The notes under the pieces: model-generated
What the model was told of the DNA's origin: nothing
The model's database searches: none
The model's input: only the letters and a program-made list of their open reading frames with translations
Program-made: the position numbers and the translations under genes
Assembly: GCA_016748015.1 (NCBI GenBank)
Contig: JAAOMT010000460.1
Span: 149,957-213,956, forward strand
Length of the DNA: 64,000 nucleotides
Direction of reading: 5' to 3'
From: Geosiphon pyriformis uo1
Taxonomy: Eukaryota > Fungi > Glomeromycota
Shown here: positions 1-64,000 of the stretch, piece after piece
Numbering within the stretch: the first letter of the stretch is position 1
Layout of the letters: each line of letters opens with the position of its first letter

Positions 1-1
1 A

Positions 2-3000
2 GAAGAAGAAAGCGGCAAAAAACGACGGGTCCTAGTACCAAAGGTCGAAGAAATTGAGGAGATTGATGAATCCCCGACAGGTGTTGTGGAAGATTTATTC
101 AATCAACTGCGCTTCAGCCAGTGCATCAGGTTATTGATTGAAATTCTGTTATGTTGTTTCTTTTTTAGATAGTTATTTTTAGAAACGCTTTTTGAAGTTA
201 CTGATTTATACACAGATTCCAATTAAACCTATCAATCACTCTTTTAATGTACAGTAAAATAGCATGGTCCTCTCAAAACGTTATTGCCTGGGTGTCACCT
301 AAAGAACGTGACGGAGTTCACATTTTGAAACCGATGCGAAATAATCTCTCCGCATCTGATGTGTATGTGGATAAATGGTCATATCCACAGAACGCATCTC
401 GATCAATGACAATTGACACTGAACAATTTCACGCGGGAAATGACATCGTTAATATCGTGTTCAATCAATTTGGAAATGTATTGGCTTCGATTGATCGTAC
501 CGGGATTATTGTGCTATGGTTTATGGAAGAATTTATTAATGAATGGAAGTCAATTTGGAATGTTGATATAAAAGAACCAGTGGTTGCGTTCTGGTGGCTG
601 GCGATTGAAAGAAAAGTGAGTTATCTAAAGCCATCTCCACATAACGAACAAGCGAAACTTGATCAATGTTTATTTATTATAAACTTTTCGTTTTTCGATT
701 TATAGTGGGAGCTCGCAAACAATTCATATCAGCGTGCACCATTCAAAGGACCTAGAAATCGATTCGGACATCTGGCGTTTGTGGCAGTCACATCAAGTGG
801 GAAGGTATCTTTTCTTTCTGTTATTAGATTAATTAATTCTTCAGATAATATCAAAACCCATTAAATGTTATTTGATTGTACACATAAATTTTTTTTACAA
901 TTATAGCTTTCTTTATTTTATCAACAAGACCGAAGAATCTTTCTAAAAAATACTACACAACTAGAGGTATCTACTAATAGCTTCGTGACCCACACAGATT
1001 ACATCTTAAATAATGGTAATTTTATAAAACAATACCTCTAAATTCTTCGAGTGTTTCGAGAAATATTAATTTTCTCATATACCAATAAAATTAATCTTGG
1101 AATCCGCAGATGGCCGATTTATCCTAGCTACATATAGCGCAAATTCTTTGTCATCTGTTGTAACGATATCCGAAGTATCCATCGATTTATTGTTGCTTGA
1201 TGATGCAAATCAAAAGCCTCAAAGCAGTTCACCTATTGAAAGTCGGACCATTGCTAATATCGATTTATCAGTTACAATGGCAGATCCTGCGGATACAAAA
1301 AATTGTGGACAATTAATTCATTTAAAATTGCTTTCACCGTCTCCGCAAGATAATATTGTTCGTGTAGTTTTGGTGATGGCTGAAGAAAATGGTAAGTGCT
1401 CCATTGATGAATATTTACCCTAAACTTGATAAACAAAAATTTTTCTAATCTAAATTATGTTTGATATTTTATCATTACTTGCAAATATTTACAGAAAAAT
1501 CAGGGAAGAGAATGTACCATAGTAATCTATTATTCTTTGAGTTAAATAAGACGGATTCGGTTCCCACAAAGATAGAAGGAACTAAGAGTTATGACAGACT
1601 TGTAAGTTTATTTCTAACTTTAATCACCATCGTATTTTATCAGGCCTTCTAATAATTTGTAGTCTTATATTAGCTAAATACTCGGTTGCTAGACCGTATT
1701 AATATACCTAAAAGATTAATAACAAGCCTCTGGCAACATCAGACAGAAGTTGTCATAGGTTTTGATAATGGCCAAATTGAGTTTCGTGAATGGTATTTGT
1801 TATTAATCTCATTTTTGATTTTTGCTTTTGTTGTCTAGAATCGATATCAACTTATTATCTTTATTTTTCAATAATAAACTTTTTCATCTTTAGCTCAACC
1901 TTGAACCTAATAATTAATGACGAAGTTTTTATGATCGATGATTTGAAAAACCAGTGCTTACCTAGCTTTAGTGTCTGGGGGATTCATAGTAGCCGAGGTG
2001 ATAGCATTGCCCAATTTACAACATCTCCCAATAGCGCGGTCCTTCTCTGTGTCCGGTCTTCGGGACAGCTTGATTTTATTGATATTGCTGATTCCTCAAT
2101 TTTTAATTATCTGACAAAATTTGATCGAACCTCAATCGTCAGTTTTTTTGCTCCCCTATTGACATTGTCTCTACTGAACAACATTGATCACATTGATTTA
2201 GAAAATGTGCTTATCAAGATTGCACATGAACAAAAAGTGAATGGTATTTGAAGTGGTTATAAGAACTTTTTCTGCTATCTTAAATATTAATCTCTTCTCG
2301 TTTAATTTACAAAGATTTTATCGAGCTGCTTCTTGAAGCAGCTTTTCTGAATATCGTAAGAGTTTTTCCGGATGGATCAAATACATCCCAATCATCTGAG
2401 CTAATGAATAGATTGTTAGGAGTTCAACTTTCCTTACTAAAGGGGCCAGATCAAGATGGCGTGCAATACTTAAACACACTTGCCTTGATGCAGCTAAGAA
2501 CAGTAGATGCCGCTTTCCAGAACAGCTACTCATTCAATAATTCTTTCGCTCACGGTTAGTGAAAAATGGTTAAATTTTATTGATTCAAGAGCCAATTATA
2601 ATTTTTAACAATTCTTATCTAGACTCTCTATTATCTCTGCTTCATTTGAGTTTATGGGTGGTTGATTTTTATGTCAATTTTGTGAAGAACATTTATGTAC
2701 ATTATAACACTTTTCGACAAGGACGAGATTTAGGTAAAATACGTTTATGTTCAACTTAAATGGTTCGCTCCACAATTTTATATCAACCGAGTCCTTCAAT
2801 TTGGAAATTATTTAGCACAAGAGAAATCTCATTTAACCCTGTTTTGCAACAGTCAAACCCGTAAATTACTCAACCGGATTATGGAAGATGTGATTAAATT
2901 AAGAAATTATGTGACCTCGCTTGCAAAAAACAATTCGGGAGAGCCAAAAATCAATGAAATCCGCGATTTTCTTGAGGAGGTATTCACAAAGCGATGTCCT

Positions 3001-3565
3001 ATCACGTGGGAACATTTAGGCGCCTATATTAAAAATGTTTCTGGTCTGGTAGAAAAGGCAATGGAAGGTCTGATCATAATTATTCTCTTTCTTGCCTTAT
3101 CTCTTATTTAATACCATAATTCACGATGAAACTGTTCAATTCAAGAATATGTCTTTGCAATTTGATAAATAGGTGACCCAAATTGGCAGCTGGTCGAATA
3201 TGGCGCTCTACTTCGTTGCGTGGTACCAGCCCATTTGCATACGACCCTACCCGAGTTAGAACAACAATTCAAAATTTTCTCTTCTACCTTCTATTCAAAC
3301 CTCGTTTATTTTTATGAAAACGATTGGGTAAAATCAGTCGATATCATAAATAAAGCTCGAAGCGTTCCAATGGATCGGCAATGCACGCGGTAATTGTTGC
3401 ATATCTTTTAATTTACAAAATGGTTATATACCAAATCACAATTGAAATTTTTTTTCCAGTTGTGGCTGCTTTTCGTCAACAAAGGATTATATACATAGCC
3501 GATGCTCAAAAAATTATATGAGATCTTGTTTGTGTGGAGGGCTATGGAAAAAACTTTCTAAATAA
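2..3565 (+). CDS. MED16: Mediator of RNA polymerase II transcription subunit 16 (Sin4/Med16); multi-exon, start lies upstream of the window
   Basis: Exons joined by GT-AG introns (e.g. 130-215) give IAWSSQNVIAW...VFNQFGNVLASIDRTGIIVLW (WD/beta-propeller N-terminus), RAPFKGPRNRFGHLAFVAVTSSG, and the C-terminal Med16 zinc motif RQCTRCG...RSCLCGGLW ending at TAA 3563-3565. CpG is retained. Confidence 0.88.
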
Positions 3566-3888
3566 GATTTTCTCTCGAAATTTAATTTTTAACATGAATT
3601 CCCATAGCTTATTATAATTAATTAACTTTATATCATAACACTAAATTATTACAGTTTGGAAAATGTTTCGTAAAATAAACAATATTGCAAATTGTTCAGG
3701 TGATTGAATGAGCCTAATGGTTTTCTCTTTCCATCTTTGGAACTACTATTGAATCAATTTGAAAATACCCTCGGGAGTCATGGCCATAAGGTATATTACA
3801 TGCAAGAAATGAAAGCAATCAGAGCAAAGACCAAGAGATTTAATTGACTAACAGATTTCATTTATTGAATCTGAAACGATGTTGAAGA

Positions 3889-5014
3889 TCATGCATTTTG
3901 ATTGAGTTGCGCCAATTGCTTATTATATTCAAGGAGCTCATGGTCATATCGTTCTCTGTCTCGCGCAGCATGCTCTTCAAACACCTGAAATATAGAATTT
4001 TGAAAATAATGAGCTCATTCTTTTACAAACACCCTTTTGCCAAATGATAGTATTACCTTTTTATTTTCGGGCTTTAACGATTTCCACTTCTCCCCGATAA
4101 GTTTACCGCGTTCCATCACCGTTAATTTTGAATTTTCTGGTTGTTTTTGCTGCCAACTAGCAAAACACATATATGAACCTTGAGGTCTTCTGGGAGCATT
4201 TGGATCTCGTATAGGCTTCAATTTTTGAGCTCTACGGCGTATATTCTCCCGAACATAATCAAGGCTTGTCAACGAATCGAGCCAGTTCTTCTCTTCTGCT
4301 TGCCATTCGGCCTTGGCTTGAAGATATTTCTGCTGATATGTCTTGAGATTGAGATTTACAAAAAATTATTCTATGACCAATTAATCTTTAAGATTATACC
4401 CTAACTAGAGGAGGAAATCTATGTAAGACAGGCTGATTTAGAAATTTACCTGTTTCTCCTCATCTCCCAGATTTCTCCAATTTTCTCCAATTTTCTTTGT
4501 GATCTCAGTAATCTTCATGTCAGGATATTTTGCTCTGAATTTAGGCTGCTGCTCCATAAAAAAACGCCCAAAGCTGGTTAGAGGCTTTTTGGGCCCTTTA
4601 AGGGGGGGGGGCAAAGGAGTGCTTCGAGCAACCTTTGAGGTTTTGGCCTTGGAGGATCTTTTTTCTTTCACGACAATAGGATCAGACTTTTGGGGCTCCA
4701 CAGTTTTTGCATTTTCTACAGGTTTTGCAGTTTCTGCAGGTTTGACTGCAGCTGATATAGAGGCTGTCATATCGAGTTAACAGTAGAAAGCTTTGATGAT
4801 TAAATTGGTTCATTAATTCAGGATTTTCGAAACCCTTCGTTGACGAGTTGTTCAACTCACATTTTTTCGTTTCAGCAACCTTTGGAGTATTTGATTTGGG
4901 GTCAGACTTTTTTCCCGTGGTGAAAAAGTGAGGACTGCTAGCAAAGGCACGGGTTGAAACCAGTGGTATCGGAATTAAACGCTCAGTTAGCGTCCTTGAA
5001 AGCGGACGAAACAT
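3889..5014 (-). CDS. Two-HMG-box protein with putative mitochondrial presequence (TFAM/Abf2-like), 4 exons
   Basis: ATG at 5014 gives MFRPLSRTLTERLIPIPLVSTRAFASS (Arg/Ser-rich presequence). HMG1: PKKPLTSFGRFFMEQ...ITKKIGENWRNL. HMG2: DPNAPRRPQGSYMCF...KLIGEKWKSL...ARDRERY. GT-AG introns at about 4860-4764, 4449-4342 and 4056-3985. Stop TGA at 3891-3889. Confidence 0.85.
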
Positions 5015-5538
5015 TAGCAACTGGAAGGTGAAATCAAAAATAGCGTGTGAAGTTATTCTTTGAACTTTAGAATAGCAAAGGGCGGAAGTACAAGAAATAC
5101 AACCGTTAAGGGATATTACAAATGCTACAAAAATTATTTATGTTTAAACCTTGTTGTGTGACGCGTCGGGGTTGTTGTGATCCACATTGATTTATAGATA
5201 AAAGATCTTCAATCTTTTTGTGAAAACCAAAATTTGAAATTTGCGGGTCGAGTCAAGTTTACTTAAAATATAAAATATGCCCAATTTATTATTATTAAAA
5301 TATAATAAATATCAAATTTAATATGATTTCATGCAAAAAACTTAATATAACCAAATAATTTAAATTAAAAAAACTTAAATTTTAATATTTATAATAATAT
5401 TAACAACCAGAATTTTTTACCAAGTATAATTTATTATTATTATTATTTTTATTGAGAGTTTTTTAAATTTAAAATAACAATAATATATTTTTAATAATAA
5501 TTAAAATTAATTCACAGATCGGTTCAAATGATCGACAA

Positions 5539-7612
5539 ATGATAATCAAATTTAGCGGTTATACTTATTATAGTTTTTTCTTCGTTTTTAAATGTTCTGT
5601 CTTTCTTAACATTTGTCATAATATAGCTCAAAGTCAACAATACACTGTAAACCTCCTTGACAAAGGTCTTATTATTTCTGAAACACATTATGGTTTGTTT
5701 ACTCGGAATTGGTGGATTAAGAAACAATTTGAAAATGAGGTTTTTACTATACCTTACCGACTGTATATGCGTGTTGGTTTTAAACTAAACAAACAACAGT
5801 TTATAATGACAATAGTAAAACAAACTAATTGTCAGAAACCTGGCTTTATTTGTACTAATGGTTCAGAATCTAGTAATATTGAAAACTCACCTTCGACTGC
5901 AATCAATACTTTGTATCAAAGTATATTTGGTGTCAAGACAGAATACTCGGGTCTTTCAATCCTTGGTTTCAATAATAAAGCTCTTGTTCAGAAATTAACA
6001 AAAGACATTTCATTTGTACCATTGTTTCTGAAAGTTGACAAACATACAATTGTCTTTCAAAAATTACTATGGTGCAGGAACAGGATATATCTCAACAATA
6101 ATGACAAAGATAAGTGGACAACAACGACTCATTGTACAAGAAATTAACAAGTCTACTTGTTATTTACATATATATCAAGATGAAACATCTATTAGATCAA
6201 TTGAAGGCGAAACACCCAACAACATATGGAAAAAATTAGGAATTCTTACCAAATACGATGGAGAAACCCTTTTTGGTATCAAACATCCTGATACACAATC
6301 CTTATTCCAATCAATGAATTATAAAAAATCATTTGTATGTACACCAAATGAATGGAGTGATGAAAACATACTGAAACGCGTTTTTGACGAGCAGATTAAG
6401 TCAAGAAAAATCCCTATGCAAATGTTAGATTGGAGAATTATTCACCAGCAGCTGTAGCAAATTTATGTAATACAGAGATTGTTAGACCGAGGATACTCAA
6501 AGAGTAGATGATGTTGGAAATCAATCAATGATAGAACTGACTATTGGAGAGGCCAAAAAAAGATCACGAGGTCAGTGTGTTTTCTTGAATTGATTCTAAA
6601 TAAAATAATAAGATTGTTTGATATCAACCTCACATTTGTAAAATATAAATTAAGATGCCGCTGCTTTCAGCCCGAGGTAAGCCTCTTCATTGTGTTCACA
6701 AAGTCTTATATAGAATTTTAATCAAAAGAATCATAGCCTGATCGATCAAGAATACCCACTACCAAAAGGATGGGCGCTAAAACAAAATCAGAAAATGGGT
6801 GGAAAGGGAAAGGGAAAACATATGTCAAAAAAGATAAATATGTTGTTGCAAAGTTTCTTTATAAACGGAAATTCAAACCCTCGAGATCGCATGTCAGCAA
6901 AAGAAATGCAAGTTGAACTTATGAGATTTGTAGAATCAGGAGAGATTGTGCAGAAGGACGTTCCAAAAGTGAATACGATCCAAAATTGGATTGGGAGGTT
7001 TTCTCGTGCTTTTAAAGATACTGCAAATGAACAAGCACGACAAATGTTAGAAATTGGTAGAGCTGGAAGTTCTTCAGGAGATACGATAGTTATAGAAAAT
7101 GAATAATAAGGGAAACCACCTGCAAAATTGATACCATTCTCACCATGTTTCAGTTTTCTTATTTTTGGCCATATTGTTCCCGTAAAAAAACTGTTGAACA
7201 TACCAATCAAGATGATAAAACAATAAATGGGGGTGTGGTTAATCACTTTCCTATGTAAGCTCGACAAACAGCTGCCAAGTTATAACAGAAAAACACTTCA
7301 ATTAACTCTAGTTTGCTCAACAGAAAAGAGAGTGTGGGTGTAATGAAGCCAATAAAGTGTGCTATGGTTATAAGATCTTTGTAAGCTTTCACACTTTTTC
7401 CAAAAAAAGGCATATTACTGACTGTGAAAATTTTGAATCGTTGAATGCTAATAATTTTTACTATATGAATGGGGGCAAAAATGCTGGTTTCCTACATAGC
7501 AAAAGCCGCGAAAAAAAGCAGAATCGCTACTATCTTGTGCACGTGTCTTTATTTACCATTTTTGCAGAGGCAGTAGCTGCTAATAGCATAAAAAACCAGT
7601 GTTCGGTGCCTC
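5539..7612 (+). pseudogene. Frameshifted, internally deleted relic of a DNA-transposon-like gene (FYR-like N-terminal region, GWALK/homeodomain-like C-terminus; possibly Sola3-related)
   Basis: Overlapping ORFs 5539-6147 and 6035-6457 (...GETPNNIWKKLGILTKYDGETLFGIKHP) and 6760-7106 (PKGWALKQNQKMGGKG...LQSFFINGNSNPRDRMSAKEM...TIQNWIGRF). No DDE core is visible between them. The family assignment comes from motif recall only. Confidence 0.45.
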
Positions 7613-8185
7613 TAATAGTAGATCTGCGTAAAAAATAAAGCTTGTTTAATTATATACTTAAATAGTAATATTATTAAAAAAATTTACTAATTTGGTCTTA
7701 AAAATATTTTGCAAAATAATTACTTTTTTAATTTTAAAAAATTTAAATGCTGTTTTTTTATTAAAACTAATTAATAAATAAAAACAGTTTTAATAAACTT
7801 AAAAAGCTTTAAAATAAATAATAACATATTGTTATAAACTAATATAATCAATATTAAAAAAATTTAATATTGTTTTTAATAATTAATTTAATATTAAAAA
7901 TATTATATAAAACCAAAAAACAGTTTTTACATAAATTATTTTAATTTTTAAAAATTTTAAACACCAAAATATAAGTTATTTATTCAAGAAAATTTTAATG
8001 TATTTTAAATTTATTTTATAATAAAAACTTAAAAAATAAATTTATATTAAAAAATATAATAAAGCTTTTTTTTATTGATTTTTTGATTATAAAAAAACTA
8101 AAAAAATATTTTTTTAAATTCGATTTTTTTTATAAGTTTTTTAAGAATCATTATAAAAAAGTTTTTTTAATATATTTAATACTAT

Positions 8186-11100
8186 TTTATTTATTTATTT
8201 TAATTTAATGAATAAAACCCAACTATTATCTAATATATAAAATCAAACTAAGTAATTAACATTAAACATAATTCATATTTTTACTATATGTAATTAATTA
8301 CTTAAATTAAATAAGACATTACTATATATCTATATAAATTATAATCTTATTTTCCAAATTAAAAGAAAAAGATCATAGACTGTATTTTTTAAAATTGATC
8401 ACAAAAGACTTCATAATTTCTAATAAATAAATCATATTATTTAAAAATTTATTTACTAATATATATAACAAACCAGATATTATATTCTTATTTTTGATTA
8501 AATTAATCTTTTCTATATCAACTTTATATCTAAATCTGAAGAGCCAAATTTTTAAACAATACAATTTTATCAAATACTTTATAACTTTCAAAATAATTAA
8601 GATAGATTTTTTATTATTATTAAAAATCATATTAGCTTCCAAAAATTATTTTTTTAGTACAAAACTCTTGTAAATTATAACATACAAATTTACATTTTAA
8701 AATACAAAAAAAAATTGCAAAACAGCAAAAAAAAAAGTATTTCTTTACAAATATTAACATTTTTAATACAAATAAACACATAGTTTAATAGTTTTATTTT
8801 ATTATATAATAAGCACAAAACATTTAAATATGTCTTATTATATAATTTTTTCTTAATTATAATTAACAGTCTTTTATGTACAGCTTTTATTAAATAAATA
8901 TGCAAATTGGCCAACTTTTTATTAGTAAATCTTAATAATATATAAATATAAATATTATACTCATATAATCAATATTTAATTTATATTTTATAATAGTAAA
9001 TCAGAAAACATATTTTAATTAAGGCCAGTTTTTTATTAAGTTTACAAATAAATCTGTACAAATTACAAACAAAGTGACAAATATTACCAGACATAATTAT
9101 ATCTTTAATCATAATAAAATATTTATGCAGATCATATAGCAGAAAAAAAAAGAACAAATAGTCTTATTTATTAATAATTAGCTATGTTGTTTTTCAAAAT
9201 TTTTGAATAAATTTTAATTTTTAATTACTTAACCAAAAAATTTTTGTCTCTAATTAAATTAACAATATATTTTTTTTTATCCAGTAATTATAATAAAAAT
9301 TTAGAACAACAATAACAAATTTTAAAATACAAACATTAATAGCTGCTTGGCTGTTTAAATATACAATTATAACACAAAATACAAAGACACACTCTAATTT
9401 TAAAGCAACAGTTTGTAATTTGGCTAATGTAAAAAACAAAATCCTATTTATTTTAATATTAATACCTATATTTATAACAAAAAAGTAAGTAACAATTTTA
9501 TAAACAATTTTAACAGAACTTATATTCTTTAAAAATCTATTAATATATATTTTAAACATATTTAACCAAATTTTAAACAGTTATCTATATACATCAAAAA
9601 AAATCTCAGATTTCAAAATACTTGATTTTTGCAAATGTCTAATATAGTTAAAACTTATTTTTAAATGCTTATTTTTATACATAAACTTAGATATTTAACC
9701 AAACCAAAAAGACATAAGTCCTTTTAAATTCAATCTTTTTCACTTGTAAAACATTTTTTAGTTTATAATACAGTTTTTTTATATAAAAGCCTGTCATTAA
9801 ATACAACACTAAACCACTTCAAAGAGTAATCAAAACCATAATACAAAAATTTTTTTAAAATATTTGACATTAAAAACTTATTAAGACTATAAAACACATT
9901 AGACAAATTATTATCAAAAATATATTATTTTTAATAAAATTTTAATCATTTTAACAAAAAAATTATTTACAAAACTAATACATAATCTGATAAAATATTG
10001 TAATAGATTTAAAAAACCTATTTTATAATTTGTAAATTCAAAAATTTGTAATCAAAAAAATGTTTAAAAATATTTATAGTATTAAAAAATACAATTACTA
10101 AAGCCAACTTGTTTTAATTTATACTTGCTTAAAAGTCTTTAAACTATACAAAAAATAATAATAAAATACTTTATTAAAAAAGTTTTATAACAAATTGGTC
10201 TTTAATTTAAAACTTTTTCTAATTATAATATTTTATTTATAATATATATTTCTTAAAATAAAATTAAACTGCAAACAATAATTAACTATAGACTGCAAAA
10301 CAGCTAATATCAAATAAAAAAATTATTTATTTGTAATTACTTTTTACAACACAATATTGGCAAAAAACCAAACATTAAAATAAGTTTTAATCAAATTTAA
10401 CTTAAACAGATCTTTAATTGATGAAAAAATCTATGTGTTTTTTTCTTCTTAGTAATTAAAATAAATAAACCACTGATTTTTAATAAAACCATCTTGACAC
10501 TTTAATTAATAAAAATAAATGTTGTCTTTTTGTTGTTAATTAAAACATTATTGATTTTAAAAAATTTATTAATAATGTCTAAAATATACTGAGTAAAAGC
10601 TTGGCAATTTTTAATCTAAATTGTGTTATCTATAAAAGTATTTATTACAAAAAATATAGTTTTTTTCTGCTGTTTTTTATCCTGTCAGTTTTAACAACAA
10701 ATTTAGTATTAATTTAGTACTTACATAAATATTTCTGTTTTTTGATCTTATACAAAAAAAATTATAGAAAATTCTTTAGAAAAGAGAAGAAAAGACTTTA
10801 TTTTAATTTAGTTTATTATGTATCTTATAATTACATAAAAGCCTAAAGTTAATTATTATTCTATTTGTTTTGTTTTTGTGTATATTACTAAAAAAATTAA
10901 TAAACTGGCTGGATATCCTAATGTACTACAAACTAGCTTTCAAATAATATTATTTAACCAAATTATAGATCTTGTACATATTTTGTAAAACTAATTACAG
11001 TTCTCTGTTTTTTCTAAAACATTCTTGATTATTAAGCCAATGATAAACACAAAAAACTGAGTTAATATACTCTTTAAAACTGAAAAATTGTTTTTGCAAA

Positions 11101-13512
11101 AAACATTAAAACTGTTACAAATACTTAAAATATGATCAAATAATATTTTGAACAGAATTTTCTTAGCTGTCTTAATTAAAACAATAGGCTTTATATTATT
11201 AAAATATTATCTTATTTATAAAACTTGAAAATTATTGAAACCTATGCTTTTTTTAAAGAAGTCAGAACATTGTCCAAAGTTAAATAAGAGTTTAGCAAAT
11301 TTAAAAAGCATTTTAATACTAAGTTATCACAATGTTTTCAAAGTTTATTAAATATACTAAACAGATTAGCAGTTTTGTTATTAAGCAAATTATCAATAAT
11401 CAAAACCAACTTTTTTTTGTCAATTTTTTTTATAATTTTAGAAAAAACATTATTATTTATATATCTTAAAAATATATATTAACAAAACCACAAATAAAAT
11501 AATATTGAAAATACAACTTATTTTTTTATCTAATTTTTTATAATCTTATTAAGTTCAACTTTTACTTTGTTTGGTTTTAAAATTAACTCCTCTTTAATTA
11601 TTAAGTAATTCAAAACAATTTTGTAAAAAAGTTATTTCAAACTACTATCTATTATGTATTTTTTATTAAAATTAAAATTTTTCATATGCTTTTTAATTGT
11701 CTTCCTAATAAATATATTCTTAGTTGTCTTTAATTTATAATATTTTGACTTTTTATACTTCTTTTTAATTATTAACAAATATTTAATAATGTTTACTAAT
11801 TTTATATTTTCTTGTTAATTTCAAAAGCTTTTATATTATTAACAGTTAACTAAGTTTCAAAAAAATAATTAAATTTAAGTTTATTGTCTAAAACCAAATT
11901 TTTTACAAGTTTAACTACCAGTAGTTTTAACTTAAAAAACTGTTTGTTTTTTGAATAATTAAACTTATTAAACTAATATTTAGAAAAAATCTTATTAGCT
12001 GAATTAACTACTACTTTTTTTAACATCTTTTATATAGAATTTAAATTATTAAAACTCTTTGTTTTCAAAAATCTATTCAAAAAAATCAAAATTTTAACAA
12101 AAAAACAATTATTAAATTGTGTTTACTTGGCCTTATTTATATCTTTTATATTGAACTTCTAATAATTTTTTTTAGTCTGTTTGTAGATATTATTCAAACA
12201 AATATCTAAAAAATCTTCCAAACTCATTAAAATTTAAACCCAAACAAAACTTGAAATTTGCATTTCTTTTCAACTTATCTTTATTAAAATTCTTACTAAG
12301 AATCACAAAAAAGCTGAAATTAACTGTTTTGATAATAAATAAGTTGATTTTTAAAGCTTGTTTAAACCTAATTTTAGCAAAAACACCAATATACAAATCT
12401 AATATTGTAACTAAAAGCTTACTTCTAAACAAAAACTAAATTAAAATAACTGGTCCAGAATTTTTTTCATATTTGAAATATGTTGAACCAAAAAACTATT
12501 TATAATAATAATTAAATTAATATCAAAATAACCTATATCTAAGCCAAATATAAAAATTCAAACTCCATTAAATCTATTTTTAATTTATAATCTAATATTA
12601 GATCTTAATAATATTTCTGTAATAATTAAAATTATATTGTCAGAATCTATGTGTTAACAAACAATATTTTCTTGTTTAACCAAATTGTTCATATTTTTAA
12701 TATTACAAATAGCTATTTTTTATATTAATTTACTTATTAAAATGAAGAATATAACAACAAATCCAAATTAATACATAACTAATTTAACTTTTCTATAATA
12801 AAATTAATTAAAACATCTAAGACAACTATTTTCAATTCTATGCTTTTTATTTTAATAGAAAAATCTTTAAACTAATTAGTTTTAACATTAAAAAACCCAA
12901 AATACTTAATTATAAAAAGAGAAAATAGTATATATGAACTGTCTATTATCATATATAAGTTTAATTTTATATTAAAATCTGCAGTTTTTACCAAAATAGA
13001 AAAAAAATTACAAGAACATAAAAACTCAAGTTTAAAACATTCAATTTGTAAAAAATACCAGATAATTAATTTGCTAAAAACTTTAAAAACTTTTTTAAAA
13101 ATGTTAAATAGATATTTATAAAGAAAATTATATATAAAAAATATATATTAACAAAGAAAAAAAAACCAGAAAATGAATTACTAATCCAAAAATTATGATA
13201 AATAATAATTAAAACAGAAGATAGAAAAACAATTTGTACTTATAACATGTTTTTAAAAGCTGTAGACTGTAAAATAAATACTTTTTTTTGGCATAAAAAT
13301 AAGTTAACTAAAGTTGATTAGTATTTAAAACAAATTTCTTATAATTTTTTTTTAAAGCAGAAGCAACAGTATTAATAGTATTATATTTAAGAACAAAATG
13401 TTTAAAACATTCATATTTTTTATACCAAACTAAATCTAATTTAACATAAAAAAGTCTTAAATTACTAAAGTTTGGTTCTATGTAAAATACCAAATTCAGA
13501 TTTTTTTGATAT
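8186..13512 (-). mobile_element. Heavily decayed non-LTR retrotransposon (LINE): 3' part of ORF1 plus APE-RT-RNase H ORF2 and 3' tail
   Basis: APE relics KIAICNIKNMNN (~12700) and FVILSKNFN (=VLGGDFN, ~12290). RT region ~10550-11250. RNase H relic TLAKLQTVAL...YLNSQAAINVC (9330-9430). ORF1 zinc-knuckle relic WYKKYECFKHFVLKY (~13400). The 3' tail at 8186-8325 aligns with the tail at 56272-56410. Confidence 0.8.
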
Positions 13513-14262
13513 TGTTATGGTTGAAACCCATAATTTTTATTAGTTATCACATGTATTAGTCACTAATGTCATATAATTAGCCACTCTATTTTTAGATAGT
13601 GATCATTGACCTGATTAATGACCTGACTGTTGACCTGACTATTGACCTGATTATTGACTTGATTATTGACTTAATCAATGATCTGATCATTGACCTGATT
13701 ATTGACCTGATCATTGACCTAGTCATTGACCTGGTCATTGACCACTTTCAACAGATATATAAGCAATGAGTCTCTTAACTGTAAAAAATCATCTCTCAGA
13801 CAAAAATCAAATAAATAAAAATAACAACTTTCATCTCAATCACTCTCTTATCGCTAATTTTCCTTTCCCTACCTTCAAGTATCCGAACATCTTAGGATAA
13901 AAGATTACTTGTTGGCCTTTTTCTGATGTATATAATTGTAGTATTTGAAGATTATTTAAATAAACGTGACTGAAAAACACAAGTTGATACCTGATATTGA
14001 ATTCTAAGAGCGCCAATGTGAGGCATAGAATTATACTAGTGGTGATCAATTGTTGACAGTATGGACTATTTTTCTACCTTCAGATTCCCCAGTTATCTTT
14101 GAAAAGAATAGCGACTGAGATATTTTATGAGACTGATTTCATACATTGAATTCTTACTTATTCAATTCACTCTTTGAAGTTGAATCCCCTTTGATTATTT
14201 CCATTACCTTACAATCCTGTTCTCCCTTGCTATCCGTTAGCTTGTTACTCCAACCCATAATA
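13513..14262 (+). repeat. 5' LTR of Gypsy A (750 bp) with ~11 copies of a 12-bp U3 repeat
   Basis: Begins TGTTATGG and ends CCCATAATA (decayed ...GTAACA). TGACCTGATCAT-like array at 13601-13743, then TATATAA (~13756) and AATAAA. Direct repeat of 30735-31399. Confidence 0.95.
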
Positions 14263-14268
14263 TAAAAG

Positions 14269-14285
14269 TGGTGCTCCCTGTGAGG
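14269..14285 (+). promoter_or_regulatory. Primer binding site of Gypsy A
   Basis: TGGTGCTCCCTGTGAGG lies 6 nt after the LTR. It is complementary to a tRNA 3' end ...CCUCACAGGGAGCACCA (elongator-Met or Ile(UAU)-like; identity not verified). Confidence 0.8.
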
Positions 14286-14314
14286 TTGTCAAAATTCACT
14301 TTGTTTCCTATTAT

Positions 14315-17300
14315 ATGGGTGATTATTTATATCTGCCACAACAATCAGAAGAACACTTTAAAGCACACAACAAAAATGATCTAGACTTTATTGAACTCAA
14401 TCTTTTGCTCTTTTGCTTAATTTGCTTTTCTATTGAAAAACAATCCAGCAGACAATTCCAAGACTTTTGGAACTGGTTTTTGAATGAGCATTCAGCTAAA
14501 ACCTATACAGCTTATACAATCTATTACTTTGACTAAGCTTATTTTAAAGACAACTTTGAAGGAAGAAACAACAGTATCAATTAGCTTTTATATTCTGCAA
14601 CCTTTAAACAACAGCCCCCTGATTTTGAATATTTGAATCATCAAATCCACATTTGGATTGCTGCCCATCAATCAACAGAAACTCTTCTTGAAACAGAAAA
14701 AGAAAGCTATCAAACTGCTCCTGTTTTTGATCTCTTTTCAAGTGAATCAGAACACTCCACATAAACAGTTACACCTGAACCAATGGCTTAAGACCCTTTG
14801 CAACAAAACATTTTGATTGCCCTCCAAGGTATACAGACTGCTTTAAGGCAAAGAAACAACACCCCATTACTATTATTCAGAGATAATGCCCAAGATCCAA
14901 TTAAATGGTTGGATGATTTTAAGAGAGCTGTTATAGCCAACCAATATGATGATGAGTACAAGTTTCAAATTATTGGTGGCTACCTCCAAGGCTCCCCTGC
15001 TACATGGTTCTCACAGAAAACTGATGCTAATGCTCATCAAAGAATCATTAGATGGATGCCAGCAAATGCTGGAGAAAACAACACCTCTTTCACTACCCAG
15101 TTTGAAAACAAGTTCAGAACTCCAATCTTAATATCTAAATAGTGCATAGAACTGGAAAGAAAAACCCAAGGTCCTGGTGAAGTTGTAACCAAATATGCCA
15201 AAGCAATCAGAAAGTTAATCAAGCGAGTAGACTCTGGAAGAAACTGGACAGAAGAACAAAAGATTTATTTCTTTACAAAAAGATTGAGAACTGACTTATC
15301 TTATGCTCTTTGGCCTTTCTTGGCTCTGAAAGACAATCCTACAATGAACATGGCTATTGAACTCACCCAAAAGATTGAAGATAACCAAAGGATGCATCTG
15401 AGATCCACACTTCCAGTTTTTGCTCCTGCTCCTCAAATGGCCCCTGCTCCTCAAATGGCTGCTACTTCTTTTGCTGCCCAAACCCAAGACCCAAATGAAC
15501 AATTAATAGATAGACTTATAGCTAACCTTGCCTGGTTATTAGAACTATTGACACAAGCAGTCAGAGATAACCAGCAACCACCAAGACCTAGATATGAACC
15601 TTGTTTTAACCAGCCCCAGCAACCTCCCTATCAAAGACAGCAAAATCGTGGCTCATCTGTGTGCTATCATTGTGGATTAACTGGACATTATTCAAAAGAT
15701 TGTAATAATCTTTCACTGCTTCCTCCAGCTCCCAGAAACAATGACAACCAAAACAACAGATCCAACAACAACAACAATATCCCCAATCAAAGACCCAATC
15801 ATGCTAACATCAATTTCTTTGGAGAGGATCCCCTAGTTGAAGCCATTGTTTATCAGCCTTTAAACTAGTAGACACACCTCCAAAGAGTGAGAATGCAAGC
15901 CAACCAGAAAAAAACTTCTTTTACACTTTTAACTTAACTGATAATGACCATAACATAGATGAACTAGCAATCAACACTTCAGAACCAACCAGAAAGAAGA
16001 AGAAAGCCAAGATTGATTTCGTTCTAGACCCCAACAAAGCCTCAACTTCTGCCACTAATAACAATGAGCCACTAAAGGCTAAAGTTTTTAAAAATCTTCC
16101 AAAGTTGGAACCCCCAGAAATTGTACAAAAATCTGGACCCTATTCCATTGTCAAAGATCTCATGGAAACCCCAGCACATATTACCTTTGGCCAGTTAATG
16201 ACCCACCCACAGTTCAAAAAAAATCTTCGCAAATCCTTGATTCCAAAGAAAAAGACACCAAAAACCAACAAGCACCCTTACCAAACTAAACTTGCTGACA
16301 ACAGCAATGTCATCCCTCTGATTTGTAAAGCCCAAGTGGCTGGATACTTCATTGACTTAATTCTGGACAGTAGATCATCTGTTAGTGTCATTGCCAAACA
16401 CTTTTTGGAAGCAATTGGTAGAAAGATTGATGAATCTTCCACCAGACCAATGGCCAATGTACATGGTGACAAAAAAAAAGGACTGGGTATAGCCAAAGCT
16501 GTTCCTGTCTGCATCAATGAAATCAGCATTGAAACTGACATGGAAGTTTCTGAAGCCAAGAAATACACCATCATTGTTGGCAATGAATGGCTCAAGAAAG
16601 CAAAAGCTTTGCTTGATTATGAACTTTGTGAATAAACCATCAGATATGGTGAAAAACTCATTGTGGTTAAGTGTCGCCATTGGACAACTCCTCCAGCACC
16701 CAAACAAAATCAAGAAGAAAAACAATCAGATGAATCAGATAATGAAGAGAGCGATGAAGAAGAAGAACAAGAAGAGCAAGAAGAAACTGCTGAACTCGTC
16801 TATACTACCTTTACCAGCAATGACAAACCACTGGACAATGTTAAAGCAAACAAAAAAGAAATCATTGTAAATGGCAAGCTAATCTGTTGGCCTTATTATG
16901 ATATTCTTAGAAGAACCTTTGAAAGAAAACCTGGCAAGAAAGCCAAATACAGTTTTTGGTGGTATGGTTCTTGTGTCCAGTGTTGGTGCAACAAACTCTT
17001 GTATTCTCCAAGCGATGAATGCAAATCATGCCTGATCTATTACAGAGATTGGAAACCAATCAGTTTGATACCCAGAGAAAAATTGAAAGAAGTACAGAAG
17101 TCCTTTGAGAATGAACCACCTGAGATCCAATCACTAGTTGTAGAACAAAAAAAATTCTCCCCAGAAGAAAAAAAAATAGACATTGAAAATTTGCTGGCTA
17201 GAAATAGCCCAGTTATCTCTAAAGAAAGTGATACCCCTGGACATACCCATGTGATACAACATATCATCACTACTAGAAAAACTCGACCCATCTATTTGAA

Positions 17301-18591
17301 GCCTTATCAATCTAATCAGCACAATGATGAGTTTATCAAGAAAGAGATAAACTGAATGAAAGAACTTGGATTCATACAAGAAACCAAGAGTAAATGGGTT
17401 TTCTCAGTTGTAGTGGTATCCAAGAAAGATGGAACACTACACTTTTGTGTTGACTACCACCAATTAAATGCCATCACTGAAAGAGACATGTACCCACTTC
17501 TCAAGATTAATGCAATGTTAGACCAATTCAAAGATGCTGCTTTCTTCTCAACTATTGACTTAACTGCTGAATTCTGGCAAGTAGAAATGGATCCAGAAAG
17601 CAGAAAGAAAACTGCCTTCATTACCAAGTATGGCACCTATGAATTCACAGTCATGCCTTTTGGTTTTATCAACACCCCTCCTATCTTTCAACACTTAATG
17701 GATAAAGTATTTGAATCAGTCAAGGAAAACTTTGTTCTAGTCTATTTGGACGACATAATGATATACTCAAAAACCTGGGATGAACACCTGGAACATTTGC
17801 AAAAGGTTTTTGACCTCCTCAGAAATGCTGGCCTCAAGATCAATCCAATCAAATCTTTCTTTGGAAGACAATCCACCCAGTTTCTTGGTCATCTTATCAC
17901 AAAAGATGAAATTTTTCCTGACCCAGCCAAAGTTGAAAAAGTCCAAAACATCAAACAACCAATGAACATTCATGAACTACACTCTTTTCTTGGTTTGGCC
18001 TCTTATTATCACAAATTTGTCAAGAATTTCTTCAAAATCGCCTCTTCTCTCAATCAGCTACTCAGGAAAAATGTCAATTATCATTGGAGAACACATCAGC
18101 AAAAAGCCTTTGAAACTTTAAAGGAAAAACTGGTTACAGAACCCATTCTCAAGCAATCTGATCTAGATTGATCTTTTATCCTCCACACTGATGCATCTGG
18201 CTTTGGACTTGGTACTGTTCTCTCCCAGAAAGATGAAGATGGCAAAGAACATACCATAGTCTATGCCAGTAGAACCTTTTCTCCAGCAGAACAGAACTAT
18301 TCAGTCACTGAACAAGAATGCTTAGTAGTAGTATGGTCTACCAGTTACTGGAGTAAATATCTTCTTGGTGTAAAGTTTTTGGTGGTAATAGATCACCAAG
18401 CTTTGGTTTGGCTGCACAACAAAAAGAGGCTAGAACACAAACAGATAACTCGCTGGATACTCCACTTGGATGAATTTGACTATGATATTTAACATTACAA
18501 AGGAGCTAATCATCAAAATGCCAACGCTCTCTTCAGACTTATCATCCAGTGACAAAACAAATCTCTCAAACCAAACCAACTTAATTATTAG
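14315..18591 (+). pseudogene. Gypsy A gag-pol (Gag, CCHC knuckle, aspartic protease, acidic/Cys spacer, RT, RNase H); disrupted
   Basis: QDPIKWLDDFKRA (Gag), CYHCGLTGHYSKDC, LILDSRSSVS (PR), FCVDYHQLN, VMPFGFINTP, VYLDDIMIYS (RT), LHTDASGFGLG and TEQECL (RH), NANALFR. Confidence 0.92.
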
Positions 18592-18613
18592 TAATTCCCC
18601 CTTTTTAACAAAC

Positions 18614-19874
18614 ATGATAATAGACTTGGACAACTACTCTGCCTTAATGGAATTTTTGGGTAAAGGACAATACCCACCGAAATACACATGACAACAAAAA
18701 GAACATTTGTGCAAACAATCAAATTTCTATTTAATTCACCAGAACCAACTTTATAAAAGAAATAGAAAAGATTCTGACCACCTCCAGAAAGTCATCAGAT
18801 TTAAAGAAAGAAAAATTGTGATCTACAATATGTATACTAATCCATTAGCTGAACACTTTGGAAAAACAAAAACAATTCAGAAAACTCTAGCTCATTATTA
18901 TTGGCCTACTTTGGGAAAAGACATTGCTGAATACATCAAAACCTGTGATATCTGCCAAAGAAGAGGAAAACCCAATCACAAAGAAAATATTCATCCAATC
19001 TCTGTTGGTCAACCCTTTAACAGAATTGGTATAGATGTTGTTGGACCTTTAACAATAACTCCTGATAACAACAGATACATTATCACAGCTACCAACTATC
19101 TTACAAAGTGGGTAGAAGCAAAAGCCACTCCAGACCAAACAGCAGTTTTGATAGCCAATTTCATTTATGAAGATATCATTTGTTACCATGGCTGCCCCAA
19201 AGAACTTTTATCTAATAAAAGAAGAGCTTTTCTCAGTACACTTGTTAAAGAACTTTGCAGAAAAATGGAAATACATCACAAACTTTCCTCTTCTTATCAC
19301 CTCTAAAACAAATGATCTAGTAGAATATTTCAATAGAACACTATGTGAAACCCTAGTCAAAACCAGCAAAGAAACAAACTTATGGAACAAAGTACTGTCT
19401 TCAGCTTTGTTTGCTTATAGAACTGTAAATCATAACATAACAAGTTATAAACCCTTTTATCTACTCTATAGATAAATGACAACCTTACTAATAAAAACTG
19501 ACATTGAGACAATACCTTTTGAACAAATAACAATAAAAAATTACAAAGACATTTTGCAAAGAAGACTTGGTACCATTCTTGACTCATTAGTGGAAGCACA
19601 GATAATTGCCTTTGAAAAGATAAAACAATTCCAAGAGAAGCTTAAGAAAAAGAAAACATATAAAACACTTTTCTTAAGTGTTAGTGACTTAGTTTTAGAA
19701 TACCATTTAGACAAAGACAATGTCTATGGTAATAAATTCTCTAGCCAGTGGAAAGGACCCTTTATAGTCAACAAAGTTTTGAATAATAGTTCTTATATCT
19801 TACAAGATCAATATGGAACAATCTTCAATGATTGCCCTGTTTATGACACACAACTCAAGAAATATCACAAATGG
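18614..19874 (+). pseudogene. Gypsy A integrase with its own ATG, interrupted near the C-terminus by element B and continuing to ~30067
   Basis: MIIDLDNYSALMEFLGKGQYP...YLIHQNQLY, HHCC-type region (EHFG...CDIC), IGIDVVGPL, KWVEAKA, WKGPFIV. After the B TSD the frame continues WPDWLPVMVIP...NQI*. Confidence 0.9.
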
Positions 19875-20753
19875 TGTTACAGATGTAGGTTTCTGTGATT
19901 GAATTAAATAACAAACCCATAACTTGGTGCTCAAAAGCTATTTCCATTGATGATGTTCTGTAAGTGTTGTATCTGAAGGTTTTGATGGGTCTGAAGGTTT
20001 TGGTTGAGTCCTTTGTATAATGAACAGAGATTCAATAGTGTCAATAATAGATGTATCTTTCCAAAAGTTTTCCCAATTTCTTTCTCAGCATGGTGGCCGG
20101 ATTTAGTCTGGCAGTCATGCCTTTCTGGTAAGCTATCCAATAATATATAAAATTCTACTCTTATTTCTGGGTCTTTTACCAGGCTATCCTTGACGTCAAT
20201 AACTCAGTGCTTAATTCTTTTAATCAGTTAGTATATAACAACAAATCAAAATAAAATAAAGAAAAAGAAATAAAAGAAAAATAAAGAAAGAAAGAAATAA
20301 GCCTAGGCGATTTTGCAGATTAGTATCCTGTCAATAGCCATGATCAAGAGCTATTGTTCCAGTGTGGTTAAGTATCAATTACTATCAACATGAAGTGTTG
20401 ATAGTGAAGAGTGGGTTGAGATATGGAATAATTATTTATTTGATGATTGTGTTTTCTAGGCTAAGGATTATGTGGTATTGATTCTGTCTTTTCTGTTTCT
20501 AACACTACTGCTATATATACATAATTGAGATTCCTCAATTCCTCAATTCTTCACGACAGAAATCCTGGAATTCCTGGAATCCTGCAATTCCTTTGAGAGG
20601 AATCCTGGAATCCTGCAATTCCTCATCGGGAATTCTGAAATTCCTGGAATCCTGCAATTCCTGAGAGGAATCCTGGAATTTCACATTTACTATGCTTACT
20701 TCTGATTGGCTAATAATTATGCTAATATATTTCCTATATTTCTATAAGTAACA
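19875..20753 (-). repeat. 3' LTR of Gypsy B
   Basis: Direct repeat of 29156-30003. On the minus strand it has a CCAAT box (20701-20710), a TCCTG(G/C)AAT array (20555-20682) and TATATATAG (~20510-20518). Confidence 0.95.
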
Positions 20754-20767
20754 TTATTCTCTCCTTT

Positions 20768-21427
20768 TTAATATTGAGCTCTGTTGAAATCTAACTCACG
20801 TAATTCCTCTTCTTGAAGTATTTCCTGGATTTTGTTTTTGAGAATTACTTGTGTTATTTGGGTCTGTAATTCTTCAAATTGATCATTGGTGATTTTCTCC
20901 AGTTGATTACTGGTAACCATATCCATTGCTCTGTTGTATAATATTTCTGGTTTATCTTAAAATGCTGTGTGTATTCAGTATATGGCTCGGGCTTGTGTAG
21001 ATAAGTTGTTTTTTCCCACAAAATGTTCTAATTGTTGTAGTATTCTTTTGTCGAATAATTGCTTTGTTTTATCCATATATAGATTCTGAATATTTACGTG
21101 TTGTCCCAAGTAGAAATAACAATAGTTTTGTGGGAATTGTTGTATCCACCAATTCCAAGTTTTTTTAGTTAACTCTTGATATAGTGACTCTTTTGTCGAT
21201 TCTTTTATTGCTAATTTTACTTTCACCATGATTTTGTCCACGGTATTTTTAGTTTTCTTTTGTGTTCTGAGTTGAAATGTTTTTTTAGTATCTTGATATT
21301 GAATGGTTTGTTGATTGATTGTAATCTCCATTTCCTGGTGTTGGATTAATTGAAAGAGTTGTTGTACTAGTGAGTGAATGTTGTCTGTAATTTCCATTTT
21401 TCTGATATTTCCTGTCGCATCTATCAT
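20768..21427 (-). pseudogene. Gypsy B extra ORF (~219 codons, two in-frame stops) between integrase and PPT
   Basis: ATG at 21427, ~25 nt after the integrase stop. Reading through TGA and TAA (revertible to CGA and CAA) it ends ...ELDFNRAQY* at the PPT. Confidence 0.7.
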
Positions 21428-21450
21428 GTCTTTATATATTCTTTTGATGG

Positions 21451-22834
21451 ATCAATTTAACGTGTTGTTGTCGATAATAATAATTGGTTCCAGATTTCGT
21501 GGAATTTCATCTGGTTGGACTAGTATTCTCTATACTCCTAATTGTGGAATATTACTGGTAGATGGTAGTGTGATGTTGTAATATGGTTTCAGTCAATCTC
21601 CATGTGCTGCTTTGGTTTAAATTTTGTTATCCAATCTTAATTTGTAAGCTCCATTTCCTAGAATTTCTTCTATGTGAAATGGTCCATCCCATTTGGAGTC
21701 AAATTTTCCACTCCATTGTTTTTCCACTTTGGTACAATGTAGTAATATTTTGTCTCTAATCTTGAATTCAACTGGTTTGTCTGGTAGTTGACTATCATGT
21801 CTTTCTTTCTGTGTTTTTTGTGACTTTTGGATATTATCAGCTGCTTTTCTTCATTTGTTTTCCAATGTTTCTATTAAGTCATATGTTTTTCTCAGCAATG
21901 TTTTTTGAAAATTTTCCTCTGTTATTGGTTCAGCTGGATATGTGTTAATTTTTCTCTCTACTGGTAACATTGCTATTCTCCCGTATACTAATTCAAATGG
22001 TGTTGCTTGTGTAGTATCTTGTTTCATTGTTCGATAAGCAAATAGTACTGATGGTATGAACAAATCCCAATCATTCTGGTTTTCTTGGCTGAGCTTGGCT
22101 ATTGCTTCACACAATGTTCTGTTGAATCTTTCTACTAATCTGTTGGTTTGTAAATGGTATGGTGATGATAATGGTCTCTTGATTCCGAATCTTTGGCTCA
22201 ATTCTGTTAATGTTCTGTTTACAAAATAAGTTCTTTGATTTGATAATAATTCTTTTGGATATTCATGTCGACAAATCAAATCCTGATGAACAAATTTGGC
22301 AACAGATTTTGCATCTGCTCTTTGAATTGCTTTCGTCTCTGGCCATTTAGTGAGATAGTTCATAGCTACTGCTATGTATCTGTTTCCTCTGCTGGTAATT
22401 GTCAATGATCCAACTAAATCAATTCTCATATGGTCAAATGGTTGTCCCACTTTGATTGGTCTTAATGGTTTACTGGGTCTTGTTCCTCCTCTTCGCTAAT
22501 AGGCATCACAATTTTGAACATATTGAATAATGTTTGGGTACATTGATGGCCAATAGTATCTTTTTCTAGTTCTTTCCATGGTTGTTTCTTTGTGAAAATG
22601 TCCTGCTGTTGGATTTGAGTGCATGTTGAATAATATTGTCTCTTTTTCTGGCTCCATAATTACTCTGGTTGGTTGATCTGGATCTCTTCTATTTTTCCGA
22701 TAAAGTATATTTTGGTAAGTGATAAAATATTTTGATTGTTGTTTGATACTCCTTTGTTCCGTATGAGATAAATTCTTCTTGAACTGTTGAGTATTTAGAT
22801 AATGTTGTAATTGTTGATATTTTTTTATGTCCAT
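21451..22834 (-). pseudogene. Gypsy B integrase with its own ATG
   Basis: MDIKKYQQLQHYL..., HSNPTAGH...CDAY, RIDLVGSL, KWPETKAI, LVERFNRTL, WDGPFHI, ending NLEPIIIIDNNTLN*. Confidence 0.92.
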
Positions 22835-22897
22835 CCTTTGTTGTATTTTTTCGTTGGTATTGTTCTGGTTTTATTATATTTTTGGGTTAAAATGTTT

Positions 22898-25800
22898 TTA
22901 GATTTGTCTTATTCACAATAAACCATCAGCATTTCCGTTGTCTTTTCTCTTTTTGTAATATATAGTATAATTGTATGGTGTGAGTGCTATTTTCCATCTT
23001 GACTGTCTTCCATCTCCAAATTCTTGTTTTTGGAGTGATGTCAATCCCTTGTAATCTGTGTATACTTCAAACTTCTGGCTCAAGTATTCTTTCCATTTCA
23101 TGATGGCCCAGTATATTGCTAAGTGTTCTTGTTCTGGTGTTCCATAGTTCTTTTCCGCTGGTGTTAAACCTCTGCTGGCATATGCTACTGGATGTTCTCT
23201 GCCATCTGGTCCTCTTTGAGATAATACTGCTCCCAATGCTTGGCTGGATGCATCAGTAGTAATGATGAATGGTTTGCTGTAATCTGAATAGATCAGCACT
23301 GGAGCTTGGATAAGCTTTTTGTTGACTTTCTGTCCATTCATATTTCGCATTTTTGTTTTGTAGTTAATTGAGTGGCTGTGCTATCTTGGAAAAGTTCTTG
23401 ATAAAACAACGATAGTAGCTGGCAAATCCCAAGAATGATTTTAGTTCTATTATATTGGTCGGTACTGGAAAGTTTTTTACTATTTCTATTTTCTCTGGAT
23501 CCGTTTTGATGCCATCTTTGCTAACTATGTGTTCCAAAAATTTGAGTTCTGTCTTGCCAAAGAAGCACTTTGTTGCATTTAACTTCAGTCCTGCTCTTCT
23601 TAGTCTTTTGAACACTTGTTGAAAATGATGAAGATGCTCATCAAACGTCTTTGAGAATACATTGGTGTTGTCCAAGTATACAACTACTGATTTCCACAAT
23701 AAGCCCATATAAACAATTTCCATTAGCCGTTGGAAAGTTGCTGGGGCATTGGTTAAGCCAAATAGCATTACTTTAAATTCAAAATTCCTTTCTCTAGTAG
23801 TAAATGCTGTCTTCTCTTTGTCAGCTGGATTCATGGCTACTTGCCAGTAGCCACTGTTCAAATTTAATGTGGAGAACCATTTATTCTTACTGAAAGCATC
23901 GAATAATTCCTGTATTCGTGGAGTTGGATAACTGTCTCCATGAATTACACCATTGAGTTTCCTGTAGTCTACACAAAACCAGATTTTTCCATTTTTCTTA
24001 TGGACAAGTACCACTGGTGACAACCATGAACTCATTGATGGTTGAATTAGCCCATTGTCAAGCATTTTGTTTATCTCTTGACAAATAATCTTGTGGCTGG
24101 CTAGCAGCACTCTGTATGCTCTTTGTTTAATTGGCATTGCATTTCCAGTCTTAATCTGATGCTGGATGATGTCAGTTTGGCCAAACTCATTTTTGCTGGC
24201 AAAAATGTCATTAAAATTGTTAAATAACATCTTAAACTGCATACATTGGAGTGGATCTAAGTTTTCCATGTTCATTTGTTCCAATTGTTCTGGTTGGAGC
24301 AAATAACATTTGTCTCGTTCATAGATTGTTTGTGATGTGATGTCAACATATCCACAAAGTTGTGGAAAGTCTGGAATGAGGTTTGGTGGTTGGTCCTCTA
24401 TTTTTGTAGTCAAATATCCGATGGTGGTTCCTTCTGGTATGCTGATGACATTGCCAGTATTGTTGTAGATGGGAATTTTTATGCTGCTATAGCTTTTGGC
24501 TGGTATGTGGAGATTGATCAATCCAATCTCTCCCGATTCACAAAGAGTTGCTTCTGCTTCAAACATCTGTTCTTGCTCTTTTTCCTTCCTTTCTATTGTT
24601 AACATGTACTGGCTATATGGTGGAATAGAAATAGCTTGACCAGTTGAGATAATTTCTCCTTGGCCAACAATTTTTTCTTCTGCCATGTTAACTGGTATAT
24701 TTATTTTACCTGTGAATCTGAATCCTTGTATTCCTCTTGCCGTTATTCCTAATTTTTTCCTCTTTTCCACTGATACTAACTGAGCTATTCTAACCAGAGA
24801 CAGGAATATTGTCTGTGCTATCTTTTCATTGGGCTCTATTAAATAGGCTTTTTCTGAATTATTTTGTAACATAGTGATGATATTTCTTACATATCTCGCA
24901 TCAATTATTCCTCCTCTTATATTAATCTCTCTTTTCACTAAACTACTCCTAGATGCTAGTTGAACCATGGTTGTTGCCGGAATTTCTAGTACTATTTTCA
25001 GATCAATGCAGGTGCGTGAATGTGATTCCAGTTTGATAGCATCTTTTCCTGGATATCTCAGATCAAATCCTGCATCAGTATCATGTGCCCGTTCTGGCAT
25101 AATATCTTCCCCATTGTCACTATACCATTTCAACTCTTGTTCCTTGGAGAGATCTGGTAGTGCAATGTATTGTTCATAGTTTACATCGGAGTTTGTTTCT
25201 GAGTTGGAATCATTGTCATTGTCATTGCCCTTTTGAATGGAGCTTGAACTGTTGTTGTCATTGTCATTGTCGGAGTTTGAATCACGATTGATCGGCGATT
25301 CTGATTCTGATGCACAGCTGCTGATTGGTTTTTCCTCTTCCGGGATTGTGTAGATCATGCGTGGTGGTAGATTGTAAATGAGGTCACACTCATCACAATA
25401 CTGGAAGTCACAGGGAATTAGGCAGTGTTGACATAGTCGAGTGTTCAACTGCTTTAACCATTGTTCTTGTTCTTTCCTTATGGGTGCTAATTCTTGATAG
25501 TGTTCATAGAATTGTTTTGGGTCCAGGAGGTTTATGATGGGTTCTGCATCCCAGTCAAGCTCTAAAGGTTCTGGAGGGTTGTCTTTGATCGTTTTTATCT
25601 CTTCTGGCATCGCCTCTTCAATTTTTGCAAGTGCCATTTGCCAAATTTTGTCATCATCATGTGGGTAACTGTCCAATTGCTGTACTGCTCTTCTCCAGGC
25701 TGCTTCTATTGGGGTTCTTTTCCTTACCCAATCACTTATTAGAATTGTGTATTGACACAATATGTCACACGTTCCTCCCCATCCAGGAATGTCATGCCAC

Positions 25801-28800
25801 ATTCCTTCATCCAAGAGAGTCTTTCCACAAGCTAAGCATGGCTGATTGTCCCATTTCCCTACTCGTTTTGGTCTTCCAAAGCATTCCAGGATGCATGGGC
25901 AGCAATAAAACCTAGTTGTCATTGAATATTCTTTATCATCCTTACAGCATGCGCCCATTGACGACAATTTCTTGCCACAATCGACGCAGATAAGCTTGGG
26001 TCGACGATAGGTAGATCATTGTGGTATAGTGTAGGTGTTATAAGCGGTGGTAGTTTGAGTGGTTTCTTTTTCTTTTCCCTTCCCTTTATTTTTATTGTTT
26101 TCTTCCCATTCCCAACTTGAAGTCAGTTTGCTCTCGTCGTGGTTGGTCCACGTTAGGTCATCAGTTTCCCAGGTAAGTTCTTTCTTTTGTTTCCCTTTTT
26201 CCTGATAGTTGTCATCCCAGGAGAGTATTGGCAGCAGCTCATTGTGCTCTTCATCAGCCCACGATACTTGGTAGGCTTCCCAGGTAGGCTTTTCTTTTTC
26301 TTCCTCCAGCTCGATCAATAGTTTCTCTTTTGAAGGAGTTTTGAAATGGCCACATGTGGCCGGGACACGTATGTATTGGCCCTGATATGTTAGCTGGAGT
26401 TCCTGGGTGTTTCAGTCTAATGTTGCGTTGGCTTTGGATAGCCAGTCATTACTAACGAAAGCTTGGTATTAAGTGGCTTCCATTACTAGAACTTTAATGG
26501 GAGTCACGATGCCATTGACTTCAAAAGGAAAATCATCGATTTCGCTGATTGGAGTTTTGGTCGCTCCATCGGCTGTGATGATTCTGGCGCTGGCAGCTCG
26601 ATCAACTCAGTGACCTAATTGATCCATGAGTTGTTTAGTGATTATGCTGCCAGCTAATTCACTATCTAGGATGAGTTTGATGGAGTGACCATCAACTCTG
26701 GCATCCGTGTACATGGCTGTTATGGGTTTTTCTTCGAGGGCGGCTCCACTAAATAATGGTATTGTTGTGTTTTCTTTGAGTTCGAAAGAAAAGATGGCTG
26801 CTAGGGATTTGTCGCTAAAGATAGTTATTGGTAGAATAGTGTTGGTAGGTATGTGCTGATTGAATTCTGTGTTGTTGGAGATGGCATTTTCTGGGGTAAC
26901 TAGGAGACTTAAATAATGTTGAGAATTTGGGTTTTGGACACGACTGGTATCTAAATTCTGGGTATATGATCCTGATGGTGAGTTTAGTGAACTGGGGATC
27001 GGTTGGTGAACAACCATCACCAATCTCCAGTTTTGAGTGACTCTGGATCGAGGGTTGCCTGATGTCATTTGAGCTGGGTTCTGGGTTGGTGTTTGAATTG
27101 GTTGGGGTTAATAGATAATTTGTGGTTGTGGTTGATATATTACTTGTGGCTGCGGCTGATGAATTGGAGGTTGATACACTGGTGGATGATAGATTGGTTG
27201 CTGCGTTATAGGCAGGTAATTATTTTGATATTGGTCTTGATTCTGATTTGGATAATGATTCAGAGTTTGGAACTATTGATTGGGATTTCGATATTGATTT
27301 TCCAATCGTTGGTTATTTAGATGCTGGTGACAGTCAATTTGGATATGTCCTTGTTTCTCACAATAGTGGCAGATACGCATTTTCTGTTGCCACTGTTGAT
27401 TGGTTGATGAAGATGGGTGTGGTTGATTTTGGCCACGATTAGAGTTTCCTTGATTATTGTGTCATTGTGGAGACTGATAAATGGTGTGATTGTCAGCTAA
27501 GTATCCTTCCAATCTCTTATTAATTAATTCACTGAACTTTTCCAATTTGGAATCCAATTCAGATGATCCGTTCATGACTAGATTAACGGCTTGAGCATGG
27601 TTAGCCTCTGACTCGGTGGATTCAAAATCTCTGGCGCATGTGACTGTGTCTTGAAGCATGCCAGAATGCAATGAACATATATGTTGCAAGATGCTGCTGC
27701 GCAGGCCATGGATAAACTGATTGAGTATCTGTGATGCTGTGAAATAATTGGCGTCAATTGCTTGAATTTGGCATAGGTTTCGATGGAAGCGTCTCAGGTA
27801 AGTGGTGACTGCTTCAGTTTCTCCTTGTTTTATGGTGGTGAATGCATTAACTAGGCAATTGATGCTATTATTATTGCTGAAGTATCTCAGAAATTCCACT
27901 TTGAAGGCATTGAAATCTTGTGGTTTATTAATCAAGCTCTGGTACTATGAATCGGCAGTATCTTTGAGAAAGTAGGGAATGGCTTGCATTGCTCGTGCGT
28001 CATTCCATCCATTGGCTGTGATGGCTTTTTCTACATCATTCAGCCATATTTGAGTATCATCTTCTTCACCAGTAAAGTTGTCGAGTTTTGCGATTGGTGC
28101 GTAGGCCATTGGATCTAAGTTAGGTGGTTGTGATGGCTGTTGAAGCAGTTGTTGTTGTCTTGGCTGTTGGGATGGTAGCTGAAGTGGCTGTTGTATGGGT
28201 TCGACTATGGGATTAAACGGTGGTTGATTGATGACAATTACTAAAGGTAAGTTTTGCTGATTAATTAATTCGGGTCCTTGATTTCTTTGATTTGGCGGCA
28301 TTCGAATATTTGGAGTTTTGATTTCCGGATTTTCTAATTGTTGCTGAGTTTAAAAGTTCGGGGTTTCAACTTCCGGGTTTTCAATAATCGGGTGCTGGTA
28401 AGTGAATTTTTGATCCTCTGATTCTTTTTCCTCCTTTTCTGATTCCGCTGCTTCCCATGGATCAGAGATTCCGAAATCTGGTGGAGGCAGTGGTGATCAA
28501 AGTCCTGATGGGGTTGATGATTGCAAATTAAATCCCTCAAAGTACTTGCCATATGGTCCTAACAATTCTGTTTTCCTTTGTCTACTTTGGAATGGGAATC
28601 ATCCAAATGCTGATGTCGCAGTTGATGTGAATGTGTTTGTTGATGATATGTTGATGGCACTTCCAGGTGTATAGTGGTAGGATGGGTTGCTTGGAGATTC
28701 AACTCTGTTTTTCTTCCAAGCAGGTGGCTGTATCTTTCTGGGTGTTACTGCTGGTGTTTGTAATTTTCTCTTACCTTTACTAGCGTATGTAATTGGATAT

Positions 28801-29093
28801 CTTTGTTGAGTGTGATGTTCAATTTTTTTGTTGATCTCAGTGATGATGGATGCGAAATTATGATTTGTTGGCAGGTTGGTATTTTGAATTAATTTCCTAT
28901 AGAAAGTTTCCCTTGCTGATTCAGTATTCACTGGTGTTCCTAATAAAGAAGAAATTTTTTCATTGATGTAGAAATTGAAGGCTGATTCGGTGGATATATG
29001 ATTGTGGTTTAATCCCAAGTATTGACAATAGTGTTGAAATAAGGATTTTGCAAATCCTAAATGGTTTGCTCCTATAGTTTCTGATTCTGCCAC
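22898..29093 (-). pseudogene. Gypsy B gag-pol: N-terminal extension, Gag, CCHC, protease, Cys-rich domain, dUTPase, RT, RNase H
   Basis: FTGEEDDTQIWLNDVEKAI, IKQGETEAVTTY, CHYCEKQGHIQIDC, LILDSELAGS, HDTDAGFDL, FCVDYRKLN, VYLDNTNVFS, TTDASSQALG, NADGLL. Several stops and a small deletion near 23315. Confidence 0.93.
24708..25100 (-). other. dUTPase domain within Gypsy B pol
   Basis: Five trimeric-dUTPase motifs: AGFDL, ASRSSL, GGIIDARY, EKIAQ and RGIQGFRFTG (=RGxxGFGSTG). Confidence 0.92.
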
Positions 29094-29155
29094 TTTTGGT
29101 TTGGTGTTGTCGGTGCTGGTTCTCTGTAGAATTATACCTTACAGAGAGTACCAAA

Positions 29156-30003
29156 TGTTACAGGTGTAGATTTCTGTGGTTGAATTAAATAATGAACCTA
29201 TAACTTGGTGCTCAAAAGCTATTTCCATTGATGATGTTCTGTAAGTGTTGTATCTGAAGGTTTTAATGGGTCTGAAGGTTTTGGTTGAGTCCTTTGTATA
29301 ATGAACAGAGATTCAATAGTGTCGATAATAGATGTATCTTTCTAAAAGTTTTCCCAATTTCTTTTTCAGCGTGGTGGCTGGATTTAGTCTGGCAGTCGTG
29401 CCCTTCTAGTAAGCTATCTGATAATATATAAAATTCTACTCTTATTTCTGGGTCTTTTACCAGGCTATTCTTGACGTTAATAACTCAGTGCTTAATCCTT
29501 TTAATCAGTTAGTATACAACAACAAATCAAAATAAAATAAAGAAAAAGAAATAAAAGAAAAATAAAGAAAGAAAGAAATAAGTCCAGGCGATTTTGCAGA
29601 TTAGTATTTTGTCAATAGCCATGATCAAGAGCTATTGTTCCAGTGTGGTTAAGTATCAATTACTATCAACATGAAGTGTTAATAGTGGAGAGTGGATTGA
29701 GATATGGAATAATTATTTATTTGATGATTGTGTTTTCTAGGCTAAGGATTATGTGGTATTAATTCTGTCTTTTTTGTTTCTAATATTACTGCTATATATA
29801 CATAATTGAGATTTCTCAATTTCTCGATTCTTCACAACAGGAATCCTGCAATTCCTTTAAGAGGAATCCTGGAATCCTGGAATCCTAAAATTCCTGAAAT
29901 CCTGCAATTCCTGAGAGGAATCCTGGAATTCCACATTTACTATGCTTACTTCTGATTGGCTAATAATTATGCTAATATATTTCTTATATTTCTATGAGTA
30001 ACA
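29156..30003 (-). repeat. 5' LTR of Gypsy B
   Basis: Adjacent to the PBS, with the same motifs as the 3' LTR but a shorter GGAAT(T)CC array. Confidence 0.95.
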
Positions 30004-30012
30004 ATGGCCTGA

Positions 30013-30720
30013 TTGGTTACCTGTTATGGTAATACCAACCCAAATGATCAACAAAAATCAGATATAAATAAATGTATCATTCCCAAAACAGAGATATCTT
30101 CAATTGACATAAACAATTATTTCCTAGATCAAAACATTCAAAATGCTTTCTACACTCTCCATAAGTACTGGATCAAAAATTATCCAAATGCTACTCTGAC
30201 CATTGGAAAACAAACCATCATAACTAATAACAGTGAAACACATACTGTTATTAAACCAAAGAAAACCACTACCAGAAGAGAAAAAATTGGTAGCAAAATA
30301 GATAAGTATTTGCTAGAAAGCATAACAGCAGCAATACTTATACCTTCCATGACAATTGGAAAAATGATTAAGGAAATCTTGTCCATAAACAAAAACTTGT
30401 CATATGGAAGACAACTAGAACTCTATGGTCATCTTGGTGAAATTATAGAAGAAATGAAGCTCATAAAGAAAACAACTTCAGAGATACAAGTGGAAATTTT
30501 GGGCATTATACGTTTAGATGTCTCAAGAGTTTTGACCATTGCAAGAAATGCCAAAACTCTTATACAAAGATTTGGTCTCTTGGATACAAAGCTTATTTCA
30601 CCTTAAGTACTATATACTCTATCCACAAAAAACTTCAACAAACTAGTTAGTTTTGAGTTAAACAAAACTCTTCAATTAGAATATCCTATAAATAGCTTGA
30701 TTTTGCTGGAGCTCAATCTC
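30013..30720 (+). pseudogene. Gypsy A extra ORF downstream of integrase (unknown function)
   Basis: A 197-aa ORF plus its continuation past one TAA, lying between the integrase end and the PPT. It resembles the equivalent ORFs of B and C. Confidence 0.6.
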
Positions 30721-30734
30721 TTTGGAGAGGATGA

Positions 30735-31399
30735 TGTTATGGTTGAAACCCATAATTTTTATTAGTTATTACATGTATTAGTCACTGATGTCATATAATT
30801 AGCCACTCTATTTTTAGATAGTGATCATTGACCTGATCAATAACCTGATCATTGACTTGACTGTTGACCTGGTTATTGACCACTTTCAACAGATATATAA
30901 GCAATAAGTTTCTTAGCTGTAGAAAATCATCTCTCAAACAAAAATCAAATAAATAAAAATAACAACTTTCATCTCAATCACTTTCTTATTGCTAATTTCT
31001 TTTTCTCTACCATCAAGTATTTGAACATCTTAGGATAAAAAATTACTTGTTGGCTTTTTTCTGATGTATATAATTGTAGCATTTGAAGATTATTTGAATA
31101 AACATGACTGAAAAGCACAAGTTGATACCTGATATTGAATTCTAAGAGTGCTGATGTGAGACATAGAATTATACCAGTGGTGATCAATTGTTAACAGTAT
31201 AAACTATCTTTCTACTTTCAGATTCTCCAGTTATCCTTGAAAAGAATAGCGACTGAGATATTTTATGAGACTGATCTCGCACATTGAATCCTTACTCATT
31301 TAATTCACTCTTTGAAGTTGAATCTCCTTTGATTATTCCATCACTCTACAATCCTGTTCTCCCTTGCTATCCGTTAGCTTGTTACTTCAACCCGTAACA
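30735..31399 (+). repeat. 3' LTR of Gypsy A (665 bp), with 4 copies of the 12-bp repeat
   Basis: Preceded by the PPT GGAGAGGATGA (30724-30734). Runs TGTTATGG...CCCGTAACA and is followed by TSD ATAT. Confidence 0.95.
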
Positions 31400-32225
31400 A
31401 TATAAAACTAATTACAGTATATTGAATTTTATTGCCAATAGTAAAAAATAATTAATTATACAAGTTTTTTTACCAGTTTTTTCTATTAAAGCACTAAAAT
31501 TATGAACAGTTGTTTTTATAGACAAAGTAAATAAAAACATTTTAAATTGGTTCTTAGATACCCAAACATTACAATTACTTAGAGCTTTGGCCATATGTAC
31601 TGAGTTTTTATTAATTAAAAAAAATTATCTTGTTGTTAAATTATTTGTTTAATTTAATTTAGTAAATTCTAGTATAACTTTCTACTATAGTCTAATTAGT
31701 TACAATTAGATTGATATTATTTGTCTATATTTAGTTATTACAACAATAATTATATTCTTAAATATATTTATAGAAATTTTTTTAATAATCATAGTCTAAT
31801 TTGAACAAAATTTTTGTCTCTTAAGATTATTGTTTATAATAATACCAATTTTTTTAGCCAATAATATGATCTTTTTTATGCTTTCTTTAAATATAAATAT
31901 AGATCTAATAATTTTTTTAAATTTTAAAGTAGTGGCTTTTCCAAAATTATTTATTTTTGAAAATTTTTTTCTAATAATTTGTATTTTTATTATTGTTAAT
32001 TTTTTTTTAACTGCTAATAAATTAATATTTAAAACAAAAAATTTTTTAATAGTTGCTTTAATCTAAGTTTTTATTATCTTAGAATCAATTTATTTTTTGT
32101 CTAAGAATATATTAAAAGAAAATAGAAAAGATCCACTATTTTTTTTTATGTTAAAATTAAAAAAACTAAAAAAAATTACAATTTAAACCAGTATTTATTT
32201 TTTTGGCTTTGAAAATAGCAGTTGT
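31400..32225 (-). mobile_element. Upstream part of ORF1 of the same decayed LINE, split off by Gypsy A and interrupted again at 32226
   Basis: NQFKMFLFTLSIKTTVHNFSALIEKTGKKTCIIN resembles the ORF1 RRM region (compare DKFKTKLVNFFPGCTAFEISDMISQIGGQTCFI at ~33600). It reads on across the ATAT TSD into the 13308-13493 relic. Confidence 0.75.
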
Positions 32226-32358
32226 TATTACTAGTAGAATTTTAATCAATAATTAACATAAAATTACTTTTATAATTCTTAGTATTAATTAGCATATATT
32301 ATTATTTTTAATTATTACTATTATTTAATTAATAACTTAATTTATACAAATACACAAA

Positions 32359-34642
32359 ACATACTCTTTGTTTCCTTAATTTTATGACCATGACTAGAGC
32401 AAAGAATAAAAAGGCTGCACCTGATATCTGTCCTATAATATCTAATAAAATTTCAATCAGAAGAGCTCTTTCTGTTGTAGAAGCAATTAGGCAAAACGTT
32501 TTAGAAGCCTTCCTCTTACCCAGTAATTGTAAAAAGCTGCTTTTGGTAGCCACTAAATCAACTTCCTCATCTTTGGTTGGTTTTTCACCAGTCAAAGTTC
32601 CTTCAAAGAGACACACTTGGGTTAGTTCCAGTGTTGCCTCCACCCCGACTAAGAGCCCAAAAGTTTTTAATAATAGACCAGTAAATAAGCTGGTCTTCCC
32701 TTCTATAGACTCAACACCTGGTGCTTCTGGCACCACCTCTTCAAAAAAAATGGTCAAAAAGACCAAAAGTTCAGAAAAGTGAGGACAGTTGCTTGCCTCT
32801 GCTATTGTTACACCAAACCCCTTTGTGGTTCCCAATGAAATCTTAGATGAGATCTCAGTAGCATCATCTGGCACTTCATCCAAGATGGGCCAAGATCAAC
32901 CACTGGCTGTATTGCCAAATGTGGTGTTTTCTGGCAGATCATTGCCGGTTTTAGAAGCAAAACAATTTCCTCTTGTTGGGTCACCTGTTCTTGGGAACTG
33001 GGCTGATTAAATGGAAACTGATTCATCTCCTTCTTTAGTTTCTGGTGTTACTTCTGGTGGTGCTTGGGAAACTATTACTAGTCATCAAAGGTTTGCTAGA
33101 TGGGTGGTCTCTACTCTGGTGCCTGGTGCTACTTTTAAGATCAAATTGGCTCATGTTAAGACTGTTTTTCAGTCTGTGCATGGTTTTTTGGGTGCTAAAT
33201 CTGTTTCAAAAGACAATGTGAAGCTTTTCTGTATGAAGTTTGCTTCTCAACAGTCTTTGAAAACTGCGTTTCTGGTTGAGCTTATAAGCTCTGTTTGTTT
33301 GACCACTCTCAAAATTGCCAAGTCTTTGGTGGTTTCTGAATCTGGTTCCTCTTCTGCTGCTGTTGTGTTGTGTGATGTATCTTTGGGTGTGTCTGCTGCT
33401 GATATTAAGTTGGCTCTCAGTGTGTTTGGTAGTGTCACTTGTGTTGTGCTGAAGCCTGCTGGTATTTGGCAGTATGTGGTAGTTTATTTTGAAAAGTTGG
33501 ACTCTGCTGTGTCTGCCTTGAAGCATTGGTCAGTCTTGGTGGGCAAGGATAGTATTAGAATCCTCCCTCTGGTGAATCAAAATAAGACTATTTTGTCTCA
33601 TGATAAGTTTAAGACCAAATTGGTCAACTTTTTCCCTGGCTGTACTGCCTTTGAAATCAGTGATATGATTTCTCAGATTGGTGGTCAAACATGTTTCATC
33701 CTTTGTTCTCCTGATTCTGGTCGTCATTTCTGGTTTGCTTTGGTTATATTTGACTCTCAAGGCAATTTGGATTCTGCTGTAGTCAAGACTAATACTCTAA
33801 GGAAATGCCGTATCTGGTGGGAAACTCCTGGCTGTCGGTGCTGCTTTAGGTGTCAAGAAATGGGCCATCTGGCTGCAGATTGCAAGATTTCCCCACCTTC
33901 TACTTTTAAGGTTCCCAAGGTTTTCAAGTCTCGTTTTGTGGGTTCTGCTTCATATGCCAAGACTGCTGCTTCTTTTGGTCTTTCTGAGTTTCCTTCTTTA
34001 GTGGCTTCTTCAGCTGCTTCAGCTGCTGATCCTGTTGTTAGTTTCAGATTGGACTCTTTGAAAAAGCAGATTTCAGATTTGGCTGCTCTGGTTAAGTCTA
34101 TTGTTGAGTCTGTTGGTTCTTTGGTTGCTTTGGTGTCTCGTCTTCTTGATGATAATGCCATTAAGGCTGTTCAGGTCAAGAAAGATATCATTTCTATGAA
34201 GAGTGCTGCTAACAATTTTTCTAACCTCATGGTTGGAGTTTCCAAGGACATTGCTTGTCTTAGATCTGAGGTTGACTTTGGTGATATGGATTATGATGGT
34301 GTTCTGGCTGCTAAGCCTTCCTTTTTAAGTGAGGACACTATTAAGCATGTCATTGCTTTGTGGCAAATGTCTGGTGCTGAAACCAGGAACAATATTGAGT
34401 CTACTAGATTGTTTCTTAATGAGTTTATTTTTGACTCTAGGAATTTGAATGGTATCATTGAGAGAATTCGTGGGTTGGGGTTATTCTCATCTACTTTTGA
34501 TTCAGCGTAGTGAGTCCTTGATTGGGCCGAATGTCTGATCACATGTAGAAAATACATGATTTACACCTATAATGTAATTTCTTCTGTGGTATTATAGTTT
34601 AAGTAGTATTTGGGTCTTATTCGTTAAAATATAATAAAAAAA
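32359..34642 (+). mobile_element. ORF1-only non-autonomous non-LTR retroposon (HAL1/half-LINE-like)
   Basis: TSD AAATACACAAA (32348-32358 / 34643-34653), AATAAA plus a poly(A) end, one long ORF, and a 3' tail homologous to the LINE tails at 56272-56410 and 60010-60144. No RT or endonuclease. Confidence 0.88.
32384..34510 (+). pseudogene. LINE ORF1p/Gag-like nucleic-acid-binding protein (~708 codons, two in-frame stops)
   Basis: ORFs 32384-32782, 32789-33010 and 33011-34510 are all in one frame. Contains an S/P/K-rich N-terminus, RRM-like segments (AVVLCDVSLGVSAADIKLALSVFGSV...YVVVYF), a CCHC knuckle CFRCQEMGHLAADC and a coiled coil RLDSLKKQISDLAALVKSI. Confidence 0.85.
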
Positions 34643-36288
34643 AAATACACAAATATAATAATCAAATTATGTAATACTCTAAACTACGTAACATTCAAAA
34701 ATTTGTCAAAATAATTAATAGTTTACAGAAATATTATATAGTTTGTAAAAATAACTTGTAGTTTGCTAAAATATATTGTTAATTTGATAAAATAATAGCA
34801 AATAAAAAAGTGCAAGTTTATAAACTAATACTATAACAAGTTGTATAAAAAAAAAGCTTTTTTTTCAAGAAAAAGTATTTTAGCTAGAATTATCTTTACT
34901 AAAATTTTTTTTTTAGTATTTATATAAATTATTTCAAATAAAAACTATATTGCAAACAATAAAATTAATAATTATTTCTCTTAAAATTTTCTGAATTTTT
35001 ACCAATATTTTAAAATTAATTAGTTATCAATTTTAGTAATCTGTTAATAACTTTAGACTTAAACAAAAGACAATTTTTCTAACAAAATTTTTTTATTTTT
35101 TTTTATTTTTCATTATAATCATTAAGGTAGCTTACAGACAAAATTTCTGTAAAAAAGTTAACTTTTACAGCAAAGTAACTATATATTTTTAATAAGCTTT
35201 TAAATGAACATTTTCTAAAAAAAAGTTGATTTTTATTACAAAATAATTATACAAATAACTGGCACATAATTGGCTATTTTACTTATAAGCTTAACAGTTC
35301 AAATTATAAAAAATAATTTAAAAATAAATTCAGTTATTGGAAATTCAACAGCTTTTAATAATTAGAAATTATCAACAAAATTAATATTAATAATATTTAA
35401 AAAAAAAACTAAAAACTTTTAATAATATTTGGTATTTTTTCACAGATATAATACAGCAACAATAAATTCAAAATAATAATCACATTTAAGATAAAATTGA
35501 AATTTTTAAGAAAACATTTTATTAATACATCAAAAATTGTATTAACAATAGTTTTTTTAAAGACTACAATATTATAAAAATTAAAAGCAATTTTTATGAA
35601 AACCTATTATAACATTTTTACATAAATATTAAAGATTACAACAGTAAAATTTTTTATATAGACAAAAGAATATAAAAAATATTAAACACTTTTATAATAT
35701 GTTATATAAAAAAATTAACTTATAAATCATTAATTTATTATTATTATATTAAAATACATATTACTATTTTGTTTAATTCTTATTTGTTTTAAAAATAACT
35801 TGAATTTAACATGACATAGACTTGATTAAATTATAATAATAATTTACAAATATTATATCATATTCTTCTTTAACTTATTATTCTAATTATATAATATTTA
35901 AAAATTGTAAATTACATTAATGAATTTTAACTTTAATATATAATTAAAAATTTTTTATTGGAGTAATATTAAGATTTTATACTGGCCAAAAAAGTTATTT
36001 AATATTTAAAAAGGTAAAAAAAAGAATGTATAACTTTTAATATATGAATTAATATATTGTTTTTCTGAAAAAAAAACTTTTTTTTAGTTTTTTTTGCATT
36101 AAGTTTTACTGTAAAAATTGCGTAATTAGTCAAAATTTTATGATATAACTCTAGTAATATAACCAATCAAAAAAACTAAAAAACTTAAACCAATCTATAA
36201 AAAACATTCTCAAAACATACAACCAAAGCTTTTTTTAACTGTGATTATAATACAATTCTTATAAAACTTTTTAGAAGATTTATGTTAT

Positions 36289-37200
36289 TGTTACTTAAGT
36301 AGAAAAACCAATCCAAAAAATATTGAAAAAAACATGATTAAAAAATATAATAACTTAAAAAAATATAATAATGCAAAATAGCACAAAATAATACATTATA
36401 ATTCAAGATAATATAAAATAATATACAATAATGTAAAATAACTAACCATAACATAAGATAACTAATTATAGTATAAAAAAACAAAGCAATAACAAAAATA
36501 ATAAGCAATAACTAATAATAATAAGTAATCAAAAACAATCTTATAAAACTAAAAATATGTATAAAAACAAGTAGTTTTAACAATAAAAAAAAACTAATTA
36601 ACTAAAAAAAAGACAGATAAAAAATATATTTTTTTACTCATATTTATTAAATTTATTTTACATATATATTTATATTACTTCAAATAAAAAAAAAATTTGA
36701 AACCCAAATTTACTTATACATAATATACAAATTTCATGTTTAATCTAAACTAATTATTCTTTTATCTTTATTTCTGGCCAGATGCTTTTAGCAAAAAATT
36801 GTCTTAAACAATAACAACTTGGACCAATTATTTTTAATCATAGTAATTGACAAAACTAATTTTTTTTATTTTTTATTTTTATTTTATTTTTATTTTTTTT
36901 TATTTTTTTTCTCTTTGGTAAAGTGGCAATATTGTAAAATTAACTGTCTGAAAATAAACTTTATAATAGCTTAGTAAAAGAGGAAAGTTTTTTCTAGATT
37001 GAATATTAATATTATTTTATTAATTTACCAAAAGTGCAAAAAAACACCACCAGATCTTAACAATTGTGTTTGACTAGCTTGAAAAAAATAACACACATAC
37101 TTAAGCTGCAAACAGCCTAAACATTTTTCTGTGTTTTATAACCAAAGAACTTCATGAATAAAATTAACAAAAATTTTTAGAAACTAACATTACTGATTTA
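36289..37200 (+). repeat. Probable decayed LTR of a further family related to B; 3' boundary uncertain
   Basis: Starts TGTTACTTA like LTR B, with CCAAT at ~36308 and TATAAAA at ~36560. CAATTATTTTTAATCATAGTAATTGACAAAACTAA (~36825) resembles LTR B CAATAGCTCTTGATCATGGCTATTGACAGGATACTAA and is likewise followed by a T-rich tract. Confidence 0.4.
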
Positions 37201-37858
37201 TCTTAAGTATTTAAAATAGAAATTTTTAAGCTCCCTATTATCCAAATTTAAAGCACCAAATATTATTACAATATTTTACTAAGTTTATTCATAACACTCT
37301 ATATATTCAAATTCTGTAGCTTTAAATTGTATATATGTAGATTTATCTGATCAAACAACTTATTTAAAATCTTTTACTATCTAATTTTCATAAATACAAG
37401 TTTATTATAAACATTTTTCTTTATTTAATTTGGAAATTAATGGCTTAAAATAAAGAATACACAAGCAAAGTTCTTTTTAAATTAATTTATTTTAATAGTT
37501 TGTATAAAAATAAATTTGTTAATATTTTTAATAAAATTTAAATGTATTTAAGAAAAAGTTTAGTGGCAGGTTCTTTTATTCTTTATTATTGAATATTTGA
37601 ATTGTTTATATATATATTTGTCAAGAATTTATAATTAGTTCATTCATTTTTTAGGAAGTTTTTTTAGTTTATATAATTTCTATACATGTATTATAGAAAA
37701 ACATAAATATCTAATAATTATAAAAATCTTATTGTTTGTATATTCTAACTTTTTTGTTAAAATAATTTTTTTTTTGGTATTTAGAAAGTTTTTTTCAAAC
37801 TATATTTAATGCAATAAATTTTTTCACAACAAAAATGTTTGATATTTTATATATATGC

Positions 37859-40800
37859 TGTTATTAATAAAATTTTAACTATTAACTAGCATGAAATTAC
37901 TCTTATAATTTCTATTATTAATTAGTATATATTAATATCATTTCAAATTATTACTTATTATTTAATTAAATTATTAAATAGCACTATTTAATTAATAATC
38001 TAATTTATACAATAAAAATTAGAATAATCAAATTACACAATATTTTGAACTATATAACATTTAAAAATTTGCCAAAATTTGTAGAAATTTGCCAAAATAA
38101 TAAATAATTCACCAAAATAGTTAATAGTTTATTGAAATAACTTGTAATTTGTTAAAATGTATCTTTAGTTCATCAAAATCATAGCAAAAATAAAAATTCA
38201 AGTTTATAGACTAGTATTACAATAAGTTGTATAAAAAAAAAGCTTCTCTCTTTAAGGAAATGTATTTTATCTTACTCAAAATTATCTTAATTCAAATTAA
38301 TTAGCTTTATAAAAAATAATAAAAACATTAAATACTTAAAAACCAAATTTTTTAACTATTTATACTTAAAATTTCTTCGAAACCCAACTAATGTTTTGAA
38401 ATTGATTAGCTACCAATTTCAATAATCTGTTAATAACTTCAAGTCTAAACAGAAAATAATTTTCTTAACAAAATTCTATTTTTTTATATTTTTTTTATAT
38501 TTTTATATTTTTATATTATAATCATTATTGTAGCTTATAAATAAGATTTTTGTAAAAGAGTTGACTTTTGTAGCAAAGTAACTATACAATTTAGTGAACT
38601 TTCAGATAAGCAATTTCTAAAAAAGAGTTAATATTTACTATAATATAACTACCCAAAGCAATTGACACAGAATTGGCTATTTTACTTATAAGTCCAACAA
38701 TTCAAATTATAGGAAATAATTTGAAAATAAATTCAGTTATTAGAGATTTATTAGCTTTCAGAAAATGTAAATTCATAGTGAACAAACTTTAACAACATTT
38801 AAGAAAAAAGAACAAAAACTTTTGGTAATATTTGGTGCTTTTTTTATGAAAATAACACAGCAATAACAACTTCAAAATAATAACTACATCAGACATAACA
38901 ACTTTAGAGTACTATTAATCAATTTACATTTACTGCAAACAATAATTTGGAATTTAAGACAAAATTACAGTCTTTAAAAAAACACTTTTTTAATATATTG
39001 AAAACCGAATCAATAAATATTTTTTTGAAGACTACAATATTGTAAAAATCAAGCAAAATCTTTTTGAAAATATTATTTACTACTCAAACAGAGACCCAGA
39101 AAACATTAATATTGATAGTTGTACTACTTATTTTAAAGAACTTAATTATAATATTATCATGTTTTGTAAAAAAAAGTATCTTGCCAACTCATAATTTATT
39201 CTTGAACTTAAGTTTGAATTTAAAACAAGTAACAGAAATAAACAGAAAATACATGACCAATTTACATAACACTCAACACACCAAAGACAACCTTTTAACA
39301 TTTACAGATATCAGAGCAAAGAACTAATTCTAAATTACCACTTTTAATTACATCTTTTTTAGCTTTACTTGCTTAAATCCAAATATCAAATTTACCACTC
39401 AACTGTTTCTTAAGACCAGAAAATTTCACATTACCAAAAAGCCCAATACAACAGTTTGAACAAATTTTCACTAATACCAATCTTCTTGATTTTTTAATAG
39501 AAAACAAAAGTAATCACTCTAATAATAATAAAGATATTTCTGAATCTATAGAAAAAAAACTACTAAAAACAAGAATACAGAAAACATGACAACTATTTAT
39601 ATTGCAAAAATTACTGAATTCATTAAAAAAAATACTGACACCAGTTTACAAAAATGGCTTAACAAAGTTTAAAAAGCAAAAGATACAAATAGATAGATTA
39701 CAGCAAAAATATTAAAAGCAATTCTATATTTTTTTCAAGGAACAGCAGGAAAATAGTTTGAAAATCTGACTGAACTCTTCAAAAACTGGCAAGCATTCAA
39801 AGATATTTTCTTAAAGCAATTTACTAACAACAACACCTCTATTACTCTTTGAAACCATTTTTGCAATATTAAATAAGTATTATCTGAAACTGTTATGACT
39901 TATCTTGAGAAATTTAACAAACTTTTTTGACAAATTTAACAATTGAAAACCAATAACTATTATTTTAATGCCCAAATTTTGGATCAGTTTATTGCAGAAT
40001 TAAAAGACAAACTTATTAAAAAAGTTTGACCACATGCTTCAAAAAATTTAACTGCTGTTATTCAATATACTAAGACTTATAAAATGGCAATGAAAGAAGC
40101 TAATTGCACAAAATTTGTAAATCTTGCAATTAGAGAAACCAGCTTAGCAGCTAAAAAAAAATTAACTAATTGACTAAGAAAGTTGAAAATTACTTTACTA
40201 ATTAATAACACCAGCAACAACAAAGATATCAATCACTCCAATAACACAATCAAAATAACTACAGATTACTATTAAACAACCAATCTCAAAGCTATTACTA
40301 TTATAAAATTTCCAGATACTGGAAATAAGATTGCCAAAAAATGCAATAAAACTAACAACAAAAAAATAATTAATGTTATTCTCAACTTTAACAATCTTAT
40401 TATCAATTTCTATCACCAGTTTATTATTCATTAAGACCCCAATATCAGAATAATTATTATACTCTTGCTATTTTTGCAAAGCATATTATAAAAAACGATT
40501 TAAATATTCCAAATAAAACAGAAAATAAGACAAAACTTCTTGTTTTACATGTAAAAAAATGCTACCAGAAGAATACAACTGAATTAATGTTATAATAAGA
40601 GAAAAAATCTGTAATTAAATCTGCCAATATGCACTTTTAATTGCAGAAAAATTAAAAAAAAGAATTTTTTTTGATGTATTATATAATAATGTCTTCAATA
40701 AACTCTACTATTATCCACATGATACTGAAATGATCTATAAACTGACTATGGTTTTAATTAATAGAAGAACTCAAAAAGATGTACACCAAATGAAAGAAAC

Positions 40801-43800
40801 AGAATATATTAAATATACAATGAAATTAGCTGAATTCAATTATAAAGATAAAGTAGAAACATATTATCAGATTACAAGTCATGCTTATTTAACCAAAAAA
40901 GGTCAAATTCAATAATTAAAACAAATTAATATTCAACTATGTGAAGAATGTACTATGTCTTGTAATAATTAATAGTGTTCAGAATATTATACAATTAGTA
41001 TTTTCTTGTTTAATAAAAATAATAAATATGAAATTGAATTTGGAAAATCTGAACCAAAAGAAAAAATTGCAACAACTCTGATTTATTTACTGAAAATCAT
41101 TCTGTTATACAACTCCAATACTTTGACAACAATAAACAAAGAATAAAACCAGAAAAAGCCCATAAAATAGATACTAAATATGATTTACAATACTTAGAAA
41201 AAGACACTTTGGTTTTTCAACCAAAATCTCTGACAAAAATAAATCTAAAAATTGCTCTTAAAATCCTATTAAGAACAATAATTCAAATTGTTTTCTAATC
41301 ATTATTGGCAAGCAAAGAAATTAATATTAGAGAAGAAATTATAGATATAAAATAAACTAAAGACATTACAATCCTGTTACAAAATAAAATTAATAAACTA
41401 TTCAAAATTGAGCATGCCAAAAAAATTGCTTAAGCAATTTACCTATTCTTAATCAACATTTTGGGTTTACAATTAATTAACAACAGAGAACAATTAAGAA
41501 AAAGTAAAAAAAAACACAAAATTTTGGTTTGACAGAACAATTCACAGTTTTAGTAAACATAGCTCTTAATGTATAAAATAAATCTTATTAAATTCTTTAA
41601 CTACCTCAACCAATTACTATTTTATCTTTTAGAAAATATCACGAAATCTACACTTGTTTAAAGCCTATTACCACTTAACAAATCTTTGAGTTAAATGAAT
41701 AAATTTGTTTAAAGCATGAAATTTCAATCTCAAACATTTATATTTCAAAAGAAATAAAAAAATTTCAAGTTATATTTTACAATGCCAACAACTATTCCAT
41801 CATTTTATTAAATAAATTAGAAATTAAAATCATATATAGCAATATCTTTCAAGATAAAATCCCTTAGATTGTTTCTAATTTCATCAAAATTGTAAAACAT
41901 ATTCTATTTTCAAATCCAAACATCATCCCTACTATTAAAAACTACCATATTTTAAAAAAAAAACTTGTTCAAATCAACATAAATTTCTTAAAACCCCAAC
42001 AACAAAAACAATTAAAACAGTTAATTGCCAAATATGCCAATATATTTGCCAAAACTAATAATGATTTTGGAAAAACTGATATTATATAACATTAACTTTA
42101 TACAAAAAATGTTCTACCAAAATGTTAACAAGTCTACTAAATTTCATCTGCTAGCCACCAATTCATCAAAAAAGAAGTTCAACAAATACTCAATAATGAT
42201 CTTATTTAACTATTAAAAAGTTCTTGGGCCTTATTAATAATTTTTGTAAAAAAAAAATAGCAAAATCAGATTTTGTGTAAATTATTAACAATTGTCTATC
42301 CACTACCAAAAATTAACAACATATTAAATGTTTTGAAAAAAGCCAAGTTTTTTTTAACTTTAAACTTAAAAAGTAAATACTGACAAGTTAAAATAAACTC
42401 TAAAAATTACTTCAAAACAGCATTTACTACTTAAAAAAAAATTATGAATTTAACATAATGCTTTTTGAACTCTATAATACACCAGCAACATTCCAAAGAC
42501 TTATAGATATTGTTTATAAAAGACTTTTATGACAATCAGTAATTGTTTACTTAGATAATACTAATATATACTCTCCAAGTTTTAAAGCCTATCTGATTTA
42601 TTTGTGAAAAGTTTTTTAACAATTATGAAAAGCAGAATTAAAATTGAATATTGAAAAATGTTATTTTAAAAAAACAAGTTTAATTTTTTGAAACATATTG
42701 CCAGCAAAGATGGAATTCAATCCAATCCAGAAACAATTAGTGCTGTTAAAAATTTTTAAGTTCTCCAAAATACTACAGAACTAAGAGAATTTGTAGAATT
42801 AGCCTTTTATTACTGAAAGTTTATCAAAAGATTCTCCAAAATTGCCAAATTACTTAACCATTTGACCAACAAAGATATAAAATATTAATAAACACAAGCT
42901 CAATAACAAGCATTTAACATTTTTAAAGAGAAACTTATTACAACCCAATTTTTGCCTATTCAAATTTTAATAAAAGGTTTCAGTTAGCCATTGATGCTTT
43001 ACACATAGTTTTTGGTGCTATTTTATCACAATTGGATAATAATAGCAATAAATAAGTAATTTTTTATATCAGTAGAATTCTTAAACCAACTGAACTTAAA
43101 TATGAGTTTACTGAATTGGAAACAACAGCCATTATTTGAATTCTAAAATACTTACAAAAATATTTCCAAAATGGATCCCAATTTAATATCATTACAGATA
43201 ATATTGGCCTCAAATGACTCAACAAAAAAAACTTTGAACTTAATACCAAATAATCTTAATGGTCTGATTTTCTAGCAGATTACAAATATATTATATATCA
43301 TAAACTAAACAAATTATATACAAATATAGATAGTTTTTTTAGAATAAGACAAGATTAGATTCAACACCAACAAATTATTAACCCAATAATAGTTAATAAA
43401 CAAAATAAATCCTGAAAACTACAACAATATTAAAAACTATTTAAAGATTCTCAAAATACCAGAAAACTGGTTTCTAGCTATAAAAAACCAATTACAACAT
43501 TAATCCAAACAATATTTTCTGCACCATAACAAAATTTATTATCAAAACTGCTAAAACTCAACAAATTTACTTAGAGTAGTCCAACAAAATAAAAAAAAAA
43601 CAATCTTATACTTTTTATCAGGACATCTAGGAAGAGACAGCACAATACAAAGAATATTAAAATATTATTTTTGGTTTCACATGTACCAAGACATTTAACA
43701 GTATATAAAATTATATGATAGTTGTCAAAAAAGAGAAGAAATTTGTCTTACTGAATTTTTAAATTCAATTAAAATTGAACAATTTTCAACAAAATAAGAA

Positions 43801-46800
43801 TTGATTTAATTGAACTATTACCTATTATCACTTAAAAGAACTGTTAGATTGTAGTTGCTATAGACTATTTTATCAAATGGTCTAAAGCCAGAGTTATTTA
43901 AAGAGCAGATGCAAAATCAATAGCAAATTTTATTTATAAAGCCATTATTTGTAAATATAGATGCCTAATTAAACTCTTATCTGATCAAGAAATATACTTT
44001 GTAAACAACTTGATATAAGAAATTTGTGAACAGTTTAACATAAAACGATCTTTATTATTACCATATTATTTGCAAATAAATGAATTAGTAAAATATTTTA
44101 ATCAGACTTTGTGTAAATTATTAGCCAAAGTTTCAACTGATTTTGAGCAGAAATAGAATATCTTTATTTTATCAGTATTATTAGTATACAGAATACTAAA
44201 ACAAAATACCACAAAACACACATTTTTTAATCTAATTTATGGAAGAATAGCAATATTACCAATTAATTTCATTGTGAAAACATATTTTGTGCAACCAATT
44301 AATGAAAAAAACTTTCAAAAAACACTTTAACAAAAAGTTTACATCCTTCTTAGTATTTTAGAAAAAAATAACAAATAGCAGCCACTTATATTAAACACTC
44401 TTAAGCTTAACAAAAAGAATGATATGACAACAAATTGCCACTAGTTATTGACAAATTTAAAGTTGAAAACAAAATTCTCTTACATAAAACTAAAGCTAAA
44501 AAACAATGAAGTGGAAAATTTAAACATAAATAGGATAAACTATTCTATATTCATGAAATTCTAGACAATAAATCATACAAGTTAAGATTTGATGACAAAA
44601 TTCTAGCAAAAGTTACACATAAGAATCAATTGAAATATTATTATTTCAGAAACAATCCTAAATCATTAATTCCACAAATTGGTACACATTTTCTTTTAAT
44701 TAATTTTAAAAATATTTTCCAAAATTTAGAACCAATAATTATAATAAAACAACAATTAAATCTGAATATTTAAATTAAAAATTAAAAATTAAAAATACAC
44801 AAATATAAAACAAAAATAGTAAACAATCACAAAAAAATCCAATAACCAAAAATATTTTCATATTTTTTCTTTTTTTAAACCTGTTCAAAATTTTATTTTT
44901 TATTTTTCAAATTTTTTTAAATTTTATTTACAACCTTATTTACTTTACTATAATTATTCCACAAATATTCCACAAATATTTTAAAAATCAATATTAGCTT
45001 TGAAAACACTTTTTAACTTATTTATAACAATTAATAGAAGTCAAATTAATTACATGCAAAAAGAAACTATAATACCAATAGTAAATAATTATTAAAATTA
45101 TTATTTTTATAAAAAAAACACAAGAAGTTATTCTGAAAGTCAATTACCAGAACTTTTAAAGCAAGCTTTAAAAAAAAACTTTTTAATTGCTCCTATTAAC
45201 ATTTTACCAAATGTTACAATACAACAAAAACTTCTACAGTATTTTAATAAACAAAATAATAAACATACTCTTATATATAGATATTTTTATATTAAAAAAA
45301 CACTTTATAAATAAAAATTAGAACTTGCAGCAACAAATCTCACTTCTAAAATTATACAAAAACAAATTTACAATGAATTCAAGACAGCAACTAAACTAAC
45401 AAATACTCACTATAAACTTAGAACAGCATTTAGACTCTATAATTTATTTAATATTTGTAAAAATGTCCTACAAAATTCAATACTCCAACCAATGAAAATT
45501 CAATATATTGATAAATTTACAGAATTGAAATTTCAATAATTTTCAGACCAAATTGTTATAATTATTTTGAATCATTATCTTGATATTACAAATAGTACTT
45601 AAACTTTAATAAAGCTCAATTTTGAGAAAAAAATTATGTTACCAATAGAATTTTAGCTATTAATTAGCATAAAATTACTCTTATAATTTCTATTATTATT
45701 TAGCATATATTAATATCATTTTAAATTATCACTTATTATTTAATTAAATTATCAAATATTACTATTTAATTAATAATTTGATTTATACAATAAAAATTAG
45801 GATAATTAAATTACACAATACTCTGAACTATGTAACATTTAAAAATTTATTAAAATTTGTAAAAATAATAGATAATTTACCAAAATAATTAATAATTCAT
45901 CAAAATAACTTTTAGTTTGTCAAAATGTATCTTTAGTTCATCAAAATTATAACAAAGAAGAAAGTTCAAGTTTATAAACTAGTACTACAACAAATTATAT
46001 AAAAAAAAAGCTTTTTTTTTAAGAAAATATATCTTATCTTATTCAGAATCATCTTAATTTGAATTAATTAGCTTTACAAAAAATAATAAAAACATCAAAT
46101 ACTTGAAAACCAAATTTTTTAACTATTTATATTTGAAATTTCTTTTAAACTCAACTAATAGTTTGAAATTAATTAGCTACCAATTTCAGTAATCTGTTAG
46201 TAATTTTAAATCTATACAAAAAACAATTTTTTTGAGAAAATTCTATTTCTTTTATATTTCTTTTATTTTATTTTATTTTATAATTATTAGAGTAGCCTAC
46301 AGACAAAATTTTTGTAAAAAAGTTGACTTTTGCAGCAAAGTAACTACACAATTTAGGAAGCTTTCAAATAAACAATTTCTGGAAAAGAGTTGATATTTAC
46401 TACAATGTAAATATTGTTATAGATGATTATTTGGGGTTTCAAAACAAATAACAAACTCGTAACTTGGTGCTTGATTGATATTCTGGTGTTGATATCTGAA
46501 GATTTGGTTGATCTGAAGGTATTGTTGTGAAGTTTTTTGTATAATAAACAGAGATTCAATAGTTGTTTCAGTAGTCTCCCAGAATTGCAATTTTATCAAA
46601 TTTTTTTCTCAATATGATGGCCAGTAATCCTCCTGGTAAGCTATCCTCAAATCTATGAGTGTTTTACTCTTGTTTCATGGGTCTTTTACCAGTCCCTATG
46701 ATGTTTGTAATTTAGCACTTAATTCTTAATCAATTAGTAAATCCAAAGAAATAACAAAAAAAAAATAGAAAAAAACAAAAGAAAATAAAGAAATAAGCAA

Positions 46801-47526
46801 AAGCAATTGCAAGTTAATATCTTATCAATGGCTGTGATCAAGAGCTATTGTTCCAGTGTGGTTAAGTATCAATTATTATTAACATGAAGTTTTGATAGTA
46901 AAAAGTAGATTGGAGATATTAAATAATTATTTATTGATATTGGTAATGTGAAAGATTGCTTAGATCAAATTTAAACTAGAAAGTTTCGAAATTCTAATAA
47001 TTATGATTTATGAGTCTAATTGACTCTAAGAGTTCTACTGACTCTCAATCTTTCTGATTTTAAGCCTAATTGACTAATTTTCTAGCTTCTGATACTACTG
47101 CTATATATACATAAATTTTATTGTACAAGATTTCTTGAATTCCTTAATTCTCTAGCCAGAAATTCTGAAATTCCTGGAATTCTGCAATTCTTTTGAAAGG
47201 AATTCTGGAATTCTGGAATTCTGCAATTTCTTATATGAGAATTCTAAAATTCTTAGAATCCTGCAATTCTTCTGAGAAGAATCCTGGAATTCCATTTTTT
47301 ATTACATTTATTCTGATTGGTTAATTTATGTATTAATATTTAATTCCTATATTCTATAAGTAACAATACCTAAAACAATTAGCATGAAATTGGCTATTCT
47401 ACTTATAAAAAATAATTTGAAAATAAATTTAGTTATTAGAGATCCACTAGCTTCCAGAAAACATAAATTAACAGCAAATAAATATTAATAACATTCAAGA
47501 AAAAAAACCAAAAACTTTTAGTAACA
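37859..47526 (+). mobile_element. Decayed Ty3/Gypsy family C element (gag, Cys-rich domain, dUTPase, RT, RH, separate INT, extra ORF); protease region deleted
   Basis: LTRs 37859-38830 and 45637-47526, PBS relic TGGTGCTTTTT (38833). dUTPase relic KPEKAHKIDTKYDL...SLASKEINIREEIID (41145-41350), RT VYLDNTNIY (~42545), RH AIDALH, INT KWSKARVI. PPT relic GAGAAAAAAA (~45624). Confidence 0.88.
46415..47365 (-). repeat. Solo LTR of a Gypsy-B-related subfamily inserted in the 3' LTR of element C
   Basis: Runs TGTTATAG...AAGTAACA and is homologous to LTR B (GATCAAGAGCTATTGTTCCAGTGTGGTTAAGTATC, GGAATTCC array, CTGATTGG). TSD ATAT/ATAC. No internal region. Confidence 0.9.
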
Positions 47527-47790
47527 ACATTACAAATTTAATACTAAAGCTTCTAAAATCTTTTAAACTTAAAAAACCAGCAGATAAATTAATCATATCA
47601 TTATTAACTTCAGACTTTTTTGGTTTTTTATAAGATATATCACAGAAATAAACACTTTTTACACATTTTTTTTTGTTATTTGAGTGGATTTTCAAACCAG
47701 TTGAGCCAAAACTAAAACTACTAACAAATAAGCCTACTGGTTTTATTACAACAAAAAGAAATATACTAAAAAAAATAACTAAAAAAGAAG
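47527..47790 (-). mobile_element. Decayed 5' end (ORF1 start) of a LINE
   Basis: IKPVGLFVSSFSFGSTGLKIHSNNKKKCVKSVY...SYKKPKK, preceded by a T-rich leader, resembles ORF1 N-termini of this LINE group. Confidence 0.5.
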
Positions 47791-49945
47791 AAATAAAAAG
47801 AAATAAAAAAAGCTATTTTTTTAAAAACTTTATGTTCTTGTCATAACCAGAAGATTAACAAAAGAAAGAGTTTTTTTTTTAAATTGTAAATATTATAAAT
47901 AATTTGTAAATATTGGTAAAAAAAACATTTGTGTTATTTAAGTAAACAATTATAAATTACTATAAAATTTTTAAGAAAATTATATTTATTAGTTTTTAAA
48001 ATATTATAAAAATATTAATTAGTTTAAATAATATTATATTGAATTTATAATTGCTATTTTGTATAATAAATATTGTTTTATATTTGTTTTTTGAATTTAT
48101 TGGTATTTATTGATATTTATTAATCAAATTAAATATAAAAACTATTTTGCTTTTTTAAAAATAATAAAAAATTTTTTTATTTTTTTTTTTATTAATACAA
48201 TTAGTAAGAACTAAATATTGAATTATTTTATTTTTTAATATTTTTTAAACTTTTTTTAAATAAAATTATATTTTATAAACAGAATATAATAAGTATACTA
48301 TTTTTAATTTTTGTATTTTTAGTAATAATTTGATATTAAACCAAGTTGATTTGGTCAAATTTATTATTTTACAAAAATATATTAAAATATTTAAAATTAA
48401 TGTTTTTAATTAATATTGTTAATCAAAATTCATTGTTTTAAAATTTAATTTAATCAATTTTTTAAATATAAGTTAATAATATTTAATAGTAATTGCCAAT
48501 TTATTAATGTAATTTTACAATAAAATATAATTTTTGAAAAGTTTAAAATTTTTTGTAATATTATCATATTTTTTAACTCTATTTTAAGATATTTAATAAT
48601 AATATTTTCTATAAATAAATTTTTAAATAAAGCTTAAATATTAATTTTTTATTTTTTATTTTTTGATAATTTTATTTAACTTTTTTGTTATTTTAATTGT
48701 AATCAAATTTTAAAAAATTTTTAAAAAAAATAAGTTGTGATTTAAAAAAATAATATTATAAAAATTAAATATATCATTTTTTATAACTTAACAAGCTTAA
48801 TTATTAGTCTATCAAGCTTTAATTAAATTCTTAAGAATTTTCACTTTTTTTACTATTATGTAAACAAAATTTTATAGAATTTTGTATAATTATTAAACCA
48901 ACACCAATTTTATCAAAAATTATAAAATACTAAAAAAATCTATTTTATATGGCAAAAATAATTTGAATTTATTGATTTATCTTTGTTTATAATCATTTAA
49001 TCTTTGCCCCGAATCTAAGTCAATTTTTGAATGCGTATATTCTAAATTCAACATGCCTGCGAATTTCTTGACCTTTATTTATTTTTGAAATAGTAAGATT
49101 TAAGATTTAAAAAAGGAAACTTTCATTCATCCAGGTCAGAACTGATTTTTGGTCAATTGCAATCTCAGAGATATGTGATGAATAATCTAGGTGACTCGGA
49201 TTGAGGGCTCCCAAGTTCGTTTGTAAAATGATCTTATACAATAGAGGCCCTTACCTGCATCCTCTCTACCAATGATTAGTCCAAAGCAGCGTCCAATTTA
49301 TATTGTTCCACAATTTTCATTTTTCTCCATCACCCGTAGCTAATTTTCTCGGTGAAATAACAAAACATCAGAACACATTTCGTTTTAAAATCCAAACTCA
49401 TTAAAAGTTAATAGACCCGTGTTATTGGGCGTAATTGTTCGAAGCTTGTCTAAAAGTCACCCTTCTAATTCGAGGAAAAAGTTGACGTCAGCACAATCTC
49501 CTGATAAATCAAGAATAATTTTGAAATCATACTTTAATATCCCTATTAGCAAGCTGGACTAGTTTGACCTGAGGTTGAGAATGAAAATGGGGAATGATGA
49601 TTCAGTAGCAAATAGCCCATGACAAGAAATATCCGTTGGTCTAATATACTCCATGCCCAAACAATGATAAAGTACTTATTATATACTACCGCTTTGGCGT
49701 AGAACAAACCTTACGCTAAAAATGAGTTGACCGAAATAGGTATTGGGTTTTCCAATAAAACGGACAGGATAAGATAGCGTTTGTCCTTTTGATTTAATTC
49801 TTTGATCAATTTTCAATTTATAAATCCGAGATGCCTTGTCAAAAGCAAACGGAAGCCTAAAACCGAATTCCAAATAACTTAGGGACAACTACGTACTCAC
49901 CAATAATAAATTCTACAATTAATAGACAACTTTTTCCACTTAGTC

Positions 49946-52851
49946 TTAGAACTTGAACTCTTTGTATTTCTTTTGACTAGAGCCACCTCCTGCCCCTGCA
50001 TCCCGGGCAGCAGCTTTTGCGTCTGCAAGTTTTTGCCTTTTCTTGGCCTGCTTGTTAGCATGCTCGGCCACCATGTCAGAGAAATCTTCATGTGCACCTT
50101 CGGGTTGGTGCTCCTACAGACAATTTTAAGTAAGAATGATGAATAGCTTTAAACATGGAAAAGAAGAGTAATTCACACCTGCTGAGCTTCTTCAAATTTC
50201 GCCCTTAGAGTTTCTTCATCGAGGTTAGCCATTTCAGAAGGATCCAAGGCCACATCTACACCAGTCCCTAATCCCTTACGCTTTTTTTATTATTTGTATT
50301 CGGGTTAATAATAACATTAAAGAAGTTCGATCTCAAACAATCTCCTATGAAATCTTTTAAACTACCTTTATTCCCTTTGTTGTAACTCCAGTGGCTGAGA
50401 GATCATATACGTGTTGGGATCCCATGAATCCTGAAACGGCTGATTCTTTCTGTGGCAAAACTGTGAAAAGCGATTTCGGTTCATCATCTTCTCTATAAAT
50501 TGGTACGATAAAGATTAGATAATAATACCAAGCCAATTTTTAATCGAAAATTATTTACCTTTGGTATTTTCGTAATTCAATAAAACTAGGCGTTTGCAAG
50601 CCACTTTCGAGAGAAGGAATTCCAGTAGGTGGTGGTGGTGGGGCATTTTGGTATTTTCTTAATTCAATGTATGCAGGTGTTTCAAGCCCATTGGCAACGC
50701 TAGCCATTCCGCTAGGAGTGATAAGTCCTTCCTGCAAGAGCCTAGATGTAGTCGTATCTGGCTCTTCAGGTTCTTCCTCCTCTTGCTCTTCTTCTTCTTC
50801 CTCTGATTCTAAATAAGAAGTAATTGGTTAATGAGAAATTTGTAATCCAAATTAAACTATAATATAAGAGCTTACCTTCCTCCTCAGGTTCCATTTCACC
50901 CCATAAAGTGCGTTCAATTGGCTGTACCATCTTGAGAATAAGCAAGAAAACATATATTTAGCAAATATTGAGTTGAGAAAATCAAGGAGTTAATAATGAT
51001 ACCTCTGATGGGATCTCCTGTTGATAGGTCCCAAAAACATCACCATACAAAGGCCGATTATACTAAATTCCACCAGTATAAGTTAAAATTATGAATGAGC
51101 AATACCGATTTGCAACCTAATAAAAAGGATCATACCTCGTCAACAGGAGGTTTTCCCCAGCCACCAGGATGGAATCCCCATTGGGCACTAATATTTAAAA
51201 TTGAAAAGTTAGATTTCTTATCTGGAAATCATTAAAAATTAAGAAATGTACTTGAAAAAACTGTTACCCTTCTGGTATTGGAGCATTCAATCCAGGAATT
51301 TTTAAATTAGGATAACTTGGTGGAGGCCCATAACGTTGCATAGCAATTAACCAGGGGGGGGGAGCAAGAGGAGGCATGTTTAAAGCTGCCTTCAATTCTT
51401 CTGAGAGCTGACCAGGCTTTTTTTCTTTGAGCTTAGTTTCAAATTCTTTGCCTTCATAATAACTTGAAAATCAAAGAGATAATTAATATGTCTGATAAAA
51501 TTCAAATTCCACACACATTATATAAAACTTACAGCTCCCCGTGGATTGTAAGTTTTGGCTTTGCCTGAAATCTGAAAAATGCATCGTGTAACCTTTGGTA
51601 ATCTATGTCCAATTTACCCATTTTTGGCTGAACACGCTCCCGTGTTTTTTGTTTCAATTTGGCTGCATCTTCTTTTTCTTTTACCGCTTCACGCATTTCC
51701 ATTATACCAGTATCCTTGATAAATTCTAGGTTAATAATATACATTCAGTTAAAATCTGAATATGCGTAGATTAAAAAAGAATGAATCACATAGGGAAATA
51801 AATGCTAAGAATACCTGGTAGTTCAAAGGCAGGTTTTTCGATCCCCCTTTTTCCTTGCAAATATTTTCGCTTTTGACACCAGTGCTGGGGTACAGGAACT
51901 GTATTTCTATAAGCTTTAAGACTCACTAGTAATTTAGGATCAGCTGCAGTGACATCCACCCACTAATTGATGTAAGAGTTACATTTTTAACTAAAACAGT
52001 TATCGTAAATTCTTTCTATTTCTAGGCCCACCAAATAGAGCTTACCTCAACAACTTCAGGTCTTTTTACAAGTTGTTTTAATTGAGCTACACTCAACCGA
52101 TTCAATTTTCTCAGTTTCTTTTTGGAAACTTTATCTTTAGTGTCATCGTCCGAATCGAGTTCGTGCTCATCATCTGAATCTATTGGTCGAGAATCATTTT
52201 GAAATTTAGAGCTTTCAAGTGACTCTTCTTCATTTGTTTCCGCCTGGCCCTAGAAGGACGGAGAAAACATCATGACAAGGAAGATCTTTAATTCAAGACT
52301 TCAAAAAACCCTAGGATTGCTTGAGTGTACAATACCTCAGATTCGATTTTTTGGACCTGAAAATAGGCAAAAACCTTTGAGAATTCTACTAAGTATGGGT
52401 CGTTAGATTGATCTAACGGTGGTAATACGTACTCAATTTCTACATCTTCATTATCATCGTCGTTCTGCAAATTCTTGATTAAGAAATAAGGGCAATGAAG
52501 CCAGCGGATAATTGGGTCGTTTAAGCGACCATGTCAGGTGTAGAGAAAAGGAAGACAGCCAAAAAATATCCAGGGAGTAAGCCATACTTATAAAACTCAT
52601 TTTGAGCAGTTATTTTAAGTAAAGAAAATAAGCAATAAGTCTCTCACCTTTTGTGAAGTAGTTTCGATTTTGATGAAGGAATCTATTCCCCCCTCTTGTT
52701 TCTTTTTCTTCTTTCTGCGTTTACTCTTCGTAGGTAGTTCTGTCTTCAAGACAGTTTTGCCGTTTTGCGGGGCATCGCCGTTCAAAGAATTGTTTGCAGA
52801 TTTAGAAACATTTGATACGTTTTGAGATTTTAGCTTGGACTCGACAGCCAT
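49946..52851 (-). CDS. SF3B2: Splicing factor 3B subunit 2 (SAP145/Cus1), multi-exon
   Basis: KKKLRKLNRLSVAQLKQLVKRPEVVEWVDVTAADP, VPVPQHWCQKRKYLQGKRGIEKP, QPKMGKLDIDYQRLHDAFF, PSP region PPWLIAMQRYGPPPSYPNLKIPGLNAPIP, WGFHPGGWGKPPVDE, EDFSDMVAEH, ending KKYKEFKF*. GT-AG introns. Confidence 0.97.
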
Positions 52852-53299
52852 TTAGTAGAAGTTAGTGTAATACTATGGATTGTAGTATTATGTAGGACCT
52901 TGAAAGACTAAGAAATCCTTGTTTATTATTTATCCGCCAAATAAAACCACCTGATCTGAGATTACCATTTGCCTATTTATTAAAGTCAAAGCTTTTGGTT
53001 ATAAATAATATAAATTTCATTTATTTAAAAAAATTTTATTAAAACAAGAAAGTTGCAAATATTATTTTCTCTATAGTAACTAATAAAGTTTTAACATGAA
53101 AAGTTTTTTTTGTTATAAAAAAAGCTAAACAAAATATTTTAATAATATAAAATTATTTTTATTTATTTTTAAAGTATTTTTTTTTTGAAGTTCTTTTCAA
53201 AAAACATATTAAAATTAGTTTTAATATTATTTTTATTTTCTTTAAAAGCTTTAAGGTTTTTAATAGTTAATATAGTATAAATTACTTAATTATATTATT

Positions 53300-55050
53300 A
53301 TACTATTTATAAATAAATAATTTAATTATTTATTATGTAAAACATTGACCAAAATTAGCAAAAAAAATAAGATTTATTTATATTAGCAATATTATTAACA
53401 TATAAAACATTAAAACAAAACTTTATACAATTTATATTATTTAAATTAGTTTATAAAAGAAAAATTATATTATTAATTAAACTTATTATTTCAATATATT
53501 TAAATAAAACTATTATTAAAACAATATTTTATATTATTAAAAAAAACATATAAATTAATAAAAACATTAGAAAACAAGAAAAAAAGCAGCTTAAAATATT
53601 AAAAAATTACAAAAACAATAAAAAATATAATATAATAATTAATTATTAAATAATATAATTAATTATAAAATTAAAGACAAAGTTTTATTGTATTATATTA
53701 AAGTTAAAAAACAATAAAATAAAAGATTTAATTACAAAATAGACTATTTTACATTTATAAAACACTTGAAAATAAATCATATAAGTTAAAATTAGATAAA
53801 AAAATATTAAAAAAAACTATATATATTAATCAACTAAAATTAAATTATAATAAATCAATAATAATAACACAAATATTTCAAATAATAATAATGTTATTAT
53901 TAGATTAGATTTTATAAAATTTAAAACTAATAATTTTAATTTAAAAAATAATTAATGTTAAAATACACTAAAAATAATTTTTGTAAGCATAAAAACTTTA
54001 TACAAAAAATTTAAAACAGTAATTAAAAATTAAAACAATAATATATATTCTAAAAAATATTAACAATATAACTTAATAACTATTTAAAAACTTATAATAA
54101 TCTAATTTAAATTTAAAAATTATAATTAATAATTTTAAAATAACATAAATAAAAAAAACTAATAAAAAATTTTAATACAAAAAAAAACAATTTAAAGTTA
54201 TATATTAGTATTTTTAAATACAATAAACAATTTATCAATAAAATTATCAAAAACTTTAAAAATAATATTAAATATTAATAATAGAAAAAATAAAAAAAAA
54301 TAAAATTAATACTAAATATATTTAAAAACAAAATTTTAAATTAATTATTATTATTATTAACTTAAAAAACACTTGAATATACAAATATTATATTTAAAAA
54401 ACTTAATTAAAGTATTTAACAAAACAACAATATACTAATTAGAAAGTTTTATTGAAAAAAACAATAATATATTTTATTTAAAGTAATTTATAAAATCTTT
54501 AAAGCATTTGAAAACTGTTACAAAATATTATTAAATCTAACTATAATCATAATAATTATTTATAATATTAAACAACTAACCAATTTATAGTTTTAAAATT
54601 GCAATAATAAGTTAATAATACAATATTATATTATTAGAATTTAATAAAAAAATTAATTTTAATTTTAATAAAACTTGATTTTGAAAAAAAATATATTATT
54701 ATAATTTAAAAATTTAGTAAAAATTATAAAATAACACAGTAATATTTTAGAAAAATAATAATTAACATAACAATAATTATTAAATAGTATTAATAACAGA
54801 TATAATCTTATAATAACAATAAATATTATAATATAATAATAGTAAATACTATATTAAAATATCAAAATAAAGTATTATAATATGTTTTTTATAAAACTAT
54901 AAATGTATATATACAGTATTTTTAATATTAAAAAATTATTTTTTCTATTAATTATTTTCTAATATTATAATTCTTATTATTAATTATTTACATTAATTAT
55001 CTTTTAATATTTATTTTCAAAATAAATATTTAAAAAAAATAAAATTAAAA
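53300..55050 (+). mobile_element. Extremely decayed 3' portion of a Gypsy element (integrase C-terminus, extra ORF, PPT, LTR start)
   Basis: KTLENKSYKLKLDKKILKKTIYINQLKL (~53760-53840) matches the integrase C-terminus of C at ~44550-44640. Extra-ORF relic VIYKIFKAF (~54485). AATTTTAATAAAACTTGATTTTGAAAAAAAA resembles the pre-PPT/PPT segments of B and C. Confidence 0.55.
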
Positions 55051-55149
55051 ACTAAATTAGCACAATAAAAATATTAAAAAACTTATTTGTATTATTTATA
55101 AAATAAAATTATTATTCATTAATTAAATTTTTTAAAAGAATTATTTTTA

Positions 55150-56785
55150 ATTAAAATTATTTTTATTATTATTTATTATTTTATTAAAATATTTAAATTA
55201 TTATTCAATTAATAATTTAATTTGTACAAAACACAAATATAATTAATTATAATAATCAAATTATATAATATTTTGAACTATATAATATTTAAAAATTTAA
55301 CAATTTACATAAATAATTGATAGTTTACAAAATTAATTTGTAATTTAACAAAATATGTTTTTAGTTTACCAAAATATTAAAAAAAAAGTATTTAGATTAT
55401 AAAATAATATTATAATAAATTATATAAAAAAAAATATTTTTTTTAAGAAAATATATCTTAATTAAAGAAATAAACTTTGGTATATAAAGCTGTTTGTCAT
55501 GCACAGTGGGAGGTGGAACCTGGCCATGATGTGATTCCTGGTGTGCTGATTGAGGCTGTGGATTGGGATGCTACTGTTAGGGTGTGGTATTCCAATTCAC
55601 ATATGCTTGCTGGTTTTACTAGTCAGAGGTCTTCCTGTCTTCGCACATATCTGATGAAGGCTGTGCACTGACAGCTTCCTGTGGTGGTTAGGAAACGTTT
55701 GTATAATAAATTGTACCCTAGTGTGCTGTGCTTATTGTGTTATGAGGTGGAGTTACCTGACCATGTTTTCACGTGTTTTCATGATATAGAGGTTCACAAA
55801 AAGGTTTTGGTCACAGTGTGTTCGGACTGACTATCTGTGGTCAGTTCTTGTGGCTCATCATCCTCTGCTGTTTTGCAATCTCTTGGTCAGTGTTCTTTGG
55901 ATGTTAGTTTGTATTCGGTTCTGTGTAAAAGATTTGTGCTGACAGAGTGATGTGAAGAGGTGGTGGAGATTTTGGATGATAAGAAGGAGGCTGTCAATGC
56001 TGTGATTGGTTTTGTTGGGCATTTGGTTGAGCTACATCACTCTAAAGTCTGGTTGGTGAGGTCAGTGTTTAGGATAAGAATAGAAAAGGCTGGTCTGGTT
56101 GGGGATGATAGTTTGTTTTCTGGTTTGTTTTGTTGCTTGAGTTCTTTGTTGCCCGATAAGGTGGTGAGGATGCTTGGCGTTGCTGGCTCTTTTGCTGTTA
56201 AGTTTGGTCATCGCAGATCTTACCTTTTTTTCTCTGGTTTGGATAGTAGTCCTAATGTTAATATAGGTGTGTAGTGTTGTCTTGTCTGGCCTGAGTGGCT
56301 AGCCACATATAGAAAGTATGTGAACTGCATTTAGTTTGAGCCTCTTAGTTTGGTTTTATGTACTAAATAGCAGTTGGGCTATACTCATTAAACTTATTAA
56401 TAAAAAAATAAAAAAAACTTTGGTTTAAAAAATTATTACAAATTTAAATTTTTAATTATTATATTTATTTAATTATTTTTATTCTTATATTATTAAATAA
56501 TCTATAGTTAAAATTTTTTATAAAAATATTGATTTTTACAACAAAATAATTACATACTATTAAAAAGCTTACAAATAAAAAATTTAAATTTTTATTGTAA
56601 AATAATTAAAAAATAGTTGATATAGAATTAAATATTTTATTATAAATCTAATAGAATACATAATTTAAAGTATAAAAAAATAGGTTGAAAAATAAATTAA
56701 CTTATTAGAAGTTTATTATTAATACCAGAATTAACAACAAAATATTATTAAAAACAGCAAAAAAAACAAAAAATCTTTAATAATA
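55150..56785 (+). repeat. Decayed family-C-like LTR interrupted by a 5'-truncated LINE
   Basis: 55200-55460 and 56425-56785 align with LTR C copies (e.g. AATTAATAATTTAATTTGTAC and TTGAAAATAAATTAACTTATTAGAA). Confidence 0.65.
55482..56414 (+). mobile_element. 5'-truncated LINE insertion (ORF2 C-terminus, 3' UTR, poly(A))
   Basis: TSD AAACTTTGGT (55472-55481 / 56415-56424). RTYLMKAVH*QLPV...YPSVLCLLCYEVELPDHVFTC is the C-terminal CCHC of LINE ORF2. Stop at 56274, then AATAAA and an A-tract. Confidence 0.9.
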
Positions 56786-56949
56786 CTGATTTTAAATATT
56801 AATAATATTAAGTTATTTATTAATTCTATTATAAAAAATTAAACTAAAAAACATATTAAAAATTAAACTTTTTTCTCTTTTACATACTAAATTTACAGAA
56901 AAAATATATTTTTTGAAATTATTTAGTATAATAAATTCAAACTATTTTT

Positions 56950-58702
56950 GCTCAATTACAAGGCCATTATTGGCTTTAATATTACTGTCATAAAAAAGAC
57001 TATTAAAAAATCTGGCACTAGGGTGGTTGTCAAACCTATTTTTTCTAGAAAAAAAAAAAAAATAATGTTTTAGAAAATAATATTAACAACAGAGAGATTT
57101 CTGTTAAAGAATTGAATAGTTGTTTATAAGGTTCAAAAACTGGTAACACTATTAAATTTGATAGTATTAACATAAAAAAAAAGTGTTTGATTAAAAAAAC
57201 CAGTATTAACTATAATAAAAGAAATGTTTTTGTTAAAAAAAATTTGGATTAAACACCAAAAGATTTAAGAGTAAAGACCAAGAAAGCCTTAGAAAAGCCA
57301 TTGGAGAAAATTAATTTTTTGAATAATGATGATAATGTCTTATTAGATTTTTTCTTAGTGCTTTTCTCTTCTTAAAATTTTGGAATGTTTTTGTCAAAAA
57401 ACCTCTTATTCTAGATATTGGATTAAATAAAATTACTAATAAAATGTCTTAGGAGAAATATGCAGTAGTTAAAAAACTATTTTTAGATATCAATAGTTTT
57501 GAAAAGCATCTACTCTCTTAAGATTTGCTGGAATTATTAGAATAATGTTTATTTCTGAATCAAGTTTAGAACAAACTACTAATAAAACTAAAAGTACAAA
57601 GATTTTAATAAACACTAATCTCAAGAAATCTACTAAACATTCAGATTAGACTGTAATGATAAAAAAAATTCTAATTAATATATTAGCTAAGACTGTGTGT
57701 GTTGTATTATTTGAGTTTGGAATAATTAAGTTAATCAAAAAACAATTGGTAGACATATAGCAAAAAACTGTGATAGAATTTAAACAAATAAAACATGCTA
57801 ATTTGGTTACAATAAAATAATCTATTCTGATTGAAAAAAATGCTGTATATATGGCAAGAGCTAATAAAAACAAAAGTTTATAAAATACAAAAAACTGAAA
57901 TAGAGCACTACTCTATATATTGCCAATAGAAATAAATGCTTACAATATCTGGAATTTTATTGAATTAGTTAGTAAAAAAACATGTGTTATTAATCAATAT
58001 TTAGTTATATACACTTAATTCAGATATGTTGTTGTTTGCTTTGAGTCTGCTGAGTTACTTAATATTGTTATAGAAATCATGTTAGTACTAAAAAACACTA
58101 ATCTGTATTGGTTTTATCTAAGTTCAGCCAAGTATGCAAAGTGTAAAAAATAGATCATATGTTATTAAGCTGTTTTATAAGTGGAAATTTTTTTTTGGTG
58201 GTTTTCTTTTTAAGATATTGTTAGACACAGATAAAAGCAAATTGACAACTATCTATGCCAAATGTTCAGCTTCTATTATTTATTCAGTTGCTTTTGGTAA
58301 TGTCTTTTGGACAAAAATTGTTAGTGGATTTTTTCTTCTTTTTTCTGTACATAATAGTTTATCAAATTATGGCTTTTCTTTAAAGCTAAAACATATTCTA
58401 TCAGTTTTTGTAAAAATGAATAGTAAGTTTGTTGTTCTTAAATACAGTCTTGTCAGCTTTGTAAAGCAAATTGATAAGCTAACTAAAAAATTGAACACAC
58501 TTGAACCAATGGTTTCCTAATCTAGTCCTAAATATTAACTGTTAATAACTCTTTTGTCACAAAATCAAGGAGTAGATATAATGATAAGTAAGGGTTTAAG
58601 TATGGCTACTAGTGATAAAACTGTTATAAAAGTGGTGGTTTTAAATCTGTTAGTTGTTTCAAAATTGGAAAAGAACATAAACAATTTGTTAGAAATAATC
58701 AT
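56950..58702 (+). mobile_element. Decayed LINE ORF1 (RRM and zinc-knuckle relic), interrupted at 58703 by a Gypsy C LTR
   Basis: RALLYILPIEINAYNIWNFIELVSKKTCVI (~57900-57990) and AKYAKCKK*IIC resemble the ORF1 segments at ~31500 and ~33600. Confidence 0.7.
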
Positions 58703-61700
58703 TGTTATTAGTAGAATTTTACCTATTAAATAACATAAAGTTATCCTCATAATTCTTATTATTAATTAGTATATATTATTATTATTTCAATTATCACTTA
58801 TTATTTAATTAAATTATTAAATATTATTATTCAATTAATAATCTAATTTGTATTATAGAAATTAAGATGATTAAATTACACAATATCTTAACTATTTAAT
58901 ATTCAAAAATTCGCTAAAATCAACAGAAATTGGCTAAAATAATCAATAGTTTATAAAAATAACTTGTAATTCACTGAAATGTATTTTTAGTTTACTAAAA
59001 TTGTAGCAAAGAAAAAAGTGCAAGTTCAAAGACTAGTACTACAGTAAATTGTATAAAAAAAGAGCTTCTCTCTTCAAAAAAATGTATCTTATCATAGTAT
59101 CTTACTTTAGATATTTTAATTAGAACAAATTATCTCTTACACTTCTTTACAAAATCAAATAAAAATTAAAATAGTCAAAAACCAAATTCTTAATTATTAT
59201 ACTTAAAATTTACAAAAACTCACCTAATATTTTAAAATTAATTAGCTACTAATTTCAATAATCTGTTAGTAACTTCAGGCCTGGATAGAAAACGTTTTCC
59301 TTAACAGAATTCTATTTTTTTTACATTTTTTTTATATTTCTTTTATTTATTTATTTTTCTTATTATAATTATTGGGGGTCTTCGGACATACTTTATGAAA
59401 TCTCTCCATCATCGGCTTTCTGTTGCTATGCATAAGCATTTGTATGATGGGTGCTACTCCAGTGTGGTGTGTTTGTCCTGTGGTAATATAGAATTCTCAG
59501 ACTATGTTTTTGTCTGTCTGTTTGAGACTGCTGGTCGTGCTCAGTTTTTGGATGCTCATGTGTCTCTTTGGGAAACGCGATCTGGCCTCTCTCAATCTAC
59601 TTTGTGTGTCTCACAGTTGTTGGCCTCTTGTTTTTCCAATGCTACAATTAGTACTACTCTGTATAAGGGTTTTGTTTTTGATAATTGGTACCATAAATTC
59701 CTTTTGGTCTTTAAGGATGCTGAGGTTGCGGCTTTGAATATTGTGTGTTTTGTATGTAAGTTTTGTTTCACATTTCACAATGAATTTTGGCTAGTCCATA
59801 TCAAATACTAAGCTTTTATGGAAAGGAATAGACTTATTCCTCATGATGGCTCCATTCCTGCCCTGGTTCCTGGTCTACCTACAGTGCTTTCGGCTAATGT
59901 GATCAGATTGTTGGGTGTCATTGAGGCTTTTGGTGTTGGTTTCGGTTTTTGTAAATCTTGTTTGTTTTTTTCAGATATAGGGAATTTTGTTTCTGTTAAG
60001 ATAGGTGCATAGTGTTGTTCTGATTGGCCTGAATGGCTGGTCACGTGTAGAAAATACATGATTTGCTTCTGGTTTAGATCATTTATGTGATGTATAGTTC
60101 TAGATTGCATTTGGATCTTACTTGTTAAATGTAATAAAAAAAAATTTATTGGGGTAGTCTACAGACAAGATTTCTGTAGAAGAGTTAACTTTTACAACAA
60201 AGTAACTGTATATTTTTAGTGAGCTTTCAGACAAGCAATTTCTGGGAAAAAATTAATGTTTACTACAATATAACTACACAAAATAACTGGTATAGAATTG
60301 GTCATTCTACTTATAAGCCTAGCAATTCAAATTATAAGAGATAATTTGAAAATAAATTCAGTTATTGGAGGTTAACTACTTTTTTTAGTCATAAATTTAC
60401 AGCAAACAGACATTAATAACATTTAAAAAAAGAGACCAAAAATCTCCAGTAATATTTAGTGCTCTTCTATGGAAATAACACAGCAATAACAACTTCAAAG
60501 TAGTAACCACACCAAATACAACAACTTTAGAGTATTATTAGTCAATTTATACTCACTGCAAACAAAAATTCAACATCCAAAACGGAATTGAAATTTTCAA
60601 GAAATCACTATACCAATACATTAAAAATTGCATCAACAATTATTTTTTTGAAAACTACAACATTTCAGAAGTTAGAAACAAACTCTATAAAAATCTATTG
60701 CACTATTCTCATTTGGGAACTGAAGATTTTAACAGTAAAACACTTAAAACTTATTTTTACAAACTCAACTATAACATTATTTAACATTGTAAAAAAAAAT
60801 ATCCAGTACAGTTCAAATACTTTTTTGACTTTGAATCAGAACCAGAAAACAACAACAACAGAAAACAGAAAAAAAAACATCTCAAGTTAGCCATATAATT
60901 CACAACACACCAAAAACAACTGCCAAATACTTGCAAATATCTGAACAGAAAACCAACATCAAATTACTTTCTATTACACCATTTCTAATTTCACTTGCTC
61001 AACCACAAACTTTCAACTTACCACTTATCTGATTTTCAAACTAGAAGATTTTTAGTCACCTAAAGATCCTACTTAATAGCAAAAACCAATATCAACTAGC
61101 ACCAATCTCCTTAATTACTTAGAAGAAAATCAAAATAATTATTTAAAGAACTTAAAAAGTGAAGAAACTAAATCAGAACAAAAAAAAACCACCAAAAATA
61201 AAGAAAAAATGACAACTGCTTATATTGCAAAGATTCCAAAATTCATTAATAAAAATAATGATACTAACTCTTAAGAATAACTTGACAAAATCTCAAAAAC
61301 AGAAAATACAAATAGATAAAATGCAGTAAGAATGCTTAAAGCAATCTCATATTTTCTCCAAAAAACAGCAAAAAAATGGTTTGAAAACTTAGATGAACTA
61401 TTTAAAAACTGGCAAGCATTTAAAAATGCTTTTTTACAACAATTCACTAACAATAACACCTCTATTACTCTCTGAAATTGCTTTTACAATATTAAACAAA
61501 AACTATTTGAATCTGTTATGACTTATCTTGGGAAATTCAACAAACTCTTTTAACAAATTTGACAATTAGAAACCAATGAATATTATTTCAATACCCAGAT
61601 TTTGGATCACTTTATAGCAGGATTAAAAGACAAATTAATCAAAAAAGTTTGTTTTCATGCTTCAGCAAACTTAGCTACAGCCATTTGATATGCAAAAAAC

Positions 61701-64000
61701 TATAAAATAGCAATGAAAAAAGCAAATCATATCAAACTTGTGAATCTTGCTATTGAAAAAACCAGCTTAACAGCTGAAAAAAAAATTGACCAACTTACAA
61801 AGAAGATCAAGAACTATTTTATCAACCAACAACAATAGCAACAACTACAAAAATATTAATTACTCTAATAACACAATTAAAACAACTATCCTTCATTATT
61901 TAACAATCAACCATAAAGCTGTCATTATTGTAAAATTCTAGGACATTGGAAATAAAATTGTAAAAAGACATAAAGAGACCAACAAAACAGAAATAATCAA
62001 TATTATTCTCAATTCCAACAATCTCCTTACCAATTTCTATTACCATCTGTCTATTATTTCTCAAGACTTTAACAGCAAAACAATTATTATTAGCCTGTTT
62101 TACAATAGTAATATTAACCATTTTCATCAATACTACAGTACCAGCAATTACCTCTAGTTCAATAATATCAAATATCTGCAAGAAAATTAAGACAACAAAA
62201 CCAATTTACACTTTAAAATCAATTTCAGAATAATAACAACAAAAACAACTTAAACAACTAGTTAGTTCTTTGAAATTCTGGTTCACAACAATCCAATTAC
62301 TATCACCCAGTTATTTAACAATGTCAGAAAAACAAGATTTTCAACAAACTGCCTTTTTAAAAGTGAAGTTGTAGCACTAAGATCAAACTCTTTCAACAAT
62401 ACTATCTTACCAATTCAAATTGTCCAAAATACCAATCTCTCAGATATATTTCCATTTAAATTTGAAGCCAATGAATTATTATCTCTACTTAGCAATGCAG
62501 CAGTTAATGAACAAAAAGCAATCACAGCAATGTATACTAAAACTAAAATAGAAGAAAAACCAATTTAATTGATCTTAAATAGTAAATTTGCTGGAAATAT
62601 CATCATCTACCAACTAATATAATAGCTTTAATGAATTGTTGACAGACCAGTCCAAACAGTTATTGTTACTGCTAATGATATAAAAAAAATTTCAATAGGA
62701 AAAATTGATAATTTCTCTTTTATTATTGATGAAATTATCATTTTAGTTAAAGTTTTAATCATAAATGCACCCCAATATTAAGCTTTTGTCAGAAACAATT
62801 AATTTTTCAAGACCAATGCAAATTTAGATTGGAAAACCCAGGAATTGAAGATTTCATATTAAAAACAATATACCTAAATACCTGTTATATATAGTACTTT
62901 CAATAAATGAACTGAAAAAGTCTCAGTGTTCGAATTTGAAGAGGAGAAAGAACTACCAATTATTAAAATCTTTATGGCTCTTAAATTACCATCCAATTGG
63001 GCTAAAAAAACAGAACAAAAAATCTTTGAAAAAACCAGGAGATAAAATGTTGTTTAATACTCTATATTAAAATCACAGAAACAATTACTTTACATCTTAT
63101 TTAAATATAAAAATTGCAAGAAGAAACTTTTATCAATAGGAGCATGTATATATTCAGAAGAGAAATATGAAACATGTACCTGCTACTTTTGTAAAGCATG
63201 CCATAGAGAACGATTTAGATATCTCAAATGAAATAGAAAATAAGACAATACTTCTTGTCTTACATATAAAGATATATTACCAAAAGAATGCAACTGGATT
63301 AATATTGTAATAAAAGGAGAAGTATGTGACCAAATCTGCCAATATGCCTTATTAATCTCAGAAAAAGTCAAAAGAGAAACATTTTTTGATGTAGTATACA
63401 ATAGTGCTTTTAACAAACTCTATTACTACTCTTATAATACTGAAATAATCTTTGACTTAGCAATAGCTTTAATTAATGGAGCCATCCAAGAAAATGTCTG
63501 CCAAATGAAAGAAGCTGAATATATTGAATACACAATAGAATTAGCTGAATTTAACTATAAAGATGAAGTAAAAGCATATCATTAAATTGCAAACCATACT
63601 TACCCAATCCAAGAAGCTCAAATTCAACAATTAAAGCAAATGAACATTCAATTGTATAAAGAATATATCATGCCTTGTGATGACAAATAGTGTCCAGAAT
63701 ACTATGCCTTTAGCATCTTCTTGCCCAGCAAAAATAACCAAGAAGAAATTAAATTTGGAGAATCTAAGCCAGAAGAAGAAATTAATCTATCTTACTAAAA
63801 ATCAACCAGCTCTACAACTTAAATATTTCGACAACAATAGTCAAGAAATCAAGTCTAAAAAAGCTTATAAAATTGATGCAGAATATGACTTATGATATCT
63901 TGGCAAAGATACCTTAGTTCTTTAACCAAAACTTTCACTAAAATTAATTTAAAAATTGCTCTTAAAATTCTACCAGAAGCAATAGTTCAAATTACTTTTT
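58703..64000 (+). mobile_element. Second Gypsy family C element (5' LTR 58703-60454, PBS, gag, protease, Cys-rich domain, dUTPase start); runs off the window end
   Basis: LTR homologous to 37859-38830, PBS relic TAGTGCTCTTC (60457). Gag MLKAISYFLQKTAKKWF, PR LILNSKFAGNII (~62570), Cys domain CYFCKAC...VCDQICQYA, dUTPase KKAYKIDAEYDL (~63860). Confidence 0.88.
59378..60144 (+). mobile_element. 5'-truncated LINE insertion (ORF2 C-terminus, 3' UTR, poly(A)) inside LTR C
   Basis: TSD TTATTGGGG (59369-59377 / 60146-60154). RTYFMKSLHHRLSV...CLSCGNIEFSDYVFVC, stop at 60012, then AATAAA and poly(A). Confidence 0.9.

What the first reader, a model, noticed from the sequence alone, without database searches (positions are those of the whole stretch)
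7640..48950. Repeat-restricted C:G->T:A hypermutation beyond CpG, resembling RIP in an apparently non-Dikarya fungus
Seen in sequence: comparing the two LTRs of B by eye over the first ~650 bp, the substitutions I found were all C<->T or G<->A. They occur at CpG (AACAAA/AATGAA, TCCAAT/TCTGAT) and also at TpC, CpC and ApC (TTGAT/TTAAT, TCCAA/TCTAA, AACACT/AATATT). Catalytic motifs decay the same way (YLDD->YLDN, MPFG->MLFG, DSG->DSR/DSE, PQTNG->LQTNR). The oldest elements are nearly pure A/T yet still colinear. MED16, the HMG gene and SF3B2 keep CpG, with sharp borders near 5230, 7640, 48990 and 52990. Established: RIP is described from Ascomycota, with RIP-like patterns in some Basidiomycota, and is tied to the sexual cycle; passive mCpG decay would affect mainly CpG. 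Inference: an active repeat-targeted deamination or non-CG methylation system operates in this genome.
Basis: partly seen in the sequence, partly recalled or inferred. Interest (0 to 1): 0.75.

Follow-up and report, generated by a model that had tools for sequence, protein, structure and literature searches.

The report
All-context C-to-T decay of Geosiphon repeats
In the fungus Geosiphon, a relative of arbuscular mycorrhizal fungi, repeated DNA loses cytosines to C-to-T change in every sequence context, far faster than any other mutation, while neighbouring genes and one expressed repeat copy are largely spared; this is likely the scar of dense transposon methylation rather than classical RIP, and I did not find it described for this fungal group.

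Summary
Observation confirmed and extended. The window is from Geosiphon pyriformis (Glomeromycotina). Two nested Ty3/gypsy LTR pairs differ by 97 transitions and 1 transversion; 69 of 86 context-scored events lie outside CpG. Across 120 other copies of element B, C:G>T:A runs at 0.124 per opportunity, against 0.0097 for the reverse and 0.0026 for transversions. A 10%-GC relic RT has 21 of 21 changes of this type. Defining RIP traits fail: there is no CpA preference, no strand clustering (p=0.21), and a spliced member of a roughly 20-30-copy family is largely spared while its siblings show 326 C:G>T:A places against 18 others. CpG is hit 3-4 times more than CpH, and 5'-pyrimidine sites about 1.8 times more. 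Best reading: gradual, position-dependent decay of all-context 5mC (DIM-2-like), as in Zymoseptoria but with another context. Methylation and enzymes were not tested, and the intron/synonymous control could not be run. The scan earlier found similar patterns in Endogonales and Dimargaris. Not found in print for Geosiphon in my searches.

The parts
13513..14262 (+). 5' LTR of gypsy element A (left target-site duplication ATAT at 13509-13512)
14263..19874 (+). Interior of element A (gag, protease, RT, RNase H, integrase), broken by stops; 15 of 23 changes at conserved RT/RNase H columns are C:G>T:A type
19875..20753 (.). Left LTR of element B, nested in A; target-site duplication ATGG on both sides; other A copies join across the site
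   Evidence: (joint 19871>30012)
20754..29155 (-). Interior of element B (gag, protease, dUTPase, RT, RNase H, integrase); long frame 23364-26015 used for the 120-copy family test
29156..30003 (.). Right LTR of element B; 43 transitions and 0 transversions against the left LTR
30735..31399 (+). 3' LTR of element A; 54 transitions and 1 transversion against the 5' LTR; followed by ATAT
7640..13508 (.). Old decayed repeats, about 16% GC, 1 CpG against about 36 expected; 7855-8000 and 8185-8696 align to younger repeats with strong C:G>T:A asymmetry
41970..44756 (+). Older gypsy pol relic colinear with element B (431 C:G>T:A against 124 reverse differences, plus 511 transversions from lineage divergence)
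47921..48130 (-). RT relic in 10%-GC DNA: 21 of 33 conserved residues changed, all 21 reachable by C:G>T:A alone
53315..53852 (+). Integrase-region relic in 9%-GC DNA, colinear with element B (119 C:G>T:A against 8 reverse, 63 transversions)
5330..7640 (.). Largely spared, spliced member of a multi-copy unit of unknown class (about 20-30 times single-copy depth); siblings differ from it at 326 C:G>T:A places, 8 reverse transitions and 10 transversions
1..5230 (.).
48990..52990 (-). Gene island (SF3B2-like, name recalled from motifs), about 36% GC with CpG kept, between 10%-GC repeat relics; control (copy number not tested)

Best explanation
Repeats in this Geosiphon genome lose cytosines to thymine on both strands, gradually and in all sequence contexts, likely because repeat-rich chromatin is densely methylated at CG and non-CG sites by DIM-2-like and DNMT1/DNMT5-like enzymes and the methylcytosines then deaminate without repair. 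Shown: direction, repeat restriction, context ranking (CpG 3-4 times CpH; 5' pyrimidine about 1.8 times 5' purine; CHG equal to CHH), independence of strand, a higher load in the older of two nested elements, and decay to a 9-10% GC floor. Inferred: that 5mC is the intermediate; that targeting goes by chromatin position rather than by pairing of copies (one expressed copy beside genes escapes); and that the step may be enzyme-assisted, because non-CpG C>T exceeds each transversion path at least about 77-fold in the LTR pairs. The effect would be slow, permanent inactivation of transposons.
For: Spectrum: 97 transitions to 1 transversion in two LTR pairs; 2631 C:G>T:A, 382 reverse and 473 transversion single-step amino-acid changes among 32,934 residue observations in 120 copies. 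Polarity: at columns conserved in 60 outgroup RTs, 72 of 93 changes in window RTs are C:G>T:A type and 1 is reverse, against 124 of 419 among the outgroups themselves. In the 5330-7640 family, 8 of 8 listed non-synonymous sites have the window's C/G state shared with homolog P0121. Gradual: no strand runs (1296 observed against 1277+/-23, p=0.21), no strand overdispersion among copies (p=0.96), no short-range clustering. The outer element A has 43 of 184 cytosines hit and the inner element B 43 of 296. The two transition rates predict about 7% GC at equilibrium; the oldest relics are at 9-10%. Literature (passages read): AMF keep DNMT1, DNMT2, DNMT5, DIM-2 and RID, and Rhizophagus has 32.5-49.5% of cytosines methylated (PMC8298701). 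Phycomyces TEs carry CG and CHH methylation, genome-wide 3.4% against 0.9%, with DIM2 and DNMT1 (PMC11258239). Dim2 drives mitotic C>T in Zymoseptoria TEs (PMC8016269).
Against: No methylation data and no methyltransferase gene from Geosiphon were examined; no genome was held. The context differs from Zymoseptoria Dim2, where over 98% of C>T is at CpA and CG is spared, and Phycomyces TEs lack CHG enrichment while CHG equals CHH here. The spared copy is not pristine: 5 of its 7 amino-acid differences from P0121 are C:G>T:A type on the window's side. The direct control, a substitution spectrum in single-copy non-coding DNA, is missing: DNA run X1 is identical to the window over 1-5421, and only one difference there is listed (3014 A>G in X3). 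The 120 proteins are gene models, biased to open frames and not independent of each other. A rate ratio of 77-fold or more is above what I recall for spontaneous 5mC decay.
Confidence: 0.6

Rival explanations
1. True RIP: a RID/Masc1-type enzyme mutates paired repeats before meiosis, in many weak rounds whose strand signal has averaged out, with a relaxed context.
For: Nearly pure C:G>T:A, with no transversion-type change even in a saturated relic (21 of 21). AMF are reported to keep RID (PMC8298701). Sharp borders at repeat edges.
Against: No CpA preference: RCA 5.6%, RCC 9.2%, RCT 8.1%; LTR pairs CpA 24 of 170, CpC 25 of 101, CpT 20 of 173. No strand clustering, and lightly hit copies also look mixed by eye. 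A member of a 20-30-copy family is largely spared, a 276-bp piece identical to it has about 3 times single-copy depth, and a 298-bp sibling contig has about 13 times. RIP as I recall it hits both partners and would make such copies diverge if sex were regular. RIP signatures were not detected in Gigaspora (PMC8647823).
Confidence: 0.15
2. Methylation-independent: unmethylated cytosines in heterochromatin deaminate, by a deaminase preferring TpC/CpC or spontaneously with no uracil repair in packed chromatin, on top of ordinary CpG methylation decay.
For: 5' pyrimidine preference (13.9% against 7.7%, site-level p=2e-5). In the most decayed DNA TpC is depleted (o/e 0.70) and GpC survives (1.86).
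Against: The preference is under twofold, and ApC and GpC are still hit far above background. There are no processive same-strand clusters. No deaminase was identified. Very high total 5mC in a relative offers a simpler substrate.
Confidence: 0.15
3. A genome-wide C>T mutation bias acts everywhere, and genes look spared only because of selection.
For: Introns are AT-rich (27% GC, 7 CpG against 10.7 expected in 589 bp). No direct spectrum for single-copy DNA was available.
Against: Intergenic DNA beside genes is 33-36% GC with CpG at expectation, and fourfold sites are 36% GC, against 9-16% GC and almost no CpG in old repeats. Differences between the window's 1-7600 and the spliced contigs are mixed: 3 transitions and 3 transversions in X2, 4 and 3 in X3 (small, overlapping counts).
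Confidence: 0.07

Closest known systems
Dim2-dependent TE methylation and mitotic C>T mutation in Zymoseptoria tritici (PMC8016269; passages read)
   Same: C>T dominated, confined to repeats, includes non-CG sites, needs no sexual cycle.
   Different: There over 98% of C>T is at CpA and CG is spared. Here CpG is the top target, CpA, CpC and CpT are hit about equally, and there is a 5' pyrimidine bias. The host is Glomeromycotina. The enzyme link is tested there and untested here.
Repeat-induced point mutation (RIP) of Neurospora crassa and other Pezizomycotina (PMC12543289; abstract, sections 8 and 9 and passages read)
   Same: Repeat-restricted C:G>T:A, AT-rich relics with sharp borders, very few transversions.
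   Different: No CpA preference, no strand clustering, a spared near-identical copy. The composite RIP index is only 0.12 in the most decayed DNA and negative in elements A and B, so index-based screens would mostly miss it.
CG and CHH methylation of TEs in Phycomyces blakesleeanus (PMC11258239; passages); high 5mC and TE mCG in Rhizophagus irregularis (PMC8298701, PMC8647823; passages)
   Same: Related early-diverging fungi with TE-directed 5mC and DIM-2 plus DNMT1; the CG:CHH ratio of about 4 resembles the CpG:CpH mutation ratio here.
   Different: The passages read report methylation, not a mutational outcome; CHG is not enriched in Phycomyces TEs.
RIP-index signal in Zoophthora radicans (PMC11105155; passages)
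   Same: A published claim of RIP-like decay outside Dikarya.
   Different: It rests on dinucleotide indices only, in Zoopagomycota, and the authors state major caveats; no substitution spectrum appears in the passages read.

Membership tests
RIP (RID-dependent) | C:G>T:A transitions concentrated in repeated DNA | tested here: met
RIP (RID-dependent) | CpA/TpG preference | tested here: not met
   CpA 14% and 7% against CpC 25% and 12%, CpT 12% and 10%; CpA o/e 1.10 in the most decayed DNA. TCA sites could not be scored in the protein set; in the LTR pairs TCA is 13 of 69.
RIP (RID-dependent) | Mutations arrive in strand-biased bursts (feature recalled, not from a call) | tested here: not met
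   p=0.21 for runs and p=0.96 for overdispersion over 120 copies; LTR copies p=0.09-0.29; curveball null. Many rounds could hide it.
RIP (RID-dependent) | All sufficiently similar copies are targeted by homology (recalled) | tested here: not met
   The spliced copy at 5330-7640 is largely spared in a 20-30-copy family, and identical multi-copy contigs persist. It does carry a few C:G>T:A-type changes.
RIP (RID-dependent) | RID/Masc1 gene present and required | not testable with these tools
   No genome held. RID is reported for the AMF clade; Geosiphon is not named in that paper's main text.
RIP (RID-dependent) | Acts only in the premeiotic stage | not testable with these tools
   Needs crosses or mutation-accumulation lines.
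Dim2-type methylation-linked mutagenesis | Non-CG cytosines in repeats mutate to T | tested here: met
   69 of 444; 752 of 7236 in CpG-free codon classes
Dim2-type methylation-linked mutagenesis | CpA specificity with CG spared, as in Z. tritici | tested here: not met
   CpG 17 of 36; at three CGY-type Arg columns only about 21-33% of copies keep Arg
Dim2-type methylation-linked mutagenesis | Non-CG 5mC on repeats and a DIM-2 gene | not testable with these tools
   Only contigs were available; clade-level literature only
Passive mCpG decay only | Excess vanishes once CpG is masked | tested here: not met
   69 transitions to 1 transversion remain

The most novel reading that the evidence does not exclude
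Geosiphon runs an enzyme-driven, RIP-family genome defence (RID or a DIM-2-like mutator) with its own context rule, CpG first and then any C after a pyrimidine. If RID-dependent, it would be a fossil record of sexual cycles in a lineage long held to be asexual, and would place RIP's origin before the Dikarya split.
Probability: 0.15. Interest if true: 0.82.

Novelty: new variant of a known kind. Interest (0 to 1): 0.52.

Why it matters
Published work read here says RIP signatures were not detected in an AMF or in Mucoromycotina (PMC8647823) and that RIP-like defence is confined to ascomycetes with a CpA preference (PMC12543289; Geosiphon absent from its main text and from supplementary files 1-12). 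Geosiphon shows a repeat-destroying C>T process of comparable purity that CpA-based indices would largely miss. If it reflects all-context methylation, it predicts dense non-CG 5mC in Glomeromycotina repeats, would account for the very high total 5mC reported in Rhizophagus, and means LTR-divergence dating and gene counts in this genome are distorted. One nanopore run would test it.

Tried and rejected
No genome was held, so there was no proteome search for RID, DIM-2, DNMT5 or deaminases. Related DNA loci for element B were not found: none of 61 pattern matches in metagenome contigs and none of 13 in viral contigs was confirmed. The single-copy control by polymorphism gave one listed difference in 1-5230. 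No RNA holder was on record; X2 and X3 are treated as RNA only because their contigs skip GT-AG introns. UV damage was rejected: CC>TT doublets number 46 against about 43 expected. Hypermutation during reverse transcription was rejected: LTRs are identical at insertion (established), both strands are hit, and the 5330-7640 unit, which has no Pfam hit to any RT or other family, shows the same pattern. A processive deaminase was not supported: same-strand neighbours within 3, 10 and 30 codons match the null. The third protein search (RT of A) returned 115 mostly unnamed hits and none labelled as another AMF, so a cross-species AMF comparison was not possible; the top 60 served as outgroup. Eleven older repeat pairs and two comparisons of LTR B with an old relative show more transversions (Ts:Tv from 87:13 down to 19:41); these include divergence before insertion and low-complexity misalignment and were not used for rates. 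Searches that listed no paper on this in Geosiphon or AMF, judged from listings. The Geosiphon genome paper did not appear in these listings and was not read; supplementary files 13-19 of PMC12543289 were not searched. Either may bear on novelty.
Full report
Host. All 120 listed homologs of the long frame of element B (of 214 found) are annotated Geosiphon pyriformis proteins, so the window is from this glomeromycotan fungus. No whole genome was held. The evidence beyond the window therefore comes from these proteins and from contigs of four coded runs.

Anatomy. Gypsy element A (LTRs 13513-14262 and 30735-31399, duplication ATAT) is interrupted by element B (LTRs 19875-20753 and 29156-30003, duplication ATGG), and other A copies join across B's site. 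Around them lie older repeats at 9-24% GC with almost no CpG. Gene islands at 1-5230 and 48990-52990 have about 36% GC and CpG o/e 0.79.

Observation. The LTRs of B differ by 43 transitions and no transversion, those of A by 54 and 1. Taking C/G as the original state, 17 of 36 CpG cytosines and 69 of 444 other cytosines differ: CpA 24 of 170, CpC 25 of 101, CpT 20 of 173. CpC and CpT events, 45 of the 86, cannot come from a hidden CpG. The non-CpG rate exceeds each transversion path about 430-fold, with a lower bound of about 77.

Direction, from three further data sets. (a) Against 496 majority columns in 120 genome-wide copies of B (461 used, where the window carries the majority residue), single-step changes were 2631 C:G>T:A, 382 reverse and 473 transversion-type, plus 277 ambiguous and 293 multi-step. 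Per opportunity that is 0.124, 0.0097 and 0.0026. (b) At 100 columns conserved in 60 of 115 outgroup RTs, eight alignments to window RTs (two overlap slightly) gave 72 C:G>T:A, 1 reverse and 20 other changes; the outgroups themselves gave 124, 64 and 231. The relic at 47921-48130 gave 21 of 21. (c) Contigs of run X1 laid on 1-7600 show single-copy depth and no difference over 1-5421, then about 18-36 times that depth over 5335-7600, with 146 C>T, 180 G>A, 8 reverse transitions and 10 transversions. Only 40 places were listed, so I assume the unlisted ones lie in the multi-copy part. That part has 72 CpG cytosines among 715 C/G, so at least 254 places would be non-CpG. At 8 of 8 listed non-synonymous places in the 6717-7103 frame, homolog P0121 shares the window's residue. 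Laid on A and B, X1 gave 3251 C:G>T:A places, 1427 reverse and 745 transversions, with some uncounted by the tool; the reverse class likely reflects the window copies' own hits.

Context. CpG is the top target: 47% against 16% in the LTR pairs, and three CGY-type Arg columns keep Arg in only 21-33% of copies. Among non-CpG sites the 3' base matters little (RCA 5.6%, RCC 9.2%, RCT 8.1%) and CHG equals CHH (9.5% against 10.5%). A 5' pyrimidine raises the rate (13.9% against 7.7%, p=2e-5 by site). The most decayed DNA agrees: CpG o/e 0.04, TpC 0.70, GpC 1.86, CpA 1.10. TCA could not be scored in the protein set because it yields stops; among the 30 listed C:G>T:A places it is the commonest triplet (7), so a modest TCA preference is not excluded.

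Mode. Events are not clustered by strand: 1296 same-strand neighbours against 1277+/-23, overdispersion p=0.96, nothing at short range, and p=0.09-0.29 in the four LTR copies. CC>TT doublets are at expectation. The outer element has the higher load (43 of 184 against 43 of 296), and the two transition rates predict a GC floor of about 7%, near the 9-10% seen. This reads as slow accumulation. The spared, spliced copy at 5330-7640 argues that chromatin position, not homology alone, decides what is hit. Against a clean reading, this copy differs from P0121 at 7 residues, 5 of them C:G>T:A type on the window's side, and its siblings share many changes by descent.

Control. Indirectly, introns are 27% GC, intergenic DNA beside genes 33-36% with CpG at expectation, and fourfold sites 36%, all far above the repeat floor. 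The second test, masking CpG, did not remove the excess.

Mechanism. The best fit is dense CG and non-CG methylation of repeat chromatin followed by unrepaired or enzyme-assisted deamination (0.6). Passages read support plausibility only. AMF keep all five 5mC methyltransferase types, and Rhizophagus has 32.5-49.5% 5mC by LC-MS (PMC8298701). Phycomyces TEs carry CG and CHH methylation (PMC11258239; its supplements list Geosiphon only as an assembly and a tree tip). Dim2 causes mitotic C>T in Zymoseptoria, though at CpA (PMC8016269). PMC7862722 and PMC13297926 (passages) describe DIM-2 as acting in all contexts. The rivals are RID-type RIP in many weak rounds (0.15), a methylation-independent deaminase or repair gap (0.15) and a genome-wide bias masked by selection (0.07).

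Novelty. PMC8647823 states that RIP signatures were not detected in Gigaspora or Mucoromycotina (passages). PMC12543289 restricts RIP-like signatures to ascomycetes and does not name Geosiphon in the main text or in supplementary files 1-12. PMC11952901 describes Geosiphon's LTR load with no mention of RIP, point mutation or transition (term search and passages). PMC11105155 reports index-based RIP in Zoophthora (passages). The searches listed nothing on this process in Geosiphon; the genome paper itself was not seen. This scan has unreviewed notes on similar decay in Endogonales and Dimargaris, described as CpG, then CpA and CpC, with CpT spared. Here CpT is not spared. Those notes are not independent support, and my reading was recorded before I saw them.

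Verdict. The feature is real and strong. It works like methylation-linked repeat mutagenesis and should not be filed as RIP, since three defining traits were tested and not met. New variant of a known kind; interest 0.52.

Noticed in passing
window:5330-7640: Multi-copy unit with two convergent, spliced, overlapping transcripts (GT-AG introns on both strands), no Pfam hit and homologs in Rhizophagus; class of mobile element unknown. One sibling contig has about 13 times single-copy depth, suggesting amplification after mutation.
   Followed up: partly
window:19871-19874 and 30004-30007; 13509-13512 and 31400-31403: Target-site duplications ATGG (B) and ATAT (A) could be decayed NCGN sites; other A copies read CG at B's empty site (table 5c).
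   Followed up: partly
window:23364-26015 (-): Element B carries a dUTPase between protease and RT (Pfam E=1e-17); many annotated 'hypothetical proteins' of this genome are decayed copies of it.
   Followed up: partly
window:33011-34510 (+): Stop-free 499-codon frame with a CCHC zinc knuckle and a weak RRM, like a LINE ORF1, yet almost without CpG; a few segments outside 1-7640 and 48990-52990 keep some CpG (59001-60000 has 9).
   Followed up: no
window:13588-13755 and 30810-30893: 12-bp tandem array inside LTR A with unequal copy number between the two LTRs.
   Followed up: no
window:48000-48950, 53000-55000: AAGCTT/AGC words survive conspicuously in 9-10% GC DNA (GpC o/e up to 3.2).
   Followed up: partly
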